A program made the position numbers and the translations under genes. A DNA stretch of 64,000 bases. It comes from Bacteroidaceae bacterium (GTDB lineage: Bacteria > Pseudomonadota > Alphaproteobacteria > RF32 > CAG-239). Of this stretch, positions 1 to 64,000 are shown one piece after another (position 1 is the first letter of the stretch; the number at the start of each line of letters is the position of its first letter). The stretch spans positions 1,398-65,397 of the forward strand of contig CAVIDY010000008.1 in assembly GCA_963641885.1 (NCBI GenBank), in the 5' to 3' direction. The notes below the pieces were generated by a model. That model ran no database searches. It was given only the letters and a program-made list of their open reading frames with translations, and was not told the origin of the DNA.

Positions 1-54
1 GCTGGTCATTAACAATCGCCCGACTGGTGAAGCGCTATAGAAAGAATAGAACAT
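1..54 (-). CDS. partial CDS: first 18 codons (MFYSFYSASPVGRLLMTS) of a leftward gene that leaves the window
   Basis: ATG at 54..52 lies 5 nt downstream of GGAGG (complement of 60..64), and the frame is open to position 1. The Y..SP.G.L pattern recalls methylated-DNA-protein-cysteine methyltransferase N-termini, but 18 residues cannot establish that. Confidence 0.3.
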   Translation of the reverse strand, partial: MFYSFYSASPVGRLLMTS

Positions 55-118
55 TTTTTCCTCCATTTTTATCAAGTTATCAGTTGTCAAAGTTGTTTGT
101 CAAGTTTATAAATAAAGT

Positions 119-865
119 ATGAGAAATGAAGTTTTGATATATCGCGATTACGGTTGCGCCGATGTTAATGCGTTGGCGGAAGAGTTGCGCGCTTATTTTG
201 AACCGCGCGGCTGTAAAGTTGGTTTTGCTGACGCTAACGATATTATTTACCGCGATCAGCTGAATGATAAGGTTTTAGCTTTGTTTATGCCAGGGGGAGC
301 AAGCACACCCTATCGTCATAAATTGAAAGTGCTGGGCAATGAAAAAATTCGTTCGTTTGTGCGGGAAGGCGGTGTATATTATGGTATTTGCGCCGGAGCC
401 TATTATGCCTGCAAACAAACTGAATTTGAAAAAGATTTGCCGCAATCGCGCATTGTGGAAGAATATGAATTGGATTTGCTAAACGCTAAAGCGATAGGTT
501 CTTTATATAAGGAATTAAAAATAGAACCGTTTGCCAAAAATCCGGCATCGGCGGCTGCAGTTGAACTTTTTGATGAAAACGGCGATATTTTGGTTGCACA
601 TTATCACGGCGGTCCATATTTTGAGCTAAATGATTCTAAAAATACAGAAATTCTAGCGCGCTACAATTTGTCAGGGTTTAAGCCGGCAGTGGTTTTGCAG
701 CCTTACGGTAAAGGCAAGGTGATTCTTTCCGGCGTGCATTATGAAGATAGGGGAGCAGTGTTAGAAAAATCAGCGGCACAGCCCAATATAGTGCAAAAGC
801 TAAAAGAAAAGGAAGTTGCTAGACAAGTTTTCTTTAATAAGCTGATGAGTTTAAGCGGTAGATAG
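119..865 (+). CDS. class I glutamine amidotransferase-like / biotin-protein-ligase N-terminal-like domain protein
   Basis: 248-aa ORF. FMPGGAS and GGVYYGICAGAYYA (nucleophile-elbow-like) motifs are typical of the GATase1-like fold. Confidence 0.5.
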   Translation: MRNEVLIYRDYGCADVNALAEELRAYFEPRGCKVGFADANDIIYRDQLNDKVLALFMPGGASTPYRHKLKVLGNEKIRSFVREGGVYYGICAGAYYACKQTEFEKDLPQSRIVEEYELDLLNAKAIGSLYKELKIEPFAKNPASAAAVELFDENGDILVAHYHGGPYFELNDSKNTEILARYNLSGFKPAVVLQPYGKGKVILSGVHYEDRGAVLEKSAAQPNIVQKLKEKEVARQVFFNKLMSLSGR

Positions 866-948
866 ATTTTTTTTAAAAAATATTGCTAAATTTATGAAAT
901 GCTGTATATACTAATGCAAATTTTATTATTAACTTAAACTGTATTTTT

Positions 949-1638
949 ATGGCTGAATTATCTAATTATGAAATTGCCAGACGCAAAGCTTTTGCCGAGT
1001 TTGTGGCTGCTCAGAGTTTGCCGGAATGGGTATTGGCAGAGGTTGACGATATGCCGGTTTGCGCTCGTATGCCGCTGCAGCTGATATGGTATGCCAATGA
1101 AAGAAATGATGAGACTAAACAAAACTTTAATTTTTTGTTTAAGCTTTATCAAGTGGTTTTGCAGCTTTATAAGCGCAGGTGTCCTCTGGATAGCGAAAAT
1201 AATCCGGATTATTTTATCGGTTACTTTATTATGTCTGGTGTTTCAATTCCGAGAGGAGAGCTTTGGCAATATTGCAGACCTTTTTTGCGTCAAAAGGCAG
1301 ATGATGGTGACAAAGTGGCTTTGTTTATGCTGGACTATCGGGCAGAAGTGGCTGAGGCGGTGCAAAATGCATTTGGCGGAGAAATTCCCGAAAATGTGCT
1401 TGGTTTTATGATAGATCAAGTTATTGTTTTGCTGGCAGAGTATGCAGAAGATGTAAAGACTTTGTATTCCAAAGCCGAAAAATCTCCTTGGGATAGGTCG
1501 CGCCTGTATTCTGATAATCGTGAGTATTATAATCACCGCGATGAGTTTAAGCTTTTGCAGCATGAAATGTTTGTTGACTTGAAACAGCCAAGCAGAAAAG
1601 ACAGCGAAGACTTTTTTGAAAGATATCGCTATTGCTAA
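949..1638 (+). CDS. hypothetical protein, paralog A of a tandem orphan pair
   Basis: 229-aa ORF followed by its own terminator. Shares blocks with the next gene: MPVCARMPLQLIWY/LPICARAPLLALYF, VLLAEYAEDVKTLYS/FVALYAQDVQKFYS, EDFFERYRY/AVFFENYSL. Confidence 0.6.
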   Translation: MAELSNYEIARRKAFAEFVAAQSLPEWVLAEVDDMPVCARMPLQLIWYANERNDETKQNFNFLFKLYQVVLQLYKRRCPLDSENNPDYFIGYFIMSGVSIPRGELWQYCRPFLRQKADDGDKVALFMLDYRAEVAEAVQNAFGGEIPENVLGFMIDQVIVLLAEYAEDVKTLYSKAEKSPWDRSRLYSDNREYYNHRDEFKLLQHEMFVDLKQPSRKDSEDFFERYRYC

Positions 1639-1646
1639 AATCAAAA

Positions 1647-1682
1647 AGTCCTGTTCTAAGAAAAAGAACGGGACTTTTTTGT
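1647..1682 (+). terminator. rho-independent terminator
   Basis: AGTCCTGTTC / GAACGGGACT stem (one G-U pair) followed by a T6 run, directly after the stop codon. Confidence 0.7.
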
Positions 1683-1762
1683 ACAAAAAATCTTGCTATT
1701 TGGCAAATATGTTATATAATCACATTATCATTTTTATTATTCATTTTTAAATTATTATCGTT

Positions 1763-2455
1763 ATGGGACAGATTAACCATTTTGCCGAGACGAACGCTGA
1801 TGATAAGCTGAAGTCGATGATTGGTGAGTGTATCAACGGTACATCGCTGAAAATAAGCGATGCGGAAGAGGTTATTTTGCAGCTGCCGATTTGCGCTAGA
1901 GCTCCTCTTTTAGCTTTGTATTTTACCAAAGTGCGGGGAATTGTGGAGGACGGCACTCTGCAACATCATCGTTTTGTGCTGCTGATATCTTTATTCCAAA
2001 CGGCGGTGCGCATTTATGAACGCCATGCGTTGTATGGCGCTTATAACCGCTTTATCGGAACTGACCGTTTTGACAACACAAAGGTAAAGCGGCTGGTTGA
2101 AAATTTGGGCGTAAGACAGCAGACCAACACATTTAAGCTGGATTCCGTCATTGACAATGACCCTTATTACAAAGAGGTCTTGTTTGACGTGAAGCATAAC
2201 AAGCTTATGAATTGCAATGTGAAAGCGACAATATCTGACTACTTTGTTAAGAAGGTTATGCAGTTTGTTGCTTTGTATGCTCAAGACGTGCAGAAGTTTT
2301 ATTCTGTGCGCGGCAATTCTACAATTTGCGATGAGCAACTTTATAAGCAAAGCTGGAGTAAATATAAACTTCTGACCGTAAGAAGCTTATTTTTCACTAA
2401 TGACTTGGAGCCGGAAGAGCTTGCCGTGTTCTTTGAAAACTATAGCTTGCGCTAA
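1763..2455 (+). CDS. hypothetical protein, paralog B of a tandem orphan pair
   Basis: 230-aa ORF, nearly the same length as paralog A with the same conserved blocks, and its own terminator. Confidence 0.6.
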   Translation: MGQINHFAETNADDKLKSMIGECINGTSLKISDAEEVILQLPICARAPLLALYFTKVRGIVEDGTLQHHRFVLLISLFQTAVRIYERHALYGAYNRFIGTDRFDNTKVKRLVENLGVRQQTNTFKLDSVIDNDPYYKEVLFDVKHNKLMNCNVKATISDYFVKKVMQFVALYAQDVQKFYSVRGNSTICDEQLYKQSWSKYKLLTVRSLFFTNDLEPEELAVFFENYSLR

Positions 2456-2462
2456 TTAAATA

Positions 2463-2507
2463 AAATCCCTTGTTTCAGAAAATGAAACAAGGGATTTTAT
2501 TTTTTTA
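2463..2507 (+). terminator. rho-independent terminator
   Basis: Perfect 14-bp stem AAATCCCTTGTTTC / GAAACAAGGGATTT with a 7-nt loop, followed by a T-rich run. Confidence 0.75.
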
Positions 2508-2653
2508 GAATCTGAAATCTTAACAAAATATTACATTGTGAATTATTTAAAAAAATTTTTTATGCCCTATCCCACTGTTTTTATAGGGCGATTTTTAATC
2601 TTATGTATATTTTATGCGAACAAAAATAGAACAGTTAACAAAATACTAAAAAA

Positions 2654-2690
2654 TCCCATTGAAACCCATAAATTACCATGTTATACCATA
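2654..2690. promoter_or_regulatory. four 10-bp phased direct repeats (CCCAT, CCCAT, ACCAT, ACCAT); candidate MraZ operator
   Basis: Repeat starts at 2655, 2665, 2675 and 2685, which is 30-65 nt upstream of the mraZ ATG. The complement reads ATGGG/ATGGG/ATGGT/ATGGT, resembling the TGGGN/GTGG[GT] repeats bound by MraZ. Confidence 0.4.
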
Positions 2691-2719
2691 AATAGAAGTT
2701 AACCCGAAAGGAATCTGAC

Positions 2720-3187
2720 ATGAGAAAAGTTTTTCTCTTTATGGATACCATTATTAACAAAGTAGACGCAAAAGGTCGCGTTTCTTTGCCGTCAGATTAT
2801 CGCGCAATAGTTAAAGATTTATCAACAGAGATTGTTTGTTATCGCAGTTTGAGTGCGCCTTGCATTGAAGGCTGTTTGGAAGACACTTTGGATAAGCTGG
2901 CGACGGAAATTGAAAATTCCACGGATTTCTTTTCGGAAACACAAGATAATTTAACTAATTTGATTTTTGGTGATGCCAAACGCTTTCCGTTTGATAGTAC
3001 GGGGCGAATCGTTTTGACTGAAAAACTTTTGAAGCATGCGGGCATTACTGATACGGCAGTGTTTGTGGGTAAAGGTCGTAAATTTCAAATTTGGAATCCG
3101 GAAAATTGGGCAAAAGAAGAAGCTCGTATTCGCGCTGAAGTAATGAAAAACCGTCCGGTTTTGAAACAAAACAGGGAGGTTGAATAA
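2720..3187 (+). CDS. mraZ: transcriptional regulator MraZ
   Basis: VDAKGRVSLPSDYR and STGRIVLTEKL are the two SpoVT/AbrB-like halves. AAGGAA RBS. First gene of mraZ-rsmH-ftsL-ftsI. Confidence 0.9.
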   Translation: MRKVFLFMDTIINKVDAKGRVSLPSDYRAIVKDLSTEIVCYRSLSAPCIEGCLEDTLDKLATEIENSTDFFSETQDNLTNLIFGDAKRFPFDSTGRIVLTEKLLKHAGITDTAVFVGKGRKFQIWNPENWAKEEARIRAEVMKNRPVLKQNREVE

Positions 3188-4101
3188 TGACAGAAACTAA
3201 GCAAAAGCACATTCCTGTGATGCTGCAAGAAGTTTTGGTGGCTTTAAAACCGCAAAAGGGCGAAGTTTATGTAGATGCTACTTTTGGCAACGGCGGTTAT
3301 ACCAAAGCAATTTTAGAGGCTGCAAATTGCAAAGTTATTGCTTTGGATAGAGACCCGACTGTGAAAATCCGTGCTAATGAAATGAAAAATATGTATGGCG
3401 AACGCTTTGAGTTCAGAACTGGTCAATTTGGCGATTTCGCAGATTTAGTGTCGGAAAAAATTAACGGTGCGGTTTTTGATATCGGCGTTTCCTCTATGCA
3501 GCTTGACGAGGTGGAACGCGGTTTTTCATTCAGCAAAGAAGGTGCTCTTGATATGCGTATGTCGCAAAGCGGCGTGTCGGCTAAAGATATTGTCAATACA
3601 TATGGTGAAGAAGAGCTGGCGGATTTGATTTATCAATATGGCGAAGAGCGCAAGTCGCGGCAAATAGCCAGGCAAATTGTGGAATACCGCCGCACCAAAG
3701 AAATTGAAACCACAACGGAATTGGCGGAGATTATATATAAGGTAATTCATAAAAAATTTGGCGAAATTGATCCGGCAACCCGTACCTTTCAGGCGTTGCG
3801 CATAGCTGTTAACGATGAGTTGGGTGAACTTTCGCGCGGGCTGAACGGAGCGGCGTCACGTTTACTGAAAGGTGGGCGCTTGGTGGTGGTGGATTTTCAT
3901 TCACTTGAAGACCGAATCGTAAAAATGTTTTTTAAAGAAAACGGCGGACGTAAAGTTCGGGTTTCAAAATATGCGCCGGAATTGGTGCAGGAAGAGCATT
4001 TGTTTGCTGAAGTTTCTAAAGTTATTATGCCGACAGTCGCGGAATGTGAACAAAATCCGCGGGCGCGTTCGGCTAAATTAAGATATGCAATAAGGGGATA
4101 G
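3187..4101 (+). CDS. rsmH: 16S rRNA (cytosine1402-N4)-methyltransferase RsmH
   Basis: HIPVML, DATFGNGGY, FDIGVSSMQLD, DFHSLEDRIVK and NPRARSAKLR motifs. ATG overlaps the mraZ stop. Confidence 0.9.
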   Translation: MTETKQKHIPVMLQEVLVALKPQKGEVYVDATFGNGGYTKAILEAANCKVIALDRDPTVKIRANEMKNMYGERFEFRTGQFGDFADLVSEKINGAVFDIGVSSMQLDEVERGFSFSKEGALDMRMSQSGVSAKDIVNTYGEEELADLIYQYGEERKSRQIARQIVEYRRTKEIETTTELAEIIYKVIHKKFGEIDPATRTFQALRIAVNDELGELSRGLNGAASRLLKGGRLVVVDFHSLEDRIVKMFFKENGGRKVRVSKYAPELVQEEHLFAEVSKVIMPTVAECEQNPRARSAKLRYAIRG

Positions 4102-4103
4102 CA

Positions 4104-4475
4104 ATGGGTAGTATCAAAACGGCAATGGTTGTTTTATGGTTGACATTGACTTTATTTGTGGCAGTGGCGCAGTCGGTGCTGAAAAACAGAGTGCAGGGGC
4201 TGGAACGCCGTTTGGATACCATTAACGAAAATATCCAAAAAGATATTCGCGATATTCATATTCTGAAAGCTGAATGGAGCTTGAATAATTCGCCGGAACG
4301 CTTGAAAAAATTGGCATACGAACAATTATCTTTAGAAAAAGCCAAACCTGAACAAATTATTAACTATTCTGCTTTACACTTTAACTATGAAGATGATACG
4401 CAGACAGGTGGTCGTGCAATGCCAAACAGAAAAGGTTTGACAACACTGGTCAAAGCAGAGGTTAAAAAGAAATAG
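4104..4475 (+). CDS. ftsL: cell division protein FtsL-like (bitopic, coiled coil)
   Basis: 123 aa with an N-terminal TM helix followed by a coiled-coil segment. Position between rsmH and ftsI. Confidence 0.6.
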   Translation: MGSIKTAMVVLWLTLTLFVAVAQSVLKNRVQGLERRLDTINENIQKDIRDIHILKAEWSLNNSPERLKKLAYEQLSLEKAKPEQIINYSALHFNYEDDTQTGGRAMPNRKGLTTLVKAEVKKK

Positions 4476-4477
4476 CT

Positions 4478-6247
4478 ATGCAGTTTAATGTAAGTTTTTC
4501 TAAGCGGAAGAAGACCGAGCAATTTTATCTCCCAGGGCAGGAGATAAAATTTTCGCACGGCTTTATTTCTCAGAAAAACTTTAGCGCTGAAGGCGACAGT
4601 GTTTCTATGTGCCGCAACCGCATTTGGTGGACAATGGCGGCGTTTGCATTTTTTTATTGTATTTTAGGCTTGCGGGTGACATATGTTTGTTTGGGCAATG
4701 GTATCAATATTGACACGGCAATTGTCGACGATGGTGCAGAAGAACAAGAAGTCCTACATTTGAAGAATCCGGTTAAACGTGCCGATGTGATGGATAGAAA
4801 CGGAGAAATTATTGCCACTTCGTTGCCGACGGCAAACCTTTCGGCAAAGCCAGAGCTGATTAAAAATCCCGAAGAAGTAGCCGAAAAATTAAGTGTAATT
4901 TTTCCCGATGTTACTTATGAACGTTTTTTAGATTTGCTAAGCCGGCATAAAAAATTTGTATATTTAAAACGCAATCTGTCTCCGGCGCAGCAAAATTCGG
5001 TAAATGCTTTGGGAATACCAGGGCTGGAATTTGAAAACTGCGAAAAACGAATCTATCCGCATAATAATTTGTTTGCGCATATTTTGGGTAATACAAATGT
5101 GGACAATCAGGGAATTGCCGGATTGGAAAGCTTTATGGACGATCGTTTGACAACCTCTACAAAACCGGTAAAACTTTCGGTGGATATGGGAATTCAAAAT
5201 ACGATTCGCGAAGAATTGATTGCAGGCATGAATCATTTTATGGCAGAAGGTGCGGCGGCGATTTTGATGAACGTCAATACCGGACAGATTATAGCAATGA
5301 TTTCCGTGCCGGATTTTAATCCGAACGACAATATAAAAGTATCGGACAGGGCTATGTTCAACTTTGCTACCAAGGGCGTGTATGAAGCAGGTTCTGTGTT
5401 CAAAGTGTTTAACACGGCAATGTGTTTGGACAGCGGCAAAATAGATGTTAATAGCCGCTTTGATACTTCTAAGCCGATATACTTTGGGCGCTATCGGGTT
5501 TCTGACCCGCACGGCTCGCATAAAATGTTGACGCCGGAAGATATTTTGGTGGAGTCGTCAAATATCGGTTCAACATTGGAAGTTATGCAGGTTGGCAAGC
5601 AATATCAACGTTCTTTTTTCCAAAAAATAAATATGGATAAGGCGCTGAGCGATTTTGAAGTTACGGAAACTGCAAAGCCTTTGTTCTTGTCAGAAAAACG
5701 CTGGACAGACCATTCTATGGCAACCATCAGCTATGGGTATGGTATTTCAACAACGCCTTTGCATATTATTACTGCGTTTTCAGCGGTGGTGAACGGCGGA
5801 ATTTATCATGAACCAACTCTTTTAGCCGAGCCCAAAGACACGGGACGCCGGATTGTTTCAAATGAAACATCCGAAAAAATGCGTTCGCTGCTGCGGGCAG
5901 TAGTTGTGCGCGGAACAGGTCGTCGCGCCAATGTCGAAGGCTATCAGGTGTTTGGTAAAACCGGTACCGCCGACAAGTTGGTTAACGGTCGCTATGACCA
6001 CAAAAAAAGTATATCAACCTTTATTTCTGGCTTTCCAGAATCCGATCCGAAATATGCGTTATTGGTAGTGTTTGACGATCCGAAAGGTTTGAAAGAAACT
6101 TGGAATCATACCGAAGCCGGCTGGAACGCTGTGCCGACAGCAAAAAATATTATTACCGCGGTGGCACCGCAGCTTAATATTAAGGCAGATTTTGATTTGG
6201 AAAAGCAAAAAAACATTGTCGATGCCGCCTATAAAAAGAAAAATTAA
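4478..6247 (+). CDS. ftsI: peptidoglycan D,D-transpeptidase FtsI (PBP3)
   Basis: N-terminal TM helix. SVFK (SxxK), SSN and KTGTA motifs. dcw context. Confidence 0.85.
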   Translation: MQFNVSFSKRKKTEQFYLPGQEIKFSHGFISQKNFSAEGDSVSMCRNRIWWTMAAFAFFYCILGLRVTYVCLGNGINIDTAIVDDGAEEQEVLHLKNPVKRADVMDRNGEIIATSLPTANLSAKPELIKNPEEVAEKLSVIFPDVTYERFLDLLSRHKKFVYLKRNLSPAQQNSVNALGIPGLEFENCEKRIYPHNNLFAHILGNTNVDNQGIAGLESFMDDRLTTSTKPVKLSVDMGIQNTIREELIAGMNHFMAEGAAAILMNVNTGQIIAMISVPDFNPNDNIKVSDRAMFNFATKGVYEAGSVFKVFNTAMCLDSGKIDVNSRFDTSKPIYFGRYRVSDPHGSHKMLTPEDILVESSNIGSTLEVMQVGKQYQRSFFQKINMDKALSDFEVTETAKPLFLSEKRWTDHSMATISYGYGISTTPLHIITAFSAVVNGGIYHEPTLLAEPKDTGRRIVSNETSEKMRSLLRAVVVRGTGRRANVEGYQVFGKTGTADKLVNGRYDHKKSISTFISGFPESDPKYALLVVFDDPKGLKETWNHTEAGWNAVPTAKNIITAVAPQLNIKADFDLEKQKNIVDAAYKKKN

Positions 6248-6456
6248 GGTTTTTCACTGATAAAAGTCATTACTTTGTCACTTTGTTTTTAAAAATAATG
6301 CACAAATTTTGCAAATATTCGCATTTTTTTTATTTTTCTTATTGAAAAATTTACAAATATTTCTTAAATTACCAACTGTATTAGTTGTTATGCAATTAAA
6401 TAAACTGTTCTGTAGCAATACAGACAAATTGTAAAAAACCATATGGAGAAAATAAA

Positions 6457-6921
6457 ATGAAAAAACTTTTAAGTTTGTTCTGCGCTCTTGTTGCTTTGTC
6501 AGGCTGCTCTACTTTCGGTGCTGACGGCGGCTTGTTCAGCGGTGCTGACTGTGAATCTAGATTGGCTCGTGATTTCGTAGAAAACACAACCGATACTGTA
6601 TTCTTTGCTTTTGATAGCTCTGCTTTGTCTGCAGAAGCTCAATCTGCTTTGGACACTCAAGTTGCTTGGTTGAAGAAACATGACGATGTAAACGTTATTG
6701 TTCAAGGTCACTGCGATGACAGAGGTACTCGTGAATACAACATGGCTTTGGGTGAACGCCGTGCCAATGCTGTAAAACAATACTTGGTATCTCAAGGCAT
6801 TGAAGAAAGCAGAATTTCTACAATTTCTTACGGTAAAGAAAGACCAGCTGTTTTGGGTAACAACGAAGCTGCTTGGGCTCAGAACCGTCGTGCGATTACA
6901 GTTGTTAGCGCAGCTGAGTAA
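6457..6921 (+). CDS. pal: peptidoglycan-associated lipoprotein Pal (OmpA_C domain)
   Basis: Lipobox LSGC. FAFDSSAL...GHCDDRGTREYNMALGERRA...ISYGKERP OmpA-like domain. Confidence 0.85.
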   Translation: MKKLLSLFCALVALSGCSTFGADGGLFSGADCESRLARDFVENTTDTVFFAFDSSALSAEAQSALDTQVAWLKKHDDVNVIVQGHCDDRGTREYNMALGERRANAVKQYLVSQGIEESRISTISYGKERPAVLGNNEAAWAQNRRAITVVSAAE

Positions 6922-6943
6922 TCAGACAGTTTTATTACCAAAA

Positions 6944-6973
6944 AGCGCTGCCGAATCGGCGGCGCTTTTTTTG
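6944..6973 (+). terminator. rho-independent terminator
   Basis: AGCGCTGCCG-AAT-CGGCGGCGCT hairpin followed by a T7 run. Confidence 0.7.
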
Positions 6974-7074
6974 TGCCGATTTTTTATATTAGAAACAATC
7001 TTGACAAAGTGGTGGAATTTGCTTATGATTCTGGCAATTAACAATTATTGATACACTAATTAAATTTATTTATT

Positions 7075-8061
7075 ATGGAAACACAAGTTTTAGCTCTTTC
7101 CAAAGATGCGGTATTGATGGACATGAGTCTGTGGAACAATGGTGTGCACAGCGTTTATGCTGATTTTGAAACATTGTGGCAGATGTTTCGCAGTGTTTTA
7201 GCATCAAGCAGCTACGGTACTTCGGAATTTGGTGGTCCAGTTTGGCTGCTGGATTTCAGCTTGGCAAATTTGAGAAAACTTTTTCCTGAGAATCCGTGGC
7301 TTGACGCTGTGGAGCAGGAAAAAAGCAAAGTTCTTGACTCCGGAAAATCCAAAAATTTCAACAAATTTTTCGAATGGTTCAGATTTCGTGCGGAATGCAT
7401 GGTGAAATTTTTGGGTTTAGGCAACGTTATCATTAAATATGAAACGATTTCCGGTGAAAGCGTTGCTCTGTATGGCTGGGGTGTTTTTTTGGACACTGTG
7501 CAAAGCTTTGTGAACGGCTCGGTCAGACGTCTTAGCTTGGGACTGATGATGAAGTGGAATTATTCTTTGCGTGAAAGCGAGGCTGTGCGCAAAGGAGAGT
7601 TCTTTACCTGTCTGAACACAGATTCCATGGTTAAACAATACCCGAATGCGTCAGAAGATGCAGACGATGTTAAACACAGCGATGTTTACGGCGACTGCTA
7701 TCACTTAAAGCACTTTAGCCCGACCACTGGTTATGTTATACTGGAGACCGTGTCTGAAAAAATCTTGACGCTGGTTGTCAATGATTTGATGGAGTATATG
7801 GCTCAGAGGTTAAGTAATGAGTCGGATCGCAGTGGGTTGCTTTGTACTTATCCGCAAATGAAATACGATAGATACCTTGACGGTATCGGCGGTTGCGGTC
7901 ATCACTTTAAACCGACAACAGATGTGTTTCGTTGGAGGAGGAAAGACGGCGGTATCGAAGAAATTAAAGTCGAGCTGCCGAAGATTGAGGAAAAGTACGG
8001 TGAATTTTGGCATCGTCAGTTCCCGCCAAAACAGAATTGGCGCGAACTGAAAGAAGATTAA
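7075..8061 (+). CDS. hypothetical protein (orphan inserted between pal and cpoB)
   Basis: 328-aa ORF with its own AT-rich upstream region and terminator. No motif that I recognise. Confidence 0.6.
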   Translation: METQVLALSKDAVLMDMSLWNNGVHSVYADFETLWQMFRSVLASSSYGTSEFGGPVWLLDFSLANLRKLFPENPWLDAVEQEKSKVLDSGKSKNFNKFFEWFRFRAECMVKFLGLGNVIIKYETISGESVALYGWGVFLDTVQSFVNGSVRRLSLGLMMKWNYSLRESEAVRKGEFFTCLNTDSMVKQYPNASEDADDVKHSDVYGDCYHLKHFSPTTGYVILETVSEKILTLVVNDLMEYMAQRLSNESDRSGLLCTYPQMKYDRYLDGIGGCGHHFKPTTDVFRWRRKDGGIEEIKVELPKIEEKYGEFWHRQFPPKQNWRELKED

Positions 8062-8083
8062 CCTGTTCGCTGATTATGTAAAA

Positions 8084-8110
8084 AAGACTGCTTTTAGGCA
8101 GTCTTTTTTT
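8084..8110 (+). terminator. rho-independent terminator
   Basis: AAGACTGC-TTTTAG-GCAGTCTT hairpin followed by a T7 run. Confidence 0.7.
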
Positions 8111-8176
8111 GTGCTTGTACTAAGGCAAAAAATATTTTATAAATAGACTAGGTTTAGAATTTTGAGGAGGCTTTTT

Positions 8177-9160
8177 ATGAAATTAGCAGCTTGTTTTTTA
8201 TTGTCGGGAAGTTTGTTGCTGGCGGCAATGCCAGCAAGGGCAAATTCGGATATGCAAAAAGAAATAGATGATTTACGCGAAGATTTGATGGTACTGCAGC
8301 GCCAAATTTACCGCGGAGCAGGAAGTTCCGGCGAAGTATCAAAATCAGCAATCGTGTCGCAGGAACAAGCCGCCGCAGGAAACATGCAGGTAAAAATCGG
8401 TGAATATGATGAAGTTATCCGCAAAGTTAACGGACGCATGGATACTTTGGAATATCAGGTAAAACAATTGGAAAGCAAGCTGGATAAAATAAACCGAGAT
8501 ATGGAAATTCGTTTCAAAATTTTAGAGGGACGTCCAGTGCCTAGCAATTTAAGCTCTCCGACTCCGACAATTCCGACTACCTATGAAGCTAAAGTCGCTT
8601 CCGGCGCATCTAAAACCGTGACCGGAGATGGTATTCAAGGCGATGATTTAGCTCCGATAGCTGGTTCTAATGTGGCTGCTCCCCAAAATATTGCAGCCAG
8701 CAGTGCCGATGGAACTCCTCAACAGTTGATTGCTGATGATACAGAGGCAAAACCGGTGGTAACTGCTCAACCAAAGTCCGCTGAAGAAATTTACGCCAGT
8801 GGCATGGAAGCGCTGAACAGTAGTTTGTATGATGAGGCGGAAATGGCTTTCCAGCAAATTTTAACGCAATATCCAAATGATAAATTAGCAGGTAACGCAC
8901 AGTATTGGATTGGCGAAGTATACTTTAAACAGGGAAATTATAACAAAGCTAAAGTGGCGTTTAAAAACGGCTATGAAAAATATCACAACGGCAATAAAGC
9001 GCCTGACAGTTTATTCAAACTGGGACTGACTTTTAAGGCTAATAAAGAAAATAAAAATGCTTGCATTGTACTTTCCAGCTTTGGTGCGGAATTTCCTAAA
9101 GCTAACGCTGATTTAGCCAAAAGAGTGCAGGCAGAAGCATCTAAGCTTGGGTGCAAATAG
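8177..9160 (+). CDS. cpoB: Tol-Pal system protein CpoB/YbgF (coiled coil + TPR)
   Basis: Signal peptide, coiled-coil N-domain and a C-terminal TPR region (AQYWIGEVYFKQGNYNKAKVAF). ATG at 8177 with GAGGAGG 6 nt upstream is preferred over the TTG at 8162. Confidence 0.75.
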   Translation: MKLAACFLLSGSLLLAAMPARANSDMQKEIDDLREDLMVLQRQIYRGAGSSGEVSKSAIVSQEQAAAGNMQVKIGEYDEVIRKVNGRMDTLEYQVKQLESKLDKINRDMEIRFKILEGRPVPSNLSSPTPTIPTTYEAKVASGASKTVTGDGIQGDDLAPIAGSNVAAPQNIAASSADGTPQQLIADDTEAKPVVTAQPKSAEEIYASGMEALNSSLYDEAEMAFQQILTQYPNDKLAGNAQYWIGEVYFKQGNYNKAKVAFKNGYEKYHNGNKAPDSLFKLGLTFKANKENKNACIVLSSFGAEFPKANADLAKRVQAEASKLGCK

Positions 9161-10233
9161 TGGAAGAGCTTTTTGCTAAATACGGAATTAAAGACGAGGT
9201 TGTAGCCGTTGGAGTTTCCGGCGGGGCAGATTCTTTGGCTTTAGTTTTGCAGGCGGCGGAAGAATTAGCCGTATTCGGGCGAAAGGTTGTGGCGCTGACT
9301 GTTGACCATGGCTTGCGTCCGACTTCGCGTCTGGAAGCGGAATATGTCGCTGGTTTAGTGCAAAAGTATGGTATTGAACATCATATTTTGAGCTGGCGGG
9401 GCGAAAAACCACAAACCGGCGTGGAAGAAGCGGCGAGACAAGCAAGGTATGCGCTGATAGCAGAGTGGTGTTTGCAAAACGGAGTGCGGGTTTTGTTGAC
9501 GGCGCATCATGCCAAAGACCAAGCCGAAACATTTTTAATGCGTCTGCAGCGCGGCAGCGGTTTGGAAGGGCTTTGCGGAATCCGTGAATACAGCGTGCGC
9601 GGCGGACTGGTTATTTTACGCCCGCTGCTGAATACAGCCCCTGAAGAGCTGCGCAATTATTTGAAGGCGCGCAAAATTGAATGGGTTGAAGATGAATCTA
9701 ATGCCGATACCAAATTTCTGCGCGGAAGAATCAGAAAATTTTTACCGGAACTGGCGGTGCAAACCGGAATTGATATGGCAAAAATCGGCACGGCTGTAAA
9801 TAATTTGCAAAGCGCCGAAGATTATATTGAACAGCAGCTTAATTTGTTGCTGGCTAATGAAGTTTTATGGGATTTCGACACAGTTTGCCGCTTTGAATAT
9901 ACCAAATATTTAAGCTGGCATAAAGAAATGAAATTCCGAGTGCTGGCGCGTTTGTGCCGCCATGATTATATTCCGCGCGCTGAAAGCGTTTTGGCTTTGG
10001 CAAACGCTTTAAATACGCTGCCTTTTACGGGGGCAACTTTAGGCGGAAAAGAATTTATTTTGGCGTATGGGTTTGTGTGGGTAGTACCTGAACAAAATTC
10101 TAAAAGGGTGAAAACCCGCAAGCAATGGGTAGAATTTGTAAAGCAGCATTCGCTGTATAAAAATGTGAAAATGCCGTATAAAGCTAAGCTGGCTATTTTA
10201 AATAAAGTTGGAGCAAAAGAAAATGGTCTATGA
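9151..10233 (+). CDS. tilS: tRNA(Ile)-lysidine synthase TilS
   Basis: PP-loop VGVSGGADSLAL, and LTAHHAKDQAETFLMRLQRGSG. Start is ambiguous (GTG at 9151 or 9161). Confidence 0.85.
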   Translation: MQIVEELFAKYGIKDEVVAVGVSGGADSLALVLQAAEELAVFGRKVVALTVDHGLRPTSRLEAEYVAGLVQKYGIEHHILSWRGEKPQTGVEEAARQARYALIAEWCLQNGVRVLLTAHHAKDQAETFLMRLQRGSGLEGLCGIREYSVRGGLVILRPLLNTAPEELRNYLKARKIEWVEDESNADTKFLRGRIRKFLPELAVQTGIDMAKIGTAVNNLQSAEDYIEQQLNLLLANEVLWDFDTVCRFEYTKYLSWHKEMKFRVLARLCRHDYIPRAESVLALANALNTLPFTGATLGGKEFILAYGFVWVVPEQNSKRVKTRKQWVEFVKQHSLYKNVKMPYKAKLAILNKVGAKENGL

Positions 10234-11206
10234 TAACTTGTTGGAAATCTCAGATAATTTTGAAGTGTTTTTATTTGATGCTTACGGAGTTTTTTGGGGC
10301 GGAAACGGATTTTTTCCAAACAGTAAAGAGACTATGCAAAAATTGATGGCGGCAGGCAAAACGGTGGCGGTGCTTTCTAATAATGCAACGCTGATGCATG
10401 AGGATATGATTGCTTCTTATCAACGCAAGGATTTGCTAGAAAATCGAGACTATACGCTAATGGTTAGTTCCGGCGAAGTGCTGCATGGTGATTTGAAAGC
10501 CGAAAAACTTAGTTTTGCCAGCTGTTTGCAGCCACGTAAAGTCTATACTATCGGCGCGAAAAATGAAAAAATGTTTGCCGGAACGGTTTATCAGCCAGTT
10601 GAAAATCTGGAAGAAGCCGATTTTGCATATTGCGGAGTACCTTTTTTAAGTGCTGAAGAGGCTGCAGAATATCCGCAGTGCGCAGAGGATTTTTTGCCAG
10701 TTAAGGCTGATGAAAACGGTAAGATAATTTTATGGGACAGCGTGATTGAAAAACCTTTTGAAAAAATTGTTGATCGAGTAGTTTCGCTTGGGCTGCCAGC
10801 ACTTAATGCAAACCCTGACTATTTGGCGCAGGAAGGTCATCCGCTGGCAAAAGACAAATCATCGCATTTTGTAGTGCGCAACGGAACTTTGGCAAAAATG
10901 CTGCGTCAGCGCGGTGCAGAAGTTTTAGAATACGGCAAACCGCATGCCAACGTATATGATTATGTGTTTGAAAAGCTGAAAGAACTTGGAAAAATGTGCG
11001 CAAAATCAAAAATCTGTATGATTGGCGATACGGTGCGGACAGATGTTAAAGGCTCAGTTAATTCCGGTATTGTTCCGGTTCTTTGTGTTGAAACCGGAGT
11101 GACAGCCTTGGAACTTTCTAAAGGAAATACGGTTAAAAACCTTTGCGAAAATGAAAATATTGATGTACAACAAGTGATAGAGATTAACAGCGTCGGAGGA
11201 AAATAA
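10223..11206 (+). CDS. HAD superfamily class IIA hydrolase
   Basis: LFDAYGVFWGG motif I variant, LSNN, and MIGDTVRTDV motif. ATG at 10223 with GGAG upstream. Confidence 0.7.
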   Translation: MVYDNLLEISDNFEVFLFDAYGVFWGGNGFFPNSKETMQKLMAAGKTVAVLSNNATLMHEDMIASYQRKDLLENRDYTLMVSSGEVLHGDLKAEKLSFASCLQPRKVYTIGAKNEKMFAGTVYQPVENLEEADFAYCGVPFLSAEEAAEYPQCAEDFLPVKADENGKIILWDSVIEKPFEKIVDRVVSLGLPALNANPDYLAQEGHPLAKDKSSHFVVRNGTLAKMLRQRGAEVLEYGKPHANVYDYVFEKLKELGKMCAKSKICMIGDTVRTDVKGSVNSGIVPVLCVETGVTALELSKGNTVKNLCENENIDVQQVIEINSVGGK

Positions 11207-11640
11207 TGGCGTTTGAATTAGTGTCGGGATTGGCGGCAAAAGATTATGTGACAGATTTGAAATTATGCCGCGTTTTGTTTGAAGATAACAAATATTATCC
11301 GTGGATTTTTTTGGTGCCAATGAAAGAAAACACTAAAAATATGACAAATTTAACCATGGAAGAGCGTTTTCAGCTGATGAGGGAAATTGCGTTGGCAGAA
11401 AAAGTTATGATGTCGCTGTTTCCTTGCGATCAAGACAATGTGGCGATGATCGGCAATATGACGCCGCAGCTGCATGTGCATGTGGTTTGCCGTAAAAAAG
11501 GCGATCCGGATTGGCCTGGTACGGTGTGGAACTCCGCGACTGCCAAATATGAGCTGGCGGAAAAAGAAAAAATTATTGCCAAAATCCGCCAAGCAATAAA
11601 TGAAGAAATGCAAAATCCAATTTATCAAATTTCTAAATAA
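11206..11640 (+). CDS. HIT family protein
   Basis: Histidine triad QLHVHVVCR. Confidence 0.75.
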   Translation: MAFELVSGLAAKDYVTDLKLCRVLFEDNKYYPWIFLVPMKENTKNMTNLTMEERFQLMREIALAEKVMMSLFPCDQDNVAMIGNMTPQLHVHVVCRKKGDPDWPGTVWNSATAKYELAEKEKIIAKIRQAINEEMQNPIYQISK

Positions 11641-11653
11641 AAGGACATAAAAA

Positions 11654-12427
11654 ATGAGTAGAGTAATTACTTTAATGCCGGTTAGACTGGCAGCAACTAG
11701 ATTGCCTAACAAACCTTTGCGCGTGATTAACGGCAAAACTATGGTGCAGCGTGTTTATGAAAATGTAAAAAAGGCATTGCATACGGATATTGCCATTGCC
11801 GCGGGCGATCAAGCTATTGTGGATGAATGCAAAAAGTTTGGCGCTACTGCGATTTTGACTGATCCCAACTTGCCAAGTGGTACGGATAGAATCGCCGCTG
11901 CTTTAAAAGAACTTGACCCTAATGGTTCAAAATATGATATTGTGGTTGACTTTCAGGGCGATAATATCAATGTTGACCCTAAAGTTACATTGCCTTTGAT
12001 AGAAATGGTTGAACGCACCGGCTGTGATATTGCCACTTGCGGTATGCTGATTAAGTCTGAAGAAGACAAGAACAATCCGAATGTGGTGAAAATTATTATG
12101 GGATTGAAAGAAGGCGAAAAAGAAGCCCGTTGTCTGTATTTTACCCGTGCGACAGCTCCGTATACCCGCAATCCGGAAAAATGCCCGAATCAAGATTTAT
12201 ATTATCACATCGGTATTTATGTATTTAAAGCAGCTTCTTTGCATAAAATGGTTTCACTTCCAACTGGCGTGCTGGAAAAGCGCGAGGCTCTTGAACAATT
12301 GCGCGCATTGGAAAACGGTATGGAAGTACGCGCTATGCTGGTGGACAATATTAAGCTTGTTCCGGAAGCTCCGGCGGATATAAATACTGAGGAAGATCTT
12401 GCCAACGCCCTCCCATACATTAAGTAA
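11654..12427 (+). CDS. kdsB: 3-deoxy-manno-octulosonate cytidylyltransferase (CMP-KDO synthetase)
   Basis: MPVRLAATRLPNKPL, SGTDRIA, FQGDNINV and HIGIYVF motifs. Confidence 0.85.
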   Translation: MSRVITLMPVRLAATRLPNKPLRVINGKTMVQRVYENVKKALHTDIAIAAGDQAIVDECKKFGATAILTDPNLPSGTDRIAAALKELDPNGSKYDIVVDFQGDNINVDPKVTLPLIEMVERTGCDIATCGMLIKSEEDKNNPNVVKIIMGLKEGEKEARCLYFTRATAPYTRNPEKCPNQDLYYHIGIYVFKAASLHKMVSLPTGVLEKREALEQLRALENGMEVRAMLVDNIKLVPEAPADINTEEDLANALPYIK

Positions 12428-12706
12428 AAATCACATCTAGCAGCGCATCTAGCGCCAAAACTGCGAAAGAGAGAAAATTCACGTACCTCTATGTACGCTA
12501 AAATTTTCTCTCTTCTTGTTTTAACGCTATCTGTACTACTATCTGCAATTTTTGAGGACTATAATTTGTACACGTCGCTTAAAAATTCCGTCGCATCTAC
12601 GCACGCTATCCAAGTTTCCGAGTATATAGGGTATTGTCATTCTTTGCTTTGAGCGTCAGCTCATTCGCAGAGAATCCAGTATGGCATATCCGCTTAAAGA
12701 ACAAGT

Positions 12707-12745
12707 AAAAGCCTGATTGAATTAGCAATCAGGCTTTGGTTTTTG
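12707..12745. terminator. bidirectional hairpin terminator
   Basis: GCCTGATTG-AATTAG-CAATCAGGC stem flanked by an A-run on one side and a T-run on the other. Lies between convergent units. Confidence 0.65.
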
Positions 12746-12762
12746 TATTATTTACTGCTTAT

Positions 12763-13494
12763 TTATTTTGCAGGTTCGGTTTCAGTTTGAGATTGATTTT
12801 TCAGCAATATATTTGCGGCAAAGTTAACAACTAAAGCCCAAACAAATCCTATTATGAAGGTGCTGCCAAAAGCAACAAACACATACAAAATACTAAAAAT
12901 CACATAGCTGTAAGTTGTCAGACGTAAAGTTTGACGATACGGAGCTTTATAGATTGCCGACATAATCCAATGCAGAACAAGTGAATACAATCCCATAATA
13001 ACTAATCCGCTCAAGACAAACCAAAGCATAAGGCAGCTGAAAATAACCGGTCTGATATAGTTTTTTATAGAATCGGCAACAACGTTTACTACGTCATTGT
13101 CAATGACCATATTAGGAGTGTTGTGCAAGCTGTTAATACGAACTTCGTTTTTGTTGCCGTTTACGGTATAAATTGCCGCACGGCTGATATAAATACCGCT
13201 GTCTTGCAAAAGTGATGTTTCAAATTCTTCGGTGCGAGTATCCAAAACTACCTTAAATTTGTAATCATCATCGCCGTAGTCGCGTTCAATCACGGTGTTT
13301 TCAGGTTTGCTAATCATTCCGTCTTCAATAGTAATCGGCAAAAAATCGGAGATATTGCTTTTTAAGGTCGGCATATAGAGTGACACGGCGTCATTTACTG
13401 AATTTGTCAGATATAATGAATACAGCAGGCAAAACAAAATAAAAGTCAAGGCGCCTAGCCATTTTTTAGTTAGTAAAAATTTTAAATCTTTCAT
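12763..13494 (-). CDS. hypothetical polytopic membrane protein
   Basis: 243 aa: N-terminal TM helix, soluble middle region, then 3-4 C-terminal TM helices. Last gene after cckA-hdaA. Confidence 0.6.
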   Translation of the reverse strand: MKDLKFLLTKKWLGALTFILFCLLYSLYLTNSVNDAVSLYMPTLKSNISDFLPITIEDGMISKPENTVIERDYGDDDYKFKVVLDTRTEEFETSLLQDSGIYISRAAIYTVNGNKNEVRINSLHNTPNMVIDNDVVNVVADSIKNYIRPVIFSCLMLWFVLSGLVIMGLYSLVLHWIMSAIYKAPYRQTLRLTTYSYVIFSILYVFVAFGSTFIIGFVWALVVNFAANILLKNQSQTETEPAK

Positions 13495-13512
13495 GTTTTT
13501 CTCCTTGTAAAG

Positions 13513-14265
13513 TTAAAACAAACCGTCAAATAAATCAGGCTGACGGCTATCTGTCTGAGCCAAAAGTTCCATAGCTTTTTTGACTACATTGTAATTTACG
13601 GCGCATTGATAAGCAAGCGATATGTTATCGCATTCCTCAACAAGTTTGCCGATATATTCAAATGAGCGCGGGGCGTTGGCTACAATGAAATTCAATATTT
13701 CGGGGCTGATTAAAATCTGGCGGTCGTTGAAAAGTTTTACAATCAGCGTTTGCAGCATTAAATCATCGGGTTCTTTGATTTCCACGCTGGGCAGCATATT
13801 CAGCCGTGACTGCAAGTCTTTTAGGGCAAAGGACATACGGCTTGGTGCGGTTTCTGCCGTCCACAGCATATATCGTCCTTCGGTATTGAAAATATTAAAC
13901 AGATGAAACAGCGCCTCGGCATTGGCTTTTGGGGTTAGATTTTCAATAACAATGCTTTGATTTTCGGAAGCTATTTTGTTGACATTGCGTAAATTTATGC
14001 GTCCGGCATCAATTAGCGAAACTTTAATAGGCTTGTCGGAAAATATTTTTACCTTATCGGCGAAAAGGTTGGCTAAATGCGATTTACCGCAGCCTTTCGG
14101 ACCGTAAATAATCATTCCCTGCGCCAGCCATTTAGGCCAAGAATCGACCAAATTAAACGCCTCGCAATTACATGGAGCAACCATAAAATCTTCGCGCCCC
14201 ATATAGGTTCGCGGCACAAAATCAAACGGTATTTGTTTTAGTTCTTCATCTTCAACCATTGTCAT
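13513..14265 (-). CDS. hdaA: DnaA regulatory inactivator HdaA-like AAA+ protein
   Basis: Walker A YGPKGCGKSHLANLF. Size and layout match the short DnaA-related Hda family. Confidence 0.7.
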   Translation of the reverse strand: MTMVEDEELKQIPFDFVPRTYMGREDFMVAPCNCEAFNLVDSWPKWLAQGMIIYGPKGCGKSHLANLFADKVKIFSDKPIKVSLIDAGRINLRNVNKIASENQSIVIENLTPKANAEALFHLFNIFNTEGRYMLWTAETAPSRMSFALKDLQSRLNMLPSVEIKEPDDLMLQTLIVKLFNDRQILISPEILNFIVANAPRSFEYIGKLVEECDNISLAYQCAVNYNVVKKAMELLAQTDSRQPDLFDGLF

Positions 14266-16900
14266 TTTTTGCCAACACTTCCTGTACTTTTTTATATAAA
14301 TCTCCCAAACTGTACGGCTTGCTCATAAAATAAAAGTCTGAGGAGCCAGCAAGTTCTTTGCGGGCAATTTCTTCAGAATATCCCGATGCCAAAATAATTT
14401 TGGTCAGCGGATTGTCTTTATGCATAATTTTTGCTAAATCAGCACCGCTTAGCCCCGGCATCATCATATCCGTAATCATCATATCAAATTTTTCGCCTTT
14501 TTCAATATGTTCAAGTGCGTTTTCGGCGGAAATGCAATCAATAACATCAAAGCCTTTTTGTTTCAAGCCGCGGACACCGACAGTCCGTACCGCGTCTTCA
14601 TCTTCCACAAACAGAATCTTTATGCTTTCGGTTTCATTTTTCAGGCGGCGCTGGCTGTCAAAGGCAGAAACATTTAGTCCCAAAATCATTTTTTGAGTTT
14701 GTCCCATATTCACCATTGGGGCAGCAACGGTTTCAAGCGCGGTGTTACCGGCTTTATCGCGGATAATTTCTTCTTGAGCCGTTTCGGCGGAAACTTCTCC
14801 CTGATCATTTTCGTATGCCGGCAGATAAATTTCAAAAGTAGTGCCTTTGCCGACTTCACTGTGTACCTTGATAAATCCTTCAGTTTGGCGTACAATACCA
14901 TAAACCATAGCCAATCCCAAGCCTGTGCCGGAGCCGACTACGTTCTTTTTGGTTGAAAAAAACGGCTCGAAAATGCGGTTGATATTTTCAGGCGGAATGC
15001 CGCAGCCGGTATCGGTAACGCTGACAACAACAAAATCTCCCGGTTTGATGATGTCAGTGCCAAAATGATACGGCTCGCTTAAACGTTCGCCGCGGGTGGC
15101 AATGGTCAATGTTCCTTTGCCGTTCATAGCGTCTTTGGCGTTGATTACCAAATTTATCATAACTTGTGAAAATTGCACAGGATCTACGCGGATATAGCCT
15201 AAATCTGAGCCATAATTTATTTGGAAATGAATTTGTTCGCCGATAAGCCGTGAAAGCAGATGATCTATTTCCGTGAATGCTTCGGTCACATCTATCAGTT
15301 TCGGATTCAGAGGCTGCTTGCGGGAAATTGCCAAAAGCTGCCGTGCCACGCCTGCCGCGCGATTAGCATTTTGTTTGAGTTGCACCAAATCAGAAAATGA
15401 CGGATCGCCGACACCATGGCGCTGAATCAGTAAATCGCAATAGCCGATAACTGCCGTCAGCAGGTTGTTAAAGTCGTGCGCCACACCGCCAGCAAGCTGT
15501 CCGAAAGCCTGCATTTTTTGAGCTTGGGCCACTTGCATTTCCAGGTTTCTTTTGTTTGTGATATCGGTGATATAGATGAGCATACCGTTGATTTCACCTG
15601 ATAAATCGGTATAATGCATGGTCATCGGGCTGATGTGTATTTGAACATTTTTTTCTTCATCATTAAAGTTCAAAACCGTTTCAAAGTTATATTCTTCGGA
15701 ATTGTTTTTAGCATATTCGCGCAGAGCGTCTTTTATTTTTTGCTTCACTTCATCATTAAAGTATTCACCGATTTTTTGATGCTCTATTTCTTGCGGAGAT
15801 TTTTCAAAGATTTCGGCAAAGTGGCGGTTTGTTTCTAAAATTCTTTGATGTTTATCAACCAAAGCAATGCCGATTGGCGCAGTATTGAACAGCCATTCAA
15901 ATTTATCTGTAACCTCATTCAGTTTTTGCTTTAAGGCTGTATCGTTCGGTAAATTCCAAATGACGACGCCGCGGGTTTTTATTTCATTGTTTTCCCGAAC
16001 ATTCTGCTGTTTTACAAAGGCTTCAATATTGCCTTGTTCGGTTTTGAAAATTATATTGCCGTTAAACGCGCCGGAAGCGTCATGCAGCTGTTCGGCTTTA
16101 TAGGCGACAAAATCATCAATTTTTTTGCCGATGGCATCATTTTTATCCGCTGCCAAATAGTCGGCAAGCGTGTTGTTGATATATTCCAAATTTCCATCGC
16201 TGTTGCAGGTGTATAAACCAACCGGCAGAAAGTCGACAAAGTTATGCAGAGACGACATTTCATTTTGGTAAACTTGTTCCATATTTTTGTAGGAAGTGAT
16301 ATTTTCCACCGTCCAAAAAATATAGGTTTCTTTGCGTATTTTTTTTAGTGAAAATTCATCTTCAAAAATATCGGCTTTGTTCAAATAGATTGGTTTAATG
16401 CGGACTCTCAGCCATTCTTCGGCAACAAACACGCTGTTTTGGTGCGGATTTATGGATAGTGTGACGGTGGTTTCCTGTAATTTATTTACGGCTGATGACA
16501 GTTTCTGCAAATCTAGTTTATTGGCGGCGGAATCAATTATGTTGTGTTCTAAAAAGTCTAAAACCGATTCATTCTTGAAATATTCCAAAGCAGCGCGGTT
16601 GGCTAAAATCGGCAAGCCGGTAGAGTTATCAATACGGTGATATTTGCTGTTATCGTTTAAAATTTCAGCGGCTAAAGTACCAAAGCCAATGGCGTTTTCA
16701 CTGACTTTTAGAATACGAATAGTGATTAAAATACAAATAACATTCCAAATCACAATCGATATAATGATATATAATGTGTATTGCGGATATAAAAACAGGG
16801 CGAACAAGCTCAAAGACATAAACATAATCGAATAAGCTAAAAAGACCAAGTTTCTTTCCAGCTGTCGGTCAGGTCTCCGTTTGTTTATATCTTTGAGCAT
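14252..16900 (-). CDS. hybrid sensor histidine kinase / response regulator, CckA-like
   Basis: Two N-terminal TM helices and PAS-like repeats. H-box GGVAHDFNNLLTAV, HATPase (DTGCGI, GTGLGLAMV), and a C-terminal receiver (ILFVEDE...MITDMMMPG). Confidence 0.7.
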   Translation of the reverse strand: MLKDINKRRPDRQLERNLVFLAYSIMFMSLSLFALFLYPQYTLYIIISIVIWNVICILITIRILKVSENAIGFGTLAAEILNDNSKYHRIDNSTGLPILANRAALEYFKNESVLDFLEHNIIDSAANKLDLQKLSSAVNKLQETTVTLSINPHQNSVFVAEEWLRVRIKPIYLNKADIFEDEFSLKKIRKETYIFWTVENITSYKNMEQVYQNEMSSLHNFVDFLPVGLYTCNSDGNLEYINNTLADYLAADKNDAIGKKIDDFVAYKAEQLHDASGAFNGNIIFKTEQGNIEAFVKQQNVRENNEIKTRGVVIWNLPNDTALKQKLNEVTDKFEWLFNTAPIGIALVDKHQRILETNRHFAEIFEKSPQEIEHQKIGEYFNDEVKQKIKDALREYAKNNSEEYNFETVLNFNDEEKNVQIHISPMTMHYTDLSGEINGMLIYITDITNKRNLEMQVAQAQKMQAFGQLAGGVAHDFNNLLTAVIGYCDLLIQRHGVGDPSFSDLVQLKQNANRAAGVARQLLAISRKQPLNPKLIDVTEAFTEIDHLLSRLIGEQIHFQINYGSDLGYIRVDPVQFSQVMINLVINAKDAMNGKGTLTIATRGERLSEPYHFGTDIIKPGDFVVVSVTDTGCGIPPENINRIFEPFFSTKKNVVGSGTGLGLAMVYGIVRQTEGFIKVHSEVGKGTTFEIYLPAYENDQGEVSAETAQEEIIRDKAGNTALETVAAPMVNMGQTQKMILGLNVSAFDSQRRLKNETESIKILFVEDEDAVRTVGVRGLKQKGFDVIDCISAENALEHIEKGEKFDMMITDMMMPGLSGADLAKIMHKDNPLTKIILASGYSEEIARKELAGSSDFYFMSKPYSLGDLYKKVQEVLAKNDNG

Positions 16901-16917
16901 TGCCGCACCTTATATTT

Positions 16918-18537
16918 TTATGTCAGCACGTCGGCTTTAACTTTGCCTGTGCGTTCAGTTATTTCGCCAATTTGCCGAGAGACGTCTGCCAAGCTTTCCA
17001 GCATGGCTTCAACATTCTCGTCCAAATCTTTGGTTTCGTAACGCTCTAAATAAACACGCAAAGTCGCACCGTTAGTTCCGGTTCCGGATAAACGGTAAAC
17101 AATGCGGGAGTTGTCGGTAAAGTAAACAATCAAGCCGTTTTTGGTGGAGCTGCCGTCGACAGGATCGTTATAAATAAATGGTTTGGCTTCAGACACGGTG
17201 TAAGCGCCAAAAGTTTTACCGGCTAAATTCGGCAAACGGTTTTCCAAATCTGCCATCAACTTATTGGCAACATCGGTATCCAATCCTTCGTAGTCGTTAC
17301 GCATATAATAGCTGCGTCCGTATTTTTTCCAATGTTCTTCAGTAATTTCCTGAACTGATTTCCCAGTAGCGGCAATAATGCTCAGCCAAAACAGAACCGC
17401 CCAAATTCCGTCTTTTTCGCGGATATGGCTGGAACCAGTGCCGAAGCTTTCTTCTCCGCAGAAGGTGATGCGGTTGCTGTCCATTAGGTTGCAAAAATAT
17501 TTCCAGCCAGTCGGAACTTCATAGTAGCCGATATTCAGTGCTTTTGCCACACGGCTAACGGCTGTAGAGGTAGCAGCAGATTTTGCTACGCCGTAAATGC
17601 CGTTTTTATAAGCAGGAATCAGCTTGTAGTTATCGGTTAAAATTGCCAAGCTGTCACTAGGCGTAACAAAAAATTTTTTACCCAAAATCATATTGCGGTC
17701 GCCGTCTCCGTCATTGGCTGCGCCAAAATCAGGAGCTTTGTCTGAATACATCAAATCAACCAGCTTTTTAGCATAGATTAAATTCGGGTCAGGGTGCAGA
17801 CCGCCAAAGTCTTCCAAAGGCACATAGTTCAAAACCGAGCCTTGTTTTGCGCCCAAAATCTCTTCAAAAATTTTGCGGGCATAAGGACCAGTTACGGCGT
17901 TCATGGCGTCAAACACCATGGTGAAACCATTGGCAAACAGTTTTTTGATGGCGGCAAAATCAAAAATTTGCTCCATCATATCAACATAATCTTTGACTGG
18001 GTCAATTACCTCAATTTCCATATCGCCGAGTTTTTGCGAACCTAATTTGCTTAGGTCTACATCAGGAGCGTCAAGAGTTTTGTATTCGCTGATGGTTTTG
18101 GATATTTCATAGATTTTATCGCTGATAGAAGTAGGGCATTGTCCGCCGGAAGCAATGGCGTATTTTATACCAAAGTCGCCGTTAATTCCCCCTGGGTTAT
18201 GCGAGGCTGAAAGTACGAATCCGCCATCGGCCTTGTTCATCAGCAGCACATGAGACGATGCCGGAGTTGAAATAAAGCCGTTTTGACCGACAATCATCTT
18301 TTTCATACCATTAGCCGCCGCCATTTTCATAATTTTTTGAATGGCGATTTTATTATAGTAGCGTCCGTCTCCGCCCAAAATAAAGGTCAAGCCTTTAACA
18401 CCGCCAATGGCATTAAAAACACTTTGCACAAAATTTTCTAAATAGTTTTCTTGTAAGACGATTTTTGATTTTTTGCGTAAACCTGCCGTACCCATTTTCA
18501 TATCGGAATAGGCGGTTGTTTTAACAACTTTAAGCAT
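16918..18537 (-). CDS. pgm: phosphoglucomutase (alpha-D-glucose phosphate-specific)
   Basis: SASHNPGG phosphoserine loop, GDGDRN metal loop and GEESFG sugar loop. Confidence 0.85.
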   Translation of the reverse strand: MLKVVKTTAYSDMKMGTAGLRKKSKIVLQENYLENFVQSVFNAIGGVKGLTFILGGDGRYYNKIAIQKIMKMAAANGMKKMIVGQNGFISTPASSHVLLMNKADGGFVLSASHNPGGINGDFGIKYAIASGGQCPTSISDKIYEISKTISEYKTLDAPDVDLSKLGSQKLGDMEIEVIDPVKDYVDMMEQIFDFAAIKKLFANGFTMVFDAMNAVTGPYARKIFEEILGAKQGSVLNYVPLEDFGGLHPDPNLIYAKKLVDLMYSDKAPDFGAANDGDGDRNMILGKKFFVTPSDSLAILTDNYKLIPAYKNGIYGVAKSAATSTAVSRVAKALNIGYYEVPTGWKYFCNLMDSNRITFCGEESFGTGSSHIREKDGIWAVLFWLSIIAATGKSVQEITEEHWKKYGRSYYMRNDYEGLDTDVANKLMADLENRLPNLAGKTFGAYTVSEAKPFIYNDPVDGSSTKNGLIVYFTDNSRIVYRLSGTGTNGATLRVYLERYETKDLDENVEAMLESLADVSRQIGEITERTGKVKADVLT

Positions 18538-18631
18538 ATACAGCCCCTTTCGTTAATAATTAAAACTCTTTTATATATATGTATCATTAAAAAAAAGAAC
18601 AGGTAAAGTTTTTTTATTAAGCTAGGCACAT

Positions 18632-19303
18632 TTATTTATGCTGCCAGATAAAATCGGCTAAAATTAACAGCTCGCGGCGGGCATAAACATCGGACATAGA
18701 CATTTTCAAACAGTCGGTACTGATTAAATCCGCAGCGCCGTAGCCGTCTTTTATATGGGTATAGGCTTCACGTTTGCACAAAGCCGGAGCAAGCCTGAAA
18801 CCAAAACGTCGGCTTTGTTGTTCAAGCTGTTGAGATAAGGAATCTGATTTGGTGTCTATTAAGCTTTCCGCCACAGACCAGTTCAGGTATTTTATTCCCT
18901 GCGCCGCCTGCTGCTTTTTTACATTCCATATGATGTTTAAATAAGCGTCTTGAGGCTGCCAGCTTAAATCATTTTCGCTTTTTATTAAGGTGATTAGAGT
19001 GTGCGCTTGGGCGAGAATCGGGGTAAAAACTGAATTTTGTTCCGACGGCACATCAATAATTAGCGCATTGCAATTGCTGAAGTTTCCGGCAAATAAAGCT
19101 TCTTGGCTGATGTTTTGCGGAATTTTTAAGGCTGTTTCCGATTTTTGCAATTCTGCACGTTTTTGTAAAAACTCCGTGGCAAAGTCAGAGTAGATACCCA
19201 CATTATAACCATCATGCAGCAGAGCAGAGGCAAGGTTGAATGCCAATGTGGTTTTACCTGTGCCGGATTTAGGACTGCTGATGACAATTAGAGGAATAGT
19301 CAT
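18632..19303 (-). CDS. ParA/MinD-family P-loop ATPase, MipZ-like
   Basis: Deviant Walker A SPKSGTGKTT. The C-terminal RFGFRLAPALCKREAY...AADL...ARRELL resembles the MipZ C-terminus as I recall it. Confidence 0.5.
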   Translation of the reverse strand: MTIPLIVISSPKSGTGKTTLAFNLASALLHDGYNVGIYSDFATEFLQKRAELQKSETALKIPQNISQEALFAGNFSNCNALIIDVPSEQNSVFTPILAQAHTLITLIKSENDLSWQPQDAYLNIIWNVKKQQAAQGIKYLNWSVAESLIDTKSDSLSQQLEQQSRRFGFRLAPALCKREAYTHIKDGYGAADLISTDCLKMSMSDVYARRELLILADFIWQHK

Positions 19304-20550
19304 TAACGTCGTGCCATTTTCATAGAACCATTATCGGAGGTGACTAAGCAAGACTGTTTGCTGCGTTTCATGGTTTTGCAAATAGCATTGGCATCGTTTT
19401 TAGCTAAGCCGATAACTTTAGAACGGTAAATTGTTCGATTTTCTGATTGTGCTTTTTCAACTTTAATGTCATGAACCGCATATTTTTTAGCCAATTTGTT
19501 TTTAACGGTTAAAGCATAGTTGCGGGCGCGCTGATAGTCGGAAAAAGAACCGACTTGAACAGCATAACGACCGTTAGTAATTGCTGCAGCGGTTTGTACG
19601 GCTTTTGCCGACGGTTTAGCCGAAGCTTTGGCTATGCGTGCGGTTTGTGCTTTTACCGGAGTTTTCTTTTGTATTGCGGCAGTACGCTGTTGTTTTGGCG
19701 CGGCAACAGTTTTGCCGTTGATTTCATTAGTCAGCATAGCAACATCAATTTCACCTTCCTGCTGCATGCGGGTCAGTCCTTTATCCATCATTTTAGAAAC
19801 TTTTTTATCGCGTTCGCCAACGCTGTTGTGTCCCATGGTTACGGCAATTACGCGTTTGCCTGAACGTTTTGCCGAGGTGATAATATTGTATCCTGATGCC
19901 GCGGTATAGCCGGTTTTCATGCCGTCTGCGCCGGCAAAAGTTTTGAGAATATAATTATGTCCGCCGATAGTTTTTCCTTTGTATTGAAAGCTTTTTGCCG
20001 AAAACCATTTATAGTATTGCGGAAAATGGTGATATACAGCCATTGCTAAAACCGCCATATCGCGGGCAGTGGTTTTTTGCTGTTTGTTAGGCAAGCCGGA
20101 AGCGTTTTTAAATGTGGTGTGGTTCATTCCCAATTTGTGCGCAGTATCGGTCATTAACACGGCAAAATCAGCCTCGCTGGCAGAAAAATGTTCGGCTAAA
20201 ACAGTGGCGCAGTCATTTGCCGATTTTACAATAACTGCCATAATTGCGTCTTTTACGGTAATGGTTTCTCCGGCGCGCAAGCCAAGTCGAGAAGGAGAGC
20301 GATTTGCCGCAGTGCGTGAAACTTTTAGTTTGTCGGTGAGTTTTATGTGATTGTTTTCAAGAGCATTAAATGTGATGTACAAGGTCATCAACTTGGTTAA
20401 TGATGCCGGATAACGGCGTTCATCAGCGTTCATTTCATACATAACATCGCCGTTTTGAGCATCTATCATAATTGACGAAACCGAAGCATTTGCCGCGATT
20501 GTGTGCAGCATTGCTGAAAACAAAATACATAAAAACGCAAATTTTTTCAC
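19303..20550 (-). CDS. D-alanyl-D-alanine carboxypeptidase (S11) with C-terminal SPOR domain
   Basis: Signal peptide. SLTK (SxxK), SAND (SxN) and KTGYT motifs. C-terminal YAVQVGSFSDYQRARNYA is SPOR-like. Confidence 0.8.
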   Translation of the reverse strand: MKKFAFLCILFSAMLHTIAANASVSSIMIDAQNGDVMYEMNADERRYPASLTKLMTLYITFNALENNHIKLTDKLKVSRTAANRSPSRLGLRAGETITVKDAIMAVIVKSANDCATVLAEHFSASEADFAVLMTDTAHKLGMNHTTFKNASGLPNKQQKTTARDMAVLAMAVYHHFPQYYKWFSAKSFQYKGKTIGGHNYILKTFAGADGMKTGYTAASGYNIITSAKRSGKRVIAVTMGHNSVGERDKKVSKMMDKGLTRMQQEGEIDVAMLTNEINGKTVAAPKQQRTAAIQKKTPVKAQTARIAKASAKPSAKAVQTAAAITNGRYAVQVGSFSDYQRARNYALTVKNKLAKKYAVHDIKVEKAQSENRTIYRSKVIGLAKNDANAICKTMKRSKQSCLVTSDNGSMKMARR

Positions 20551-20711
20551 TACTTTATCCTCTGGATTTTTATATTACATATACAATATTCGTTAAAAGG
20601 TAAAAAATAGTTAAGATTGAAAAGTATTTGGCAGAAAGATTTTTTTATTTTTTGAAACTTTGATATTGACTTTTGGCAGGTTTAATTGTATTAACAACTT
20701 TGTCACCCAAT

Positions 20712-20789
20712 GGCGGATGTAGCTCAGTTGGTTAGAGCGCTGGTTTGTGGTACCAGATGTCGTGAGTTCGAATCTCATCATCCGCCCCA
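20712..20789 (+). tRNA. tRNA-His (anticodon GTG) with encoded G-1, C73 and CCA
   Basis: Manual cloverleaf. Acceptor GCGGATG/CATCCGC; D arm GCTC..GAGC; anticodon stem CTGGT/ACCAG with loop TTGTGGT. T arm GTGAG-TTCGAAT-CTCAT; extra 5' G opposite C73. Confidence 0.9.
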
Positions 20790-20796
20790 ATTAAAA

Positions 20797-20824
20797 AAGC
20801 TCGCTTTTAAGCGGGCTTTTTCAT
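20797..20824 (+). terminator. rho-independent terminator after tRNA-His
   Basis: AGCTCGC-TTTTA-AGCGGGCT hairpin followed by a T-run. Confidence 0.6.
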
Positions 20825-20904
20825 TTAGACAGCATTTATGTTGAGGCAAATTTAAAAGCAATATCCCTTAACAAGCGGAGCTTAATTAAGGGATATTGAT
20901 TAAA

Positions 20905-21381
20905 TCAGAAGTTCTTGTGCTGGTTAATCAGATATTCGATTAACTCGTTAGTGTCATAGACTTTTCCGACAAGATGTAAATAGTAATCATAACCAAAGCA
21001 TTCTTTGTAGATAAGCCCGTCAAACTGGCAGAGCACAGAAGTGTTGACAGGAGTATAAAGCACAAAGTCGTTTCTATTGCAAAATAGAAAACGTACTTTG
21101 CCGTTTAACTTCTCGTTTTCAACCATACGATAAATGGTGTGGAAGAGCTTATAGACCTCTTGAATAGCCCATTCGTCAGCATCAGCAAATTCTTTATCAT
21201 ATTTGACAATGAGCAAATATAAGACACGAGTTCTGCCTAGAGAAAGTTCTTTAACAGACACTTCCACATATGAAGGACAAACTGACTTGACTTTAAGCAA
21301 AAGTTCTTCAATAATTTCCTTTGTCATAACAGAATAATTTAAATGAGACATAAATGTAAATACTATGCTCCAATAATGCAC
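20905..21381 (-). CDS. hypothetical protein (orphan)
   Basis: ORF of up to 158 aa. The real start may be the internal Met at 21351 or 21327 (MTKEIIEELL). No recognisable motif. Confidence 0.45.
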   Translation of the reverse strand: MHYWSIVFTFMSHLNYSVMTKEIIEELLLKVKSVCPSYVEVSVKELSLGRTRVLYLLIVKYDKEFADADEWAIQEVYKLFHTIYRMVENEKLNGKVRFLFCNRNDFVLYTPVNTSVLCQFDGLIYKECFGYDYYLHLVGKVYDTNELIEYLINQHKNF

Positions 21382-21407
21382 TTTAACGGGATTTTTGTCA
21401 AGTTACT

Positions 21408-22799
21408 TTATTTGCCGACAAGAATATTGCTGAAGAGTTCGTGCACAGTCGGAATATGTCCATTAGCGTAAAGCGGATCGCTGCCAAAACGATACACATT
21501 GTGACCAGCAAAGGCTAGGTTGTTTTGCACATCGCCGTTGTGTCCGATTTCCATTAAAGTATGATGAATGCAATAGGTGCGCGGGTCGGGGATTTTGCCA
21601 GTTGTTCCGTTGGCGCGCGACCAGCAGGAGAATTGACATTGCGACAAACAGCCGACACAATGCGCGCGTTGCTGCTGCATTTCCTGCCATTCGCTTGGAG
21701 TTAAAAAAACCAAAGTCGAATCCGGAGTTTCTTTGATGATTGTATAACCAGCTTGCTGTTGTTCTTTTATATGTTTTTGCGCGGTTGAGGCAACATAAAC
21801 AGTTTTAGCCTCTGAAATAGCCACAGGCGTGTTTAGTTCGGTCGTTGCCTGCAAACTATACGGAATTTCAGCAGCTTTACGGCGCATCAAATTAGCTAAA
21901 AAGTTGTTTTTTATGGCTGAAGAATAAAAGCCGGTCGGGCTGAATTTCTGCAAGATAACATCGCCTTTTTGGGTGTTAAGCATAAGTTTTTTCCATGCGT
22001 CGCTAGTCGGACTTTCTTTGGTAATCATCGGACGGGTGCCAAATTGAAAAGCCACATTTCCCAATTCCGGATTATTTATATAGTCTTGCCAATCAGCCAA
22101 ACTCCATACACCGCCAGCGATGATTATCGGAAGTTCCGGCAAGCCCAAGTCAGTCAAAGCTTTGCGCAAAGCGACAAGTCTTTCGTATGGACGTTGTGGT
22201 TCCAATGGATTTTCGGCATTTGACAATCCGTTATGTCCACCTGCCAGCCACGGGTCTTCATAAACCACACCGCCTAAAAATTCGGCGTAGTTTTTAAACG
22301 AGCGTTTCCACAAAATCTGCATAGCTCTTGCCGATGAGATAATTGGATAATAATAAACGCCGTGTGTTGAGGCTATTGCGCCCAGATTGTATGGCAGACC
22401 GGCACCGCAGGTTACACCGTGTATAAGACCTTTAGCGCCTTCTAAAACACGGGTAATAACTTCTTCGGAGTCTGCCATTTCCCACAGCATATTGATGTGA
22501 ATTCTGCCGTTGCCGCCGGCAATTTCGTGGGCAATCTGCGCCTGTGAAATTCCTCCTTTTACGGCGTATTCCACCATTTCACGATGGCGTTTTTCCCGAA
22601 TCTTTTCATTAAACAATTCCGGAATTTCATTGCCGTTTTTATCCAAAGCCGTCGGGCTGACCATAGAAATGGTGCCGACTCCGCCTTCTTTTGCCCAAGC
22701 ACCCGAACTTTTGCCGTCGGTGCCGTTAATGCCTTTTCCGCCTTCAACAAGCGGGAAAACTTCAGCGCCGGATAATTTTATTTTATGGAGTTCTTTCAT
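21408..22799 (-). CDS. nitronate monooxygenase / NPD-family FMN oxidoreductase
   Basis: TIM-barrel NPD-like pattern (GVTCGAGLP, IIAGGVW) plus a Cys-rich C-terminal extension (CVGCLSQCQFSCW). Confidence 0.7.
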   Translation of the reverse strand: MKELHKIKLSGAEVFPLVEGGKGINGTDGKSSGAWAKEGGVGTISMVSPTALDKNGNEIPELFNEKIREKRHREMVEYAVKGGISQAQIAHEIAGGNGRIHINMLWEMADSEEVITRVLEGAKGLIHGVTCGAGLPYNLGAIASTHGVYYYPIISSARAMQILWKRSFKNYAEFLGGVVYEDPWLAGGHNGLSNAENPLEPQRPYERLVALRKALTDLGLPELPIIIAGGVWSLADWQDYINNPELGNVAFQFGTRPMITKESPTSDAWKKLMLNTQKGDVILQKFSPTGFYSSAIKNNFLANLMRRKAAEIPYSLQATTELNTPVAISEAKTVYVASTAQKHIKEQQQAGYTIIKETPDSTLVFLTPSEWQEMQQQRAHCVGCLSQCQFSCWSRANGTTGKIPDPRTYCIHHTLMEIGHNGDVQNNLAFAGHNVYRFGSDPLYANGHIPTVHELFSNILVGK

Positions 22800-22906
22800 C
22801 AGTTCCTCTATTTCTAAAATTTAACTGATGAGAATATAAGACTATTTGCGAAAAAAATAAAGTAGGCACTTTTAAGTGGTATAGTTTCTTAAAGGAAACA
22901 AATGAA

Positions 22907-24367
22907 CTATTCAGCCAATTTAAATAAATCAAAAGTCAGATTATTTAGCGACAAAAAAGCGATTATAAGACAGATAAACGCATAAATTTGCAGCATGCTC
23001 AAAATATTTTGATTTTTGGTTTCGGGAATGTATTGCGGAATAAGCGCAAGCAGCTTGTTAATTCCTGCCGCGGTAAACAGAATTATTATTATCTGAATGA
23101 AAATTCCCAACTCTTTTAAGGCAACGGCAAAAGGAGTTATCAACTTGAATAAAAAAGTAAAAAATAATAAATAGAGCGCTAAAAATATGTAATACCCTTT
23201 ATGCATGAGCAATTTTAAGTTTTCTTGATGTTGCTGCTTTGCTTTAATTTTGTCGGAAGTAAGCTCTGAAACATCAACTCCGCGAATCGTTTGAGGCTCG
23301 GTTTGCTGCTTTTTTAAATTATTCAGATTGGCTTTAAGTTTTTCATTTATCATACAAAGCCCGCAGCCTTTAGGCGTAAAATATATGTGGTTGTGGTCTT
23401 TTTTGCATTGATAATGATGTTCTTTTTGCAACATATAGGCTAAGCGGTCCTGCCATTCCAAAGCGGTTGGACGCTCATTGCCTTTGGTGAAAGCACGCTC
23501 AAACAAAGTCATGGTTGCTTTGTCAAAATAGTCGTGCATACTGTAAGGGTGGGGTGCCTGATAGGTATCAGGCCAAATTCCATAAGCATAGTGATAGCCG
23601 GCAATACGCTCCTGAATGGAAAGCATTGCTTCTTTTTTGTTGCGCGGAGTACCGGAAAATGGGTGAATACCATCGTTTAATAATTTGAAAATGATAACGG
23701 CTAGGGCAAATTTATCTTGCTCTTCGCCCATGTTTTCACAAGTTTCATTCAAGCCTTCAGGATAAATGTATTCTTCACTGACATATTCTGCCGGATAGCG
23801 CGCGCCATTTTCTCCTTTAATGGAAAAACCATCGCAATCAAACATGGCAACCAGCATATTTTCTTTATAAATAGAAACGTTGGAGGGTTTTAGGTCTATG
23901 ATATAGTGTCCGCAGGCGTGTAGAGCCGCCACTACCGAGGTGATGTTAAACGCGGCAAACACACGGTTGATATAAAGTTCGGTCAAACCCAGCTTGCGGC
24001 GCACGGCCTTTTGAATTAAATAGTCCAAAGAAACCGCTTGCTCGGTGTCTATCAGCGGCATTAAATAGCCCATGCAGTAGCCCTGCTTATCTTCAAGCAA
24101 AGCAACTGGCCAAGCAATTTGGATATATTCCACGCCTTTGTCTTTGATGGTTGGAATATCCGGCTTGTTGTGCAGCATGGCTTCCAGCTTTTTACGGTTG
24201 CTTTCGCTTTTACTGCGTTCGTGAAAGATTTTTGCCACAATCTTTGGTTGACCAGCAACTTCAAATATTTTGCCGGCGGCACCGCCTTTATTAAGCATTT
24301 TGCCTAACGTGATTTCTTCATGCTTTCCGTCTGGATATAAGGCTAAATATGTCAAATCTTCAGTCAT
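22907..24367 (-). CDS. Ser/Thr protein kinase with zinc-ribbon-like CxxC pairs and 3 C-terminal TM helices (TerY-P triad kinase)
   Basis: GGAAGKIF G-loop, VAKIF Lys, IIDLKPSNV catalytic loop and FDCDGF. The TAATG overlap with the PP2C stop supports the ATG at 24367. Confidence 0.8.
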   Translation of the reverse strand: MTEDLTYLALYPDGKHEEITLGKMLNKGGAAGKIFEVAGQPKIVAKIFHERSKSESNRKKLEAMLHNKPDIPTIKDKGVEYIQIAWPVALLEDKQGYCMGYLMPLIDTEQAVSLDYLIQKAVRRKLGLTELYINRVFAAFNITSVVAALHACGHYIIDLKPSNVSIYKENMLVAMFDCDGFSIKGENGARYPAEYVSEEYIYPEGLNETCENMGEEQDKFALAVIIFKLLNDGIHPFSGTPRNKKEAMLSIQERIAGYHYAYGIWPDTYQAPHPYSMHDYFDKATMTLFERAFTKGNERPTALEWQDRLAYMLQKEHHYQCKKDHNHIYFTPKGCGLCMINEKLKANLNNLKKQQTEPQTIRGVDVSELTSDKIKAKQQHQENLKLLMHKGYYIFLALYLLFFTFLFKLITPFAVALKELGIFIQIIIILFTAAGINKLLALIPQYIPETKNQNILSMLQIYAFICLIIAFLSLNNLTFDLFKLAE

Positions 24368-25113
24368 TACAGTTTTGCCCACAAAATTGTTTTATCGTCA
24401 GAGTTGATGCGTTGTGCGCGGTTATTGCTTAAAGTGTTGCGCAGAGCTTCAACAGCATGGGTTTTGCGCGGTTCGTTTTCCAAATATTCAATAACCGGAA
24501 TTAAAAAGTTGCGGTGGATTTTATAGAAATCACCGGAAAAAGCAAAGCCGGTAACACCATCGGTCATCAGCAAAATACGGTTGGCGTTTTCAAAGTCGGT
24601 AAAACGCAGGCTGTCTTGCCAGTCGTCCATGGTGTAAAAGTAGGTTTCGCAAGAAAAAGCGCCGTTTTCCGGTTCGGATATAACAAAATTGCCGTATTCG
24701 CCGTTTTTGAAGGCAATGCCCGCGCCGTCGCCGATGTGGAAAAACACGCCTTTGTTTTTTTGATAGAACACACCGACAATCGTTGCTGAAAAATTAACTA
24801 ATCCGGCGCTGTTTTTACTGTTATTGTTTTTGTGCAGTATAAGTTTTTGGCGGGCAATGTTTATGGCATTAGCTACATCATCGCGAATCGAAGAAATATC
24901 AGACTTTATCAGTAAATCACACAAAGTATCGCAAATTATTTTAGCGCCGATTTTGCTGTATTTTGCCGAGCCGGCTCCGTCGGAAACCACGGCAACCAGT
25001 TTATTTTTGGCAGAGCGGGCACGACTGTAATCCTGACACGGCAAACCCAGCGACTTGTGCAGGCTGCCGCGGATACTGGTGGATAGTACGTGTATACGCT
25101 CTTGTTGTTTCAT
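24367..25113 (-). CDS. PP2C-family protein phosphatase (TerY-P triad)
   Basis: VVSDGAGSA and LLMTDGV metal-binding Asp motifs. Start directly abuts the vWA stop. Confidence 0.75.
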   Translation of the reverse strand: MKQQERIHVLSTSIRGSLHKSLGLPCQDYSRARSAKNKLVAVVSDGAGSAKYSKIGAKIICDTLCDLLIKSDISSIRDDVANAINIARQKLILHKNNNSKNSAGLVNFSATIVGVFYQKNKGVFFHIGDGAGIAFKNGEYGNFVISEPENGAFSCETYFYTMDDWQDSLRFTDFENANRILLMTDGVTGFAFSGDFYKIHRNFLIPVIEYLENEPRKTHAVEALRNTLSNNRAQRINSDDKTILWAKL

Positions 25114-25797
25114 CTAGTTTTTCTTTTCATTCCAGTCGTTGATGTCGTCCAAATAGTGATTGGCGTTTGGAGCTGCTTTAGAGATGCAGGAAACGCTGCG
25201 GCTCAGCCATAAGAAAAATTCCGTGAACTTTAAGCCGGTTAAGCGTTTAGGCGGCAAAATGGAAAATTTAGCCAATTTTTCTAAATTAGCGCCCTGCGTG
25301 CCGATGGCGTGAATTACCACTTTTTTATTTTTTTGGGCATAGCGGCAGATTTCAGCAGATTCTTCCCAGCCGTAATCGGTTGGTTCGCCGTCGCTGATTA
25401 AAAAAATCCACGGACGTTTGGAAGTAATGCCGCAGCTGTCATATAGGCATTTTTGCTCTTCTATTTTTTGCAATGCTAATTCCATGGATTTGCCGAGCGG
25501 CGTCAATCCTCCGGCTTCCATGGTCGGAGCGCTGAAATTCATGGCGTCGGTCCAATCTGAAGTTATTTGCACTTCATCTTTGCCGAAAGCTTTGATAATG
25601 AGCAATTGTACGCGCGAACTGGCGTCAATATCGTCTTTTAATTCTTTTTCCAGCGCACTTAATCCGGCGTTAAGCTGCTTTATCGGTTCGCCGCGCATTG
25701 AGCCGGAACAATCCAAAACCAACACGCAGGGAGTTCTTTCATTAGCGTTGTCGGCAAATTCAACATAAGGAATTGTGTTATTGCTTTTTTCGGTCAT
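25114..25797 (-). CDS. von Willebrand factor A domain protein, TerY-like
   Basis: MIDAS motif VLVLDCSGSM, plus GLTPLG and FLISDGEPTD. GAAGGTG RBS. Confidence 0.8.
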   Translation of the reverse strand: MTEKSNNTIPYVEFADNANERTPCVLVLDCSGSMRGEPIKQLNAGLSALEKELKDDIDASSRVQLLIIKAFGKDEVQITSDWTDAMNFSAPTMEAGGLTPLGKSMELALQKIEEQKCLYDSCGITSKRPWIFLISDGEPTDYGWEESAEICRYAQKNKKVVIHAIGTQGANLEKLAKFSILPPKRLTGLKFTEFFLWLSRSVSCISKAAPNANHYLDDINDWNEKKN

Positions 25798-25808
25798 TTT
25801 TTCACCTT

Positions 25809-25943
25809 CTATTGATTCGGATAATTGTGCGGATAGCCGCTGCCTTCAATCGGAGACGGCAGCGAATAGCGTCCGCAGCCTGACAGAGCGCAGAAACCAG
25901 CAAGTATACAGAGAATTAACAATATTTTTTGCAAAGATTTCAT
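25809..25943 (-). CDS. 44-aa small lipoprotein (not in the ORF track)
   Basis: Manual translation: MKSLQKILLILCILAGFCALSGCGRYSLPSPIEGSGYPHNYPNQ. Lipobox LSGC. Stop is 11 nt upstream of the vWA start on the same strand. Weak RBS. Confidence 0.5.
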   Translation of the reverse strand: MKSLQKILLILCILAGFCALSGCGRYSLPSPIEGSGYPHNYPNQ

Positions 25944-26040
25944 TTTTTAACCTTTTTTTTGATGTATTTAGGATATATTTAGCACAAGTGTAGCTAAATT
26001 GGAAAACTAATTTAGTTTTTTAACAGAAAGTTGTTAAGGA

Positions 26041-26568
26041 ATGAATAAAATTTTAAGAATATGCTTGTTTTTGTTGACGGTTATTTTTTGTGCAAACAAT
26101 GAGGCGCAGGCAAAATTAAATATGTTTCCGCAGCCTCGCTATGTTCCTGATTTGAGCTTTTACGGCGACAGCGGAAAAGCGTATAAACTGAAAAACTTTG
26201 GCGCAGATTTGCTGATTGCCGTGGTTTGGTCCAGACGCTGCGGTCCGTGTTTGGCTGATTTGAAACAGCTGAATGAGTTTGCACTGGCGACGGCGGATCA
26301 GGGAATTAGGGTAATTTTAATTTCTCCTGATGGCGAATGGCGCAGCGTTGATGAAAAACGACTGTTTTTAAAAAAGTTTGGAGCGCCAAATTTAGTTAGC
26401 TATTTAGATAAAAAAGCTGGTTTTATGAATGGTATGGGCATTATGGTTACGCCGACGGCTTTGCTTATCAACAAAGAGGGATTGGAAGTCGGGCAGGTTA
26501 CCGGTGCCGTGCAATGGAGCAATCCTAAGGTTATTGACTATATGGTGCGTTTGAAAAACCGTCTTTAG
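26041..26568 (+). CDS. TlpA-like periplasmic thiol:disulfide oxidoreductase
   Basis: Signal peptide and a thioredoxin-fold CGPC motif (WSRRCGPCLADL). Confidence 0.75.
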   Translation: MNKILRICLFLLTVIFCANNEAQAKLNMFPQPRYVPDLSFYGDSGKAYKLKNFGADLLIAVVWSRRCGPCLADLKQLNEFALATADQGIRVILISPDGEWRSVDEKRLFLKKFGAPNLVSYLDKKAGFMNGMGIMVTPTALLINKEGLEVGQVTGAVQWSNPKVIDYMVRLKNRL

Positions 26569-27161
26569 TTTATGTATTTAACTGCAGCGAATCCGCCGAT
26601 TAGCAGTATCAAAAACACAACAGAGAGCCAACCGAGATTTTTTTCAATAAACACGCGCATGGTTTCGCCGTATTTTTTCAAGAGCCACGCTACAAGGAAG
26701 AATCTCATGCCGCGGGCAATTACAGAGGCAATGGTGAATACCAGCAAATTCATATGCACTACACCGCTGGCGATGGTGATGATTTTATACGGGAACGGAG
26801 TTATGCCTGCGCCGAAAACTATCCAAGCGCCATATTGATTATACAGGTCTTTAAACGAGTTGAATTTTTCGAGGTAGCCGTAAAAATTTAAGAGCGGTTC
26901 GGCTATCAGCTGGAAAAAATAAAAACCGATGGCATAGCCTAAATAAGCGCCGATAACGCTTCCGGCAGTGGCAATTCCGGCAAGGTTCCAAGCTTTTTTA
27001 GGAGCAGCTAAAATCATTGGAATCAGCATCACATCTGGCGGAATCGGAAAAAAGGAACTTTCTATAAAAGAAACGGCAAAGAGCCAATATACGGCGCCGT
27101 TTTCTTTGGACAGATGAAAGACCGCATCATAAATTTGACGCACAAATTTGCTAAACCACAT
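26565..27161 (-). CDS. DedA/YqaA family membrane protein
   Basis: FIESSFFPIPPDVMLIPM signature and multiple TM helices. Confidence 0.75.
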   Translation of the reverse strand: MWFSKFVRQIYDAVFHLSKENGAVYWLFAVSFIESSFFPIPPDVMLIPMILAAPKKAWNLAGIATAGSVIGAYLGYAIGFYFFQLIAEPLLNFYGYLEKFNSFKDLYNQYGAWIVFGAGITPFPYKIITIASGVVHMNLLVFTIASVIARGMRFFLVAWLLKKYGETMRVFIEKNLGWLSVVFLILLIGGFAAVKYIN

Positions 27162-27200
27162 AAAAGTTCCTTTGATAAATTAAAAAATCTATCAGAGAAT

Positions 27201-27830
27201 TTACTGTAAAAATTTTCGAATTTCAGCAATATCCTGTTGTCTATCCACATAAAAAATATGCGGGCGGTTCATTAGGCGCGGCACCGGCGTAAAATGTTGC
27301 CCGTATTCAACGCAAATAACATCAGGCGAGTTCTTCTCCAAATATTGGCGGGCGGCGTTTTGATTGTGCACCTCAAAACAGTTTGAATCATTAAGCTCCG
27401 GTATAAGAGTGCAAAAGCTTGGTGTGTTCGGCGAATATTTATTTAAGAGCATAATACGGTGCTGTTTGCTGCCAAGGCTGTAACTTTCTAAAATATTCAG
27501 CAATCGTTTTGCCGAATCGGCTTCACTCAGATAATGCGCCGCCTGAATGTTTTGAGATAGAGCCAGCTTTTGCGGTTTTAAAAGAATAAGTGGAAAGCGG
27601 AGGTTATGCTTGCTTAATTCTTCTAAAAGCGCGTTAGCCGGTTTGTCGTTGTGATGAACCGTGATTAAAAGTGCGTCGATTTTCAGCTCTTTAATATAGT
27701 TTAGCAAGCGAAACAAATTGTCGGTGCCAAACATTTTTATGTGGCGTTTGTTCAAAGCATTTTGCAAAATTCTTAAATTCAGGCGGCTGCGGTCAAACGC
27801 TACAATATATCCGTGCGATGTTTGTTTCAT
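27201..27830 (-). CDS. hypothetical protein, possibly a degenerate receiver-like (CheY-fold) domain
   Basis: Alternating beta/alpha pattern (YIVAFDRS...IKMFGT...DALLITVHH...PLILLK). The canonical acidic pocket/phospho-Asp residues are not evident. Confidence 0.45.
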   Translation of the reverse strand: MKQTSHGYIVAFDRSRLNLRILQNALNKRHIKMFGTDNLFRLLNYIKELKIDALLITVHHNDKPANALLEELSKHNLRFPLILLKPQKLALSQNIQAAHYLSEADSAKRLLNILESYSLGSKQHRIMLLNKYSPNTPSFCTLIPELNDSNCFEVHNQNAARQYLEKNSPDVICVEYGQHFTPVPRLMNRPHIFYVDRQQDIAEIRKFLQ

Positions 27831-27874
27831 TATATTTCTCCCATACGGAAAAATATAATCAATGTTCGGTAATT

Positions 27875-28723
27875 TTAAAGGGAAGGGTGCTGCAAAAGAT
27901 AGGCATCAACGGTGTTAGACAGCAGCATGGCAATAGTCATTGGACCGACGCCCCCCGGAACAGGAGTAATTGCCAAAGTTTTTTCTTTTACATTATCAAA
28001 ATCAATGTCGCCGCAGATTTTTCCATTATCGCGGTTTATGCCAACGTCAATCAGCACGGCATTTTCTTTTATCCAATCAGCTTTAACAAGCTTTGCTACG
28101 CCGCAGGCGGCAACAAGAATATCGGCTTTTGCCGTCAGCTCTTTGATGTTTTTGGTTTGTGCGTGGGTAATGGTGACTGTGCATTCTTGATTTAATAGTA
28201 AAGTGGCAAGCGGGCGTCCGACAATCAGGGACGCGCCGATTAAAACAACATTTTTGCCGCTTAAATTCGGCAGCACGCTTTTGATAAGCTGCATAACTCC
28301 CAGCGGAGTAGCGGCAACAAAATAGGGCTTTTCATTGTTTTGCAGCATTCCGGTGTTATAAGGGTGAAAACCGTCAACATCTTTTAGCGGTGAAATGGCG
28401 TTAATGATGCGGTTGGTGTTAAGGTGCTTAGGTAGAGGCAGCTGCACGATAATTCCGTTTATTTCAGAATCGTTGTTAAGCTGAGCAATAATTTCCAGCA
28501 GTTTTTCTTCGGAAATATTTTCATCTAAGTGATGCAGTTGAGATAAAAGACCGATTTGCGCCGCCGCTTTTTGTTTGTTGCGCACATAAATCAGGCTCGG
28601 TTCATCGTTGCCGACCAAAACAATAGCCAGTTGCGGCGCAGAAGGCAACAGAGTAATTTTTTCCTTTAAAGTATCTCTGATTTCGGCGGCGATTTTTTTG
28701 CCATCTATAATTTGTGCGGTCAT
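27875..28723 (-). CDS. folD: bifunctional methylenetetrahydrofolate dehydrogenase/cyclohydrolase FolD
   Basis: IIDGK, YVRNKQKAA, VQLPLP, GRPLA and PVPGGVGPMT motifs. Confidence 0.9.
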   Translation of the reverse strand: MTAQIIDGKKIAAEIRDTLKEKITLLPSAPQLAIVLVGNDEPSLIYVRNKQKAAAQIGLLSQLHHLDENISEEKLLEIIAQLNNDSEINGIIVQLPLPKHLNTNRIINAISPLKDVDGFHPYNTGMLQNNEKPYFVAATPLGVMQLIKSVLPNLSGKNVVLIGASLIVGRPLATLLLNQECTVTITHAQTKNIKELTAKADILVAACGVAKLVKADWIKENAVLIDVGINRDNGKICGDIDFDNVKEKTLAITPVPGGVGPMTIAMLLSNTVDAYLLQHPSL

Positions 28724-28725
28724 TA

Positions 28726-29040
28726 TTATTCCTTTATTAAGCCATTTAATTTTGCCGTAAATTCTTCAGTCGGCATCAGGTTAAGGCGCAGTTTTTTCAA
28801 ATGGTCGGTTTCTCCGCTTACCAAAGAAATTAAACTTTTGCCGATTTTGAGCTTTTTAGCCAATAATTCAATCAGAGCCTTATTAGCTTTGCCTTTTTCC
28901 GGCACAACCGTAACGGCTGCTTTCAAAAAAGCTTGATTGCTTTCATCAAAAAATAACCCCTTAAAACCGTTAAAAGACGCTCCGGGGGTTAGTTTTAAGC
29001 GCAGAAGATATGCATTATTTTCAATTACAAAAAAGCTCAT
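28726..29040 (-). CDS. DUF167 (YggU) family protein
   Basis: PEKGKANKALIELLAKKLKIGKS...SGETDHLK signature. Confidence 0.75.
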   Translation of the reverse strand: MSFFVIENNAYLLRLKLTPGASFNGFKGLFFDESNQAFLKAAVTVVPEKGKANKALIELLAKKLKIGKSLISLVSGETDHLKKLRLNLMPTEEFTAKLNGLIKE

Positions 29041-29357
29041 TGCATATATTGGTCAATCCAGCGGCTGAAGTGGTTAACAAACGAACCGATGAAAGCTATG
29101 CACAAAAGCAAAACATACGGCGCAACGTCATAACCGGAAAACGGCGGAACTTTTGAGCGGATATATTTGTAGGCAGGTTCGGTCAACAGTTTCAGTATAC
29201 TCATAAATTTTTCGGCATATTTGTTATGCACGGTCATAATTTTGTAGTGCAACATCCAATATAAAATTATATCTACCGCTACAATTTTAAAATAAATTCC
29301 GATAACCGCACTTAAAATATCCAGCACCGGCATAAGAAAAAGTCCGATAATTCCCAT
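29037..29357 (-). CDS. YggT family membrane protein
   Basis: 106 aa with 2-3 TM helices, upstream of a yggU-like gene as in many bacteria. Confidence 0.6.
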   Translation of the reverse strand: MGIIGLFLMPVLDILSAVIGIYFKIVAVDIILYWMLHYKIMTVHNKYAEKFMSILKLLTEPAYKYIRSKVPPFSGYDVAPYVLLLCIAFIGSFVNHFSRWIDQYMQ

Positions 29358-29383
29358 TTGTATTTTCTCCTTTATGGTTTGGG

Positions 29384-30280
29384 TCAGCGGTTTGTTTTAC
29401 CGCTTTCATAATTTTCTTCTAGCATATTAAAACGGCTGCTGTCAAACCTTCTTTTTCGCAATGCTCCGCGTAATTCGGCAATGCGACCGCCGATGTCGTC
29501 AAAAAGAGTGGCGCTTTTACCAAGATTGGTGTTAAACATTTCCGCTAAATTGTTAGAATTTAGGTTGGCGTTGCCGCGGGTTTCTCGGCGCAGCTGCAAA
29601 AGCATTAAGCGGCGCAGCCAGTTATCAAAGGCATAATCTTCTGACAAGTCTTCATCTTCATCATGGCTTATGCCTAGATTTTCTTTTTCTTTAGGACTTA
29701 TTGTATAGCCGTAGCCAAGTCCTTGCAAAGATTTAAGCATTTTATAAATAAGTTTGGCGCGCTCAAAATCCTGCTCGTCGGTGTTGACGGCAACGGCGTC
29801 TTTGGTATATTTGCGGATAAGGTCGTTCAGTTCGCGCAGGCTGCGGATTTTATAAATAAGCTGCCCCACAAGTTCGGAATTATCTAAAGAACGGCAGGAT
29901 TTAAGCAGCGCCAGCAGCACAAAAACCTGAAATTCTTTTTTATTGATTACGTCTAAAAACTTTTTGCGTTCCTCATAATCTTCTTCGGTGATGTAACCGT
30001 CGTTCATATGTTTTACAGTTTTTAGCGCGGCTTCCAGCAAATCATGATAGCGTTCGTCAAACGGCTTTTCTTCATTTTCGCCGTTAAGCTGATATTGCAG
30101 GGTTTTAATTACCTCAGAGCGGGCATATTGAGTATTGCCGATAGTCAAAGCGTCGGATTTGGGGGCTAAAATCAGTTCACGCAAAACGTCACGTGCACCA
30201 GCTTTATCCAGTTGCGGATAGCAGCTTTGCACAACTTGATATAAGCTATCAAAATATTTTCCGTCCTGATAAGGAAACAT
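29384..30280 (-). CDS. hypothetical protein translationally coupled to a TerB-domain gene
   Basis: 298-aa helical, charged ORF. Its ATG overlaps the upstream stop by 1 nt. Confidence 0.55.
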   Translation of the reverse strand: MFPYQDGKYFDSLYQVVQSCYPQLDKAGARDVLRELILAPKSDALTIGNTQYARSEVIKTLQYQLNGENEEKPFDERYHDLLEAALKTVKHMNDGYITEEDYEERKKFLDVINKKEFQVFVLLALLKSCRSLDNSELVGQLIYKIRSLRELNDLIRKYTKDAVAVNTDEQDFERAKLIYKMLKSLQGLGYGYTISPKEKENLGISHDEDEDLSEDYAFDNWLRRLMLLQLRRETRGNANLNSNNLAEMFNTNLGKSATLFDDIGGRIAELRGALRKRRFDSSRFNMLEENYESGKTNR

Positions 30281-30720
30281 TAGTCTTTTTCCTCAAAAAT
30301 TATTTTAGCTTGTTCCAGCCAAATAATGTGGTCAATAATCCAGTTGCTTATCTGCTCGATTTTTTCAAGCTCAACTCCCATAGCCAAGCCGATTTTGCCG
30401 ATTATCAAAGTTTCGTTGTCGGACAGTACATTGTCAACATGTGAAAGCATACACATTTCACGCATCAGTTCCAGCGCTAAATGGCGATTTTTGATTTTAG
30501 CCGCGTCTTTTATAACTTTTTCGGTGTCCTGACCGTCAATTATTTCTGATATGTTTTTAATTCCGTGGGAAACGGCAGCTTCGGTGATGAATTTTAATTC
30601 ATCGCTGTCAAAGTTGTCATCGGCGCAGGCTACTGCGATCAGTGCTTCAAAAAATATGCGCTTTTCTTCCATGGAAGCGGAATCTAAATATGAGGGTAAA
30701 ATATCTCTAATGCCGTCCAT
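30280..30720 (-). CDS. TerB-like (tellurite resistance TerB / DjlA N-terminal type) domain protein
   Basis: FEALIAVACADDNFDSDELKFI and a second DNVLSDNETLIIGKI half, typical of the TerB helical bundle. Confidence 0.55.
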   Translation of the reverse strand: MDGIRDILPSYLDSASMEEKRIFFEALIAVACADDNFDSDELKFITEAAVSHGIKNISEIIDGQDTEKVIKDAAKIKNRHLALELMREMCMLSHVDNVLSDNETLIIGKIGLAMGVELEKIEQISNWIIDHIIWLEQAKIIFEEKD

Positions 30721-30853
30721 AATGGCTCTCCTTTATTAAACTGAACCATATTTTAGCGAAAATCTCTTAATTTTTCAATAAAAAAGTATTTGTAAAAAAT
30801 TAAACTTTGGCGTACATAATAGGGCTATGTTATAACAAATTTACGGAGACGAT

Positions 30854-32188
30854 GTGTCTAAAAAATATTTTATAAAAACTTTCGGCTGCCAAATGAATGT
30901 CTATGATTCATCACGGATTGCCGATATGCTGAAAAATGAAGGCTATGAAGAGGCTAAAAAACAAGAAGACGCCGATTTAGTGCTGTTTAATACTTGCCAT
31001 ATCCGCGAAAAAGCTGCTGAAAAATTATTTTCGGATTTGGGACGAGCCCGCGAAATTGCCGAAGAACGCTTGGAAAAAGGCAAAAAAACCGTTATCGGCG
31101 TTGCTGGCTGCGTGGTGCAGGCAGAAGATGAGCAAATTGTAAAACGCGCGCCGTTTGTGGATTTTGCCGTCGGACCGCAGATGTATTATAAAATTCCGCA
31201 GATGCTTAAAGATATTGAACGGAAAAAAGGTCATGCCGGTTTGGTGGATACCGAATTTTCTGCTGACAGCAAGTTTGACTTTTTGCCGGAAAATAAAGCA
31301 CAAGGCGCTTGCTCATATTTAGCAGTGCAGGAAGGCTGCAACAATTTTTGCACATATTGCGTGGTGCCGTATACTAGAGGCGCGGAATATTCCCGTCCGG
31401 TTGCCGAAATTTTGAAAGAGGCAAAGCGTTTGATTGCCACTGGCACTTTGGAATTAAATTTGCTGGGTCAGAACGTAAACTCTTATCACGGCGAAGATGA
31501 AAACGGCAAAGAACGAGATTTGGCGTATTTGCTGCGGCGTGTGGCAGAACTGGATGGCTTAAAGCGTTTGCGCTATACCACTTCATATCCGGCTGATGTG
31601 AATGAGGATTTGATTGCCTGCCATCGTGATTTAAAAGTTTTGATGCCATATCTGCATCTGCCGATTCAATCAGGTTCTGATAAAATTTTGAAAGCGATGA
31701 ATCGCCGCCATACTTCCGGCGACTATTTGCGAATCGTGGAAAAATTGCAGAAAGCTAATCCGGATTTGCGGATGTCGTCAGATTTTATTGTTGGTTTTCC
31801 TGGGGAAACAGATGAGGACTTTCAAGCAACTTTAGATGTGGTAAACAAAGTGAAGTATATTCAGGCGTTTTCATTCAAATACAGCCGTAGAGCTGGAACT
31901 CCGGCGGCGATTATGCCTAATCAGGTAGAAGAAAAAGTTAAAAAAGAGCGTTTGGATATTTTGCAGACATTGCTGTTTTCTTATCAAGAGGCGTTTAATA
32001 AATCCTGCGTCGGCAAAGTGATGTCGGTGTTGTTTGAGCAAAAAGGTCGCCATAAAGGGCAGCTTATCGGGCGCACTCCGTATATGCAGAACTTGCATAT
32101 TGAAACGGAAAGTGATAATATAAACAAAATTATAGATGTGGAAGTTACAGAAGCTACCACAAACTCTTTAAGCGGAAAGGAGATTTAA
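30854..32188 (+). CDS. miaB: tRNA-2-methylthio-N6-dimethylallyladenosine synthase MiaB
   Basis: FIKTFGCQMN, radical-SAM CNNFCTYCVVP, and a TRAM C-terminus. GTG start. Confidence 0.9.
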   Translation: MSKKYFIKTFGCQMNVYDSSRIADMLKNEGYEEAKKQEDADLVLFNTCHIREKAAEKLFSDLGRAREIAEERLEKGKKTVIGVAGCVVQAEDEQIVKRAPFVDFAVGPQMYYKIPQMLKDIERKKGHAGLVDTEFSADSKFDFLPENKAQGACSYLAVQEGCNNFCTYCVVPYTRGAEYSRPVAEILKEAKRLIATGTLELNLLGQNVNSYHGEDENGKERDLAYLLRRVAELDGLKRLRYTTSYPADVNEDLIACHRDLKVLMPYLHLPIQSGSDKILKAMNRRHTSGDYLRIVEKLQKANPDLRMSSDFIVGFPGETDEDFQATLDVVNKVKYIQAFSFKYSRRAGTPAAIMPNQVEEKVKKERLDILQTLLFSYQEAFNKSCVGKVMSVLFEQKGRHKGQLIGRTPYMQNLHIETESDNINKIIDVEVTEATTNSLSGKEI

Positions 32189-32190
32189 CC

Positions 32191-33159
32191 ATGGCTGAAA
32201 TTTGTTTTGAACTGTTTAACAATCAACTTGTACAACAGCTGGTGGGGGCGGCGGATTCTAATCTGCGCCTGATTGAAAAAATGCTGAATGTCGAAATTTT
32301 GAGCTTTGGCAATCAAATTACGGTTAAAGGAGCAGCCAGTGATGTGGAAAGCGCCAAAAATGCGATTGAGCTACTTTATAATAAAGTGAGTCGCGGTATT
32401 GAAATTGGCGAGCAAGAAGTTAAAGCCGCAGTGCGTATGAGCGGAGAATGCCATACGGAAGATGATAAGCAGAACTTAAACGATATTGTTTTGAAAACTA
32501 AAAAACGCTATATTTATCCACGCTCGGCTACCCAAGCTAAATATATTCAGGAAATGATGAAAAACGAACTGGTATTTGGACTTGGTCCTGCCGGTACTGG
32601 TAAAACTTATTTGGCGGTGGCGCTGGCGGTATCTATGATGCTGGAAGGAACAATAGATAAAATCATCTTGTCGCGTCCGGCAGTGGAAGCAGGTGAAAAC
32701 TTGGGTTTCTTGCCTGGGGACTTAAAAGAAAAAGTAGATCCGTATCTGCGTCCGTTGTATGACGCTTTGTATGAAATGCTGCCGGCAGAGCAGGTGGATA
32801 AAAAATTGGCTCTCGGGGAAATTGAAATCGCTCCGCTGGCGTTTATGCGCGGACGTACTTTGGCAAACTCATTTGTGATTTTGGACGAGGCGCAAAACAC
32901 CACGCCGATGCAAATGAAAATGTTTTTAACCCGTTTAGGCGAAAACTCCCGCATGGTAGTTAACGGCGACTTGAGTCAGGTAGACTTGCCGCGCGGCGTG
33001 ATTTCTGGTTTGCGCGACGCTTTGGATACTTTGCGCAATGTTCCGAACATTTCATCTGTGACATTCAGTTCCAGCGATGTGGTGCGCCATGGTTTGGTGG
33101 CTAAAATCGTTCAAGCCTATGAAGAAAAAAGCAAAAAGATGCAAGAAGAACATGATTGA
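32191..33159 (+). CDS. phoH: PhoH-like ATPase
   Basis: GPAGTGKTYLAVA Walker A and ILDEAQN. Confidence 0.9.
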   Translation: MAEICFELFNNQLVQQLVGAADSNLRLIEKMLNVEILSFGNQITVKGAASDVESAKNAIELLYNKVSRGIEIGEQEVKAAVRMSGECHTEDDKQNLNDIVLKTKKRYIYPRSATQAKYIQEMMKNELVFGLGPAGTGKTYLAVALAVSMMLEGTIDKIILSRPAVEAGENLGFLPGDLKEKVDPYLRPLYDALYEMLPAEQVDKKLALGEIEIAPLAFMRGRTLANSFVILDEAQNTTPMQMKMFLTRLGENSRMVVNGDLSQVDLPRGVISGLRDALDTLRNVPNISSVTFSSSDVVRHGLVAKIVQAYEEKSKKMQEEHD

Positions 33160-33673
33160 TAGTTTTTTGAATCTAGATGTTGAAGATAACCGCTGGAGTT
33201 CGGCGGTTTCTCAAATAGAAAAAGTGTCGGAAGAAGTAAAAAACGCCGTGTTCGACTATGTGGCGGAACATACCGAATCGGAAGTTCTGCACGCAGGTTT
33301 GCCGATTATCGTCAATGTGTGCCTGAGCAATGATGAGCGCGTGCATGCTCTCAATAAAGAGTTCCGCGGCATGGATAAACCGACAAATGTTTTGTCTTTT
33401 GCCAATGTGGATTTTGAAGGCTTTGCGCAAGAGCGTGATTTGTATCAGGAAATTGAACTCGGCGATATCATTATTGCTTTTGAAACTATGCAGAAAGAAG
33501 CCGATATTGAAGGAATTTCTTTGCATGACCATTATTGCCATTTGTTGGCGCATGGTTTGCTGCATTTGCTGGGTTTTGACCACCAAACAAATGAAGAAGC
33601 CGAATATATGGAAGGCTTTGAAATTGATATTTTGCAGTCTATGGGCATCGCGAATCCATATAAGGAAGACTAA
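33152..33673 (+). CDS. ybeY: rRNA maturation endoribonuclease YbeY
   Basis: HGLLHLLGFDH zinc motif. The ATG at 33152 overlapping the phoH stop is preferred over the tracked start at 33077. Confidence 0.9.
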   Translation: MIDSFLNLDVEDNRWSSAVSQIEKVSEEVKNAVFDYVAEHTESEVLHAGLPIIVNVCLSNDERVHALNKEFRGMDKPTNVLSFANVDFEGFAQERDLYQEIELGDIIIAFETMQKEADIEGISLHDHYCHLLAHGLLHLLGFDHQTNEEAEYMEGFEIDILQSMGIANPYKED

Positions 33674-35254
33674 GTGGCAAAACTAAAGGCAATATGGCAA
33701 AAAATTTGCGGAACGGCAGCGCGGAGATATAAAACCTCGGCGCTGCTGTTTGGTTTGCTGCTGGTTGCCGCTTTGCCGCCTTTCTATCATATATGGGCTG
33801 TTTTTGCGGCTTTTTGCGGAGTATTCACATTGAGTCAGGGACAAAGCTCCGTGAAACGTTTGTCGGCTATTGGCTATTGGTTCGGTTTCGGTTATTTCTC
33901 CGTCGGATTTTATTGGGTTGGCAACGCGCTTTTGATAGACGCGGCGAAAACCGGCTGGCTCTATCCTTTTGTATTGCTTTTGGGCGGTGGATTTTTCGGT
34001 TTGTTTACGATTTTCCCGTTTGTGATGATGAAATTCGGCAAAACTAGGTTCAGCAAAATTTTATTGCTGGCGGTCGGTTGGTTTTTAAGCGCCGAATGGC
34101 TGCGCAGCGTGTTTTTAACAGGCTTTCCGTGGAATCCTCTCAGCTCAGTATTGGCTTTCAATCCCTTATGGCTGCAGACTTTGGCGTGGTGGGGAACTTA
34201 CGGCTTGTCTATGCAGGTTGTGATTATGGCGGCGTTGCCAGCAGTTTGGCTGCTGAATCCAAACAATCGCAATATTTGGGCGCCGTTTTGCTCTTTGTTG
34301 CTGATTTTTGGGCTATACCTATACGGCGATTTTGCTTTAGTGCAATGGGGCAGGTTAAATGTCGGAGAGCAAATCCGTGTGCGTTTGGTGCAGCCGAGCA
34401 TTCCGCAAACTATGAAATGGAGCCGCGATGCGGTAGAAAAGAATTTTGCGCAATATGTGGATTTAAGCCGCGCTGCAGGGCTGGAAAATATTGATTTTGT
34501 AATTTGGGGAGAAACCGCATCGCCGTTTAACTTGGCTTATGATTTAGAACATCGGGTTATGGCGCAGGAAGCGGTGCCGCCCAAAGGCTATCTGCTGGCG
34601 GGAATGCTGCAGGACGGCTACGACCAGAACACCGGCGACTATTTATTATATAACTCTTTGGTTGCAATGGATTATTTCGGGCAAATTCATGGTATTTACA
34701 GCAAAAACCATTTAGTTCCGTTCGGCGAATATATCCCGCTTAGGCAATATCTTCCCAAATGGGTAAAACCTTTGACTAATATGGTGGGGCAGTTTGCCAA
34801 AGGGGAAAAGTATCAGACTATAAAGTTGGACGGCTATGCTGAATTTGCACCACTGATTTGCTATGAAGTAATTTTTTCAGGTCAGATAGTGCGTAAACAA
34901 AATAAGCCGAAATGGGCGGTGGTGCTGACGAACGATGGCTGGTATGGTATCAGTGCCGGACCTTATCAACACTTGGTCGCCGCGCAGATGCGGGCGGTGG
35001 AAGAGGGAATTTCCATTGTCCGCAGCGCCAACAGCGGTATCAGCGCTGTGATAAATCCGTATGGAATAATCACTTCGCAAATCGGTTTGTCGGAACGCGG
35101 CTATATTGATGACGTAGTCAAAATCAGTATGTCGCATGACACGCTGTTTGGAAAATACGGCAACATGGCGCCGCTTTGCTTAGCTGGTTTGTTGGTGCTG
35201 CTGGCTGTTGCTATAAATAAATATTGGGAAATTGTAAAAAGGAATCAGGTATGA
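33674..35254 (+). CDS. lnt: apolipoprotein N-acyltransferase Lnt
   Basis: Multi-TM N-terminal region and a CN-hydrolase domain (WGE, LICYEVIF catalytic Cys). GTG start. Confidence 0.85.
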   Translation: MAKLKAIWQKICGTAARRYKTSALLFGLLLVAALPPFYHIWAVFAAFCGVFTLSQGQSSVKRLSAIGYWFGFGYFSVGFYWVGNALLIDAAKTGWLYPFVLLLGGGFFGLFTIFPFVMMKFGKTRFSKILLLAVGWFLSAEWLRSVFLTGFPWNPLSSVLAFNPLWLQTLAWWGTYGLSMQVVIMAALPAVWLLNPNNRNIWAPFCSLLLIFGLYLYGDFALVQWGRLNVGEQIRVRLVQPSIPQTMKWSRDAVEKNFAQYVDLSRAAGLENIDFVIWGETASPFNLAYDLEHRVMAQEAVPPKGYLLAGMLQDGYDQNTGDYLLYNSLVAMDYFGQIHGIYSKNHLVPFGEYIPLRQYLPKWVKPLTNMVGQFAKGEKYQTIKLDGYAEFAPLICYEVIFSGQIVRKQNKPKWAVVLTNDGWYGISAGPYQHLVAAQMRAVEEGISIVRSANSGISAVINPYGIITSQIGLSERGYIDDVVKISMSHDTLFGKYGNMAPLCLAGLLVLLAVAINKYWEIVKRNQV

Positions 35255-36669
35255 AAGAAAAAATATTAAGCCGCGTATTATGGGTATTTATAGCCATAAA
35301 TGTTATATATTTGTTTGCTTCTATTTTTATCAGCCGCCGCGCTGTCGGCGATGATTTGGAGCACATTCACGCTTCTTGGCTGGTTTGGCAAGGCTTAATT
35401 CCTTATACTGATTTTTTTGAACATCATCATCCTTTGATGTGGTATCTTTTTGCGCCGTTAACCGGACTTTTCAGCGGTAATGTTATGGTATTTTTGGTAA
35501 TACGCTGTATTATGGCGTTGGTTTCGCTGGCTGTGCTTTATGTGGTTTATCGTTTAATAAAAGATTTTTGGGGTAATAAAATTACCGCATTGATTGCCGT
35601 TAACTTGTTTTGTTTTAGCAATATTGCGCTTGACGCTATGGTTCAATTTAAGCCTGATACTTTTATGCATTTGTTCTTTTTTGTTGGATTATATTTGTTT
35701 TTTGCGTTTTGGAAAAATAACAAACAAAAGTATTTAAATTTGGCATTTTTGAGCTGGGGCGTTGGTTTTTTGTTTTTGCAAACTATTATCTTTTTGCTTT
35801 TCCCGCTCGGCTTATGCGGAATCTATTTGTTGGTTAAAAAGCAAATCAGCTGGAAAAATATTTTAAAGGCGCTTCCTTTGGGTTTGATGCCGTTGGCGCT
35901 GTTTGGCGTATATTTACTGATTTGTGGCAATGCGCAGCGTTATTTTGAAACAAACTGGCTGTTAAATTCGCATATTATGGAAGATATTTGGGATACGCGT
36001 ATAAAGGATTTCAGCGATTTATACGGGATACTTTGTTTGGGTGTTGCTTCGGCTATTTATTTGCTGATGAACAAGCCGAATAAATATGTGCTTTGCTTGT
36101 TGGTGATGTATGCAGTGGAGCTGCTGCTGCGCACTACCTACATTTCTATTTGGATGTATTACTTTAAGATTCTGATTCTGTACAATGCTGTGTTGATAGC
36201 GTTAGTTTGCGCCAAATTTTATGAAGTGAAAAAATGGGCGGCGTGGATTATTATGCTGCTGATGTTGCTGGGAAGTGGAAAATTTTGGCTGTTTGAAGGC
36301 TTAGAGCCTGATGAAATTGATACATTTTCAGTACTTGGAATAATGACGCATATTTCTCAGAACACGGATTCAGACGATGTAGTTTTGGGACTTTCAGGTC
36401 TTCCATTCGGTGTTTTCAATAAAGACGCTCACTATTATTGGTTTTCATGGAGTTATATGGGACTGCTGGACGAAAAATATTTTCACTATGCCGAACCTTT
36501 TGATATCAACAAAATCATAATCAAAACAAAACCAAAATATGTGTATTATGAGGAATTTAAAAAGAAGAAAAAAGAAAACCGTCAGCAATACGCCATAATG
36601 CCGCAGATTATATTCTCTATGTATCGTCAAGAAGTGTATGACACTTTGTTTAGACGGCGTGATGAATAG
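35251..36669 (+). CDS. polytopic GT-C-fold glycosyltransferase-like membrane protein
   Basis: About 12 TM helices. First loop GDDLEHIHASWLVWQGLIPYTDFFEHHHPL resembles GT-C (PMT/ArnT/GT87-like) loop motifs. ATGA overlap with lnt. Confidence 0.45.
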   Translation: MKEKILSRVLWVFIAINVIYLFASIFISRRAVGDDLEHIHASWLVWQGLIPYTDFFEHHHPLMWYLFAPLTGLFSGNVMVFLVIRCIMALVSLAVLYVVYRLIKDFWGNKITALIAVNLFCFSNIALDAMVQFKPDTFMHLFFFVGLYLFFAFWKNNKQKYLNLAFLSWGVGFLFLQTIIFLLFPLGLCGIYLLVKKQISWKNILKALPLGLMPLALFGVYLLICGNAQRYFETNWLLNSHIMEDIWDTRIKDFSDLYGILCLGVASAIYLLMNKPNKYVLCLLVMYAVELLLRTTYISIWMYYFKILILYNAVLIALVCAKFYEVKKWAAWIIMLLMLLGSGKFWLFEGLEPDEIDTFSVLGIMTHISQNTDSDDVVLGLSGLPFGVFNKDAHYYWFSWSYMGLLDEKYFHYAEPFDINKIIIKTKPKYVYYEEFKKKKKENRQQYAIMPQIIFSMYRQEVYDTLFRRRDE

Positions 36670-36757
36670 ATTTTTTATAACTTTGGTATGTATAGACTTT
36701 GGATTAAGACAAAGTTAATCTTTATTTTGCTATTTTGAAAAGATGAAATGCCTGTAA

Positions 36758-38220
<1,463 letters not shown>

Positions 38221-38221
<1 letters not shown>

Positions 38222-38616
38222 TGCAATTAACGGTTTGTTCGCCATTAGGCACGGTTTTAGAAACAAAAGTGTTAAAAGTTACGTTTGAAACGCTGAACGG
38301 CTTTTATACGCTGATGCCGAAGCATGTTGATTTTGTGGCGGCGATGAAACCGAACATAGTGCGATATACCGATGAAAACAATGATGAAAGTTATGTGGCC
38401 TGTCACCGCGGAATTGTGGTAAAAAAAGGACAAAACGTAACTATGAGCGTGCAAAACGCCGTAATCAGCAAATCGCTGGACACTCTTTCGCTGGTTATCA
38501 GAAATGATTTTAAAGAAAATGAAGAGCGCCGCAAAGAGCTTAATTTGGCAATGGCTCGTTTGGAACTTGGCTTGGTGCGCGGGTTCGGCAAACTCAAAGG
38601 AGATGAAAATGGCTGA
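38221..38616 (+). CDS. atpC: N-type ATPase epsilon subunit
   Basis: 131 aa. Position after beta with a TGATG overlap. Beta-sandwich plus helical hairpin size. Confidence 0.7.
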
Positions 38617-38959
38617 TGATTTTGACGATACGGCGGAAAAAGAAATTCGCAATACGCTGATTAAAAAGGCGCAGCAGCTTAAAACCAGCAAACAGCAGCG
38701 TTGGAATGCTAATTTTGGCATGATAGCCTCGCTGGGCGGTGTGATTATTGTACCGATTTTGCTGGGAGTTTTCAGCGGCGGCTGGTTGGACGAGCATTTT
38801 CCGGCTGATTTTTCTTGGCGTTTGAGTTTGTTGTTTTTAGGCTTTGTTTGGGGTTTGGTCAACGCTTGTTATTGGATAAAAAATGAAGAAACAAAAATAG
38901 AAAAAAATGAGCAAAGAACAATTGAAGGTTTAAAGCAAGGAGAAAAAAATGAGCGCTGA
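38603..38959 (+). CDS. atpQ: AtpQ (AtpI/AtpZ-like small membrane protein of N-ATPase operons)
   Basis: 118 aa with two TM helices (MIASLGGVIIVPILLGVFSGGWLD; LSLLFLGFVWGLVNACYWI). Position after epsilon. Confidence 0.6.
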   Translation: MKMADDFDDTAEKEIRNTLIKKAQQLKTSKQQRWNANFGMIASLGGVIIVPILLGVFSGGWLDEHFPADFSWRLSLLFLGFVWGLVNACYWIKNEETKIEKNEQRTIEGLKQGEKNER

Positions 38960-39296
38960 TTCTTATTTGGTGCAGATGTGGCGGCAAATGGCGCTGTGGC
39001 AGATGCTGGCGACGCCGCTTTGCGGAGCGTTGGTCGGCGTAATCTATTTTCAGAGTCTGCGCTGGAGTTTGAATCATTTAAGCACCTTCAAGCATAAAGT
39101 GCGTTTATTTGCAAGCGTGGCTTTGTTGCGTATTTTGTTGTTTTTCGGCGTGTTGGTGCTGATAGCACAGCATAATCCGGTGGTGGTTTTGCTGTATGTT
39201 TTAGTTTTTTTCGTTACTAAAATGGTAATAGTGGTACACGAAAAAGGACGGATTGTTAAATTTGACGAGGAGCAAAAAAACGATGGCGCTGTTTGA
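38949..39296 (+). CDS. atpR: AtpR (N-ATPase-specific membrane protein)
   Basis: 115 aa, hydrophobic, with Arg inside TM segments (YFQSLRWSL, LLRILLFF). Position between atpQ and atpB. Confidence 0.6.
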   Translation: MSADSYLVQMWRQMALWQMLATPLCGALVGVIYFQSLRWSLNHLSTFKHKVRLFASVALLRILLFFGVLVLIAQHNPVVVLLYVLVFFVTKMVIVVHEKGRIVKFDEEQKNDGAV

Positions 39297-40053
39297 TTTT
39301 GACTTTTCGCGTTGGTGGGATATTCCGCTTTCCGGACGGCAAATCGGGCTGGATAGCTATGACAAAATAATCCTGTTTAAAATCGGCGATATCGGAATAA
39401 ATGTGACAATTTTTAACAGCTGGTTGGTGATTGCTTTGATAGTTTTATGCTGCCGTTTGGCTACCCGCAATCTGTCATACGAGCGAAAAGCTTCGCGGCT
39501 GCAAGTGGCGTTGGAAGCACTGGTGCTGTGGCTGCAAAAAGAGGCAAATGAGATAAGCGGCTCTAAAACGAATCAATATTTAGGGCTGGCTATGGGGCTG
39601 TTCTGCTTTATTTTAGTCTGCAATTTGCTGACGGTTATTCCGTGGTTCCGCGCGCCGACGGCGTCTATCAGCACCACTATGGCTTTGGCGGCGGTTGTGT
39701 TTTTGGCAATACCATATTTTTCGGTTAAGAATGCTGGCTTAAAGGGATATTTAAAGAAATTTATCGATCCGATACCGCTGATGCTGCCGATGAATATTTT
39801 TAGCGAGTTTTTCTCGAGCTTTGCCATGGGACTGCGTTTGTTCGGCAATATGCTGAGCGGAGTGATGTTTGTGAGTATTCTTAGTGCTTTTATTCCGCTG
39901 ATTGCTCCGCTGAGTATGCAGGGTTTAGGTCTTTTAACCGGTTCAATTCAGGCATATATTTTTGCTTTGCTGGCGGTGGTTTATTCATCGAGCGTGCAGG
40001 GCGAAATTGTGCCGGAAAGTAATTTATCAAATTTAGAAAAAGGAGAACAATAA
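39283..40053 (+). CDS. atpB: N-type ATPase a subunit
   Basis: Essential Arg motif GLRLFGNMLSG and 5-6 TM helices. The ATG at 39283 is preferred. Confidence 0.8.
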   Translation: MALFDFDFSRWWDIPLSGRQIGLDSYDKIILFKIGDIGINVTIFNSWLVIALIVLCCRLATRNLSYERKASRLQVALEALVLWLQKEANEISGSKTNQYLGLAMGLFCFILVCNLLTVIPWFRAPTASISTTMALAAVVFLAIPYFSVKNAGLKGYLKKFIDPIPLMLPMNIFSEFFSSFAMGLRLFGNMLSGVMFVSILSAFIPLIAPLSMQGLGLLTGSIQAYIFALLAVVYSSSVQGEIVPESNLSNLEKGEQ

Positions 40054-40328
40054 TGGATGCAATTTCTTTAATTGGGGCGTTTTCAGTTTTGGGTGCCTGT
40101 CTGTGTATGGGTATCGGCAGTATCGGTTCGGCTATGGGCGAAGGTCATGTGGCGGCTTCAGCTTTGCAGGCAATGGCGCAGCAGCCGGACGAAGCAAGCC
40201 GTATCCGCAGTACAATGTTTGTGGCGATTGCCATGGTGGAAACCACGGCTTTGTACGCTTTGCTGATTGCGTTTTTGGTGCTGTATGCCAATCCGTTTTG
40301 GAATTATGCAATCGCACAGGCTCAATAG
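40053..40328 (+). CDS. atpE: N-type ATPase c subunit
   Basis: 91-aa helical hairpin with QQPDE loop. Helix 2 is AMVETTALYALL...YANPF. Helix 1 carries an extra Glu (MGEGHV). Confidence 0.85.
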   Translation: MDAISLIGAFSVLGACLCMGIGSIGSAMGEGHVAASALQAMAQQPDEASRIRSTMFVAIAMVETTALYALLIAFLVLYANPFWNYAIAQAQ

Positions 40329-40348
40329 TTATATTTTAGGAAAAGTTG

Positions 40349-41122
40349 ATGAGTATTGATTTGTTTACATTTTTTGCTCAGATGTTTAATCTGCTGCTGC
40401 TATTGTATTTGCTGCGCCGCTTTTTATATTTGCCAGTGCTGAAAGCGGTTGACGAGCGGCAGAAGTTTATTGAACGCGAGCTGAAAAAAGCGGCTTCTTC
40501 ACATAAGGAGGCTTTGCGCTTGGAGGCTGAATGCCAGCAGAAAATGGCGGAAATTGATGCTCAAAAACAAAATATCTTGAGTCAAACTCGGGCGGAAGCC
40601 GCTGTTTTGGCAGAAAAATTGGCAAACGAGGCAAAAGCGCAGTTTGAAACAGATAAAAGCCAATGGAAACAGCGTTTATCCAGCGAACAGAAGACATTTG
40701 AACTGGCTATGCAGGACTTGATTTTGGAATATTTCAACAAGCTTGCGGATGGTGCGCTGAAACAAATGGCAGATGTTTCGCTGAGCGATTTGATGGTAGA
40801 CAAGCTCAAAGAAAAAATAAGCGCTTTGCCGGTTCGTAAAAAACAGGAATTTGTCGCCGCTTATCAAAATAAAAAACAGCTGTTTGTCCGTTCGGCGCAA
40901 AAAATTTCGGTTGAGCAAAAGCAAAAAATAAAAGACTTTTTGCGGGTGCAGCTGGAATTGCCGGAAGAAACAAAATTCAAATTTGAAATTGATAAAAAGC
41001 TGGTTTGCGGCGTGGCTTTGCAGGCTGATGAGCAGCTGATAGACTGGAATTTAGCGGGATATATGAACGAGTTTCAAAAGAATATGCAAAGTGATGTGCA
41101 GCAGTTAATAAACAGGGGATAG
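40349..41122 (+). CDS. atpF: N-type ATPase b subunit (long form; no separate delta gene)
   Basis: N-terminal TM helix followed by a long charged coiled coil. At 257 aa it is longer than typical b subunits. Confidence 0.65.
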   Translation: MSIDLFTFFAQMFNLLLLLYLLRRFLYLPVLKAVDERQKFIERELKKAASSHKEALRLEAECQQKMAEIDAQKQNILSQTRAEAAVLAEKLANEAKAQFETDKSQWKQRLSSEQKTFELAMQDLILEYFNKLADGALKQMADVSLSDLMVDKLKEKISALPVRKKQEFVAAYQNKKQLFVRSAQKISVEQKQKIKDFLRVQLELPEETKFKFEIDKKLVCGVALQADEQLIDWNLAGYMNEFQKNMQSDVQQLINRG

Positions 41123-41125
41123 AAA

Positions 41126-42646
41126 ATGATTAAAACAGACAAGACATTTGCCGTCATAGAGCAGGGAATTGCTCAAACCAAAGCGGAACTGAAAACGGAA
41201 GAAGTCAGTGTTATTCATTCTATTTCTGCTGGCACAGCGATTGTGAAAGGTTTGGCTAAGGCACAAATGGAAGAACTGCTGGAATTTCCTAACGGCGTGT
41301 GGGGAATGGTGCAGACTTTGGCAAAAGATGCGGTCGGCGTGGTGTTTTTAGATAGTCCGGATAGTTTGAAAGCTGGCGACAGAGTGCGCCGCAGTGGACG
41401 TGTTCTAGACGTTCCGGTCGGCGATGGATTGCTGGGCAGGGTGATAAATCCGCTGGGCAAACCTTTAGATGGAAAAGGACCGATAGCCTACAGCGAGCGT
41501 CGGGCTTTGGAAATGGAAGCCTATCCGATTATGGATAGAGCGCCGGTGCAAACTCCTTTGCAGACAGGTATTAAAGCGGTTGATGCGTTTACGCCTATCG
41601 GACGCGGGCAGCGCGAGCTTATTTTAGGCGATAGGCAGACTGGTAAAACAGCTATTGCCGTTGATACGATTATAAACCAAAAGCAAACCGGAGTTATCTG
41701 CATTTATTGTGCTATCGGACAGCGTAACTCCGCAGTGGCTTCGGTTATTGCCGATTTGGAAAAATACGGCGTGATGAATCAAACAATTGTGGTGGCGGCT
41801 GCTGCCAACGATACGGCGGGTATGCAATATGCGGCGCCGTATGCGGCGACATCTATCGGCGAATATTTTATGGCGCAAGGCAAAGATGTGCTGGTGGTTT
41901 ATGATGATTTGACCAACCATGCTAGAGCATACCGTGAAATGTCGCTGCTGCTGCGCCGTCCGCCTGGACGAGAGGCTTTCCCTGGGGATATATTCTACAT
42001 TCATTCTCGCTTGCTGGAACGCTCAACTCATTTGCGTGAGGAACTTGGCGGCGGTTCGCTGACCTCGCTGCCGATTGTTTCGACTGAAGCCGGAAATATA
42101 TCGGCTTATATTCCAACCAATATTATTTCTATTACCGACGGACAGATTTATTTGGCGGCTAATTTGTATCAAAAAGGCATTATGCCGGCAATAGATACCG
42201 GACGTTCGGTTTCCCGCGTGGGCGGCGATGCTCAGCTTCCAGCGTATAAGACATTGATTGGTCCGCTGAAACTGTTTTATTCGCAGTTTGAAGAGTTGGA
42301 ATCATTTACCAAATTCGGCACCCAGCTGGATAAGGAAACTAAAAAGCGCATTAACCGCGGGCGGGCTATTCGTGCTGTGCTGGAGCAAAGCCGCTTTGAG
42401 CCGCTGACAGCACCGGAGCAGATTGCCGTGTTTATGGCGACTAACGCCGGTTTGTTTGACGGCTTGGCAACTGAAGACAATAAGAAAGCGCAGAAAACTG
42501 TGCGTGAGGTTTTGCAAGCGCAATTTTCAGCAGAAGTAACCGATATTTTAGCTCGTAAGAAGCTGTCGGCTGAAACACAGGAAAAAATGCTTTCTGTTTT
42601 CAAATCAGCCTTGCAGCGTGAGGGGATAAAGTCTGATGACGATTGA
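41126..42646 (+). CDS. atpA: N-type ATPase alpha subunit
   Basis: GDRQTGKTA Walker A and [32 protein letters not shown]. Confidence 0.9.
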
Positions 42647-43508
42647 AGCGTTGAAAAAGCGGATTAAGGTTACGGAGGATTTGCGGGAGATAGTCGGCAC
42701 AATGAAAGCGCTGTCTTCAGTTAGTATTTTGCAGTATGAACAGGCAAATACGGCGCTGGCGCAATATCGCAGCAATCTGCAGGACGCTTTTCAGGCTTTG
42801 ATTAAACAAGGCGGGCTGCCAAGTAGTGATGTTAAATCAGAACAAGGCAAACAGCTGGTGATTTTAATCGGCACCGATAACGGTATGGTCGGTAAGTTTA
42901 ATAAAGAAATTTTAGATAAAGCCAAGGTCGATTTAAAAAAACAAGGGGTTTCGCTTAAAAATACTCTGTTCTTGACTATCGGCAAAAGAATCGGCGGTTT
43001 GGCAGTGCAAAGCAATCTAAAACTTTATGCCAAGTACGCTGTAGCAAATTCAGTGAAAATGGTCAATACCATTGCCGAAACCGTGATAATGAAAATAGAC
43101 GAGGCAACCCGCAAAGAACATATTACAAGCGTTTGCGTTTGGTATCATAAGCGTAACAAAAATGAACCGGTTAGTTTGCAAAAACAGCAGATTATTCCGT
43201 TTGATTTTGCCGCTTATCAAAAGCTGAAAGAAAAGCCGTGGGGAACAAATAATCTTCCACTGATACCTATTGAACGCAAGCAGATGTTTGCCGCTTTGCT
43301 GAATGAATATTTAACCATTGCTTTGGCAAGTCAGCTTAACTATTCTCTGGCTGCGGAGCATTATACGCGTATGACCAATATGCAAAACGCTGAAAAAAAC
43401 ATTGATGAAAGTTTGGAGCAAATGAATTTGGAATATCAGCAGGAACGGCAGGAAAATATTACAGATGAGCTGATAGATGTTATTTCCGGTGCCGAAGCGG
43501 TTAAATAG
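42636..43508 (+). CDS. atpG: N-type ATPase gamma subunit
   Basis: [19 protein letters not shown]-terminal helix and the C-terminal [15 protein letters not shown] signature. Confidence 0.8.
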
Positions 43509-43700
43509 AAAAATATCAAAGGGCGGAGAAAATAATTTGAAAACGCTTGAAAACTCCGTCTCACCATGTGCCTTTCAGCTCGTTAGGGCGGTTGGGAAAA
43601 AGCCAAGTAGTTGCCGCTACAAGGCTCTTTATTTATGTCTAAGCTAAACTAAAAAGTTAACTGCACGTTTTAGGTATTTTAAGGGAGCGGCGAAAACTAA

Positions 43701-43727
43701 TAAAAAAAGCCTCCGAAAATGGAGGCT
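43701..43727 (-). terminator. rho-independent terminator closing the minus-strand accessory cluster
   Basis: On the minus strand: AGCCTCC-ATTTTC-GGAGGCT followed by T7. Lies 14 nt after the stop of the 200-aa gene. Confidence 0.7.
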
Positions 43728-43740
43728 CTGAGTTCTTAGG

Positions 43741-44343
43741 TTAGTTGTTGTTAGAAAGAGGCGGAATGTTGATTTGGGCAATATACCCTGGGCGAATCCG
43801 CTTGCTGCTGTAGTGCATATTTCCGGTTTCTATCAAATAGCGTTCGCGGCGCGTCCATTGTGCAGCTGTCGCAAAAAAGTCTTTGCCTGTTACTTCTTGA
43901 TTGCGCGGGTTCATAATATAGAGCACGCAGCCTTGATGAGGTTCAACCAAGCCGCAGCGGCTGCGTCCTACCGGCACATCAGAGTTTACAACAACGCCGT
44001 CAAGACCTTTTTTAGCCGTTTCTTGGGTGGAAAACAGGGTAGAGCCTAAAACAACACCGAAAAGCGCTGCCAATACCAGCATTAGCAGGACAGTTTTGTT
44101 TTTCAAAAAATATGTTACAGTTTCCGGTTCTTGCGGCATTAACTCTTCGTCTGTAATAAAATGGATATTTTCGGCATCGCCGTTGTCATCGTAATAATTT
44201 TCGGTAGTTTCGTTTTGCAGGCTATTTTGCGGTACAGAAATTTTTTCGGGAACTCCATAGGTTGCCGGCTGATTTTCAGGTACGCGCGGACGTTTGATTT
44301 TTCTGATTTTACGAGGCGCATTTTTAAACTGAGTTTCTTCCAT
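43741..44343 (-). CDS. bitopic membrane protein (basic/acidic cytoplasmic head, one TM helix, ~100-aa periplasmic domain)
   Basis: 200 aa. TM helix VLLMLVLAALFGVVLGSTLF. 11-nt gap after the secretin-like gene. Confidence 0.55.
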   Translation of the reverse strand: MEETQFKNAPRKIRKIKRPRVPENQPATYGVPEKISVPQNSLQNETTENYYDDNGDAENIHFITDEELMPQEPETVTYFLKNKTVLLMLVLAALFGVVLGSTLFSTQETAKKGLDGVVVNSDVPVGRSRCGLVEPHQGCVLYIMNPRNQEVTGKDFFATAAQWTRRERYLIETGNMHYSSKRIRPGYIAQINIPPLSNNN

Positions 44344-44354
44344 TTTTCTCTCCG

Positions 44355-45692
44355 TTAAATTCTGTTTTTCAAGGTTTCATTAGTTTTTAATGTGCGGACA
44401 AGGCGCGGAACCATAAAGATAATGGTTTCCGACTTAGGGTTTTGAATGCCGAATAGTTCGTTCGGTAAGCCAATAATTAAGAAATTTTCGCCAAGCTTGC
44501 TGCGGATTTTAAATTGCGTAACCTGACCATCAGTTTCTTCTAAGGTAATATCTGAAAAGATTTCATTTTTCTTTTCTACCGAAGCTTTAGCCAAAACCGA
44601 CATACCATAGGCGTTGCTTTCTGGTTTGCTGCATTTGCCTATGTCAAAGCGGGAAAGCCACAAGTTAGGCACAATAAATTTGCCTTCAGAAACTGTTTCA
44701 ATTTGAGCTTGGTTTCCTAAGAACTGCTGTAGTTTTTCAATTGAAATGTCATTTGTGGTGGTTAATACGCGACCAATAACTCCGGTTTGCGCTGTTGTGA
44801 TTGAGCCAAAGTCAAAGGCGTTCAGCAAATCTTTCCATTCAATATCTTGCTGAATGTATGGGTATAGGCGGAATACGCTGACGTCATATGCAATAAGAGT
44901 AGGGCTGTTTTCAAATGACTTTATCAGTTCCTGAATTTTGTTGCGGGTTTCAATGTCTGCGTCAAAAGTAATGGAATAATCCGCCCAGTTGGTTACAATG
45001 TTGGTTATTCCTGCGCCGCGGATAACATCAAGCAAGCCTAAAATAATCGGGCGAGACGGAGGGGTGTATAGCGTCATATTGACGCGGCGGCTTAAAGTTA
45101 AAATTTTATCTTTGGCGTTGTAGGTGGTGTAAATGTCCGCCGAATCGGCAATCATTTTAACCACTTCCGAAAATTCGCCTTTTAAATCTTCGGCAGAAAT
45201 GCTGGTATATGGACCATCGGCGGAAGAAACGCGTATGCCTGCTTCTTTGGTTAGTTTTACCAATGCTTGCTCCGCCGGCATCATATCAAAAGTGTAGCCG
45301 GTTACTTCAAAGCGCGGCAGTGGGTCGTTGCGACCGTTTCGCTCAAGTTTGAAGGCGGAGTTTATATATGGCAAAGTCAGTACCATCTGCTGGGTTTTCC
45401 AGTTAACGTTGCAGCGCAGCGGAGTTTCCAAGTCCAAAGCATTAGCTCCTTCCGGAGTGCGGACAATCGCTGGTTCTTCAGGGTCTTTGAACACGATTTC
45501 TTCTTTGGAAAACTTCATAGTGTTTATGTCTGAAGTAGGCTGATTTACGGTTTCTGCCGGAACTTGCGCGCTTATGGCAGCGGTGTTGTCTTCGCTAAAA
45601 TCAATATCATCGCGGGCAATGCAGGCTGAAAGTCCGGATAAAAGCGCGGACAATCCTAAAACTAAACTGAAAGTGTTAATGTGTTTTTTCAT
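44355..45692 (-). CDS. outer-membrane lipoprotein, secretin-like (tentative)
   Basis: Lipobox LSAC. N0/N1-like alpha-beta modules (MPAEQALVKLTKEAGIRV...ILTLS; ITNIVTNWADYSITFDADIETRNKIQELIKSFENSPTLIAYDVSVFRL). C-terminal pattern FKIRSKLGENFLIIGLPNELFGIQ...ETIIFMVPRLV resembles the end of secretin domains. Confidence 0.5.
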   Translation of the reverse strand: MKKHINTFSLVLGLSALLSGLSACIARDDIDFSEDNTAAISAQVPAETVNQPTSDINTMKFSKEEIVFKDPEEPAIVRTPEGANALDLETPLRCNVNWKTQQMVLTLPYINSAFKLERNGRNDPLPRFEVTGYTFDMMPAEQALVKLTKEAGIRVSSADGPYTSISAEDLKGEFSEVVKMIADSADIYTTYNAKDKILTLSRRVNMTLYTPPSRPIILGLLDVIRGAGITNIVTNWADYSITFDADIETRNKIQELIKSFENSPTLIAYDVSVFRLYPYIQQDIEWKDLLNAFDFGSITTAQTGVIGRVLTTTNDISIEKLQQFLGNQAQIETVSEGKFIVPNLWLSRFDIGKCSKPESNAYGMSVLAKASVEKKNEIFSDITLEETDGQVTQFKIRSKLGENFLIIGLPNELFGIQNPKSETIIFMVPRLVRTLKTNETLKNRI

Positions 45693-45704
45693 TTTATGTT
45701 GTTC

Positions 45705-46211
45705 CTATTGCTGCTGATTATTGTCATCGGTGTTGTCTGAATTTTGGCTGATGTTGTTTTCTGCCATAAGTTTGTTCATTAACTCATCTATATTCATACC
45801 AGCACCAGAGGTTGGATCAACCGATTTATCAAAATTACTCATAACTTCATTCATTTTTTGCACTTCGTTAGGGTCGGATCGCAGCATTTCTGGAGATTGG
45901 TTGCTGGTCAGCTCTTCTTGATAAATGGATAGATTTTTACGCAGAGCTTCTACACCGCCAGCGATTTTCTTTTCTATATACGGATAGAGTTCTTTATGCT
46001 CTAAAATATAGTTGCCAGTTTCACAAATTTCTTCCAAAACATCAAGCACATAAGGATAAAATTTATATTCTTCAAGCGCAATGTTGCCGCTGCGGATACA
46101 ACGTGCCGCAATGCGGGAAATGGTGCGGTCGTAATAATCTATCAGAACAATGTAGTTGTCCACATACCAGAGAGATTCCTTGGTAATTGGTGCGAGATTT
46201 TCTTCTGCCAT
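45705..46211 (-). CDS. hypothetical acidic cytoplasmic protein
   Basis: 168 aa, helical N-terminal part, acidic Asn/Gln-rich tail. 12-nt gap to the secretin-like gene. Confidence 0.55.
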   Translation of the reverse strand: MAEENLAPITKESLWYVDNYIVLIDYYDRTISRIAARCIRSGNIALEEYKFYPYVLDVLEEICETGNYILEHKELYPYIEKKIAGGVEALRKNLSIYQEELTSNQSPEMLRSDPNEVQKMNEVMSNFDKSVDPTSGAGMNIDELMNKLMAENNISQNSDNTDDNNQQQ

Positions 46212-46274
46212 ATTTTTTATCCTCTCAAATTTGTTCCTATTTTACTAGCGCTCTGTTGTTTTGTAAATACCTTT

Positions 46275-48725
46275 TTATTTTGGATTTTGCGGTAAAGGAT
46301 TACCGTTTTCATCGACATACTCCCAGTCTCCGTCATCGCCGGAAACAGGATTACCGTTTTCATCGACATATTCCCAGTCTCCGTCATCGCCGGAGATCGG
46401 GTTACCGTTTTCATCGACATATTCCCAATCGCCGTCATCGCCGGAAACAGGATTGCCGTTTTCATCAACATATTCCCAATCGCCGTCATCACCTGAAACA
46501 GGATTGCCGTTTTCATCGACATATTCCCAATCGCCGTCATCTGCTGCAGAATTGTTTTCTTTGGTGAAGGCGGTTTGCGTTTGTTGAGCCGCTGCTGTTT
46601 GAGCCTGCGGTTTCGGCAATTCATCGTCACCGCCCAAAGATATAGGCTTTATATTGTCCAAGGAAATATCATCATCCGAGCTTAGCGCATTTTTTATTTT
46701 TAACAAAGCATCTTCGTACGAATGCAACTGTGACTTTTTATATTCTTGGTTTTGCGGTTCAGGTTCTTTCGGCAAATCTACGGCAGGCTTGCTGGTAGGA
46801 GTTGGTTTTGTTTCAACAGGTCTTACCGATTCAGACTTTTGAACCGCAGCAGGCGTGGTGAAAGAATCAGCAGAGAAAATATCCGGTTCAAAAGAATTGT
46901 CTTCTTCGGAAGGAATGGCTGCCAATATATCTTCTATACTAAGGTTTTCATCTTTGGGAGTAGGTTTCGGTTGCTCCTTAACCGGTTCAGAATTAGGAGC
47001 AGGTTTTGGCTGCTCTTTAACCAATTCAGGCTTTGGAGCAGGTTTTGGCTGCTCCTTAACTGGTTCAGGATTTGGAGCAGGTTTCGACTGCTCTTTAACC
47101 AATTCAGGCTTTGGAGCAGGTTTCGGCTGCTCCTTAACTGGTTCAGGATTTGGAGCAGGTTTTGGCTGTTCCTTAACTGGTTCAGGCTTTGGAGTAGGTT
47201 TTGGCTGCTCCTTAACTGGTTCAGGCTTTGGAGTAGGTTTGGGCTGTTCCTTAACCGGTTCAGGCTTTGGAGCAGGTTTCGGCTGTTCTTTAACCAATTC
47301 AGGCTTTGGAGCAGGTTTTGGCTGCTGCTGAACAGGGGCAGTTGGTTGTTTTTCTTTGTCTTTAAGGTTGACCGTTAAAGCCTCGTTATTTTTATGCTCG
47401 TTTGCCGAATTGTCTTTTTTAGAGGCTTTTTCATCAATTTTTTTGTTCGGCTGTTGGTCGTTTTTATTCTGATTTTTCAGGTCGTTAATTTTGTTTAAGC
47501 TTTTATTTATGCGGCTAAGCAAAGTGTCAGAAGAGTTTTTTGCCTCGTTGCTGAAGTTTTGGGTTAACTTATTGGTTGTTTCGCTTATTTTATCGCTGAA
47601 GCTTTTTATAAAATTATTTTTATCTTTTGCTTGCTCTGCTTTTTTTGTATTATTGCTTTCATTCTTTTTTGGCTGCTGAGCATTTGCCGTATTAGAAGTA
47701 TTTTGTTTAGAAACAATAGTATTACCGCCAGTTTGGTCTTCTACATCAACATCTTGCGAAACCACAACTTTTACAGTGGAGCGTGGTGCGGACTGCGCTA
47801 GAGTTTGCGCTAATTCCTGCTGCGATTGGGTGATTGCCTGCACTAGCATTTCACCAAAAGATTTTATGGCTTCAAGCTGTTGCGAGTTGTTTTGACGCAA
47901 TGCTTCGGCAAGAGCCGTTGCCGGTATTCCGGAATTTAATGCTGCGGCTAGTCCGGCGTTGTTTTCTGTCGAGGTGCCGCCGTTTAGAATATTTTTATTC
48001 AAAGCAGCAATAATTTGCATCATATCTTCATGGCGGCGGGCATCGTTTTGCATAAGCGTTTGATTTATGCTGCTAAAGTAGGAGGTATCCATATTGATGT
48101 TGTTAACAGTGGTTGAAGAATTATTTTGCTGCTGAGCTGTCATTCCTGTCGGCTGTACTGGTGCTGCAGAAAAGGTTTGCTGCTGCGTCGCTGATGTTGT
48201 ATTAACCTGACCTGCAAGGCGGTTGGTTAAAGTTTGCATACTGGCAGCATAGGCATTGAATGATTTGTTCAGCAAAATTGCCAAATCGGTCATATTGTTA
48301 TTAGATGCAGCATTGCTGCTTTGCAGTGCCGCCGCCAAAGAATTTGCTAAACTTTCGGCAAAATCAGCGCCTAAAGTAAGCTCACCGCCGTTTCCGGAGT
48401 GCTGTTTCAGGCTGTCGATTGATTTTTTTTCTTCTTCTATGTTTTGGGCTATGAGTTCGCTGGTGCCGCCGGAATTTTTACCTTGTTTTTCTTCAACTTC
48501 TTTAACGTGTTCCAAAAAAACGCGTCCGCCAGGCAGGGTTGCCAGCAATTCTTTGGTTTTTTCTGAGATATTAAGCAGAGACTCGTCAAATTCATCTTTT
48601 TTTGCTTGATTGAAAATATGAATTTGGTGGAAAATATTTAAATAACGTTGGGCAACCAGAATCGGGTCTTCTTCTTCCGGATTGCTGGAATATTCTACAT
48701 CATCTTCAATTAAGTCTTCTGCCAC
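46275..48725 (-). CDS. 816-aa repeat protein: conserved N-domain, Q/N/A-rich middle, PKP repeats, five acidic Trp repeats
   Basis: GTG start with GGAG/GAGG upstream and no TM helix. The N-domain (AQRYLNIFHQIHIFN...LPGGRVFLEHVKE) is shared with the 272-aa gene upstream. Confidence 0.7.
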   Translation of the reverse strand: MAEDLIEDDVEYSSNPEEEDPILVAQRYLNIFHQIHIFNQAKKDEFDESLLNISEKTKELLATLPGGRVFLEHVKEVEEKQGKNSGGTSELIAQNIEEEKKSIDSLKQHSGNGGELTLGADFAESLANSLAAALQSSNAASNNNMTDLAILLNKSFNAYAASMQTLTNRLAGQVNTTSATQQQTFSAAPVQPTGMTAQQQNNSSTTVNNINMDTSYFSSINQTLMQNDARRHEDMMQIIAALNKNILNGGTSTENNAGLAAALNSGIPATALAEALRQNNSQQLEAIKSFGEMLVQAITQSQQELAQTLAQSAPRSTVKVVVSQDVDVEDQTGGNTIVSKQNTSNTANAQQPKKNESNNTKKAEQAKDKNNFIKSFSDKISETTNKLTQNFSNEAKNSSDTLLSRINKSLNKINDLKNQNKNDQQPNKKIDEKASKKDNSANEHKNNEALTVNLKDKEKQPTAPVQQQPKPAPKPELVKEQPKPAPKPEPVKEQPKPTPKPEPVKEQPKPTPKPEPVKEQPKPAPNPEPVKEQPKPAPKPELVKEQSKPAPNPEPVKEQPKPAPKPELVKEQPKPAPNSEPVKEQPKPTPKDENLSIEDILAAIPSEEDNSFEPDIFSADSFTTPAAVQKSESVRPVETKPTPTSKPAVDLPKEPEPQNQEYKKSQLHSYEDALLKIKNALSSDDDISLDNIKPISLGGDDELPKPQAQTAAAQQTQTAFTKENNSAADDGDWEYVDENGNPVSGDDGDWEYVDENGNPVSGDDGDWEYVDENGNPISGDDGDWEYVDENGNPVSGDDGDWEYVDENGNPLPQNPK
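46297..46541 (-). repeat. 51-bp tandem coding repeat, ~4.8 copies (GDDGDWEYVDENGNPVS)
   Basis: Period counted directly: ATTACCGTTTTCATCGACATACTCCCAGTCTCCGTCATCGCCGGAAACAGG is 51 nt. Copies differ by only a few bases. Confidence 0.85.
46958..47328 (-). repeat. 39-bp tandem coding repeat, ~9.5 copies (PKPAPKPEPVKEQ)
   Basis: Period counted directly as 39 nt. The protein shows nine xVKEQ units with P/L, A/T and K/N variation. Confidence 0.85.
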
Positions 48726-48778
48726 CTGTTGTGCCTCACTCCATAAAAAACAACTTATTCTTTTCTAATATATAAGAA

Positions 48779-48806
48779 AGAGAGTAAATTTCTTGTTAAA
48801 ATATAG
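48779..48806 (-). promoter_or_regulatory. conserved 28-bp upstream element, copy 2 (minus strand CTATATTTTAACAAGAAATTTACTCTCT)
   Basis: 25/28 identical to 49687..49714. Lies 54-81 nt upstream of the GTG of the 816-aa gene and contains a -10-like TATATT. Confidence 0.35.
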
Positions 48807-48823
48807 GCAGTAAGAGCGAAAAA

Positions 48824-49642
48824 TTATAGCCCGATAAGCACTACTTTGTGGATTTTTGCAATATTGCTGATAGTAAACAGTATTTTTTCTTCAGGATTGC
48901 AGCGCAAACCATATAATTGTCCGCGTTCGTCCGTATAGAGCCTAACCAGTTTTGCTTCGGCTTTGTTAAAAAAGTAGAGCGCTAAATCGCCTGAACCGAC
49001 AAGCTCGGATTTGTCAATATAAAGTATGGCTTTGTCGGATAAATCCAGTCCGACGCATTTAGCGTTAAGTTTAACCGCATAAACCGAATGCTTGTTTTGC
49101 AAGGCAATGGGGCAGGATATCAATCTTAGGATTGTGGATTTACTGATAAGCAAGTTTCCGTCAGCAGTGGTTGAGCCAAAAAGCGGAATTGTGCTAATTG
49201 TATGCGCAAGATCAGAATTTGTTGTCAGATTTGCACTTTTGAGTGCGTCAACCAAAGAGTTTGCTAATTTTTCGGCAAATTCGTTGCCGATAGCCAGCTC
49301 GCCGACTGTTACGTTTATGTTGTGCTTTTTGTGATGTGTTTCTGCTGATTTTTTTTCTTCTTCAATGTTTTTAGTAATCTGATTAAGCGTTTCGTCCGAA
49401 ATTGTATCGTCATCTTCAAGTTCTTTTATATGTTCCAGCAAAACTTTTCCGCCAGGCATATTGACCAGCAGTTTTTTTATTTTGTCATTCATCTGCAAAA
49501 GAGATTGGTCAAATTCCGCTCTCTTTTCAGCATTGAAAATATGAATTTGATGAAAAATATTTAGATAGCGCTGAGCATCAAGAATCGGATATTCTTCATC
49601 TTTTTCGCTGGCAACATCATTTTCTCTTATTACGTCTGACAC
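48824..49642 (-). CDS. chimeric 272-aa protein: N-domain of the 816-aa protein fused to an S24-like C-domain of the XRE regulator
   Basis: N-terminus: PILDAQRYLNIFHQIHIFN...MPGGKVLLEHIKE. C-terminus: PLFGSTTADGN...GQLYGLRCNPEE...KIHKVVLIGL, versus LPVFGTSNAEGN...GQLYGLRWNPDE...KIHKVVAINL in the regulator. Confidence 0.65.
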   Translation of the reverse strand: MSDVIRENDVASEKDEEYPILDAQRYLNIFHQIHIFNAEKRAEFDQSLLQMNDKIKKLLVNMPGGKVLLEHIKELEDDDTISDETLNQITKNIEEEKKSAETHHKKHNINVTVGELAIGNEFAEKLANSLVDALKSANLTTNSDLAHTISTIPLFGSTTADGNLLISKSTILRLISCPIALQNKHSVYAVKLNAKCVGLDLSDKAILYIDKSELVGSGDLALYFFNKAEAKLVRLYTDERGQLYGLRCNPEEKILFTISNIAKIHKVVLIGL

Positions 49643-49686
49643 TATAAAACCTGTTTAAAAAAATTTACTCCCGCTTTATAAAAACG

Positions 49687-49714
49687 AGAGAGTAAATTCT
49701 TTATTAAAATATAG
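49687..49714 (-). promoter_or_regulatory. conserved 28-bp upstream element, copy 1
   Basis: AGAGAGTAAATTCTTTATTAAAATATAG on the plus strand. Lies 45-72 nt upstream of the GTG of the 272-aa gene. Confidence 0.35.
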
Positions 49715-49730
49715 CGAATATTCAAAAAAA

Positions 49731-50720
49731 TTATAAGTTGATAGCCACAACCTTATGAATTTTTGTTAAATCGCTGTTGCTGAAATTTGTCCGTTCATCA
49801 GGATTCCAACGCAAGCCGTAAAGCTGACCGTTTTCATCTTCGCGAACGCTGATTAGCATAGCTTCGGTTTCGCTGATGTAATATAAGGCAATGTCGCCGG
49901 CGCTGACAACTTCTGTTTTATCTATAAACAAAATAGCGCGGCTCGGCAAAAGCGAACCCAAACGGCGGGTGCACAAATTTACGGCATAAGCTTCCGGTTT
50001 GTTTTGCAGCTGCACTGGGCAAACAACTTCTTTTACGGCATTGGCGCGGTCAATGACAATATTGCCTTCGGCGTTGCTGGTGCCAAAAACAGGCAGCATA
50101 GCCGTTTCATCGTCATCGGCAGTTTGCGCGGCAACATTAGAATATCTGGAGTTGTTTAAAAGTTTATAGCGGGTTTCATTGTGTTCGATAATATCTTCTA
50201 AAACGCCTTCATTTTCCAGCTTTTTGATTTCGGCTTTCAATTTGTCGAGAGGCATAGAAAAAGCTTTGGCGATGTTTTGATATTCTTTGTCAGAAACTTC
50301 TCTTTGTCCCATTTCTATACGGTGATAAACCGACAGAGTCATATCAGCGCTTTCGGCAACTTCAATTAAGGTCAAACCTTTGTCAGTGCGAATGTGGCGC
50401 AAACCAGCACCCAAAGTTTTCAAACCAGCATTTTGGTTGATTTTGCAGCGTCTTTCCTGTTCGCGTTTCCAAGCTTGAACAACATCTTGCTGTGAATTTT
50501 GTTCATTAACGTATAAATCTTGCAGCGAGCAGTCAATAAGTTCGGCAACCTGAATCAGCTGTTCTTGATTGAGACGGCGGTAACCTTTTTCAATTTTAGA
50601 AATAGCCGACAAGCTGACTCCCAAATGATCAGCCAATTCTTGCATAGACATACCGCGCAATCTTCTGTGCATTCTGATTTGATTAGGGAAAATAATTTCT
50701 TCCATATCATCTTTCTCCAT
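49731..50720 (-). CDS. transcriptional regulator with two XRE-type HTH domains and a C-terminal S24/LexA-like beta-barrel domain
   Basis: HTH 1: IRMHRRLRGMSMQELADHLGVSLSAISKIEKG. HTH 2: LRHIRTDKGLTLIEVAESADMTLSVYHRIEMG. The C-domain follows the S24 pattern. Confidence 0.75.
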   Translation of the reverse strand: MEKDDMEEIIFPNQIRMHRRLRGMSMQELADHLGVSLSAISKIEKGYRRLNQEQLIQVAELIDCSLQDLYVNEQNSQQDVVQAWKREQERRCKINQNAGLKTLGAGLRHIRTDKGLTLIEVAESADMTLSVYHRIEMGQREVSDKEYQNIAKAFSMPLDKLKAEIKKLENEGVLEDIIEHNETRYKLLNNSRYSNVAAQTADDDETAMLPVFGTSNAEGNIVIDRANAVKEVVCPVQLQNKPEAYAVNLCTRRLGSLLPSRAILFIDKTEVVSAGDIALYYISETEAMLISVREDENGQLYGLRWNPDERTNFSNSDLTKIHKVVAINL

Positions 50721-50851
50721 AAATAATAGCTATTGCTCATAATATGGTGAAGTTTGAAAAAAGCAAGACAAAAAAAATAGTTATGTACAATCCCTTTTGG
50801 AAAAACAAAGTTAAACACCTTGTTTCGGCTGCTCTCAGCAACATAAAAACA

Positions 50852-50901
50852 CTTCGGCAAATGTCTAAATTTTTGTAAAATTTTTAGCGATATTTGCCGA
50901 A
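50852..50901 (-). terminator. 10-bp perfect inverted repeat (TTCGGCAAAT ... ATTTGCCGAA), possible terminator or operator
   Basis: Starts 2 nt after the stop of the 1083-aa gene. On the minus strand a U-rich stretch (GTGTTTTTAT) follows. The loop is long (30 nt), so the function is uncertain. Confidence 0.35.
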
Positions 50902-50902
50902 A

Positions 50903-53900
50903 CTATTTAGAGTCTTTATCTTTAACATCTTTACCAGCTAAAATGTCTTTCATTTCTTCGGCTGTAAGTACGGTTTTGTGCAAACCTTTTTTCAGTTTTT
51001 CATCTTGCAGCTGGTTAAGGTGTTCTTGGAACTCTTTGGCGTTGAAACCAGCCATGGCTTTTTGCGCGTCCATACCATAGCCCCAAGCTCCGTTTTCATC
51101 TAAAGGCTGAGAAATTCGGCTGCGGCTGTGGGCTTCATCAGTAAAGCTGTATTTTATAGTTTTAATAAAAGTTCCATCAGTCTGTTTAGCAAAAGATGTG
51201 GTTTTGCTTTGCACGCCGTTGCTCTTCTGCATTGTGATGTTGCCGTTGATGTCAGTGGTTTTATTTTCTATAATCATCTGACCATTATCCATTGAGGCGC
51301 GTATTTCCTGTTTGCTGCCGTTATTGTTGATTTGCTGAATAGTGACGCTGCCGTCCTTATTCATTGTAACTTTGCGGTCTTTGAAACGGCTGTCAAGGTT
51401 TTGACCACGAGCTTTTAAGTGCAGAGCCGCCATCGCAGCCAGGGCGTCGGCTTTGTTTTCGGCGCTGACGCCGTTCATAATTTGATTATAGGCGTGCATA
51501 TTGGTTGAACCGTCTTTGTTAATTAAATATTTTGAGCTTACGTTTTTGAACTGCACATCGCTGCCAATTACTTTACCGTTAGCGTCAACCATGGTGCGTT
51601 TGCTCATAAAGGTGTCATTGGTAGTTTGTACGCTGCCTTTGTGGCTTTCAGTTACCATATCCGTATCTTTGGCGCGTTTATATTTAAGTATATTGCCGTT
51701 TTGGTCGGTAACTAAAACGCTGCTGCCGTCTTTTGAGGTATATTTAACAGTGCCGTCATCCTGAACGGATTTGGTCATTTGCTCATATTTGGCAAACGCA
51801 CCTTTACCGCTGGTTCTGACTGCGAATGTCTGCTCGCCGTTAGCATCAGTCATTGGCTTAAATGCTTTATCGGCAACAGTTTTTTGATGCGTTTCTTTGG
51901 TTTGCGTCCACACGCCGTTAGCGTCCTTGGTAACGGTGCGGGTTTGTGTAAACCCTGGGAGACCCTTGAAACGAGCCTGATAGCCAATTACATTGCCGTC
52001 GGCGTCGCGGAGCTTGCGTCCGCCGAGAGCAACCAAAGCCATGCCTTTTAGCTGATTCTTTTTGCTGCGCACCCAGTTGCCAGCAAGCGAGTTTGTGGCT
52101 TCACCAACAGCTTCCGCACCTTTCTTGGCGATATGACCTGCGCCTTTGGCTATCGGCTTAGCGGCGGAAGCAACCGCACCGCCGACCATGCGACCGATAC
52201 CTTGGCGACCAAAGTCGGCTCCGGTTGCAAATTTGCTTGCCATAGACGGAACTTCATCAATAAAGCATACAAACAAGAATATAAAGGCAAAGATTTTGAA
52301 AAATCCGACCCCCCACCAAGCAAGCCCGTTTGCTTTGAAAGCGGTGATTAGCAATACAGGGTCAAAAGTGGAGAGCGATTCATCGGTTAGCCCAATCCAC
52401 TCTTTGAACATAGAGGTTAAAATAAACATCAGCACGGCTAAGAATATCAGGTTGAACATGGCGTTCATAAAGAAGTTCCAAATAATGCCAAGGTATTTAG
52501 CCGTTGATTTGAAGGCAAAAGCGGCTATAGAGCACGGAATCATCGCCGCGGCAATGCACAGCTGCAAAATGCAGTCTATCAGACACCATGGGAAGGCAAA
52601 GAGCAAAAAGACGCCGACCAGCCATAATCCCATGCCGGACAGAAAGTAGCCAAGGTGCGGGATAACGCCGTCCCACAAGGCCTTGTCATGAAAAGCGTAG
52701 CAGGTGGAATAGTTACCGAGCGCCAAGAGAACACCGACGCTGTCTTCCAAATTTTTGATAGTGCAGATGATTGATTGTCCAAGGTTGCGAGGCAAACCGC
52801 CTTGAGAAGTTTCTTGCATGCCTTTGTCGGTGTCATAGCCGACAATTCCCCCCATATAGTCGGCGGAACTGTCGCAGTTGGAGTTAGGGTTGAGCATGTT
52901 GGCAAAAGTCAAGCCAGTTTGCATTACAGGGGTTAAAGTTAAGTCCATTACCTGATACAGCGCGCCTGATAAAATATATACAACAATGGCGACGCGTGCG
53001 CCCTGCAGAAATATGCCTTTCAGCAAATCTCCAGGGGAGGCGCCTTGGAACGAAGAAATTTGTTTTAAAATATAAATGGCTAGCCAAATTAAAAAGCCGA
53101 TAAGCACAAGGTTTTTGCTGGGAGCCGCTAATTTGCTGATGGCGGTTTGCGCAAGGTTGCTGGCAGCGTTGAAAATTGTTTTGAAAATACCGCAAGTGGT
53201 GCAGGTTTGCTTATCCAAATAATCTGAAAGTATGCAAGATGATTCTCCGCTGCCGTCAACAAATTCTTCACCATTCGGAGCGCCTGGTCCAACAGGCATA
53301 CTGGCATCATCAACTTCGTTGCCGGAAGCCGAATTGCCGTCACTGAAGCTTTGCATACCACCTATGCAAGATTTTGTGCTGGTAGGGCAGCTGCCGCAAA
53401 GGGCTTGCAGGTTACCGCAAGACGCTTGCATGGTTTGACTGTTGCCTACATAAGTTGAACTTGCGGACATTGCGCTATTAACAACTTCAAAGTGCAGGTG
53501 GATTGCATAGTAACGGGAGCAGTTTTTAGCCTGAAGTGGGTTATCGCAGACTGGACCGGAGCGGCTGGAAGCATTAGAGCCGCCGACAACACCGATTGCT
53601 TGGTCTTTTTTTACTTCGCCGCTGCATTTAGTCTGCTTAAATAAATGGCGGTAAATGGTGGAGTAATATTGTCCATTTTTGCCTGCTCCGTCACAGTGTT
53701 TGGTGTGACGGATAACGGTTGTACGTCCGCCGCCAGTGGATATGGAGCAACCCATAACAACGCCGTCAGCTGCGGCATAGGCAAGCACGTTAGTTTTTTT
53801 GCCAGTACCTAAATCGCTTCCGTAGTGGTTTCGAGTGGAGGAACGGGCACCTTCGCGGTTATAGGAGCCGACACTGCTGACGGGAACAGAGTTGAAACAC

Positions 53901-54154
53901 CCGCCGCTGGTTTGGTCGGCAACACATTTTGCTTTAACTTGTTGGGAAGCGCTGCCGACTAAGGAACCGCTTGAAGTTTTGTTTGGTGAGCAGCCGCCCT
54001 GCGATTCACTGTTGGTTGCGGCGCTGCATTTAGGAGTAACGCCGTTGCAGCTGGAAAAAGCCGGAGCCGCAGACAAAGCAAAGCAGCCTGCACTTAAACA
54101 AAGTATCAGCAGGTTTGTTGAAAATTTTTGTAAAAATGTTTGCCGCTTTTTCAT
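50903..54154 (-). CDS. M23 (LytM-type) metallopeptidase head + TrbL/VirB6-like polytopic module + ~400-aa hydrophilic C-terminal extension
   Basis: Signal peptide. HYGSD (HxxxD) and HLHFE (HxH) zinc ligands. CTTCGIF motif. VirB6-like blocks (LIGFLIWLAIYILKQI...; LIDCILQLCIAAAMIPCSIAAFAFKST). Confidence 0.65.
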   Translation of the reverse strand: MKKRQTFLQKFSTNLLILCLSAGCFALSAAPAFSSCNGVTPKCSAATNSESQGGCSPNKTSSGSLVGSASQQVKAKCVADQTSGGCFNSVPVSSVGSYNREGARSSTRNHYGSDLGTGKKTNVLAYAAADGVVMGCSISTGGGRTTVIRHTKHCDGAGKNGQYYSTIYRHLFKQTKCSGEVKKDQAIGVVGGSNASSRSGPVCDNPLQAKNCSRYYAIHLHFEVVNSAMSASSTYVGNSQTMQASCGNLQALCGSCPTSTKSCIGGMQSFSDGNSASGNEVDDASMPVGPGAPNGEEFVDGSGESSCILSDYLDKQTCTTCGIFKTIFNAASNLAQTAISKLAAPSKNLVLIGFLIWLAIYILKQISSFQGASPGDLLKGIFLQGARVAIVVYILSGALYQVMDLTLTPVMQTGLTFANMLNPNSNCDSSADYMGGIVGYDTDKGMQETSQGGLPRNLGQSIICTIKNLEDSVGVLLALGNYSTCYAFHDKALWDGVIPHLGYFLSGMGLWLVGVFLLFAFPWCLIDCILQLCIAAAMIPCSIAAFAFKSTAKYLGIIWNFFMNAMFNLIFLAVLMFILTSMFKEWIGLTDESLSTFDPVLLITAFKANGLAWWGVGFFKIFAFIFLFVCFIDEVPSMASKFATGADFGRQGIGRMVGGAVASAAKPIAKGAGHIAKKGAEAVGEATNSLAGNWVRSKKNQLKGMALVALGGRKLRDADGNVIGYQARFKGLPGFTQTRTVTKDANGVWTQTKETHQKTVADKAFKPMTDANGEQTFAVRTSGKGAFAKYEQMTKSVQDDGTVKYTSKDGSSVLVTDQNGNILKYKRAKDTDMVTESHKGSVQTTNDTFMSKRTMVDANGKVIGSDVQFKNVSSKYLINKDGSTNMHAYNQIMNGVSAENKADALAAMAALHLKARGQNLDSRFKDRKVTMNKDGSVTIQQINNNGSKQEIRASMDNGQMIIENKTTDINGNITMQKSNGVQSKTTSFAKQTDGTFIKTIKYSFTDEAHSRSRISQPLDENGAWGYGMDAQKAMAGFNAKEFQEHLNQLQDEKLKKGLHKTVLTAEEMKDILAGKDVKDKDSK

Positions 54155-54174
54155 TTATTCCTCTTTTTCTGCCA

Positions 54175-56475
54175 TTAGTTAGAACTGTTGTTTCTTTCTT
54201 GCTCGCTTTGGTATTCTGCATCTAGCTGACGCTGATAATCACTGTCATCATAGCCTTTGTTCTTTTGTTTTTGGCGTTGTCTATAGTATTGCTGCGGTTT
54301 CTTTTGCATGCTCTTGCCAAGACTTTGCAGAAAACCTCCGGCTATGCCCATTCCGGCGTTGGCGGTTTCGGTTGCAGTGCCGCGGACGCTGCGGATAACC
54401 ACTTGACCGCTCTTTTTCAAAACCAATTTACCTTTATCTTTTAGCGTTTCTGCATTTTTCCAATCTTGAGAGCCTTGCCGAGCCAGTTGTTTTATGGTTC
54501 TGTAGGCTTGCTGCGGATGGCGGACAGCCTTAAAAGCGTTGCCGATTGTCAAACTGTGACCAGTAGGGCGGGAATAGCTTTTGAATTGCTGCCATTTGGT
54601 TTGCGGTAATTCTGCGGATTGAGCATTTTCAGACTGTGTTTCTCTGGTGTTGGAATTTTTAGAGCCAGTTACTCTGTTGTCTGTTGTTTGCGGAGTACCG
54701 CTGTTATCAGCTGTCGGCTGACCGCCACTTTCCGAATCGTTATTTATAGGGGTATCCGGCGTATCGTTGGTGTTATCAGGCATATCATTGTTACCTGCAG
54801 TGTCGTCGGCATTGTTTGTCGGAAACGGGGTCGCTCCGCCGGAAGGCGAAGTTTGCGGATTGGTTCCGCCTTGCGCAGGAGCAGCGCCGCCGCCAAATTT
54901 TTTGTTAGCCAGTTTATTGCCAAGTTTTTCTATGCCTTTTCCACCTTGAGTTAAAGCGACGTCTCTGGCAAAACGACCGATAGGATTAACAACGCTTTTT
55001 TTAATTTGACCAACGGCTTGAGTGCCGAGATGGTGCATAGCGGTATCGGCAGAGCCAAGCGCACCGTCGCCAAAGAAAGTGGAAAGATAGTTTTGAATGC
55101 TTGACGATAGAATTTTGAAACCAAAAATCAACGCGAACAGAATGATTAGAATGTTAACCGAGCTTAAATCGTAGGATTCACTGAATTTTTCCATGCTGTT
55201 CGCGTATTTGCCGGAGTTAAGAGTTAGCCAAGTTTTAGCGGTGTTTGCCAAACCATCGCCCAAACCATTATCTGTCGCACCCATAATCATCCAAAATTCA
55301 TCATCTTTTACCATGCCAAGGCTGGCGTCAACTAATTTTACCGCATAGGCAGTACCGATGGAAACAAAGGCAAACAGCATAGCGTTATAGATGACGATGG
55401 CAATGTTTTCGGACAATTTACTTTGGGTTGGAGGAAACGGCCAAAGCGAAATAGACAGCGGCAAAAGCAAAGTGGCAAAGCCAAGCTTGAAAGAAATATC
55501 TATAAAATACATACCAATCGACATGCACATAAAGAAGCCGGTGAGGTAAATTAAGAGACCGGAAATAAAGTAGTTAAGCAGCGGTACAACTACCGTGCAG
55601 CTGACTAATGATTTGACTGCGGCGGAAAAACCAGCACCGCCGTCCAAGCAGATAGGAGAAACTTTGGTCGAAAAGCACATCAAAGCGTGTCCGCGGGCAA
55701 ACAGCACGCTAAGTGACTGATAAATCAGCGCCATCATATCTTTGAGGTCTATTAAAATATCTTCGGCAAACAGGCGGTGTTTCATTATTTCATTGTTGAC
55801 AATTTGACCGTTTTTCTCTGCAGCGCTTTGGCAATCGGAAGGTAAAACATACATATTTTCAGGATCGTTGGCTAAATCGTAGTCGCTGGAGCTGCCGCCA
55901 CTAAGAGCGCCTCCGCCGCCAGCAAGGGAAGTGCTGCTATGCCAGGTTTTAAGCGCGCTTAAACCAACACCGTAGACAATTTTATGGTTTCCGACAACTT
56001 TATAGTTTCTGCCTCTTGCCCAAGCCGGAGCTTTACCTTTTTTATCCATCCAGGTTGCATAATAAAAAGTGGCGCCGTTGGTAACATCTTTCAGGCTTCC
56101 GGCAATGGCTTGCCGCGCTATTTCCAAGCATTTTTTCCAGGCCCGAGCATTAGCGCTGTTTAGTTTGCTTGCCCAGCTTTCTATGTTTTGAACAGTCCAG
56201 TTTCTCTTATCATTCCAAAATGAAAATTGGTATCTTGCCAAGCAGACGTCAGATAGTTTTACCGTTTGTCCGCCTTTAGCGTGAGCCTGATAATAGTTGC
56301 GGCGGTTCATAATCACGCTGGCAACGGTTTGCATGCCGGTGACGCCTTCGCCGCCAGCTTCGCCGAACAATGTGGCGGTTAAATAAGCTTCTTCATATGA
56401 CAAAGTAAAAGCAGTGCTTGTGTAAAGCAGCAAACTTGCGAGGGTTATAAGTATGTATTTCTTAAACTTTTTCAT
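54175..56475 (-). CDS. SleB/CwlJ-type cell wall hydrolase head + C-terminal half of a TrbL/VirB6-like module + low-complexity tail
   Basis: Signal peptide. LFGEAGGEG...VASVIMNR...YQFSFW...GATFYYATW...VGNHKIVYG (Hydrolase_2 pattern). TM block YFIDISFKLGFATLLLPLSISLWPFPPT. Confidence 0.65.
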   Translation of the reverse strand: MKKFKKYILITLASLLLYTSTAFTLSYEEAYLTATLFGEAGGEGVTGMQTVASVIMNRRNYYQAHAKGGQTVKLSDVCLARYQFSFWNDKRNWTVQNIESWASKLNSANARAWKKCLEIARQAIAGSLKDVTNGATFYYATWMDKKGKAPAWARGRNYKVVGNHKIVYGVGLSALKTWHSSTSLAGGGGALSGGSSSDYDLANDPENMYVLPSDCQSAAEKNGQIVNNEIMKHRLFAEDILIDLKDMMALIYQSLSVLFARGHALMCFSTKVSPICLDGGAGFSAAVKSLVSCTVVVPLLNYFISGLLIYLTGFFMCMSIGMYFIDISFKLGFATLLLPLSISLWPFPPTQSKLSENIAIVIYNAMLFAFVSIGTAYAVKLVDASLGMVKDDEFWMIMGATDNGLGDGLANTAKTWLTLNSGKYANSMEKFSESYDLSSVNILIILFALIFGFKILSSSIQNYLSTFFGDGALGSADTAMHHLGTQAVGQIKKSVVNPIGRFARDVALTQGGKGIEKLGNKLANKKFGGGAAPAQGGTNPQTSPSGGATPFPTNNADDTAGNNDMPDNTNDTPDTPINNDSESGGQPTADNSGTPQTTDNRVTGSKNSNTRETQSENAQSAELPQTKWQQFKSYSRPTGHSLTIGNAFKAVRHPQQAYRTIKQLARQGSQDWKNAETLKDKGKLVLKKSGQVVIRSVRGTATETANAGMGIAGGFLQSLGKSMQKKPQQYYRQRQKQKNKGYDDSDYQRQLDAEYQSEQERNNSSN

Positions 56476-56488
56476 GATAACCGCCTTT

Positions 56489-57064
56489 TTAACCGCTTGC
56501 CGCTCCGTTTTGCGCCAACATTTCCGTTAAAATTGATTTGCCAATTCCGGTACCGGTTGAAACAATCGGGTTCAAAATGTAGTTGGTGATAAAATCTGTG
56601 CCCATTTCCAGCGCGTAATAGGCAAACGCACACTTAAAGCCCATCATAAAAATTTCTTGTAGCATTTTTCCGGGGGTTATTCCACCCATGGAACTAAGCT
56701 GTTGCAAAAGAAAAATTCCCAGCCAAATTAAAAAGCCCCATTTAAGAATAACTTTGCCTAAACTCTGCGTGGTGGGAATTGAACTTTCCGCCGCCTGCAA
56801 AAAAGCATCGGTCATCAAGGTAACAATACGGCAATACCAGCAGTTTTGCGCATCTTTGGCATTATACATCGAATCCATGGCTTTTTTGGTGCAAGTTCCC
56901 GTAACTTCCGCATTTTCTGCGGTTTTGTCTGCGTTAGTGGCAGCGGTTTTGCTAGCATTATCATCGGCAGCGGCATAGCTTAAATTTGCGCTGGCAAAGC
57001 TGAAGCACAGTGTGAAAATAAGTAAATATAAAAAACTTTTAGAGAGATTAACTATCTTTTTCAT
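56489..57064 (-). CDS. 191-aa protein equal to the N-terminal half of a TrbL/VirB6-like module
   Basis: Signal peptide, CWYC motif, LKWGFLIWLGIFLLQQLSSMGGITPGKMLQEIFMMGFKCAFAYYAL and YILNPIVSTGTGIG. It stops in the loop where the paralogs continue. Confidence 0.55.
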   Translation of the reverse strand: MKKIVNLSKSFLYLLIFTLCFSFASANLSYAAADDNASKTAATNADKTAENAEVTGTCTKKAMDSMYNAKDAQNCWYCRIVTLMTDAFLQAAESSIPTTQSLGKVILKWGFLIWLGIFLLQQLSSMGGITPGKMLQEIFMMGFKCAFAYYALEMGTDFITNYILNPIVSTGTGIGKSILTEMLAQNGAASG

Positions 57065-58427
57065 TGCGGTTTATCCCCCTTAACTTATCCATTTTTTGTT
57101 GAACAGCTTTGATTTTTGCCGTAGCTTTCTGTACCTTGGCACGAGCTTTACGCAAAGATTCCACATGGTCTATGATAGAAGTGGCAATTTTGCCGGCGCC
57201 ACCGGAGATAATATGAAATCCCCATTTTGCAGCCATAGCAACCAGCTGCTGAATTTTGCGCTGCATGCCCGCTTTACCTCCTCCTCCGGTGATTTTGTTG
57301 GAAAGCTCCACAGACATACCGGTTGCCTTGACAATTAAAAAGCCCATAAAGATAAGCGCCATGGCAGTGGTGCCGAAATTTTCATATTTGCTTTGTTCAG
57401 CCAGCCCGATACCGTCCTGCGTTAATAATTTCTGCATGGCGAGAATGGTCATGGAAACAATGATGCCCAAACAAAACATAATAGCCGAAGAATTGAGGAT
57501 TATCTTAAAACCGGTAACGCTCCATTTGCGGATTTGCTCAAAAGGATACGCCATTATCAGGAATGGTAAAATAATCATTATCATATTCAAACGGAAAATG
57601 CTGTCGGCTAAATAGAGCACAAAACAGAGCTTGGCAATGGTGAACCAAACAATTAAGAAACAGCCGCAGATAAAACTGGTCAGGCTGACAATTTTCATTA
57701 AGCGTATGGCAATGTCATAGCCGATGGCAAGTCTGGAGCTGACGGCGCACGCCATGCAGCTCAGCATATTAAGCGGTTCTTCCGGAAAAGATTTTGCCGA
57801 AAAATCAGTCATGCTTTTAGGGTTGAACTTGCAGCCGCTTTGTCCCCAGTTGGCGTCGCCGTAATACTCGCACATAATTCCTTCTGTGTCATCGCCGAAT
57901 GTTGATTTCCAAGCAATGGTCTTTACCTGCGCGTCAGGATCTTGAGCCAGCCTTTGCATAATTTCGGACGTAAACTCTAAAATGGTGATGTATATAGGAA
58001 ATATAAAGTTATTTATCACATAATAAATTTGCTCGGTAGAAGAGGCTAAAATGCCGCAAAACGCGCATAAAAAGGCTTTGCGGACAATCTTGGTCCAAAA
58101 TTCGCCCAAGGATTCGGGAGTAGGCGTGCTGATGTGGCGCAGAATTTGATATGCCATCCAGATGGTAAAACCAAGCAAAACAATGTTTAGCAGATTTTCT
58201 TTGGTCAGATTGCTGTAAACGTTTAGGGTTTGAGTGCCGATATTTTTGTAAAAAAGTTTCAAGAAACCAGTTTGCCAGCAAGTGTTCTGCATTTCTGCGG
58301 CTTTGCGGGGGTCTTCCTGCCCAACACTAGTTCCACCTTCTTCGGTGCTGCAGGCGGTCAGCAAAAACAGTAGGGAAAAGGCAATAAACAATACCTTTAA
58401 GATATTATGCAGCTTTGGTGCTTTCAT
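57048..58427 (-). CDS. TrbL/VirB6-like polytopic membrane lipoprotein
   Basis: Lipobox LLTAC. Both conserved blocks are present (LLGFTIWMAYQILRHI...; YLADSIFRLNMIMIILPFLIMAYPFEQIRKW). GGGGKAG tail. Confidence 0.65.
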   Translation of the reverse strand: MKAPKLHNILKVLFIAFSLLFLLTACSTEEGGTSVGQEDPRKAAEMQNTCWQTGFLKLFYKNIGTQTLNVYSNLTKENLLNIVLLGFTIWMAYQILRHISTPTPESLGEFWTKIVRKAFLCAFCGILASSTEQIYYVINNFIFPIYITILEFTSEIMQRLAQDPDAQVKTIAWKSTFGDDTEGIMCEYYGDANWGQSGCKFNPKSMTDFSAKSFPEEPLNMLSCMACAVSSRLAIGYDIAIRLMKIVSLTSFICGCFLIVWFTIAKLCFVLYLADSIFRLNMIMIILPFLIMAYPFEQIRKWSVTGFKIILNSSAIMFCLGIIVSMTILAMQKLLTQDGIGLAEQSKYENFGTTAMALIFMGFLIVKATGMSVELSNKITGGGGKAGMQRKIQQLVAMAAKWGFHIISGGAGKIATSIIDHVESLRKARAKVQKATAKIKAVQQKMDKLRGINRNEKDS

Positions 58428-58536
58428 ATTTATAGTCCTTTTCCGTTATACCTTACTTTACCAATATATCATAATTTTTATGCAAAATGTGTTACAATAT
58501 GATTAAGATTTGCATTTTTACCCGCTGTTCTCTGAA

Positions 58537-60498
58537 TTACGGATTTTGTTGATTGTTATTTTCTTCAGTTTGCTCTGTGTTTTCTATTTTTGAAGTTTCA
58601 GCGTCTTTGTCGGATGGCGAAGTTGGCGTTGGCTTAGGAGTTGTATCTTTACCGTCAGACTTGGTCGGTTTTGGCGGCATACCGCGTTGTGCTCCCGGCT
58701 GGAATTTCTTTAAGCCGACTTTTGCTCCGACGGCAGCCGCGCCCTTCAGTGCTGCTCCGGAAATTGCATTGCCGGCTTTGTTGGCTAAATTTGTAATACC
58801 TGTTTTATCCGCAGCATATCCGGCAGCCGAAGAAACAACTCTGCCACCGATTTTGGCAGCACCTTTGCCGATAGAGGTTGCAGCAGACGCGGTAGCTCCA
58901 CCGATTTTAGCGGCAATGCTTGAGCCGGAGCCGGAAGCGAATTTATTGGCAGTACCATTGATAATGCCTATCATTTTGAAGGCAAAAATGCAGCAGGCGA
59001 TTAAAATCAAAGTTTCCATACCATCAAGACTGGCGATTTCATTAACCTTGTCCAAATCGTTTTCATTCAAAGCATTTAGCAATGTAGATAAATCACCTTT
59101 TTTGCCGCCAGCTGAATAGCCGATTATTTCCATGCCCACAACCAGCATAACACCAGCAAGCGCAAAGTTGAAAAATGTGTTCATCAGCATGCTCATGCCT
59201 TTGTTGGCGTATCTAGTCGTCAACTTAAACGGCCAGCAGGCGATCAAAACCGGCACAAAAGCGCATAAAATACCTAGCTGAACCGTGCAGTCTATTAGAT
59301 AAAAAACGATAACCATCCAAATTCCCAAGCCAAAAATATAAACGACTAGTCCATTTGCCCATATGCCAAAATCAGGAATAAGGTCTTTTTTCCAGCCATA
59401 GCAAATAAGCGCGCGTCCCACAGAAGGCATGGTAGAGGCAGATTGGCTGAAACAGTCGGCGGTGTTATAAATGCTGCCCAGCAACGAAGCGTCCATTTCG
59501 CCGCCCGGTGCCATTGAAAACATTGAAACTTTGTCTATACAGCTTTTTGCCCCAGGGTTGCCGATTGAAAGCAGCGCCAGTCCCATATCTAAGCCGCCCT
59601 TGACTATTGGTGAAATTACATAATTGTAAATATCGGCGGAGTTGCTTAGCAAATAATAAGCGATAGCGACTCTAAGTCCCAATCCGATAATCGCTTTTAA
59701 ATAAGCGCCAGTGTTGGCTCCGGACGGAGTGAAAATGGTTCTGAGCGTCTGTAAGGCAAGATATACCAAGAAAAAGGTCAGAACAATCGGCTGCAGGGCA
59801 GAGGCAAGGGCTTTCCAAGCAATGGAGGCAAGGGAGGCGTCTGCACTCAAAACTGTTTGAAATATAGGGCAAAGCGGACAGCCGGCGTAATCGCTTAAAT
59901 AGCTGGAAAACGGTTTGCAGCCTTTTACTTGGTCTTTGAGTTCGTGGGTTTGGTTGGAATAGCTGACACATTCAGCGTTTTGCCCGTTGTCGTCGCAAAC
60001 GCAGGATAAATTTGCGTCAGGGTCTTGACGGACAACACCTAAAACATTTTCTGCCTTAGACCGTAGGTTGATAAATTTTTCCAGCATTTGGGCTGCTTGG
60101 TTTTTTAGCTTTACACATTCAGGTTTTTTCGGGTTTTCAGCGTTCCAAGCAACACCAGTATATTCAAAATTATCTTTGCGGATATAGTAAGCGCTGTCAA
60201 TGCTGCCGGAAGAAGTTTTTTCCAGCATAATAATGCTTTGTCTAGCTAAATCAGTGAAAATTGTGGGTGTCTGTTTATTTAATCCGCGGTTGCAGTTTTC
60301 TTCATATTGTTTGGCAACGGTGTTATAAGCGTCAAGCTGGCTTTTTACGCTGTTCAACGAAGCAATAGCTGTTTGATTTATGTTTTTTTTGAGATTTTCA
60401 AGTTCTTGAGGCTTGCACTCTGCAGCGTCGGCATAAAGTTTCGGCATAGCGGAGAACAGGCAGAAAAAAATAAATATAAACAGTTTAAGTTTAGACAT
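58537..60498 (-). CDS. TrbL/VirB6-like polytopic membrane protein with Cys-rich coiled-coil periplasmic head
   Basis: Start set at MSKLKLFIF (signal peptide, GGGGAGAA RBS), not at the tracked 60669. CPLCPIF motif, both conserved blocks, Gly/Ala/Lys tail. Confidence 0.65.
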   Translation of the reverse strand: MSKLKLFIFIFFCLFSAMPKLYADAAECKPQELENLKKNINQTAIASLNSVKSQLDAYNTVAKQYEENCNRGLNKQTPTIFTDLARQSIIMLEKTSSGSIDSAYYIRKDNFEYTGVAWNAENPKKPECVKLKNQAAQMLEKFINLRSKAENVLGVVRQDPDANLSCVCDDNGQNAECVSYSNQTHELKDQVKGCKPFSSYLSDYAGCPLCPIFQTVLSADASLASIAWKALASALQPIVLTFFLVYLALQTLRTIFTPSGANTGAYLKAIIGLGLRVAIAYYLLSNSADIYNYVISPIVKGGLDMGLALLSIGNPGAKSCIDKVSMFSMAPGGEMDASLLGSIYNTADCFSQSASTMPSVGRALICYGWKKDLIPDFGIWANGLVVYIFGLGIWMVIVFYLIDCTVQLGILCAFVPVLIACWPFKLTTRYANKGMSMLMNTFFNFALAGVMLVVGMEIIGYSAGGKKGDLSTLLNALNENDLDKVNEIASLDGMETLILIACCIFAFKMIGIINGTANKFASGSGSSIAAKIGGATASAATSIGKGAAKIGGRVVSSAAGYAADKTGITNLANKAGNAISGAALKGAAAVGAKVGLKKFQPGAQRGMPPKPTKSDGKDTTPKPTPTSPSDKDAETSKIENTEQTEENNNQQNP

Positions 60499-60799
60499 TT
60501 TTATTCTCCCCGTTGGTTTTACCGCGGCGTCTGCGGGATTTTTTCTGCGTTTTTGTCGGCTCGGCAACATTTTGTTTGAGGTGCAGTTTTTGTTTAATAA
60601 AATTAGAAATCCTGACAAGGAAATTGGTATATTTGTTTTGCGGAACGCCGACCAGCAGCAAACCAGCAAGCAATACTAAAATAAAGCCGATTTTAGCCGA
60701 ATAGGCAAAGAAACTTGTGCCGATAATATCCAAGGCGTGCGAACTCACTAGTGAAAACACGACAATAAACATTAGCAATGTAAGAAAAATCGACTTCAT
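60491..60799 (-). CDS. 102-aa two-TM protein with strongly basic C-tail
   Basis: Overlaps the next gene start by 8 nt (translational coupling). Hydrophobic segments at residues 4-20 and 37-52. Tail KKSRRRRGK. Confidence 0.5.
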   Translation of the reverse strand: MKSIFLTLLMFIVVFSLVSSHALDIIGTSFFAYSAKIGFILVLLAGLLLVGVPQNKYTNFLVRISNFIKQKLHLKQNVAEPTKTQKKSRRRRGKTNGENKNV

Positions 60800-60834
60800 A
60801 TTCTTTTACCTTTTCAGTTTTCGTTAACCTGATT

Positions 60835-63063
60835 CTATGATTTTGAACCGCTGCTTGGCTTTGCTCCTCCGCCGGATTCCTCTTTGTTTTCACCTTCGGT
60901 GTCACCTTTTTCAGCGTCTTCAGCATTGCGACCGCCAGCAATTTTGGCTTTGCTGCCAATACCAAATTTGCCTGAGATATTTTTAGCACCAGTAGATATT
61001 TTATTGCCGACAGCTTGAACTGCGCCAGTAACACCAGCGGCTTCAGCCATGGCTCCGCTGGCAGAAGCAATTGCTTTAGCTCCTTTAGCAGCAGCTGGTT
61101 TGGCAACGGCTGTCGCCACGCTGGCGGCAGTACCGCCAAGTTTCGAGCCCATGTCTCCGGTTGGAACGCCGCCGCTGGCAAAGCGGTCTGTGACTTTTGA
61201 AAGCTGTGAAACTAATTTCATGGAAATCATACAGCAAACCAGCAAAATCAGCATTTGCAAACCGTTTATGCTCATCGCTTTTTCCAATTCATCGGTGTTG
61301 TTGCTGTTCAGCCATTCTTCCAGCTGACTTTTATCCAAACCGGAAGTAAGCGCCGCTTCTATCAATTCAATCACCGAAGCTAAAAGCACTCCCATTATAA
61401 TAAAGCGGAAACATACATTCAAAATCATATTCCAGCCAGTTTTAGTGTAGCCGGAAGTTATTTTAAACGGCCAGCAGGCAATTAAGAACGGCAGCAGGCA
61501 GGCAATTATGCCTAAATGAAGAGCTATATCTAACAGATAGAAACCAACAGCCAGCATTATCATCAAACCAAAGGCAAAAATGAGAACGCCCTCAATCAGC
61601 ATTTGCCAATGCGGCAGCACATACCAGGTTTTATTTACCCAAGAATTACAATATAAGGAACGACCGATTGCCGGAAAAGTAGAGGTTTTGGCGTTGTAGC
61701 CTTCTACTGCGCCCATAACTTTTTTCAAAAAATCGGCAGTGAGTAAATTGTTCCCTTCGTCAAAAGAATCGTATTTGCTGGCAAAGCCTTCAATGACGCT
61801 TTGGTCAGCACTGCTAGGAATTAACGAAAGTCCGAATTCAAAGCCGCTTTCTATTAACGGCGTCAAGCCGAGTTCATAAACAGTATTCGGCAGTGCCAAT
61901 AACCCTATGGCTAAGGCTACTTTGAAGCCTTGCAACAAAAGAGTGTTTAAAAATTTACCGATAGTTTGCTTGGCAGGAGAAGCAATCAGTATTAAAACTT
62001 GATAACCGATAAATATTGAAAAACCCAACAGTAACAGATTGATTAAAGAATCGCTTAATGCTTCAAAAGCTCCGCCGGATAATTTTTGGTCAGCTTTCAA
62101 TATGGTTTCAAAAATACCGCAAATCGGACAAATCGTAAAATCTGCCTCATATTCATTCAGCTGTTTGCATTCCGCATCATTGAGGTCATCTTCTTGAAAA
62201 GTATCATCTTTAACTTCACAAGACAAAAGCTCGCCAGTTGAGGCACAGGTGCAATGGCTTTCAACTTGTTTTGACAAAGTGGTTAAATATTGGTGGGCTT
62301 TATCGCGGCTGGCGGAAAAAGCACGGCGATAATTCATTACGTTATTGAAAGCTTTTTGGCAGTCGGTTAATATTTCTATTTTCGCCTCTAATGCCAGGGA
62401 ATGAGCCTCGGCGACAGCTATTGCTTCGGCGGTTTGGGCGTTTTGCATTTCCGTTTTTCGGTCTTGGCGGTTGCTTATATATTCATGCCGTGCACTGTTA
62501 ACATTTTCGATGTGGTATTTTATGTCTATGTGCGTGTCTTTAAGCTCTTTATCTAAAACGTCAAAATTTTCTTGCAATGCTGGAACGTATTTTGCTCCCG
62601 TAACAGCTCCGGCAGCGTCATTGGCGTTAAATTTTAGGTCGCTGTTTGCTATGTTTTTGAAAACAATTTTAGTTTTGTCGATGGCGCTTGTTAAAACGCC
62701 TTTAATCCATTGACTCGCTTTGCCACTTAAACTTTGCTTATCGCCAAGCTTAAAGTCCAGTTCCGACGGTGTAAAGCAAACCAGCGTGTTGTCGTTTTTT
62801 TTCATGGCATTAAGGGATTTTTCATACTCATCGTAGTTTTTTTTCATTTCTATCAGCTGCAAATTAGCTTGTTCTGCTATTTTTTTGTAGTTGTCATCAG
62901 TTAATTCGCATTCTTTAGTGCCTGAAGATAAGCTGGTGGTAGAATTTGCAGCAGTTTCGGCGGCATTTGCAGCCTGTATTGCCGCAAGCAAAGCAAAACA
63001 GCATAAAAACACTGTTTTTATAAAAAAGTTAGGGTTTAATTTTTTCCTGCTTTGCCAAATCAA
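60835..63063 (-). CDS. TrbL/VirB6-like polytopic membrane protein with Cys-rich coiled-coil periplasmic head
   Basis: TTG start with AAGGA upstream gives a signal peptide with an RKK n-region. CPIC at 62119..62130. Both conserved blocks. Gly/Ala/Lys tail. Confidence 0.65.
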   Translation of the reverse strand: MIWQSRKKLNPNFFIKTVFLCCFALLAAIQAANAAETAANSTTSLSSGTKECELTDDNYKKIAEQANLQLIEMKKNYDEYEKSLNAMKKNDNTLVCFTPSELDFKLGDKQSLSGKASQWIKGVLTSAIDKTKIVFKNIANSDLKFNANDAAGAVTGAKYVPALQENFDVLDKELKDTHIDIKYHIENVNSARHEYISNRQDRKTEMQNAQTAEAIAVAEAHSLALEAKIEILTDCQKAFNNVMNYRRAFSASRDKAHQYLTTLSKQVESHCTCASTGELLSCEVKDDTFQEDDLNDAECKQLNEYEADFTICPICGIFETILKADQKLSGGAFEALSDSLINLLLLGFSIFIGYQVLILIASPAKQTIGKFLNTLLLQGFKVALAIGLLALPNTVYELGLTPLIESGFEFGLSLIPSSADQSVIEGFASKYDSFDEGNNLLTADFLKKVMGAVEGYNAKTSTFPAIGRSLYCNSWVNKTWYVLPHWQMLIEGVLIFAFGLMIMLAVGFYLLDIALHLGIIACLLPFLIACWPFKITSGYTKTGWNMILNVCFRFIIMGVLLASVIELIEAALTSGLDKSQLEEWLNSNNTDELEKAMSINGLQMLILLVCCMISMKLVSQLSKVTDRFASGGVPTGDMGSKLGGTAASVATAVAKPAAAKGAKAIASASGAMAEAAGVTGAVQAVGNKISTGAKNISGKFGIGSKAKIAGGRNAEDAEKGDTEGENKEESGGGAKPSSGSKS

Positions 63064-63171
63064 TACCGTTGTCCTTAATGATTATAGTCCTGTTTGAAGG
63101 TTATTATAGCACAAACTTGTGGCAGATTATATGACAATATCGTTAAATATTCGTAATCAAAGAGAGAGTAT

Positions 63172-64000
63172 TTATTTTTTTTCGGCAGCTGAAGTCTGCG
63201 GAAGTTTACCGTTGCAGATAAAGTATCGGCAAATTTTGCCTAGTTCTAGGTCGTTTAGCGGAAATAGCCTTGGTACGTTTATGGTTTGTACATCATCGGC
63301 GAAAGAAGTTTCACTTGGCGGAGTTTGAAACGGAAAACTTTCATAGCGGCTGAGGATTTTTTTTATCATATGCGTATAAACGGGCGGGTAAAAAAGTAGG
63401 CTATGTTTAATTTCTTTGGGCAGTTTAGGCAGCTCCATCGCTTTTTTAGGAGTAATTGAAATTAACATTGGACCTAGAATTTGGCGGAAAAAGTTAGAAC
63501 GGCACAGTAAATCTGCTAAATCACTGCCTGAATTGAGTGGGTTTATATCCAACACTCCGGCAATATGATACTCACGGTAGTCGTCTACCTGCGAAAGGAA
63601 CCGACGCAGCAATAAACAGCCAGCGCCGTTAGTGATAAAGTACGTCTTTCCTTGAGTATCTAAGTTTTTTATAAATGAGCAGAGTATATCTGCCTGATAG
63701 TTTAAATTTTTGTGCAGAAAAGGGTAATTAAAAGCAATTATGTTGGTTTTTAAATCTTTTAGCGATTCGGCGATTCGTTTCATGGAAAATTTTGTACGTC
63801 CGAAGTTGTGCAATAAGATAACCGAATCGGAATATGGCGATTCCAATTCGTAAGCGTCTATATATTTTAAAAGTGTATTTTTACATTCTTCAAAACTTCC
63901 AGATTCGCGTCGAATGGAATAATTATCTAAAAGTCGGTATTTTTTTGTGCGGACATGGCGCTGAATTACCCAATTTTGGTAATTAAAAACGTCTTCCCAA
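63172..64000 (-). CDS. alpha/beta-hydrolase-fold protein, partial (frame stays open to the window edge)
   Basis: VILLHNFGRTKFSM resembles the beta3/oxyanion region. The nucleophile-elbow position reads ITNGAGC (no Ser). The reading frame has no stop between 63846 and 64000, so the tracked TTG start is probably internal. Confidence 0.45.
   Translation of the reverse strand, partial: WEDVFNYQNWVIQRHVRTKKYRLLDNYSIRRESGSFEECKNTLLKYIDAYELESPYSDSVILLHNFGRTKFSMKRIAESLKDLKTNIIAFNYPFLHKNLNYQADILCSFIKNLDTQGKTYFITNGAGCLLLRRFLSQVDDYREYHIAGVLDINPLNSGSDLADLLCRSNFFRQILGPMLISITPKKAMELPKLPKEIKHSLLFYPPVYTHMIKKILSRYESFPFQTPPSETSFADDVQTINVPRLFPLNDLELGKICRYFICNGKLPQTSAAEKK

What the first reader, a model, noticed from the sequence alone, without database searches (positions are those of the whole stretch)
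43741..63063. 20-kb co-directional cluster with no NTPase: possible composite envelope-spanning system
Every gene from 63063 down to 43741 is on the minus strand, mostly with short gaps or overlaps. Clear hairpins occur only after the VirB6-like array (50852..50901) and at the cluster end (43701..43727). The contents are inner-membrane VirB6-like channels, two PG hydrolases, a regulator with a derived adaptor, a large repeat protein, a chaperone-sized acidic protein, an outer-membrane secretin-like lipoprotein and a bitopic protein. I scanned all translated products for GxxxxGK[ST] and found none. The closest match, LGTGKKT, lies inside the M23 domain and has the wrong spacing. An envelope-spanning gene set without its own energiser is unusual. 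The system either borrows ATPases encoded elsewhere or is not a conventional secretion machine.
Basis: inference. Interest (0 to 1): 0.7.

Follow-up and report, generated by a model that had tools for sequence, protein, structure and literature searches.

The report
VirB6 array joined to a secretin
This conserved 20-kb locus of uncultured gut Alphaproteobacteria joins five type IV secretion VirB6 channel proteins to a pilus-type outer-membrane secretin, a pairing I found no description of, and its missing motor ATPase is most likely encoded elsewhere in the genome.

Summary
Fourteen minus-strand genes span 43741 to beyond 64000, and none has a P-loop. The parts are five VirB6/TrbL paralogs, two of them fused to peptidoglycan hydrolases, plus a VirB6 N-terminal fragment. 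There is also a double-HTH regulator, an acidic repeat protein, a small acidic protein, a lipoprotein and a bitopic protein. Profile and fold searches show the lipoprotein is a divergent secretin of the type IVb-pilus kind. The gene order recurs in about 60 related loci from gut and rumen metagenomes, with different flanks and sometimes rearranged, so the adjacency is not fortuitous. The lack of an energiser is probably a matter of gene scattering. In five related loci a giant VirB10/TrbI protein and a VirB11 ATPase sit directly beside the secretin module. In eight, a bundlin-like type IVb pilin gene sits beside it. The best reading is one islet of a scattered, Rickettsiales-rvh-like type IV secretion apparatus coupled to a type IVb-pilus-type secretin. 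I found no description of this in the literature I searched. I could not test for VirB4, VirB8, VirB9 or VirD4 elsewhere in the genome. I also could not tell whether the secretin serves a pilus or replaces the VirB7/VirB9 core.

The parts
63172..64000 (-). Upstream conserved neighbour ('g224'). The gene runs off the window end; orthologs are about 280-290 aa. It looks like an alpha/beta hydrolase but has GAGC where the GxSxG nucleophile elbow should be. It has no TM segment and no signal peptide.
   Evidence: The reading frame is open to base 64000. It sits in the same position in 21 related loci. Alignment A6. Orthologs give only weak Abhydrolase hits.
60835..63063 (-). VirB6 paralog 1 (742 aa). 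It has a signal peptide, a Cys-rich helical periplasmic domain, a VirB6/TrbL TM core and a disordered tail.
   Evidence: All 22 orthologs hit Pfam TrbL, best E 2.7e-7. The five best Foldseek matches to the AF2 model are R388 TrwI/VirB6 chains (E 8e-4, target TM 0.63). TM segments.
60491..60799 (-). Small conserved two-TM protein with a basic tail (102 aa). It is the size of VirB2 or VirB3, but its family is unknown.
   Evidence: Translation. tblastn finds it between the first two VirB6 genes in 17 or more loci at 28-92% identity. No PDB match.
58537..60498 (-). VirB6 paralog 2. The ORF is open to 60669, but the likely start is ATG 60498, which overlaps the 102-aa gene by 8 nt as in L008.
   Evidence: Pfam TrbL E 5.2e-7. 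29% identical to paralog 1 over 514 aa. Start inferred.
57048..58427 (-). VirB6 paralog 3 (459 aa). It is a lipoprotein (lipobox LLTAC) with a TM core.
   Evidence: BLASTP to paralogs 1 and 2. Orthologs in L005-L007 carry an unmarked PF04610 hit. Sequence.
56489..57064 (-). 191-aa protein equivalent to the N-terminal part of a VirB6 paralog (signal peptide, CxxC motif, first TM segments). It is a separate gene in most relatives and is fused to the next gene in some.
   Evidence: It aligns to residues 219-368 of paralog 2 and 269-414 of the M23 paralog. Synteny.
54175..56475 (-). VirB6 paralog 4 (766 aa), with an N-terminal periplasmic SleB-type cell-wall hydrolase domain.
   Evidence: Pfam Hydrolase_2 E 9.9e-14, 52 bits. 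TM core aligns to the other paralogs.
50903..54154 (-). VirB6 paralog 5 (1083 aa). It has an N-terminal M23 metallopeptidase domain, a VirB6 TM core and a long variable repeat-rich tail.
   Evidence: Pfam Peptidase_M23 E 1e-5. PF01551 is precomputed for most orthologs. H110-x3-D114 and H219-x-H221 are conserved. BLASTP to the paralogs.
50852..50902 (-). Hairpin followed by a U-run, after the VirB6 array.
   Evidence: Fold -17.7 kcal/mol, z -2.15.
49731..50720 (-). XRE-type regulator (329 aa) with two HTH_3 domains and a conserved beta-rich C-terminal domain of unknown family. It is among the best conserved proteins of the locus (63-99% identity across the main-clade loci L001-L048; 43-56% in the deep clade).
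   Evidence: Pfam HTH_3 E 1.7e-24, two stretches. Alignment A8. Identities. The C-terminal domain has no PDB match.
49668..49690 (-). Terminator-like hairpin after the regulator gene.
   Evidence: z -3.0.
48824..49642 (-). 272-aa chimera. Its N-terminal 145 aa are 52% identical to the repeat protein's N-terminus, and its C-terminal 123 aa are 46% identical to the regulator's C-terminal domain. It is a recent, lineage-specific gene.
   Evidence: BLASTP. Found at full length only in the window and in L010. The intergenic hairpin is duplicated.
46275..48725 (-). Acidic repeat protein (816 aa) with no signal peptide or TM segment. It has a conserved N-terminal domain of about 70 aa, nine 13-aa P/K/E repeats and five 17-aa GDDGDWEYVDENGNPVS repeats. 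It is a candidate substrate or scaffold.
   Evidence: The N-terminal domain is conserved even in the deep clade, where it is a separate protein.
45705..46211 (-). Small acidic cytoplasmic protein (168 aa), highly conserved. It is the size of a secretion chaperone.
   Evidence: Alignment A4. The only leads are non-significant hits to the T3SS chaperones CesAB and CesA (E 0.27 and 0.63; one member hits Pfam T3SchapCesA at 0.095).
44355..45692 (-). Lipoprotein secretin (445 aa; lipobox LSGLSAC). It is a divergent member of the secretin superfamily, closest to the type IVb-pilus secretins.
   Evidence: The 31 best Foldseek matches are all secretins, with BfpB first at E 5e-8. A family profile reaches proteins at E 1e-12 to 5e-5, and all 10 of those tested carry Pfam Secretin above the cut-off, some with STN and TcpQ. 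There is no direct Pfam or PDB sequence hit.
43741..44343 (-). Bitopic inner-membrane protein (200 aa). It has a conserved basic cytoplasmic motif (PRKLRKIKRP), one TM segment and a conserved periplasmic domain of about 90 aa with two Cys. I infer that it connects to the secretin.
   Evidence: Alignment A5. TM segment. It always follows the secretin gene. No family match.
43706..43729 (-). Intrinsic-terminator-like hairpin that closes the cluster.
   Evidence: z -3.75.

Best explanation
The cluster is one conserved chromosomal islet of a scattered, type IV secretion-related envelope apparatus. It belongs to a clade of uncultured gut and rumen Alphaproteobacteria.

Shown. Five tandem VirB6-family inner-membrane proteins are present. 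Two of them carry their own periplasmic peptidoglycan hydrolase (SleB-type and M23). Next to them lies a second module: a double-HTH regulator, an acidic repeat protein, a small acidic protein, a lipoprotein secretin of the type IVb-pilus kind, and a bitopic membrane protein. The two modules stay together across the clade.

Inferred. The VirB6 paralogs form the inner-membrane platform, and their fused hydrolases open the cell wall locally, doing the job of VirB1. The secretin gives the outer-membrane portal, and the bitopic protein links it to the inner membrane. The regulator between the two modules co-ordinates them. The energy comes from ATPases encoded elsewhere in this genome: at least a VirB11-type ATPase, working with a giant VirB10/TrbI protein, as seen beside the secretin module in related lineages. 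A bundlin-like type IVb pilin is also part of the system in relatives. The acidic repeat protein together with the small acidic protein is the best candidate for a substrate-chaperone pair.
For: Parts.
- VirB6: Pfam TrbL, fold match to R388 TrwI, paralogy.
- Hydrolases.
- Secretin: the 31 best Foldseek matches are all secretins, and profile hits reach proteins of which 10 of 10 tested carry PF00263.

Conservation as a unit.
- 39 loci from species-representative genomes keep the same order down to about 30% identity of the M23-VirB6 protein.
- Flanks differ: N-ATPase operon, HisKA gene, or transketolase.
- 28 more metagenome loci reach 31-33% secretin identity.
- L065 and L066 have the two modules swapped yet still adjacent.

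Energiser elsewhere.
- A 322-aa T2SSE-family ATPase (best PDB hit Brucella VirB11, E 1.2e-15, nearly full length) and a 1517-1827-aa TrbI-domain protein lie directly upstream of the secretin module and co-directional with it in L059 and L065.
- The same pair is convergent about 0.6 kb downstream in L063, L073 and L076.

Pilin. Type IVb pilin genes (Pfam Bundlin 1.4e-13, PilS 1e-10; PDB BfpA 2e-4) lie next to the bitopic gene in eight loci, including sister species of the window organism.

Precedent. The rvh system has five VirB6 paralogs and genes spread over five islets (PMC2653234).
Against: - No VirB4, VirB8, VirB9, VirD4, VirB2/3/5, PilB, PilC or prepilin peptidase gene was seen in the window or within 10 kb of the cluster in any of the 76 loci. 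The rest of these genomes could not be searched.
- VirB10-VirB11 adjacency is limited to five loci that fall in two neighbouring basal lineages of the main clade.
- One deep sub-clade (L049, L051/L055) has the regulator-secretin module without a VirB6 array within 3-7 kb.
- The secretin model has low confidence (pLDDT 54, TM 0.13-0.23).
- A VirB10-containing system normally forms its own outer-membrane pore, so the secretin may serve only a pilus.
- The substrate and chaperone roles rest on size, charge, position and non-significant CesA hits.
Confidence: 0.55

Rival explanations
1. There are two separate but cooperating machines encoded side by side. One is a scattered VirB-type T4SS (VirB6 array here; VirB10, VirB11 and the rest elsewhere) that has its own VirB7/9/10 outer-membrane core. 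The other is a type IVb pilus (secretin, bitopic protein and pilin; its ATPase, platform protein and peptidase elsewhere). The pilus would serve attachment or mating-pair stabilisation, as the R64 thin pilus and the PAPI-1 pilus do for their transfer systems.
For: The secretin's closest relatives are of the type IVb kind: BfpB is the top fold hit, and distant profile hits carry TcpQ and STN. Bundlin/PilS-like pilin genes flank the secretin module in eight loci. A TrbI/VirB10 protein exists in relatives and could form the T4SS's own outer pore. The regulator-secretin module occurs without an adjacent VirB6 array in L049 and L051.
Against: No PilB/BfpD-type ATPase, GspF/PilC-type platform protein or prepilin peptidase was seen in any of the 76 loci. 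The VirB10-VirB11 pair sits beside the secretin module, and co-directional with it in L059 and L065, rather than beside the VirB6 array. On a chromosome where other T4SS genes are free to scatter, the VirB6 array stays with the secretin module in nearly all lineages, even after rearrangement.
Confidence: 0.28
2. The machine is self-contained and has no dedicated NTPase. It would be driven by the proton-motive force, by substrate folding or by PG-hydrolase-assisted release, so it is not a conventional secretion system.
For: There is no P-loop in any of the 14 products. The same holds for most related loci, which carry no ATPase within 10 kb other than housekeeping ones.
Against: VirB6 and secretins are known only as parts of ATPase-driven machines (established knowledge). 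A VirB11 ATPase is physically linked to the module in five related loci. Scattering of T4SS genes has a precedent.
Confidence: 0.07
3. The adjacency is fortuitous or a remnant. The cluster would be a decaying mobile element (a conjugative island or filamentous prophage with a CI-like repressor and a pIV-like secretin), or two unrelated operons that happen to be neighbours.
For: An XRE repressor-like regulator sits in the middle. Secretins occur in filamentous phages; pIV is among the fold hits. VirB6 is typical of conjugative elements.
Against: There is no integrase, relaxase or phage gene in the locus. GC content is like the rest of the window. The position is fixed next to the rRNA operon, and the order is conserved in about 60 loci across deep divergence, with intact ORFs and strongly conserved proteins. 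The flanks change while the block persists.
Confidence: 0.05

Closest known systems
Rickettsiales vir homolog (rvh) type IV secretion system
   Same: It has a tandem array of five expanded VirB6/TrbL paralogs with divergent flanking regions. Its T4SS genes are dispersed over several chromosomal islets and inherited vertically (PMC2653234). VirB10- and VirB11-type genes are present in the wider clade studied here.
   Different: In Rickettsia the VirB6 array follows virB3-virB4 (my knowledge). Here the upstream neighbours are a pseudo-hydrolase gene and an rRNA operon. Two VirB6 paralogs here are fused to PG hydrolases. A secretin module and type IVb pilin genes are attached, and the VirB10 homolog is giant with beta-flower repeats. 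None of these is described for rvh. Relatedness of the host to Rickettsiales was not shown.
VirB/D4-type T4SS of R388 and Agrobacterium (TrwI/VirB6 stalk base)
   Same: The VirB6 fold: the five best Foldseek matches to the AF2 model of the 742-aa paralog are TrwI/VirB6 chains. Pfam TrbL also hits.
   Different: Canonical systems have one VirB6, a separate VirB1 lytic transglycosylase and a VirB7/9/10 outer-membrane core, with all genes in one operon alongside VirB4, VirB11 and VirD4. Here there are five paralogs, fused SleB/M23 hydrolases, a secretin, and no ATPase in the locus.
Type IVb pilus secretins (EPEC BfpB, R64 PilN, Vibrio TcpC) and their pilins (bundlin, PilS, TcpA)
   Same: The secretin is a lipoprotein of similar size. 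BfpB is the best fold match. Distant profile relatives carry Secretin with TcpQ or STN. Bundlin/PilS-like pilin genes lie next to the module in relatives.
   Different: No assembly ATPase, platform protein, prepilin peptidase or minor pilin was found in the locus or its flanks. Sequence is so divergent that Pfam Secretin does not hit directly. The gene partners (repeat protein, small acidic protein, bitopic protein, VirB6 array) are not those of any described type IVb pilus operon.
Transfer systems that pair a T4SS with a type IVb pilus (IncI plasmid R64 thin pilus; PAPI-1/ICE pil cluster)
   Same: The genetic association of a T4SS with a type IVb pilus secretin and pilin (my knowledge of these systems; not tested here).
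   Different: Those are mobile elements carrying complete pil operons (pilL-V) and complete T4SS gene sets. This is a fixed chromosomal locus beside the rRNA operon, with only the secretin (and the pilin in relatives) and with VirB6 rather than Dot/Icm-type or GI-type components.

Membership tests
Type IV secretion system (VirB/D4 type) | VirB6/TrbL-family polytopic inner-membrane protein | tested here: met
   Pfam TrbL for the 710-aa protein (E 5.2e-7), and for all 22 orthologs of the 742-aa protein. Foldseek top hits are R388 TrwI/VirB6, target TM 0.63. Five paralogs are linked by BLASTP.
Type IV secretion system (VirB/D4 type) | VirB4-family ATPase (the signature component of T4SS) | tested here: inconclusive
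   There is no P-loop protein in the cluster. No VirB4-sized Walker A ORF occurs elsewhere in the 64-kb window or within 10 kb of the cluster in the 76 related loci.
Type IV secretion system (VirB/D4 type) | VirB11-type traffic ATPase and VirB10/TrbI protein | tested here: inconclusive
   Both are absent from the window. Both are present directly beside the secretin module in L059, L065, L063, L073 and L076: Pfam T2SSE 3e-21, PDB VirB11 1.2e-15, Pfam TrbI 5e-34.
Type IV secretion system (VirB/D4 type) | VirB7/VirB9 outer-membrane core, VirB8, VirB2/3/5 and the VirD4 coupling protein | not testable with these tools
   None was recognised in the window or the loci. The 102-aa two-TM protein is the size of VirB2 or VirB3 but has no match. 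Whole genomes could not be searched.
Rickettsiales rvh-type T4SS | Several tandem, expanded VirB6 paralogs | tested here: met
   Five paralogs of 459-1083 aa plus one fragment. Compare the five in Rickettsia.
Rickettsiales rvh-type T4SS | VirB6 array directly preceded by virB3-virB4 (my knowledge of the Rickettsia islet) | tested here: not met
   Upstream lie a pseudo-alpha/beta-hydrolase gene and then a divergent rRNA operon.
Secretin superfamily | Direct match to the Pfam Secretin domain (PF00263) or to solved secretins by sequence | tested here: not met
   No Pfam hit for the window protein or 24 orthologs even at E 10. No PDB sequence hit with a single sequence or a profile.
Secretin superfamily | Homology detectable through intermediates and at fold level | tested here: met
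   The family profile reaches proteins at E 1e-12 to 5e-5, of which 10 of 10 tested carry PF00263 above the gathering score. The 31 best Foldseek matches are all secretins at probability 0.95-1.0. Caveat: the model's pLDDT is 54.
Secretin superfamily | Oligomeric (12-15-mer) gated outer-membrane pore | not testable with these tools
   No multimer prediction or experiment was possible.
Type IVb pilus system | Type IVb prepilin gene in the system | tested here: inconclusive
   There is none in the window. Bundlin/PilS-like pilin genes lie next to the bitopic gene in L012, L013, L015, L032, L037, L039 and L059, and 4 kb away in L057.
Type IVb pilus system | PilB/BfpD-type assembly ATPase, GspF/PilC-type platform protein and prepilin peptidase | tested here: inconclusive
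   None was recognised in the window or the locus flanks.
CI/LexA-like repressor (HTH + S24 peptidase) | XRE-type HTH DNA-binding domain | tested here: met
   Two HTH_3 domains, E 1.7e-24.
CI/LexA-like repressor (HTH + S24 peptidase) | S24 self-cleaving C-terminal domain with a Ser-Lys dyad | tested here: not met
   No Pfam S24 hit. A profile of the C-terminal domain finds no LexA, CI or UmuD structure. The resemblance is only my reading of the sequence pattern.

The most novel reading that the evidence does not exclude
This would be a chimeric envelope-spanning nanomachine. A type IV secretion inner part (a platform built from five different VirB6 paralogs with built-in PG hydrolases, plus a giant VirB10 and VirB11) is plugged into a type IVb-pilus outer part (a BfpB/PilN-like secretin and a bundlin-like pilin). 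The secretin replaces the VirB7/VirB9 core as the outer-membrane conduit. The acidic repeat protein, with its five tandem acidic W-x-x-V (LIR-like) motifs, would be a substrate delivered to a eukaryotic or microbial partner in the gut.
Probability: 0.25. Interest if true: 0.85.

Novelty: new variant of a known kind. Interest (0 to 1): 0.66.

Why it matters
T4SSs and secretin-based machines (T2SS, T3SS, type IV pili) are treated as separate solutions for crossing the outer membrane. A vertically conserved locus that ties a VirB6 array, and in relatives VirB10 and VirB11, to a secretin and a type IVb pilin would be a natural hybrid of the two. It would bear on how modular these machines are. The locus also offers VirB6 paralogs with built-in cell-wall hydrolases, and a set of five paralogs that matches the pentameric VirB6 base seen in R388. 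That makes the long-standing question of why Rickettsiales-type systems multiply VirB6 testable in a second lineage. Finally, the locus lies in a widespread but uncultured group of human and livestock gut Alphaproteobacteria. In the loci sampled here it sits at a fixed position beside the rRNA operon, which suggests it is central to how these organisms live.

Tried and rejected
- Exact-sequence look-ups of window proteins found nothing.
- Direct family assignment failed for the lipoprotein, the bitopic protein, the small acidic protein, the 816-aa N-terminal domain, the regulator's C-terminal domain and the 102-aa protein. I tried Pfam, NCBIfam, and PDB searches with single sequences and with profiles. 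Only non-significant CesA/CesAB chaperone hits appeared for the small acidic protein.
- The regulator's C-terminal domain looked to me like a dead S24/LexA domain. I dropped the idea as a claim because no search supports it.
- The tail repeats of the M23-VirB6 protein looked to me like the beta-flower repeats of the giant VirB10. BLASTP shows no similarity, so I rejected this.
- Small ORFs after the cluster in L057 looked like ankyrin repeats by eye. Pfam gave no hit, so I dropped this.
- A first metagenome scan with 16 distant secretins failed for lack of a conserved stretch. A 7-sequence alignment worked.
- Literature searches for a VirB6-secretin system, or for secretion systems of RF32/CAG-239-type gut Alphaproteobacteria, found nothing relevant.
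- Sporadic Walker-A-like strings in VirB6 orthologs are not conserved, so I treated them as chance.
- The lineage name RF32/CAG-239 is only my recollection. It was not tested.

Full report
**1. The observation**

The region contains an unbroken run of minus-strand genes:
- 742 aa (63063-60835)
- a 710-aa ORF (60669-58537)
- 459 aa, 191 aa, 766 aa and 1083 aa
- 329 aa, 272 aa, 816 aa, 168 aa, 445 aa and 200 aa (ending at 43741)

The 710-aa ORF most likely starts at ATG 60498, because the ortholog in L008 shows the same 8-nt overlap with the small gene. Gaps between genes run from -17 to 182 nt.

The gene upstream of the block (63172 to >64000) is also on the minus strand and runs off the window. 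Its frame is open to base 64000, and its orthologs are about 285 aa.

None of the products contains [AG]x4GK[ST]. The six such motifs in the window all lie outside the cluster. Those I annotated are in ATP synthase alpha and beta and in PhoH. LGTGKKT does lie inside the M23 match.

There are also hairpins after the regulator gene (49690-49668) and after the 272-aa gene. The likely transcription units are therefore the VirB6 array, the regulator, the 272-aa gene, and the 816-168-445-200 set.

**2. What the parts are**

*VirB6 paralogs.* Five proteins share a VirB6/TrbL transmembrane core: 742, 710, 459, 766 and 1083 aa.
- Pfam TrbL hits the 710-aa protein at E 5e-7 and all 22 orthologs of the 742-aa protein.
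- The five are linked to one another by BLASTP.
- An AF2 model of the 742-aa protein (pLDDT 64) has R388 TrwI/VirB6 chains as its five best PDB matches (E 8e-4, target TM 0.63).
- Each has a signal peptide or lipobox.

The 191-aa protein corresponds to the N-terminal piece of a VirB6 paralog.

*PG hydrolases.* The 766-aa paralog begins with a SleB-type Hydrolase_2 domain (E 1e-13). The 1083-aa paralog begins with an M23 domain. The window protein scores just below the Pfam cut-off (26.0 bits against 28.7). Most orthologs carry PF01551, and the HxxxD and HxH motifs are conserved.

*Regulator and chimera.* The 329-aa protein has two HTH_3 domains and a conserved C-terminal domain with no detectable family. 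The 272-aa protein is a chimera. Its first 145 residues are 52% identical to the start of the 816-aa protein, and its last 123 residues are 46% identical to the regulator's C-terminal domain. It occurs at full length only in the window and in its closest relative, L010.

*Cytoplasmic proteins.* The 816-aa protein is acidic and has no signal peptide or TM segment. It carries nine 13-aa P/K/E repeats and five 17-aa GDDGDWEYVDENGNPVS repeats. The 168-aa protein is acidic, cytoplasmic and strongly conserved. Its only database leads are non-significant hits to the T3SS chaperones CesAB and CesA.

*Secretin.* The 445-aa lipoprotein gave no Pfam or PDB sequence hit. Two independent lines nonetheless identify it as a divergent secretin.
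- Its AF2 model is of low confidence (pLDDT 54), yet the 31 best Foldseek matches are all secretins. BfpB of the EPEC type IVb pilus is first, followed by GspD, InvG, PilQ, pIV and RcpA.
- A profile of the family, searched against 1.84 billion representatives, finds only 162 proteins. The distant ones score E 1e-12 to 5e-5, and all ten that I scanned carry Pfam Secretin above the gathering score. Some also carry STN and TcpQ.

*Bitopic protein.* The 200-aa protein has a conserved basic cytoplasmic motif, one TM segment, and a conserved periplasmic domain of about 90 residues with two cysteines. It always follows the secretin gene.

**3. Is the adjacency meaningful?**

Yes. Homologs of the lipoprotein and of the M23-VirB6 protein come only from uncultured 'Alphaproteobacteria bacterium' MAGs and metagenomes. 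A scan of one genome per species returned 39 loci. All are gut or rumen MAGs, from Hadza humans, cattle, goat, yak, roe deer, rabbit and horse.

A tblastn map shows one order in every locus long enough to judge:

pseudo-hydrolase - VirB6 x2 - VirB6 lipoprotein - fragment - Hydrolase_2-VirB6 - M23-VirB6 - regulator - repeat protein - small acidic protein - secretin - bitopic protein

This holds down to about 30% identity of the M23-VirB6 protein. The flanks differ between lineages: an N-ATPase operon, a histidine kinase gene, or transketolase.

On the upstream side, a divergently oriented rRNA operon is visible in L044 and L041. That explains why nearly all contigs of relatives stop 1-2 kb above the first VirB6 gene. 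It also shows that no virB3 or virB4 lies upstream.

A second scan, seeded with distant members of the secretin family, returned 28 metagenome loci.
- Lineages whose secretin is only 31-33% identical (L054, L056, L057) still have VirB6-like genes, the regulator, a protein carrying the 816-aa N-terminal domain, a protein carrying the 168-aa domain, the secretin and the bitopic protein, in that order.
- In L065 and L066 the secretin module comes first, the regulator is inverted and the VirB6 array follows. The two modules were rearranged yet stayed neighbours.
- The exception is one deep sub-clade (L049, L051/L055). There the regulator-secretin module lies next to housekeeping genes, with no VirB6 array within 3-7 kb.

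The two halves are therefore separable modules that are almost always kept together.

**4. The missing energiser**

In L059 and L065 the gene directly upstream of the repeat-protein gene, on the same strand and 83 nt away in L065, encodes a 322-aa T2SSE-family ATPase. Its Walker A is GATATGKT. Its best solved relative is Brucella VirB11 (E 1.2e-15, residues 10-285 aligned), followed by other VirB11 proteins.

The gene before that encodes a protein of 1517-1827 aa. It has a C-terminal TrbI/VirB10 domain (E 5e-34) preceded by many beta-flower repeats.

In L063, L073 and L076 the same pair (ATPase 86% identical) lies convergent, about 0.6 kb beyond the bitopic gene.

On a neighbour-joining tree of the secretins, these lineages are basal branches of the main clade that contains the window. 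No VirB4- or VirD4-like P-loop ORF appears in any of the 76 loci.

I infer that the apparatus does have traffic ATPases, and that in the window's lineage they are encoded elsewhere. This matches the rvh system of Rickettsia, where five VirB6 paralogs form one array and the T4SS genes form 'an archipelago of five islets' (PMC2653234). It remains an inference, because the rest of the window's genome could not be searched.

**5. A pilin as well**

Genes beginning G-RSM(I/V)EMLGVLAIIGVLS lie immediately after the bitopic gene in L012, L013, L015, L032 (two copies), L037, L039 and L059, and 4 kb away in L057. The L015 protein matches Pfam Bundlin (1.4e-13), PilS (1e-10) and N_methyl. Its best solved relatives are BfpA, PilS, CFA/III pilin and TcpA, which are all type IVb pilins.

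These loci are spread over the whole secretin tree and include sister species of the window organism. The window itself has no such gene. No pilus assembly ATPase, platform protein or prepilin peptidase was recognised next to them.

**6. Interpretation**

The best-supported reading is that the window holds one islet of a scattered T4SS-related apparatus that is coupled to a type IVb-pilus-type secretin.

Shown:
- the identities of the VirB6 proteins, the hydrolases, the regulator and the secretin;
- the conservation of the two-module block;
- the physical linkage to VirB10, VirB11 and a type IVb pilin in relatives.

Inferred:
- the five VirB6 paralogs form the inner-membrane platform (R388 VirB6 is a pentamer; the match in number is only suggestive);
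- the fused hydrolases play the VirB1 role;
- the bitopic protein bridges to the secretin;
- the regulator co-ordinates the two modules;
- the repeat protein and the small acidic protein are a substrate-chaperone pair;
- the 272-aa chimera modulates the regulator.

The main rival is that two machines are encoded side by side: a VirB-type T4SS with its own VirB7/9/10 core, and a type IVb pilus that uses the secretin. This cannot be excluded, since VirB10 normally forms the T4SS outer pore. Against it, VirB10-VirB11 sit with the secretin module rather than with the VirB6 array. The VirB6 array stays with the secretin module while other T4SS genes are free to move. No pilus assembly genes were seen.

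An ATPase-free machine and a fortuitous or remnant adjacency are both unlikely, for the reasons given in sections 3 and 4.

**7. Comparison with known systems and novelty**

The VirB6 array and the scattering resemble rvh. The secretin and pilin resemble type IVb pili (BFP, the R64 thin pilus, TCP). The pairing of a T4SS with a type IVb pilus recalls R64 and PAPI-1, but those are mobile elements with complete gene sets.

I know of no described T4SS locus containing a secretin-family gene, nor of VirB6 proteins fused to SleB or M23 hydrolases. Full-text searches found none.

I rate this as a new variant of a known kind. The most novel reading, that a secretin replaces the VirB7/VirB9 core in a chimeric machine, remains open. 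The conserved VirB6-secretin coupling is the interesting part.

Noticed in passing
window 36800-43508 (+); also L001 12266-18919 and L002: An ATP synthase operon in the N-ATPase gene order: beta, epsilon, ATPase_gene1/AtpQ, AtpR, a, c, a b/delta fusion, alpha, gamma. It lies tail-to-tail with the cluster and is syntenic in close relatives only.
   Followed up: partly
window 46275-46500 (residues about 726-812 of the 816-aa protein): Five tandem 17-aa repeats, GDDGDWEYVDENGNPVS. Each is an acidic W-x-x-V motif of the kind eukaryotic Atg8/LC3 binds (LIR/AIM-like). This hints that the protein could act on a eukaryotic partner. The motif reading is my own.
   Followed up: no
window 48824-49642 (-) and the intergenic regions 48726-48823 and 49645-49735: The 272-aa gene is a recent chimeric duplication: the N-terminus of the repeat protein joined to the C-terminal domain of the regulator. 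The AAUUUACUCUCU hairpin region is duplicated alongside it. The gene is present only in the window and in L010.
   Followed up: partly
L044 1-3698 and L041 1-957; contig ends of L003, L008-L019, L028 and others: A 16S-tRNA-tRNA-23S rRNA operon diverges from the cluster just upstream of the pseudo-hydrolase gene. Most assemblies of relatives break there, 1-2 kb above the first VirB6 gene.
   Followed up: yes
window 63172-64000 (-): This conserved upstream neighbour looks like an alpha/beta hydrolase that has lost its nucleophile (GAGC instead of GxSxG). It also has a conserved 64-aa N-terminal extension, part of which lies beyond the window end.
   Followed up: partly
L065 1509-6062, L059 686-6169, L063/L073 13401-17957, and the adjacent beta-flower proteins: The VirB10/TrbI homolog of related lineages is a giant of 1517-1827 aa with 7-10 beta-flower (PF21785/PF21784/DUF3659) repeats before the TrbI domain. 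A further beta-flower protein is encoded just upstream.
   Followed up: partly
L013 and L037 (record titles): Two loci carrying this Alphaproteobacteria-type cluster come from bins titled 'Bacteroidaceae bacterium' and 'Lachnospiraceae bacterium'. The contigs are probably mis-binned.
   Followed up: no
window 46746-47378 (+): This 210-aa + strand ORF, rich in F, R, L and W, is the antisense reading of the P/K/E repeats of the 816-aa gene. It is not a gene.
   Followed up: yes
L051 1988-4123 (+) and L057 14873-15826 (-): Long proteins of 711 and 317 aa with a prepilin-like N-terminus lie a few kb from the secretin module in the deep clade. Pfam gave no domain hit.
   Followed up: partly

Follow-up and report, generated by a model that had tools for sequence, protein, structure and literature searches.

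How did a small gene come to lie between a regulator and the regulator's neighbour while carrying a piece of each? The question is raised by three consecutive minus-strand genes in the window, that is, the whole analysed stretch of 64,000 nucleotides. The first-pass annotation had described these genes as encoding proteins of 329, 272 and 816 amino acids (aa) that share modules in a staggered way, and both statements were borne out. The first gene in the ORF list (49731..50720, minus strand) encodes the 329-aa regulator, in which Pfam HTH_3 is found in two stretches, followed by a LexA/lambda-CI-like C-terminal domain (residues ~206-329); 1,279 close homologues share 73-95% identity with it. 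The third gene in the list (46275..48725, minus strand) encodes the 816-aa protein, with a conserved N-domain (residues 1-~148) followed by a long low-complexity region that contains 9.8 copies of a 13-aa Pro/Lys repeat and 4.8 copies of a 17-aa DWEYVDENGNP repeat. Between these two parent genes lies the chimeric, or hybrid, gene (48824..49642, minus strand), which starts 88 nt after the regulator gene ends and runs in the same direction, an adjacency found in all hybrid-bearing loci. In its 272-aa product, a short disordered linker connects a helical N-domain (1-~148) to a LexA/CI-like beta domain (~149-272). Residues 1-145 match residues 1-145 of the 816-aa protein at 52% identity (E=3e-39), and residues 150-272 match residues 207-329 of the regulator at 46% identity (E=1e-40), so that the hybrid joins a paralogue of the large protein's head to a paralogue of the regulator's tail.

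The hybrid was very probably born from a single tandem duplication of about 0.9 kb in the common ancestor of a small, uncultured group of gut Alphaproteobacteria. The duplicated segment would have started ~124 codons before the end of the two-HTH regulator gene, run through the ~90-nt spacer and its promoter, and ended ~148 codons into the following gene. Each breakpoint would have fallen in a disordered linker and the reading frame would have been kept across the join, so that neither the regulator nor the large gene was damaged and a new ORF made of the N-domain and the C-domain appeared between them under its own copy of the promoter. Both parent genes are full length in genomes bearing the hybrid. 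A tandem duplication predicts units that abut head to tail, and the units, delimited by HMM domain borders and pairwise alignments, match this prediction. Unit 1 (50105..49199, minus strand, 907 nt) consists of the regulator C-domain codons, the stop codon, spacer 1 and the hybrid N-domain codons; unit 2 (49198..48282, minus strand, 917 nt) consists of the hybrid C-domain codons, the stop codon, spacer 2 and the N-domain codons of the 816-aa gene; the two meet directly at 49199/49198. The interval of 48321-50108 assigned earlier to the duplication was thus essentially right, the refined units spanning 50105 to 48282.

Comparison of the DNA with itself by blastn yielded a single collinear match (49838-49236 versus 48931-48319, 66% over 626 nt, E=2e-39), which extends across the spacer. 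Measured against shuffled sequences, the nucleotide identity between the units is 60% for the C-domain copies (z=14), 67% for the stop codon plus spacer (z=5.5), in agreement with the suspected kinship of the two intergenic regions, and 69% for the N-domain copies (z=22). In the 150 nt flanking each unit boundary on the outer side, no similarity was detected (z about 0). The locus therefore has the configuration of a chimeric gene, namely, two direct, adjacent, collinear repeats with breakpoints within both parent genes.

The age and uniqueness of the event were assessed in related Alphaproteobacteria from gut and rumen, represented by 75 genomes at species level. In nearly every one of the 75 loci, an N-domain protein directly follows the regulator. 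The unduplicated order (regulator, ~90-nt spacer, N-domain protein), followed by the same set of genes downstream, was seen in about 60 of the 75 species, all deep branches included. The hybrid is confined to one subclade, where it occurs in at least three species lineages. In neighbor-joining (NJ) trees, which are distance based only and were run on a subset of the sequences, the hybrid N copies are monophyletic and so are the C copies, each with 100% bootstrap support, indicating a single event; the junction is shared among the orthologues. Synonymous sites between the paralogous copies are saturated, and hence the duplication is old. The proposal that one tandem duplication made the hybrid is accordingly upheld by the units, the unduplicated outgroups, the monophyly and the intact parents, with the amendment that the event is not recent.

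The distribution of the hybrid on the species tree is patchy, so that a single origin needs about three losses, and the hybrid clade branches off at the base of the close clade. Both features could be read as signs that the genes are three old independent families, that the hybrid was inserted horizontally or that it originated repeatedly, without any single local duplication. Such histories are very improbable, given that the hybrid is absent from the deeper-branching species (about 60), that the spacer was duplicated along with the coding parts in exactly abutting units, and that the monophyly of each half with a shared junction excludes recurrence. Furthermore, hybrid and parent N-domain divergence stand in a constant ratio, about 1.5-1.7 in all lineage pairs, which fits vertical descent, and no mobile-element genes were found near the locus. 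The basal attachment could in part result from long-branch attraction in these simple NJ trees. The hybrid would have been cleanly removed in about three other lineages, an outcome expected from recombination between direct repeats.

Tandem duplications are common and usually transient, and the hybrid was lost in several lineages, which might suggest a non-functional by-product, either a decaying pseudogene or an assembly artefact. The probability of this is close to negligible: full-length orthologues share 54-95% identity, and the intact ORF with the same junction recurs in at least six clusters from many independent metagenome assemblies. Whereas the copies within the locus are saturated at synonymous sites, close pairs of hybrid orthologues show dN/dS values of 0.06-0.15 in both halves. 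This purifying selection indicates that the hybrid is functional and effectively refutes a pseudogene or artefact; the hybrid has been retained under such selection in at least three lineages.

The two halves have diverged at different rates. For the N half, the rate of evolution is only ~1.5 times that of the parent copy, and the invariant motif of this half is kept in all hybrids. By comparison, dN in the C half is 3-10 times that of the regulator in the same species pairs, and the CTRRLGS motif, invariant in the regulator C-domain, is gone. Overall, the hybrid C-domain is 46-52% identical to that of the regulator, with 61-81% identity in the last 36 residues and 39-42% in the remainder. Synonymous sites are saturated in both parts (pS of 0.55-0.91 in the last 36 residues), which rules out gene conversion and points to selection as the cause of the conserved C terminus.

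The spacers record a further consequence of the duplication. Spacer 1, between the regulator and the hybrid (49643..49730, minus strand), and spacer 2, between the hybrid and the 816-aa gene (48726..48823, minus strand), contain the same conserved box, TTAAT AAAG AATTTAC, and a promoter-like element (AAAGAA-16 nt-TATAAA in spacer 1 and AAGAAA-16 nt-TATATT in spacer 2). In spacer 1, the hairpin is intact, with arms at 49698-49688 and 49672-49662 followed by a T-run (terminator-like call at 49690..49668). In spacer 2, the left arm is kept (48790-48780) and the right arm has decayed, leaving no terminator-like hairpin, a loss common to all three hybrid-bearing lineages; this spacer has a strong GAGG ribosome-binding site. 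Because the spacer 2 terminator hairpin has decayed, the downstream operon probably now begins with the hybrid. The palindrome was also considered as an operator for the regulator. Compensatory changes occur in 5 of its 12 pairs, G-U pairs occur on the sense strand only, and no half-site was found at the regulator's own promoter; the strand-specific G-U pairs, the T-run and the loss of the hairpin in spacer 2 speak instead for a terminator that folds as RNA. In distant clades, a conserved TTGAAA-16 nt-TAnAAT promoter lies downstream of a separate terminator, whereas the promoter-like matches over the two stop codons lie upstream of it there and are less likely to be the real promoter.

Downstream of the 816-aa gene, the operon continues on the minus strand (43706..46211) with three more genes, which encode an acidic protein of 168 aa (46211..45705), a lipoprotein of 445 aa (45692..44355) and a single-pass membrane protein of 200 aa (44343..43741), and it ends at a G+C-rich terminator (43729..43706). 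The same gene order is found in relatives, including an unduplicated locus (L008). None of the three proteins has a family or structure match, and an impression that the lipoprotein has a secretin-like end was unsupported. The 816-aa protein's N-domain carries the invariant AQRYLNIFHQIHIF motif. The motif is invariant in 74 species while its synonymous codons vary freely, which rules out a constraint at the nucleotide level and argues for a protein interface. Searches of Pfam, NCBIfam and PDB sequences, and fold searches of the PDB and viral proteins, gave no match for this domain; a sub-threshold match to UvrA_inter was treated as noise, and a profile search of a protein database recovered unannotated fragments only.

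The C-domain was described earlier as S24-like, a label that is supported by the predicted fold but not by the sequence. In the AF2 models of the regulator and the hybrid, this domain has a pLDDT of 80-92 (~88 in the hybrid), and Foldseek comparisons place it with a lambda CI fragment (2ho0, TMt of 0.64-0.70; 0.70 for the regulator), the coliphage 186 CI C-domain (2fkd, TMt of 0.61-0.62) and LexA (TMt of 0.57-0.59). For the hybrid, all top PDB and viral fold matches are C-domains of CI, LexA or UmuD'. The models thus show a LexA/CI beta fold in both proteins. Conversely, Pfam Peptidase_S24 did not match either isolated C-domain even at E≤10, an hmmsearch of PDB sequences returned no match, and hhalign against LexA/CI/UmuD gave 8% probability, so that the fold alone supports kinship. 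The active site was compared by profile-profile alignment, of low statistical support, with S24 reference sequences: LexA K156 aligns with Ile/Leu and S119 with Arg253, and an alternative register brings the invariant Ser256 of LGSLLP to the nucleophile position with the Lys still absent. In the hybrids, the residue matching Ser256 is Leu or Pro. In place of an Ala-Gly (or Cys-Gly) cleavage site, the same references align with (Glu/Asp)-Gly in regulators and Asp/Ser/Asn-Gly in hybrids. To judge from these residues, the regulator-type C-domain is probably not self-cleaving.

Like LexA, lambda CI and UmuD, the regulator combines an HTH, a linker and a beta-rich C-terminal domain of the same fold; unlike them, it has two HTH domains and no Pfam S24 match, and the LexA general base, nucleophile (possibly shifted) and cleavage site are replaced. 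In the LexA/CI family, the C-terminal domain mediates dimerisation. Coliphage 186 CI is likewise an HTH repressor with this C-terminal fold, and there the domain is an oligomerisation module that is not known to be self-cleaved, the repressor being controlled by a separate anti-repressor. Unlike the regulator, 186 CI comes from a phage and has a single HTH. Its anti-repressor, Tum, is not related to it, whereas the hybrid and the regulator are paralogues.

Pfam searches detected neither an HTH nor any other DNA-binding family in the hybrid, and the helical-bundle model of its N-domain has no structural match to HTH proteins. These properties recall SinI of Bacillus subtilis, a small protein without a DNA-binding domain that shares the multimerisation module of the adjacently encoded repressor and prevents formation of the DNA-binding SinR oligomer by entering a heteromer (PMC3917956). 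As in the SinI/SinR and SlrA/SlrR pairs, the hybrid lacks an HTH, shares the regulator's C-domain by homology and is encoded beside it. The differences are that the shared module is a LexA/CI-type beta domain rather than helical hooks, that the hybrid also bears the N-domain of the regulated gene, and that one segmental duplication can be reconstructed as the source of the hybrid, whereas its heteromer role is a prediction by analogy.

On this analogy, a SinI-like role as an HTH-less partner that modulates the operon is the likeliest of the functions considered, and we propose it tentatively. The retained LexA/CI-type surface would pair the hybrid with the regulator or the regulator's partner, and the resulting complexes, having fewer DNA-binding heads, would alter operon expression. 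The retained N-domain would link this modulation to the binding target of the large protein's N-domain, and the position of the hybrid at the head of the regulated operon would close a feedback loop. The pattern of conservation is compatible with the anti-repressor or adaptor suggested by the first-pass annotation. In favour of the partner role are the missing HTH, the LexA/CI fold of the C-domain and the selectively kept last 36 residues; against it are the 3-10 times higher dN of the hybrid C-domain, the loss of CTRRLGS and the fact that no compensating change was seen in the regulator of hybrid-bearing species. Given the strong divergence of the C-domain and the loss of this motif, the hybrid may no longer pair with the regulator.

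Alternatively, the hybrid might act through its N-domain rather than on the regulator, the C-domain merely making a homodimer. A dimeric N-domain could compete with or nucleate the target of the 816-aa N-domain, serving as a decoy, an assembly cofactor or a chaperone-like adaptor. The invariance of the motif in 74 species and all hybrids amid free synonymous variation would suit this role, as would a C half that has sped up far more, relative to its parent copy, than the N half and has lost a regulator-specific motif. However, generic dimerisation leaves the selective conservation of the last 36 residues unexplained, and no Pfam, PDB or viral fold match hints at a binding partner of the N-domain; we regard this alternative as rather unlikely. 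It is improbable that the large protein's N-domain is the natural ligand of the regulator C-domain and the ancestral locus a partner-switch. If so, export, assembly or titration of the large protein would free or sequester the regulator, following the logic of FlgM or ExsE, and the duplication would have hard-wired this interaction into one polypeptide by attaching the N-domain to a regulator-type C-domain. Such a protein would form a self-contained feedback element heading the operon that it controls, a new regulatory component derived by a single mutation from the two ends at which a regulator and its target interact. Taken together, the single tandem duplication and the tentative role as a partner of the regulator are likely the best explanation of the locus.

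Horizontal transfer or whole-gene duplication is the explanation mostly given for well-documented cases of functional gene birth in bacteria. Literature searches that covered these bacteria and chimeric genes in bacteria turned up nothing specific. Chimeric genes formed by tandem duplication across parts of neighbouring genes are documented mainly in Drosophila (PMC4069613). As in those cases, the breakpoints lie inside two adjacent genes, the parents remain intact, and the 5' part of one is fused to the 3' part of the other at the junction. By contrast, the hybrid described here is bacterial and took over an intergenic promoter; it is an old gene that several species conserve, and in it a regulator domain is joined to a domain of the regulator's target. 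It offers a clean example of bacterial gene birth, here of a probably regulatory gene, in which the ancestral state, the event, its boundaries and the later fate (selective retention, asymmetric divergence, a duplicated terminator that decayed and recurrent clean losses) can all be read from natural genomes. Joining the dimerisation-type domain of a regulator to the conserved head of a neighbouring gene could plausibly yield, in one step, a new modulator of an existing circuit. In addition, the locus reveals a previously undescribed, highly conserved family of two-HTH regulators with a LexA-like pseudo-peptidase domain, a conserved N-domain family and a promoter/terminator element shared by both, all in poorly known gut bacteria.

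Three consecutive genes on the minus strand encode the 329-aa regulator (50720..49731), the 272-aa hybrid (49642..48824), and the large 816-aa repeat protein (48725..46275). The first-pass annotation proposed that these genes share modules in a staggered way, and protein matches at both ends of the hybrid bear this out: residues 150-272 match regulator residues 207-329 (46% identity, E=1e-40), and residues 1-145 match the same residues of the 816-aa protein (52% identity, E=3e-39). Self-comparison of the DNA yielded not scattered short motifs but one collinear match (49838-49236 versus 48931-48319, 66% identity over 626 nt) that spans the spacer. Between the copies, nucleotide identity was 60% for the codons of the shared tail, or C-domain (z=14 against shuffles), and 69% for those of the shared head, or N-domain (z=22); the claimed kinship of the two intergenic regions also held, with 67% identity over the stop codon and spacer (z=5.5). 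The 150 nt beyond either unit boundary showed no similarity (z about 0 against shuffles). The two units (50105..49199 and 49198..48282, both minus strand) adjoin exactly, head to tail. Given these abutting collinear units, the unduplicated relatives, and the monophyly of the copies, the hybrid originated in a single tandem duplication of the C-domain, the spacer with its promoter, and the N-domain, which created the 272-aa ORF and captured a promoter.

Full-length orthologues of the hybrid (95, 80, 70, 58, 54, and 54% identity) lie in loci with the same three-gene order. In a more distant relative (L008), 91 nt separate the regulator from an N-domain protein, behind which come the same downstream genes; the hybrid is missing. 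Scanning a single genome from each species gave 75 loci, all belonging, by record title, to uncultured Alphaproteobacteria from the guts of humans, ruminants, rabbits, and other animals, and hidden Markov models of both domains were used for a census. An N-domain gene directly follows the regulator C-domain in about 60 of the 75 species; the unduplicated arrangement sought in related genomes is therefore the rule. The N+C hybrid is limited to the window and the loci L001 to L007, L009 to L012, and L017. With the three-gene order confined to these loci, it is unlikely that the three genes represent an ancient independent family.

The hybrid copies of the C-domain form one clade and those of the N-domain another, each with 100% bootstrap support in neighbour-joining trees. 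Because each set is monophyletic, recurrent duplication is ruled out, and a repeated origin of the hybrid appears unlikely. Both clades branch off close to the base of the nearest species group, a placement that may partly reflect long-branch attraction, the trees being distance based only. A species tree built from five flanking proteins (2,177 columns) intermixes hybrid-bearing lineages (window/L009, L011/L012, and L001/L005/L017) with hybrid-less ones (L013/L015, L016, and L018), which, given one gain, implies about three losses. Horizontal insertion is unlikely; the hybrid-to-parent ratio of N-domain divergence stays at about 1.5 to 1.7 whichever lineages are paired, as would be expected under vertical descent. 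Hybrid-less species have a normal spacer of ∼95 nt with no remnant of the duplication, the outcome that would be expected from recombination between direct repeats, for example, at a ∼21-nt core still identical between the spacer copies, which could have served as the site.

After its birth, the hybrid was retained under selection, diverged asymmetrically, and was repeatedly and cleanly lost. The suggested comparison of the copies found synonymous sites between paralogues to be saturated (pS 0.5-0.8; dS >0.9 or not computable). Among close pairs of hybrid orthologues, dN/dS was 0.06 to 0.15 for the C half and 0.07 to 0.09 for the N half; these ratios argue for a working gene, and a pseudogene is unlikely. 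For the same species pairs, the N half of the hybrid accumulated about 1.5 times the amino acid change of its parent and retains the invariant motifs of the N-domain. The hybrid might act through this half, as a dimeric decoy or a cofactor for the partner of the large protein, a role that we regard as the main alternative, somewhat less likely than the pairing with the regulator suggested below. The C half changed 3 to 10 times as much as the regulator C-domain, with an especially long branch in the window lineage, and the invariant CTRRLGS of the regulator gave way to KCVGL or HRLGP. Identity to the regulator is 61 to 81% over the final 36 residues (GQLYGL.WNP.ER...KIHKVV.I.L), compared with 39 to 42% for the rest of the C half. 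Because both parts show the same saturation at synonymous sites, gene conversion is ruled out as the cause and the conserved tail is attributed to selection.

The regulator contains two HTH_3 domains (Pfam) and is extremely conserved, with 1,279 database homologues at E<=1e-20 and 73 to 95% identity among the matches listed. Its family, annotated only as XRE/HTH protein and spread over many gut Alphaproteobacteria, partially matches the two-HTH Wmk model and has the invariant C-domain motifs CTRRLGS, REDENGQLYGLRWNPDER, and HK. The description of the C-domain as S24-like stands with respect to fold but not with respect to the active site or a Pfam match. Predicted structures (pLDDT 80-92) are LexA-like in fold: among PDB structures, they best match the lambda CI C-terminal fragment (TMt 0.64-0.70), LexA C-domains, UmuD', and the 186 CI C-domain, and phage CI and LexA-like repressors top the viral fold library. 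Peptidase_S24 matched neither the regulator nor the hybrid C-domain even at E<=10, and comparing its profile with those of LexA, lambda CI, and UmuD reached only 8% probability. In alignment with these references, the general-base Lys is replaced by Ile/Leu; Arg or, in an alternative register, the invariant Ser of LGSLLP stands opposite the nucleophile Ser, and (Glu/Asp)-Gly occupies the position of the Ala-Gly site. Because a LexA-like fold is combined with an unconserved active site, the C-domain is probably a pseudo-peptidase. For the N-domain, the prediction is a helical bundle that matched nothing in family, PDB, and viral fold searches. The motif AQRYLNIFHQIHIF of this domain shows no change across 74 species even though its synonymous codons vary freely; thus, the constraint acts on the protein. 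A divergent N-domain (VAQRYLNVYRQMHIF) joined to an HTH_3 fragment and a RuvA_C-like tail occurs in P0166, a 244-aa predicted protein that could be another fusion involving this domain but, being known from a single 1.4-kb metagenome contig, is probably an assembly chimera.

Across species (window spacers and L008 to L082), the spacer carries an invariant box, TTAAYMWGWWATTTAC, and a sigma-70-like promoter, (T/A)(T/A)GAAA-16 nt-TAnAAT. In the wider clade of the window, a 12-pair hairpin encloses the -10 hexamer (TATAAT in the loop) and is followed by a T-run; compensatory double changes occur at 5 of the 12 pairs. U-G pairs, valid on the sense strand only, are numerous and mark it as an RNA hairpin, and we read it as a putative regulator-gene terminator that encloses the downstream promoter. 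In distant clades, a distinct G+C-rich terminator precedes the same box and promoter. The hairpin is kept in front of the hybrid (49643-49730). In the second spacer (48726-48823), its right arm was lost in all three hybrid-bearing lineages, by different substitutions in each; from this decay, we infer that the hybrid is probably cotranscribed with the 816-aa gene and is now the first gene of the operon. Arms similar to those of the hairpin, in the opposite arrangement, form an everted repeat, AGAGAGAAAATT-N22-AATTTTCTCTCT, between convergent genes at 12465-12515, possibly a bidirectional terminator.

The window is ordinary alphaproteobacterial chromosomal DNA, with genes for a CckA-like kinase, MipZ, FolD, MiaB, PhoH, Lnt, and ATP synthase. 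In the last of these (40346-41122 and 42636-43508 region), the b and delta (OSCP) subunits are apparently fused in one 258-aa ORF, and the operon ends after gamma, with no beta or epsilon gene next. Adjacent Ser/Thr protein kinase, PP2C phosphatase, and VWA-domain genes (22907-25797) make up a signalling trio of eukaryote-like type that has no connection with the hybrid. Large VirB6/TrbL-like membrane proteins are encoded in a row upstream of the regulator (50903-54154 and 54175-56475, and also 58537-60669 and 60835-63063). Two of these, neither with a TrbL match of its own, are fused to N-terminal cell-wall hydrolase domains: the 1,083-aa protein has a Peptidase_M23 match below threshold, and the 766-aa protein has a SleB-like Hydrolase_2 domain. 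This arrangement is reminiscent of type IV secretion loci of the Rickettsiales type, in which VirB6 genes are multiplied; the L008 regulator cassette has no such genes beside it. Two tandem arrays lie in frame within the 816-aa gene: 4.8 copies of a 51-nt unit (46296-46541; SGDDGDWEYVDENGNPV) and 9.8 copies of a 39-nt unit (46952-47333; PEPVKEQPKPAPK). Orthologues of this gene measure 719, 823, and 708 aa in L001, L002, and L004, strains with an identical hybrid protein, and 368 to 1,120 aa across species, so that the region beyond the N-domain is hypervariable. Downstream, genes for a 168-aa acidic protein, a 445-aa lipoprotein, and a 200-aa single-pass membrane protein, none of which matched a known family or structure in our searches, precede a strong terminator.

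HTH-less repressor paralogues are already known, and the C-terminal domain type of LexA and CI dimerises. We tentatively suggest that the hybrid may be an HTH-less partner of the regulator, acting via its conserved C-terminal surface. Pairing with the regulator would yield complexes with fewer DNA-binding heads, and expression of the hybrid from the regulated promoter would close a feedback loop. Such action would be comparable to that of the HTH-less SinI on SinR (PMC3917956). Chimeric genes that share the hybrid's mechanism of origin, tandem duplication, are known mainly from Drosophila (PMC4069613). What is new is the joining, in one step and promoter included, of a regulator domain to the head of a neighbouring target gene, together with a clear reconstruction of such a gene birth in natural bacterial genomes and the previously undescribed protein families involved.

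What the first reader, a model, noticed from the sequence alone, without database searches (positions are those of the whole stretch)
50903..63063. Tandem array of TrbL/VirB6-like membrane genes with no other type IV secretion parts nearby
Six consecutive minus-strand genes (742, 653, 459, 191, 766 and 1083 aa) share two hydrophobic blocks that align by eye. Block 1 follows the periplasmic head. Examples are LINLLLLGFSIFIGYQVLILIASPAKQTIGKFLNTLLLQGFKVALAIGLL, LQPIVLTFFLVYLALQTLRTIFTPSGANTGAYLKAIIGLGLRVAIAYYLL and NLVLIGFLIWLAIYILKQISSFQGASPGDLLKGIFLQGARVAIVVYIL. Block 2 examples are YLLDIALHLGIIACLLPFLIACWPFKITSGYTKTGW, YLIDCTVQLGILCAFVPVLIACWPFKLTTRYANKG and YLADSIFRLNMIMIILPFLIMAYPFEQIRKWSVTG. 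From memory, both blocks resemble the TM1 region and the GPLILVGYIFDRTRD..KW region of Agrobacterium VirB6. Tandem multi-copy VirB6 is the hallmark of the Rickettsiales rvh T4SS, where the array follows rvhB3-rvhB4. Here the upstream neighbour is an alpha/beta-hydrolase-like gene and the downstream neighbour is a regulator. I see no VirB3/4/8/9/10/11/D4-like gene and no Walker-A protein anywhere from 43741 to 64000. The locus is therefore either a dispersed rvh-like T4SS piece in a lineage where that has not been described, or a VirB6-derived membrane system with a different role.
Basis: partly seen in the sequence, partly recalled or inferred. Interest (0 to 1): 0.8.

Follow-up and report, generated by a model that had tools for sequence, protein, structure and literature searches.

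The report
Tandem VirB6-like membrane gene array
An uncultured gut alphaproteobacterium carries a conserved chromosomal row of VirB6-type (type IV secretion) membrane proteins, two fused to cell-wall-cutting enzymes, with no other secretion-system genes nearby, a layout otherwise described only in Rickettsiales.

Summary
Six minus-strand genes at 50903-63063 are paralogues under purifying selection. Their membrane core is homologous to VirB6/TrbL: Pfam gives 30.7 bits for gene B against a cut-off of 25.9, a profile-profile comparison with canonical VirB6 gives 94% probability (E 1e-7, 270 columns), and the fold search hits only R388 TrwI/VirB6. Three refinements apply. The 191-aa gene is the N-terminal third of a split unit completed by the 766-aa gene, so there are five units, derived from four ancestral genes. 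The 766- and 1083-aa proteins carry N-terminal periplasmic peptidoglycan hydrolase domains (SleB-type Hydrolase_2 and M23). A conserved 102-aa gene lies between genes A and B.

The array is syntenic in all about 165 related loci fetched from gut and rumen alphaproteobacterial assemblies. None of 22 canonical Vir/Trw proteins matches the window or these loci (2.24 Mb). In close relatives an rRNA operon, not virB3-virB4, lies beyond 64000.

Most likely this is the inner-membrane platform, with built-in wall hydrolases, of a dispersed rvh-like T4SS. A VirB4-independent system is not excluded, because whole genomes could not be searched.

Verdict: new variant of a known kind. Interest 0.65.

The parts
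60835..63063 (-). Gene A (742 aa). It has a signal peptide, a Cys-rich helical periplasmic N-domain, a CPxC motif, the VirB6-like TM core (nt 61147-62181) and a Gly/Ala-rich C-tail.
   Evidence: ORF. Pfam TrbL 19.8 bits, below the cut-off. Core HMM 344.6 bits. 30% identical to B, E 5e-73. dN/dS 0.14-0.16.
60491..60799 (-). Small conserved ORF s102 (102 aa) with two hydrophobic segments and a basic tail. Its stop overlaps the start of B.
   Evidence: Called as a gene of 95-108 aa in relatives. tblastn finds it in many of the loci that have both A and B. Sequence. dN/dS 0.2-0.4. No family match.
58537..60498 (-). Gene B (653 aa), the best-conserved VirB6-like paralogue. TM core at nt 58900-59931.
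   Evidence: Pfam PF04610 TrbL 30.7 bits against cut-off 25.9, E 3.5e-7. AF2 model with pLDDT 66. Foldseek top hits are TrwI/VirB6 chains such as 8rt9_F, E 4.6e-4, TM 0.60 on the target. An orthologue is named 'type IV secretion system protein' in NCBI.
57048..58427 (-). Gene C (459 aa), the shortest paralogue, with a lipoprotein-type signal (LLTAC) and the VirB6-like core (nt 57168-58316).
   Evidence: Core HMM 44.5 bits. C-type orthologues hit Pfam TrbL at 21-23 bits. Most conserved of the six: 75% identity where A is 53%, dN/dS 0.06. The lipobox was read from the sequence.
56489..57064 (-). Gene D (191 aa), the N-terminal third (CxxC motif, TM1-TM2) of a split VirB6-like unit.
   Evidence: Covers core HMM positions 8-118 only. 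Aligns to the N-terminal part of the cores of F and B. Fused with the E-type part in single proteins in L054, L060, L069, L076 and L078. dN/dS 0.11-0.19.
54175..56475 (-). Gene E (766 aa). It has its own signal peptide, a Hydrolase_2 (SleB-type cell-wall hydrolase) domain at nt 55984-56352, the C-terminal two thirds of the VirB6-like core, and a long hydrophilic tail.
   Evidence: Pfam PF07486 52.2 bits against cut-off 27; the same domain is recorded in relatives. Core HMM positions 129-331.
50903..54154 (-). Gene F (1083 aa). It has a signal peptide, an M23/LytM peptidase domain at nt 53483-53830, a full VirB6-like core (nt 52193-53248) and a hydrophilic repeat-rich C-domain of about 400 aa.
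   Evidence: Pfam Peptidase_M23 26 bits here, just below the cut-off of 28.7. F-type orthologues score 73.6 and 62.4 bits. HxxxD (HYGSD) and HxH (HLH) motifs are visible in the sequence. Core HMM 160.7 bits. The L069 orthologue also hits TrbL at 24.4 bits and a VgrG3-like C domain.
63172..64000 (-). Upstream alpha/beta-hydrolase-like gene (DUF7379-like). It lies next to the array in most related loci (not detected in some, and 4.5 kb away in L079) and is cut by the window end.
   Evidence: The reading frame is open to 63999. The orthologue is 288 aa. A weak PF24096 hit is recorded in relatives. Synteny.
49731..50720 (-). Downstream regulator with two XRE-type HTH domains and a C-terminal domain. 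It is always adjacent to the array and is far more conserved than the array.
   Evidence: Pfam HTH_3 86 bits, 2 stretches. 64-99% identity across all loci. dN/dS 0.02. A regulatory link to the array is inference only.

Best explanation
The locus is a vertically inherited chromosomal operon of VirB6/TrbL-superfamily polytopic inner-membrane proteins. There were four ancestral genes: A/B-type, C-type, D~E-type and F-type. In the window's lineage these became six genes through duplication of A/B and fission of D~E.

Shown:
- homology of the whole TM core to canonical VirB6;
- paralogy of the six genes;
- purifying selection on all of them;
- strict synteny across a whole clade of gut and rumen Alphaproteobacteria;
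- periplasmic peptidoglycan hydrolase domains on E (SleB-type) and F (M23);
- absence of other T4SS genes in the neighbourhood.

Inferred:
- The paralogues co-assemble into a hetero-oligomeric VirB6 platform in the inner membrane. In the R388 structure VirB6 forms the base of the stalk (a pentamer, from my knowledge). This window has five units.
- The tethered hydrolases open the cell wall locally, taking the role that VirB1 has in canonical systems.
- The platform serves a dispersed, rvh-like type IV secretion machine whose ATPases and outer-membrane core are encoded elsewhere in the genome, as in Rickettsiales.
For: Homology. Pfam TrbL is above its cut-off for B. TrbL hits of 18-27 bits occur in A/B-, C- and F-type orthologues. 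hhalign of the family profile A2 against eight canonical VirB6 proteins (A6) gives 94.2% probability, E 1.1e-7, 270 co-linear columns. Foldseek ranks 1-6 and 8 are all TrwI/VirB6 chains.

Real genes. dN/dS is 0.06-0.19. Intergenic gaps or overlaps range from -17 to 109 nt.

Split unit. D covers core positions 8-118 and E covers 129-331; fused proteins cover 8-333.

Hydrolases. Hydrolase_2 scores 52 bits. M23 scores 26 bits here and 62-74 bits in orthologues.

Vertical inheritance. The same gene order is seen in all loci long enough to show it, out of 86 genome/assembly loci and 80 gut-metagenome loci.

Precedent. Tandem multicopy VirB6 with large N- and C-extensions, separated from most other T4SS genes, is the Rickettsiales rvh pattern (PMC2653234, PMC11077975, PMC12407924). 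Wolbachia has four tandem virB6 genes, which matches the four ancestral genes here.
Against: No VirB2-5, VirB7-11 or VirD4 homologue was seen anywhere in the 64-kb window or in 2.24 Mb of related loci. Their presence elsewhere in these genomes could not be tested.

In Rickettsiales the array follows rvhB3-rvhB4. Here its neighbours are an rRNA operon and housekeeping genes.

The family is very far from canonical VirB6. The family profile finds only about 2000 representatives among 1.84 billion proteins. Single-sequence comparisons are insignificant.

Hetero-oligomer formation and hydrolase activity are untested.
Confidence: 0.5

Rival explanations
1. A VirB6-derived, VirB4-independent envelope system. 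The paralogous VirB6-like proteins with their own peptidoglycan hydrolases form a self-sufficient membrane and wall-remodelling or export complex that is core to this clade. It may work with the conserved flanking genes (hydrolase-like gene, XRE regulator, g168-g445-g200).
For: No T4SS partner is seen in any of about 165 loci. The locus is present and syntenic in every related locus fetched, next to an rRNA operon and housekeeping genes like a core gene cluster. Its neighbours are extremely conserved: the HTH regulator has dN/dS 0.02, and the g445 lipoprotein is 72-89% identical across more than 120 clusters. The family is deeply diverged from canonical VirB6.
Against: To my knowledge no VirB6/TrbL-family protein is known to work without VirB4. 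Scattered T4SS genes are normal in the one lineage with the same array pattern (PMC2653234). The flanking conserved genes have no recognisable secretion-related family. Their linkage may be plain chromosomal synteny, since the ATPase operon beside them is syntenic too.
Confidence: 0.3
2. A decaying remnant of an integrated conjugative element or ancient T4SS, with genes no longer functional.
For: It is an isolated T4SS-type gene family without partners. One unit is split into two genes.
Against: All six genes are intact and under purifying selection, including both halves of the split unit. The split is itself conserved in distant relatives (L044). The order is conserved over divergence where dS is saturated. 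No integrase or relaxase was detected by the family scans or by the Vir/Trw tblastn, and base composition shows no clear break.
Confidence: 0.04
3. An unrelated family of membrane proteins or transporters whose similarity to VirB6 is due to hydrophobic composition.
For: Single-sequence comparisons with A. tumefaciens VirB6 and TrwI are not significant. A PDB sequence search finds nothing.
Against: The profile-profile match is co-linear over 270 columns at 94% probability. The Pfam cut-off is passed. The fold search returns only VirB6 chains with probability 1.00, and the next hits have probability of 0.28 or less. As a control, A. tumefaciens VirB6 itself fails to find TrwI by phmmer, so negative sequence searches carry no weight.
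Confidence: 0.04

Closest known systems
Rickettsiales rvh T4SS RvhB6/VirB6 paralogue arrays (Rickettsia RvhB6a-e; Anaplasmataceae and Wolbachia VirB6-1..4)
   Same: Both have 4-5 tandem divergent VirB6-domain genes on the chromosome of an alphaproteobacterium. The proteins are much larger than canonical VirB6, with N- and C-terminal extensions: 674-1154 aa in Rickettsia (PMC2653234) and 459-1083 aa here. Both arrays are detached from most other T4SS genes, and canonical VirB1 and VirB5 are not encoded alongside. Split copies occur in both; virB6d is split in one R. bellii strain (PMC2653234).
   Different: The array here is not preceded by virB3-virB4. The lineage is gut/rumen 'Rhodospirillales incertae sedis'-type MAGs, not Rickettsiales. 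Two members carry peptidoglycan hydrolase domains. One unit is stably split. Presence of the other rvh hallmarks (duplicated VirB4/8/9) is unknown. A phylogeny with RvhB6 could not be made because no Rickettsiales sequences were available in the tools.
Canonical VirB6/TrbL (A. tumefaciens VirB6, R388 TrwI, IncN TraD; Pfam PF04610)
   Same: The polytopic TM core is homologous and co-linear and has the same fold. The conserved block around 'LP.LIA.WPFK.T' aligns with 'GP(L/I)(I/F)I...T' of VirB6.
   Different: Canonical genes are single-copy, about 300-390 aa, and sit between virB5/eex and virB7-8 in a T4SS operon. Here there are multiple copies of 459-1083 aa with a Cys-rich periplasmic N-domain and CxxC motif, hydrolase fusions, and no operon partners.
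VirB1-type and other machine-dedicated peptidoglycan hydrolases (VirB1, FlgJ, T6SS TagX; from my knowledge)
   Same: These are periplasmic wall-cutting domains dedicated to inserting an envelope-spanning machine. The E-domain (SleB-type Hydrolase_2) and the F-domain (M23) would fit that role.
   Different: The enzyme families differ: Hydrolase_2 and M23 instead of the SLT/GH23 of VirB1. They are covalently fused to the VirB6-like membrane protein rather than being separate proteins. Activity is untested.

Membership tests
TrbL/VirB6 superfamily (Pfam PF04610) | Significant match to the family profile | tested here: met
   B scores 30.7 bits against cut-off 25.9. A scores 19.8 bits. Orthologues of the A/B, C and F types score 18-27 bits. 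Family profile against a canonical VirB6 profile: 94.2% probability, E 1.1e-7, 270 columns.
TrbL/VirB6 superfamily (Pfam PF04610) | Polytopic helical membrane fold like solved VirB6 (TrwI) | tested here: met
   AF2 model of B, pLDDT 66. Foldseek ranks 1-6 are TrwI chains, TM 0.47-0.62 on the target, probability 1.00. Chain identity confirmed. Only B was modelled.
TrbL/VirB6 superfamily (Pfam PF04610) | Encoded within a T4SS gene cluster with VirB4 and the core-complex genes | tested here: not met
   No hit below E 0.5 for 22 Vir/Trw proteins in the window plus 167 related loci, 2.24 Mb in total. Pfam or NCBIfam scans of 41 window ORFs, including every listed ORF of at least 150 aa between 36.8 and 64 kb, show no T4SS family other than TrbL.
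Rickettsiales vir homolog (rvh) T4SS | Multicopy tandem VirB6 with large flanking extensions | tested here: met
   Five units in six genes. Sizes are 459-1083 aa, against 674-1154 aa in Rickettsia (PMC2653234).
Rickettsiales vir homolog (rvh) T4SS | VirB6 array directly follows rvhB3-rvhB4 | tested here: not met
   Upstream lies a hydrolase-like gene and then, in close relatives, a divergent rRNA operon. In rumen relatives housekeeping genes lie there.
Rickettsiales vir homolog (rvh) T4SS | Duplicated VirB4, VirB8 and VirB9; no VirB5 (hallmarks listed in PMC11077975) | not testable with these tools
   Whole genomes of the clade could not be searched. Only up to 10 kb around the array was available per genome.
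Rickettsiales vir homolog (rvh) T4SS | Host organism belongs to Rickettsiales | tested here: not met
   All 79 genome loci come from gut or rumen MAGs. Most are labelled Alphaproteobacteria, Rhodospirillaceae or Azospirillum, some more broadly (Pseudomonadota, proteobacterium), and three carry non-proteobacterial labels that look like mislabelled bins. 'Ca. Scatocola' is filed under Rhodospirillales. The window has a free-living-type gene set (cckA, mipZ, PBPs, lnt, N-ATPase). No phylogeny was made. Assignment to GTDB order RF32 is from my memory.
Integrative/conjugative element | Integrase, relaxase or coupling protein nearby; variable insertion site | tested here: not met
   None detected. 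The same chromosomal context is seen across the clade.

The most novel reading that the evidence does not exclude
A whole order-level clade of gut and rumen Alphaproteobacteria uses a VirB6-only machine. In this reading, four to five paralogous VirB6-like proteins with built-in peptidoglycan hydrolases form an envelope complex that works without VirB4, VirB11 or VirD4 and without a VirB7-10 core. That would be a new kind of cell-envelope or secretion system derived from a T4SS part.
Probability: 0.28. Interest if true: 0.88.

Novelty: new variant of a known kind. Interest (0 to 1): 0.65.

Why it matters
Tandem proliferation of VirB6 is treated in the literature as part of a signature unique to Rickettsiales, and its purpose is openly called a mystery (PMC11077975, PMC12407924). 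Here the same architecture appears as a conserved, selected core locus in an abundant, uncultured lineage found in human, ruminant, horse, chicken and mouse guts.

Two features give mechanistic clues. A stably split unit shows where the protein tolerates fission: the periplasmic loop. Hydrolase fusions tie VirB6 to wall opening.

If the rest of a T4SS exists elsewhere in these genomes, it extends rvh-like systems beyond Rickettsiales and gives a non-intracellular model for them. If it does not exist, VirB6 has a T4SS-independent life. Either outcome can be tested directly on public MAGs.

Tried and rejected
- Exact look-ups of two window proteins found no source contig.
- A PDB sequence-profile search with the B family found only low-complexity noise. 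Uninformative, because A. tumefaciens VirB6 itself does not find TrwI.
- NCBIfam has no model matching the six proteins.
- Single-sequence hhalign against A. tumefaciens VirB6 and TrwI was insignificant: probability 0.3% and 2.4%. It became significant only profile against profile.
- tblastn of the B core against plasmids gave only E 0.3 hits, although all of them fell in 'type IV secretion system protein' genes.
- A second homologue search with a multi-paralogue profile and the full HMMER scan returned only members of this same family. No outgroup or bridge to Rickettsiales sequences was obtained.
With a narrower one it returned only gut and rumen contigs with the same context.
- I suspected from the sequence that the conserved lipoprotein g445 is secretin-like. 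Pfam on 23 members, PDB profile search and PADLOC gave nothing, and the AF2 model was too poor to use (pLDDT 40). The idea is unsupported.
- Promoter and terminator scans were no better than chance for terminators.
- Literature searches for RF32 or CAG-239 together with secretion systems found nothing relevant.

Full report
**1. The observation**

- A: 60835-63063, 742 aa.
- B: 58537-60498, 653 aa. The orthologues are also 653 aa.
- C: 57048-58427, 459 aa.
- D: 56489-57064, 191 aa.
- E: 54175-56475, 766 aa.
- F: 50903-54154, 1083 aa.

They are tightly packed, with gaps or overlaps from -17 to +109 nt. All-vs-all BLASTP shows they are paralogues: A/B 30% identical with E 5e-73, A/F 4e-31, B/F 2e-31, B/E 9e-14, A/C 3e-12, D/F 6e-17. 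This is far beyond chance. Against two relatives about 90% identical, dN/dS is 0.06-0.19 for all six, so each is a constrained gene.

**2. Are they VirB6-like?**

Yes, by four independent tests.
- Pfam PF04610 (TrbL/VirB6) matches B at 30.7 bits, above the curated cut-off of 25.9, and A at 19.8 bits. In distant orthologues the same family is hit by A/B-type proteins (18.0 and 26.8 bits), C-type (21-23 bits) and F-type (24.4 bits).
- A profile of the membrane core built from all paralogue types (A2, 24 sequences) was compared with a profile of eight canonical VirB6 proteins (A6), taken from R388 TrwI, IncN TraD-type proteins, Pseudomonas, Xanthomonas and Paraburkholderia plasmids, and pTiC58 VirB6. 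The result is 94.2% probability, E 1.1e-7, with 270 co-linear columns running from the first to the last transmembrane helix.
- An AlphaFold2 model of B (mean pLDDT 66, TM region 70-89) was searched against the PDB. The first six hits and the eighth are all chains of the R388 stalk complex, with E down to 4.6e-4, probability 1.00 and TM-score 0.47-0.62 on the target. Those chains are TrwI/VirB6.
- NCBI's pipeline names the 92%-identical orthologue 'type IV secretion system protein'.

The negative sequence searches carry no weight. These were the PDB profile search and single-sequence hhalign. A. tumefaciens VirB6 itself cannot find TrwI by phmmer.

**3.

A 336-position HMM of the core shows that D covers positions 8-118 and E covers 129-331. 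In distant relatives (L054, L060, L069, L076, L078) a single protein covers 8-333. D and E are therefore the two halves of one VirB6-like unit, cut in the periplasmic loop after the second helix. The split is old, since it is also present in L044, and both halves are under selection.

The distant clade has four genes: A/B-type, C-type, D~E-type and F-type. The window's clade duplicated A/B and gained a 102-aa membrane ORF between the copies (60491-60799). That ORF is called as a gene in relatives and overlaps the start of B.

E begins with its own signal peptide and a Hydrolase_2 (SleB-type cell-wall hydrolase) domain, 52 bits against a cut-off of 27.

F begins with an M23/LytM peptidase domain. 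It scores 26 bits here, but 73.6 and 62.4 bits in orthologues. One orthologue adds a VgrG3-like C-terminal domain. The HxxxD and HxH motifs of M23 are readable in F (HYGSD, HLH), as is the GEAGGE motif in E.

A, B, D and F share a CxxC motif just before the first helix. One of its cysteines is invariant in all types. C has a lipoprotein-type signal.

**4. Surroundings and relatives**

The window is a chromosomal stretch of an alphaproteobacterium. It carries cckA, mipZ, mraZ/mraW, PBPs, pal, tilS, kdsB, lnt and an alternate N-type F1F0 ATPase operon. Pfam or NCBIfam scans of 41 window ORFs, which include every listed ORF of at least 150 aa between 36.8 and 64 kb, show no T4SS family other than TrbL; a dozen larger ORFs between 20.9 and 36.7 kb were covered only by the tblastn below.

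A scan of 185,579 species genomes found 79 loci. All come from uncultured gut or rumen MAGs: human (Hadza, Nepal, UHGG), cattle, sheep, goat, deer, yak, horse, chicken ('Ca. Scatocola faecigallinarum') and mouse. Most are labelled Alphaproteobacteria, Rhodospirillaceae or Azospirillum, some more broadly, and three carry obviously wrong bin labels. From memory these correspond to GTDB order RF32; this was not tested.

A metagenome scan added 80 more gut and rumen contigs.

In every locus long enough to show it, the order of the VirB6-like genes followed by the XRE regulator is kept, and the hydrolase-like gene lies upstream in most of them (A and the small ORF occur only where A/B is duplicated, and D and E are fused in part of the clade). 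tblastn with A. fabrum VirB1-11 and VirD4 plus R388 TrwB and TrwD-M (22 proteins) against the window and 167 related loci (2.24 Mb) gave no hit below E 0.5.

Beyond the window end, the close relatives have a divergent rRNA operon about 0.5 kb upstream of the hydrolase-like gene. This is also why many contigs break there. Rumen relatives have housekeeping genes there instead.

**5. How it most likely works**

Shown: a conserved, selected operon of VirB6-family membrane proteins, two of them fused to periplasmic wall hydrolases, vertically inherited, with no T4SS partners nearby.

Inferred:
- The paralogues form a hetero-oligomeric inner-membrane platform. In R388, TrwI/VirB6 forms the base of the stalk with TrwJ/VirB5 (entry titles; the pentameric stoichiometry is from my knowledge).
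- The tethered hydrolases open the sacculus at the assembly site, the job VirB1 does in canonical systems.
- The platform belongs to a T4SS whose ATPases and outer-membrane core are encoded elsewhere, as in Rickettsiales, where T4SS genes lie in scattered islands (PMC2653234).

I put this at about 0.5. The main rival, at about 0.3, is a VirB4-independent system derived from VirB6. It is favoured by the complete lack of partners in about 165 loci, the core-genome behaviour of the locus and its great distance from canonical VirB6: only about 2000 representatives among 1.84 billion proteins match the family profile. A decaying remnant and a chance resemblance are both disfavoured.

**6. Comparison with what is known**

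The closest system is the RvhB6/VirB6 paralogue array of Rickettsiales. Rickettsia has five genes of 674-1154 aa, and Wolbachia and Anaplasmataceae have four. Their function is called a mystery (PMC2653234, PMC12407924). Multicopy RvhB6 is listed among the hallmarks of a system described as a bona fide rickettsial signature (PMC11077975).

Features shared with that system:
- tandem divergent copies;
- large extensions on both sides of the core;
- detachment from the rest of the machine;
- an alphaproteobacterial host.

Differences:
- no virB3-virB4 in front of the array;
- a non-rickettsial gut lineage;
- hydrolase fusions;
- a fixed split unit.

Membership in the TrbL/VirB6 superfamily is met by sequence and by fold. 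Membership in rvh is not established: one defining feature is met, two are not met, and one could not be tested.

**7. Novelty and limits**

Literature searches found no description of this array or of T4SS components in this clade. I rate it a new variant of a known kind.

The decisive gap is that only about 10 kb around the array could be fetched for each relative (64 kb for this genome), so the presence of VirB4, VirB8-11 and VirD4 elsewhere in the genome is unknown. No Rickettsiales VirB6 sequences could be obtained for a phylogeny.

Noticed in passing
window 44355-45692 (-), with 45705-46211 and 43741-44343: A 445-aa predicted lipoprotein (g445) is 72-89% identical across more than 120 protein clusters, yet matches no Pfam, NCBIfam, PADLOC or PDB family. 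It sits in a tight three-gene block (spacers of 12 and 11 nt) with a 168-aa acidic protein and a 200-aa single-pass membrane protein. Its C-terminus looked secretin-like to me by eye, but no tool supports that, and the AF2 model failed (pLDDT 40).
   Followed up: partly
window 49731-50720 (-): A regulator with two XRE-type HTH domains and an extra C-terminal domain is far more conserved than the array it flanks: 64-99% identity over the whole clade, dN/dS 0.02. Its weak best named matches are phage and Wolbachia-Wmk-type double-HTH proteins.
   Followed up: partly
window 48824-49642 (-): The 272-aa gene is a chimera of its neighbours. Its first 145 aa are 52% identical to the N-terminus of the 816-aa gene, and its last 123 aa are 46% identical to the C-terminal domain of the XRE regulator.
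   Followed up: yes
window 46275-48725 (-): The 816-aa protein contains two in-frame tandem repeat arrays: 39 nt x 9.8 (46952-47333, PKPEPVKEQ-type) and 51 nt x 4.8 (46296-46541, DGDWEYVDENGNPVSG-type, with weak MORN/WW-like hits). MORN_2 hits are also recorded for the tails of some B-type orthologues.
   Followed up: partly
window 36800-43508 (+): An alternate (N-type) F1F0 ATPase operon lies here, with alpha, beta and gamma subunits matching the 'alternate F1F0' NCBIfam models. It is syntenic with the array region in a relative (L089).
   Followed up: partly
window 63172-64000 (-); L001 352-5204; L007 1-2058: The hydrolase-like gene upstream of the array is cut by the window end. In relatives a divergent 16S-tRNA-tRNA-23S-5S operon follows, which explains why many public contigs end just upstream of the array.
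   Followed up: yes
L008, L010, L012 (genome contigs): The closest public copies of the locus sit in bins labelled '[Ruminococcus] gnavus', 'Bacteroidaceae bacterium' and 'uncultured Eubacteriales bacterium', although the sequence is alphaproteobacterial. The bins are probably mislabelled or contaminated.
   Followed up: no
window 22907-25113 (-): A Ser/Thr protein kinase gene lies next to a PP2C phosphatase gene.
   Followed up: no
plasmid hits H1-H20 (for example NZ_CP069210.1): Small non-mobilizable enterobacterial plasmids of 4.2-5.7 kb carry a lone 'type IV secretion system protein' gene. It was the only, and weak (E 0.3), plasmid match to the central block of the B core. This is another case of an orphan VirB6-type gene.
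   Followed up: no
L058 5511-5945; L067 1198-1638: In some relatives a small conserved lipoprotein gene (144-146 aa) sits immediately upstream of the hydrolase-like gene. It was not examined further.
   Followed up: no
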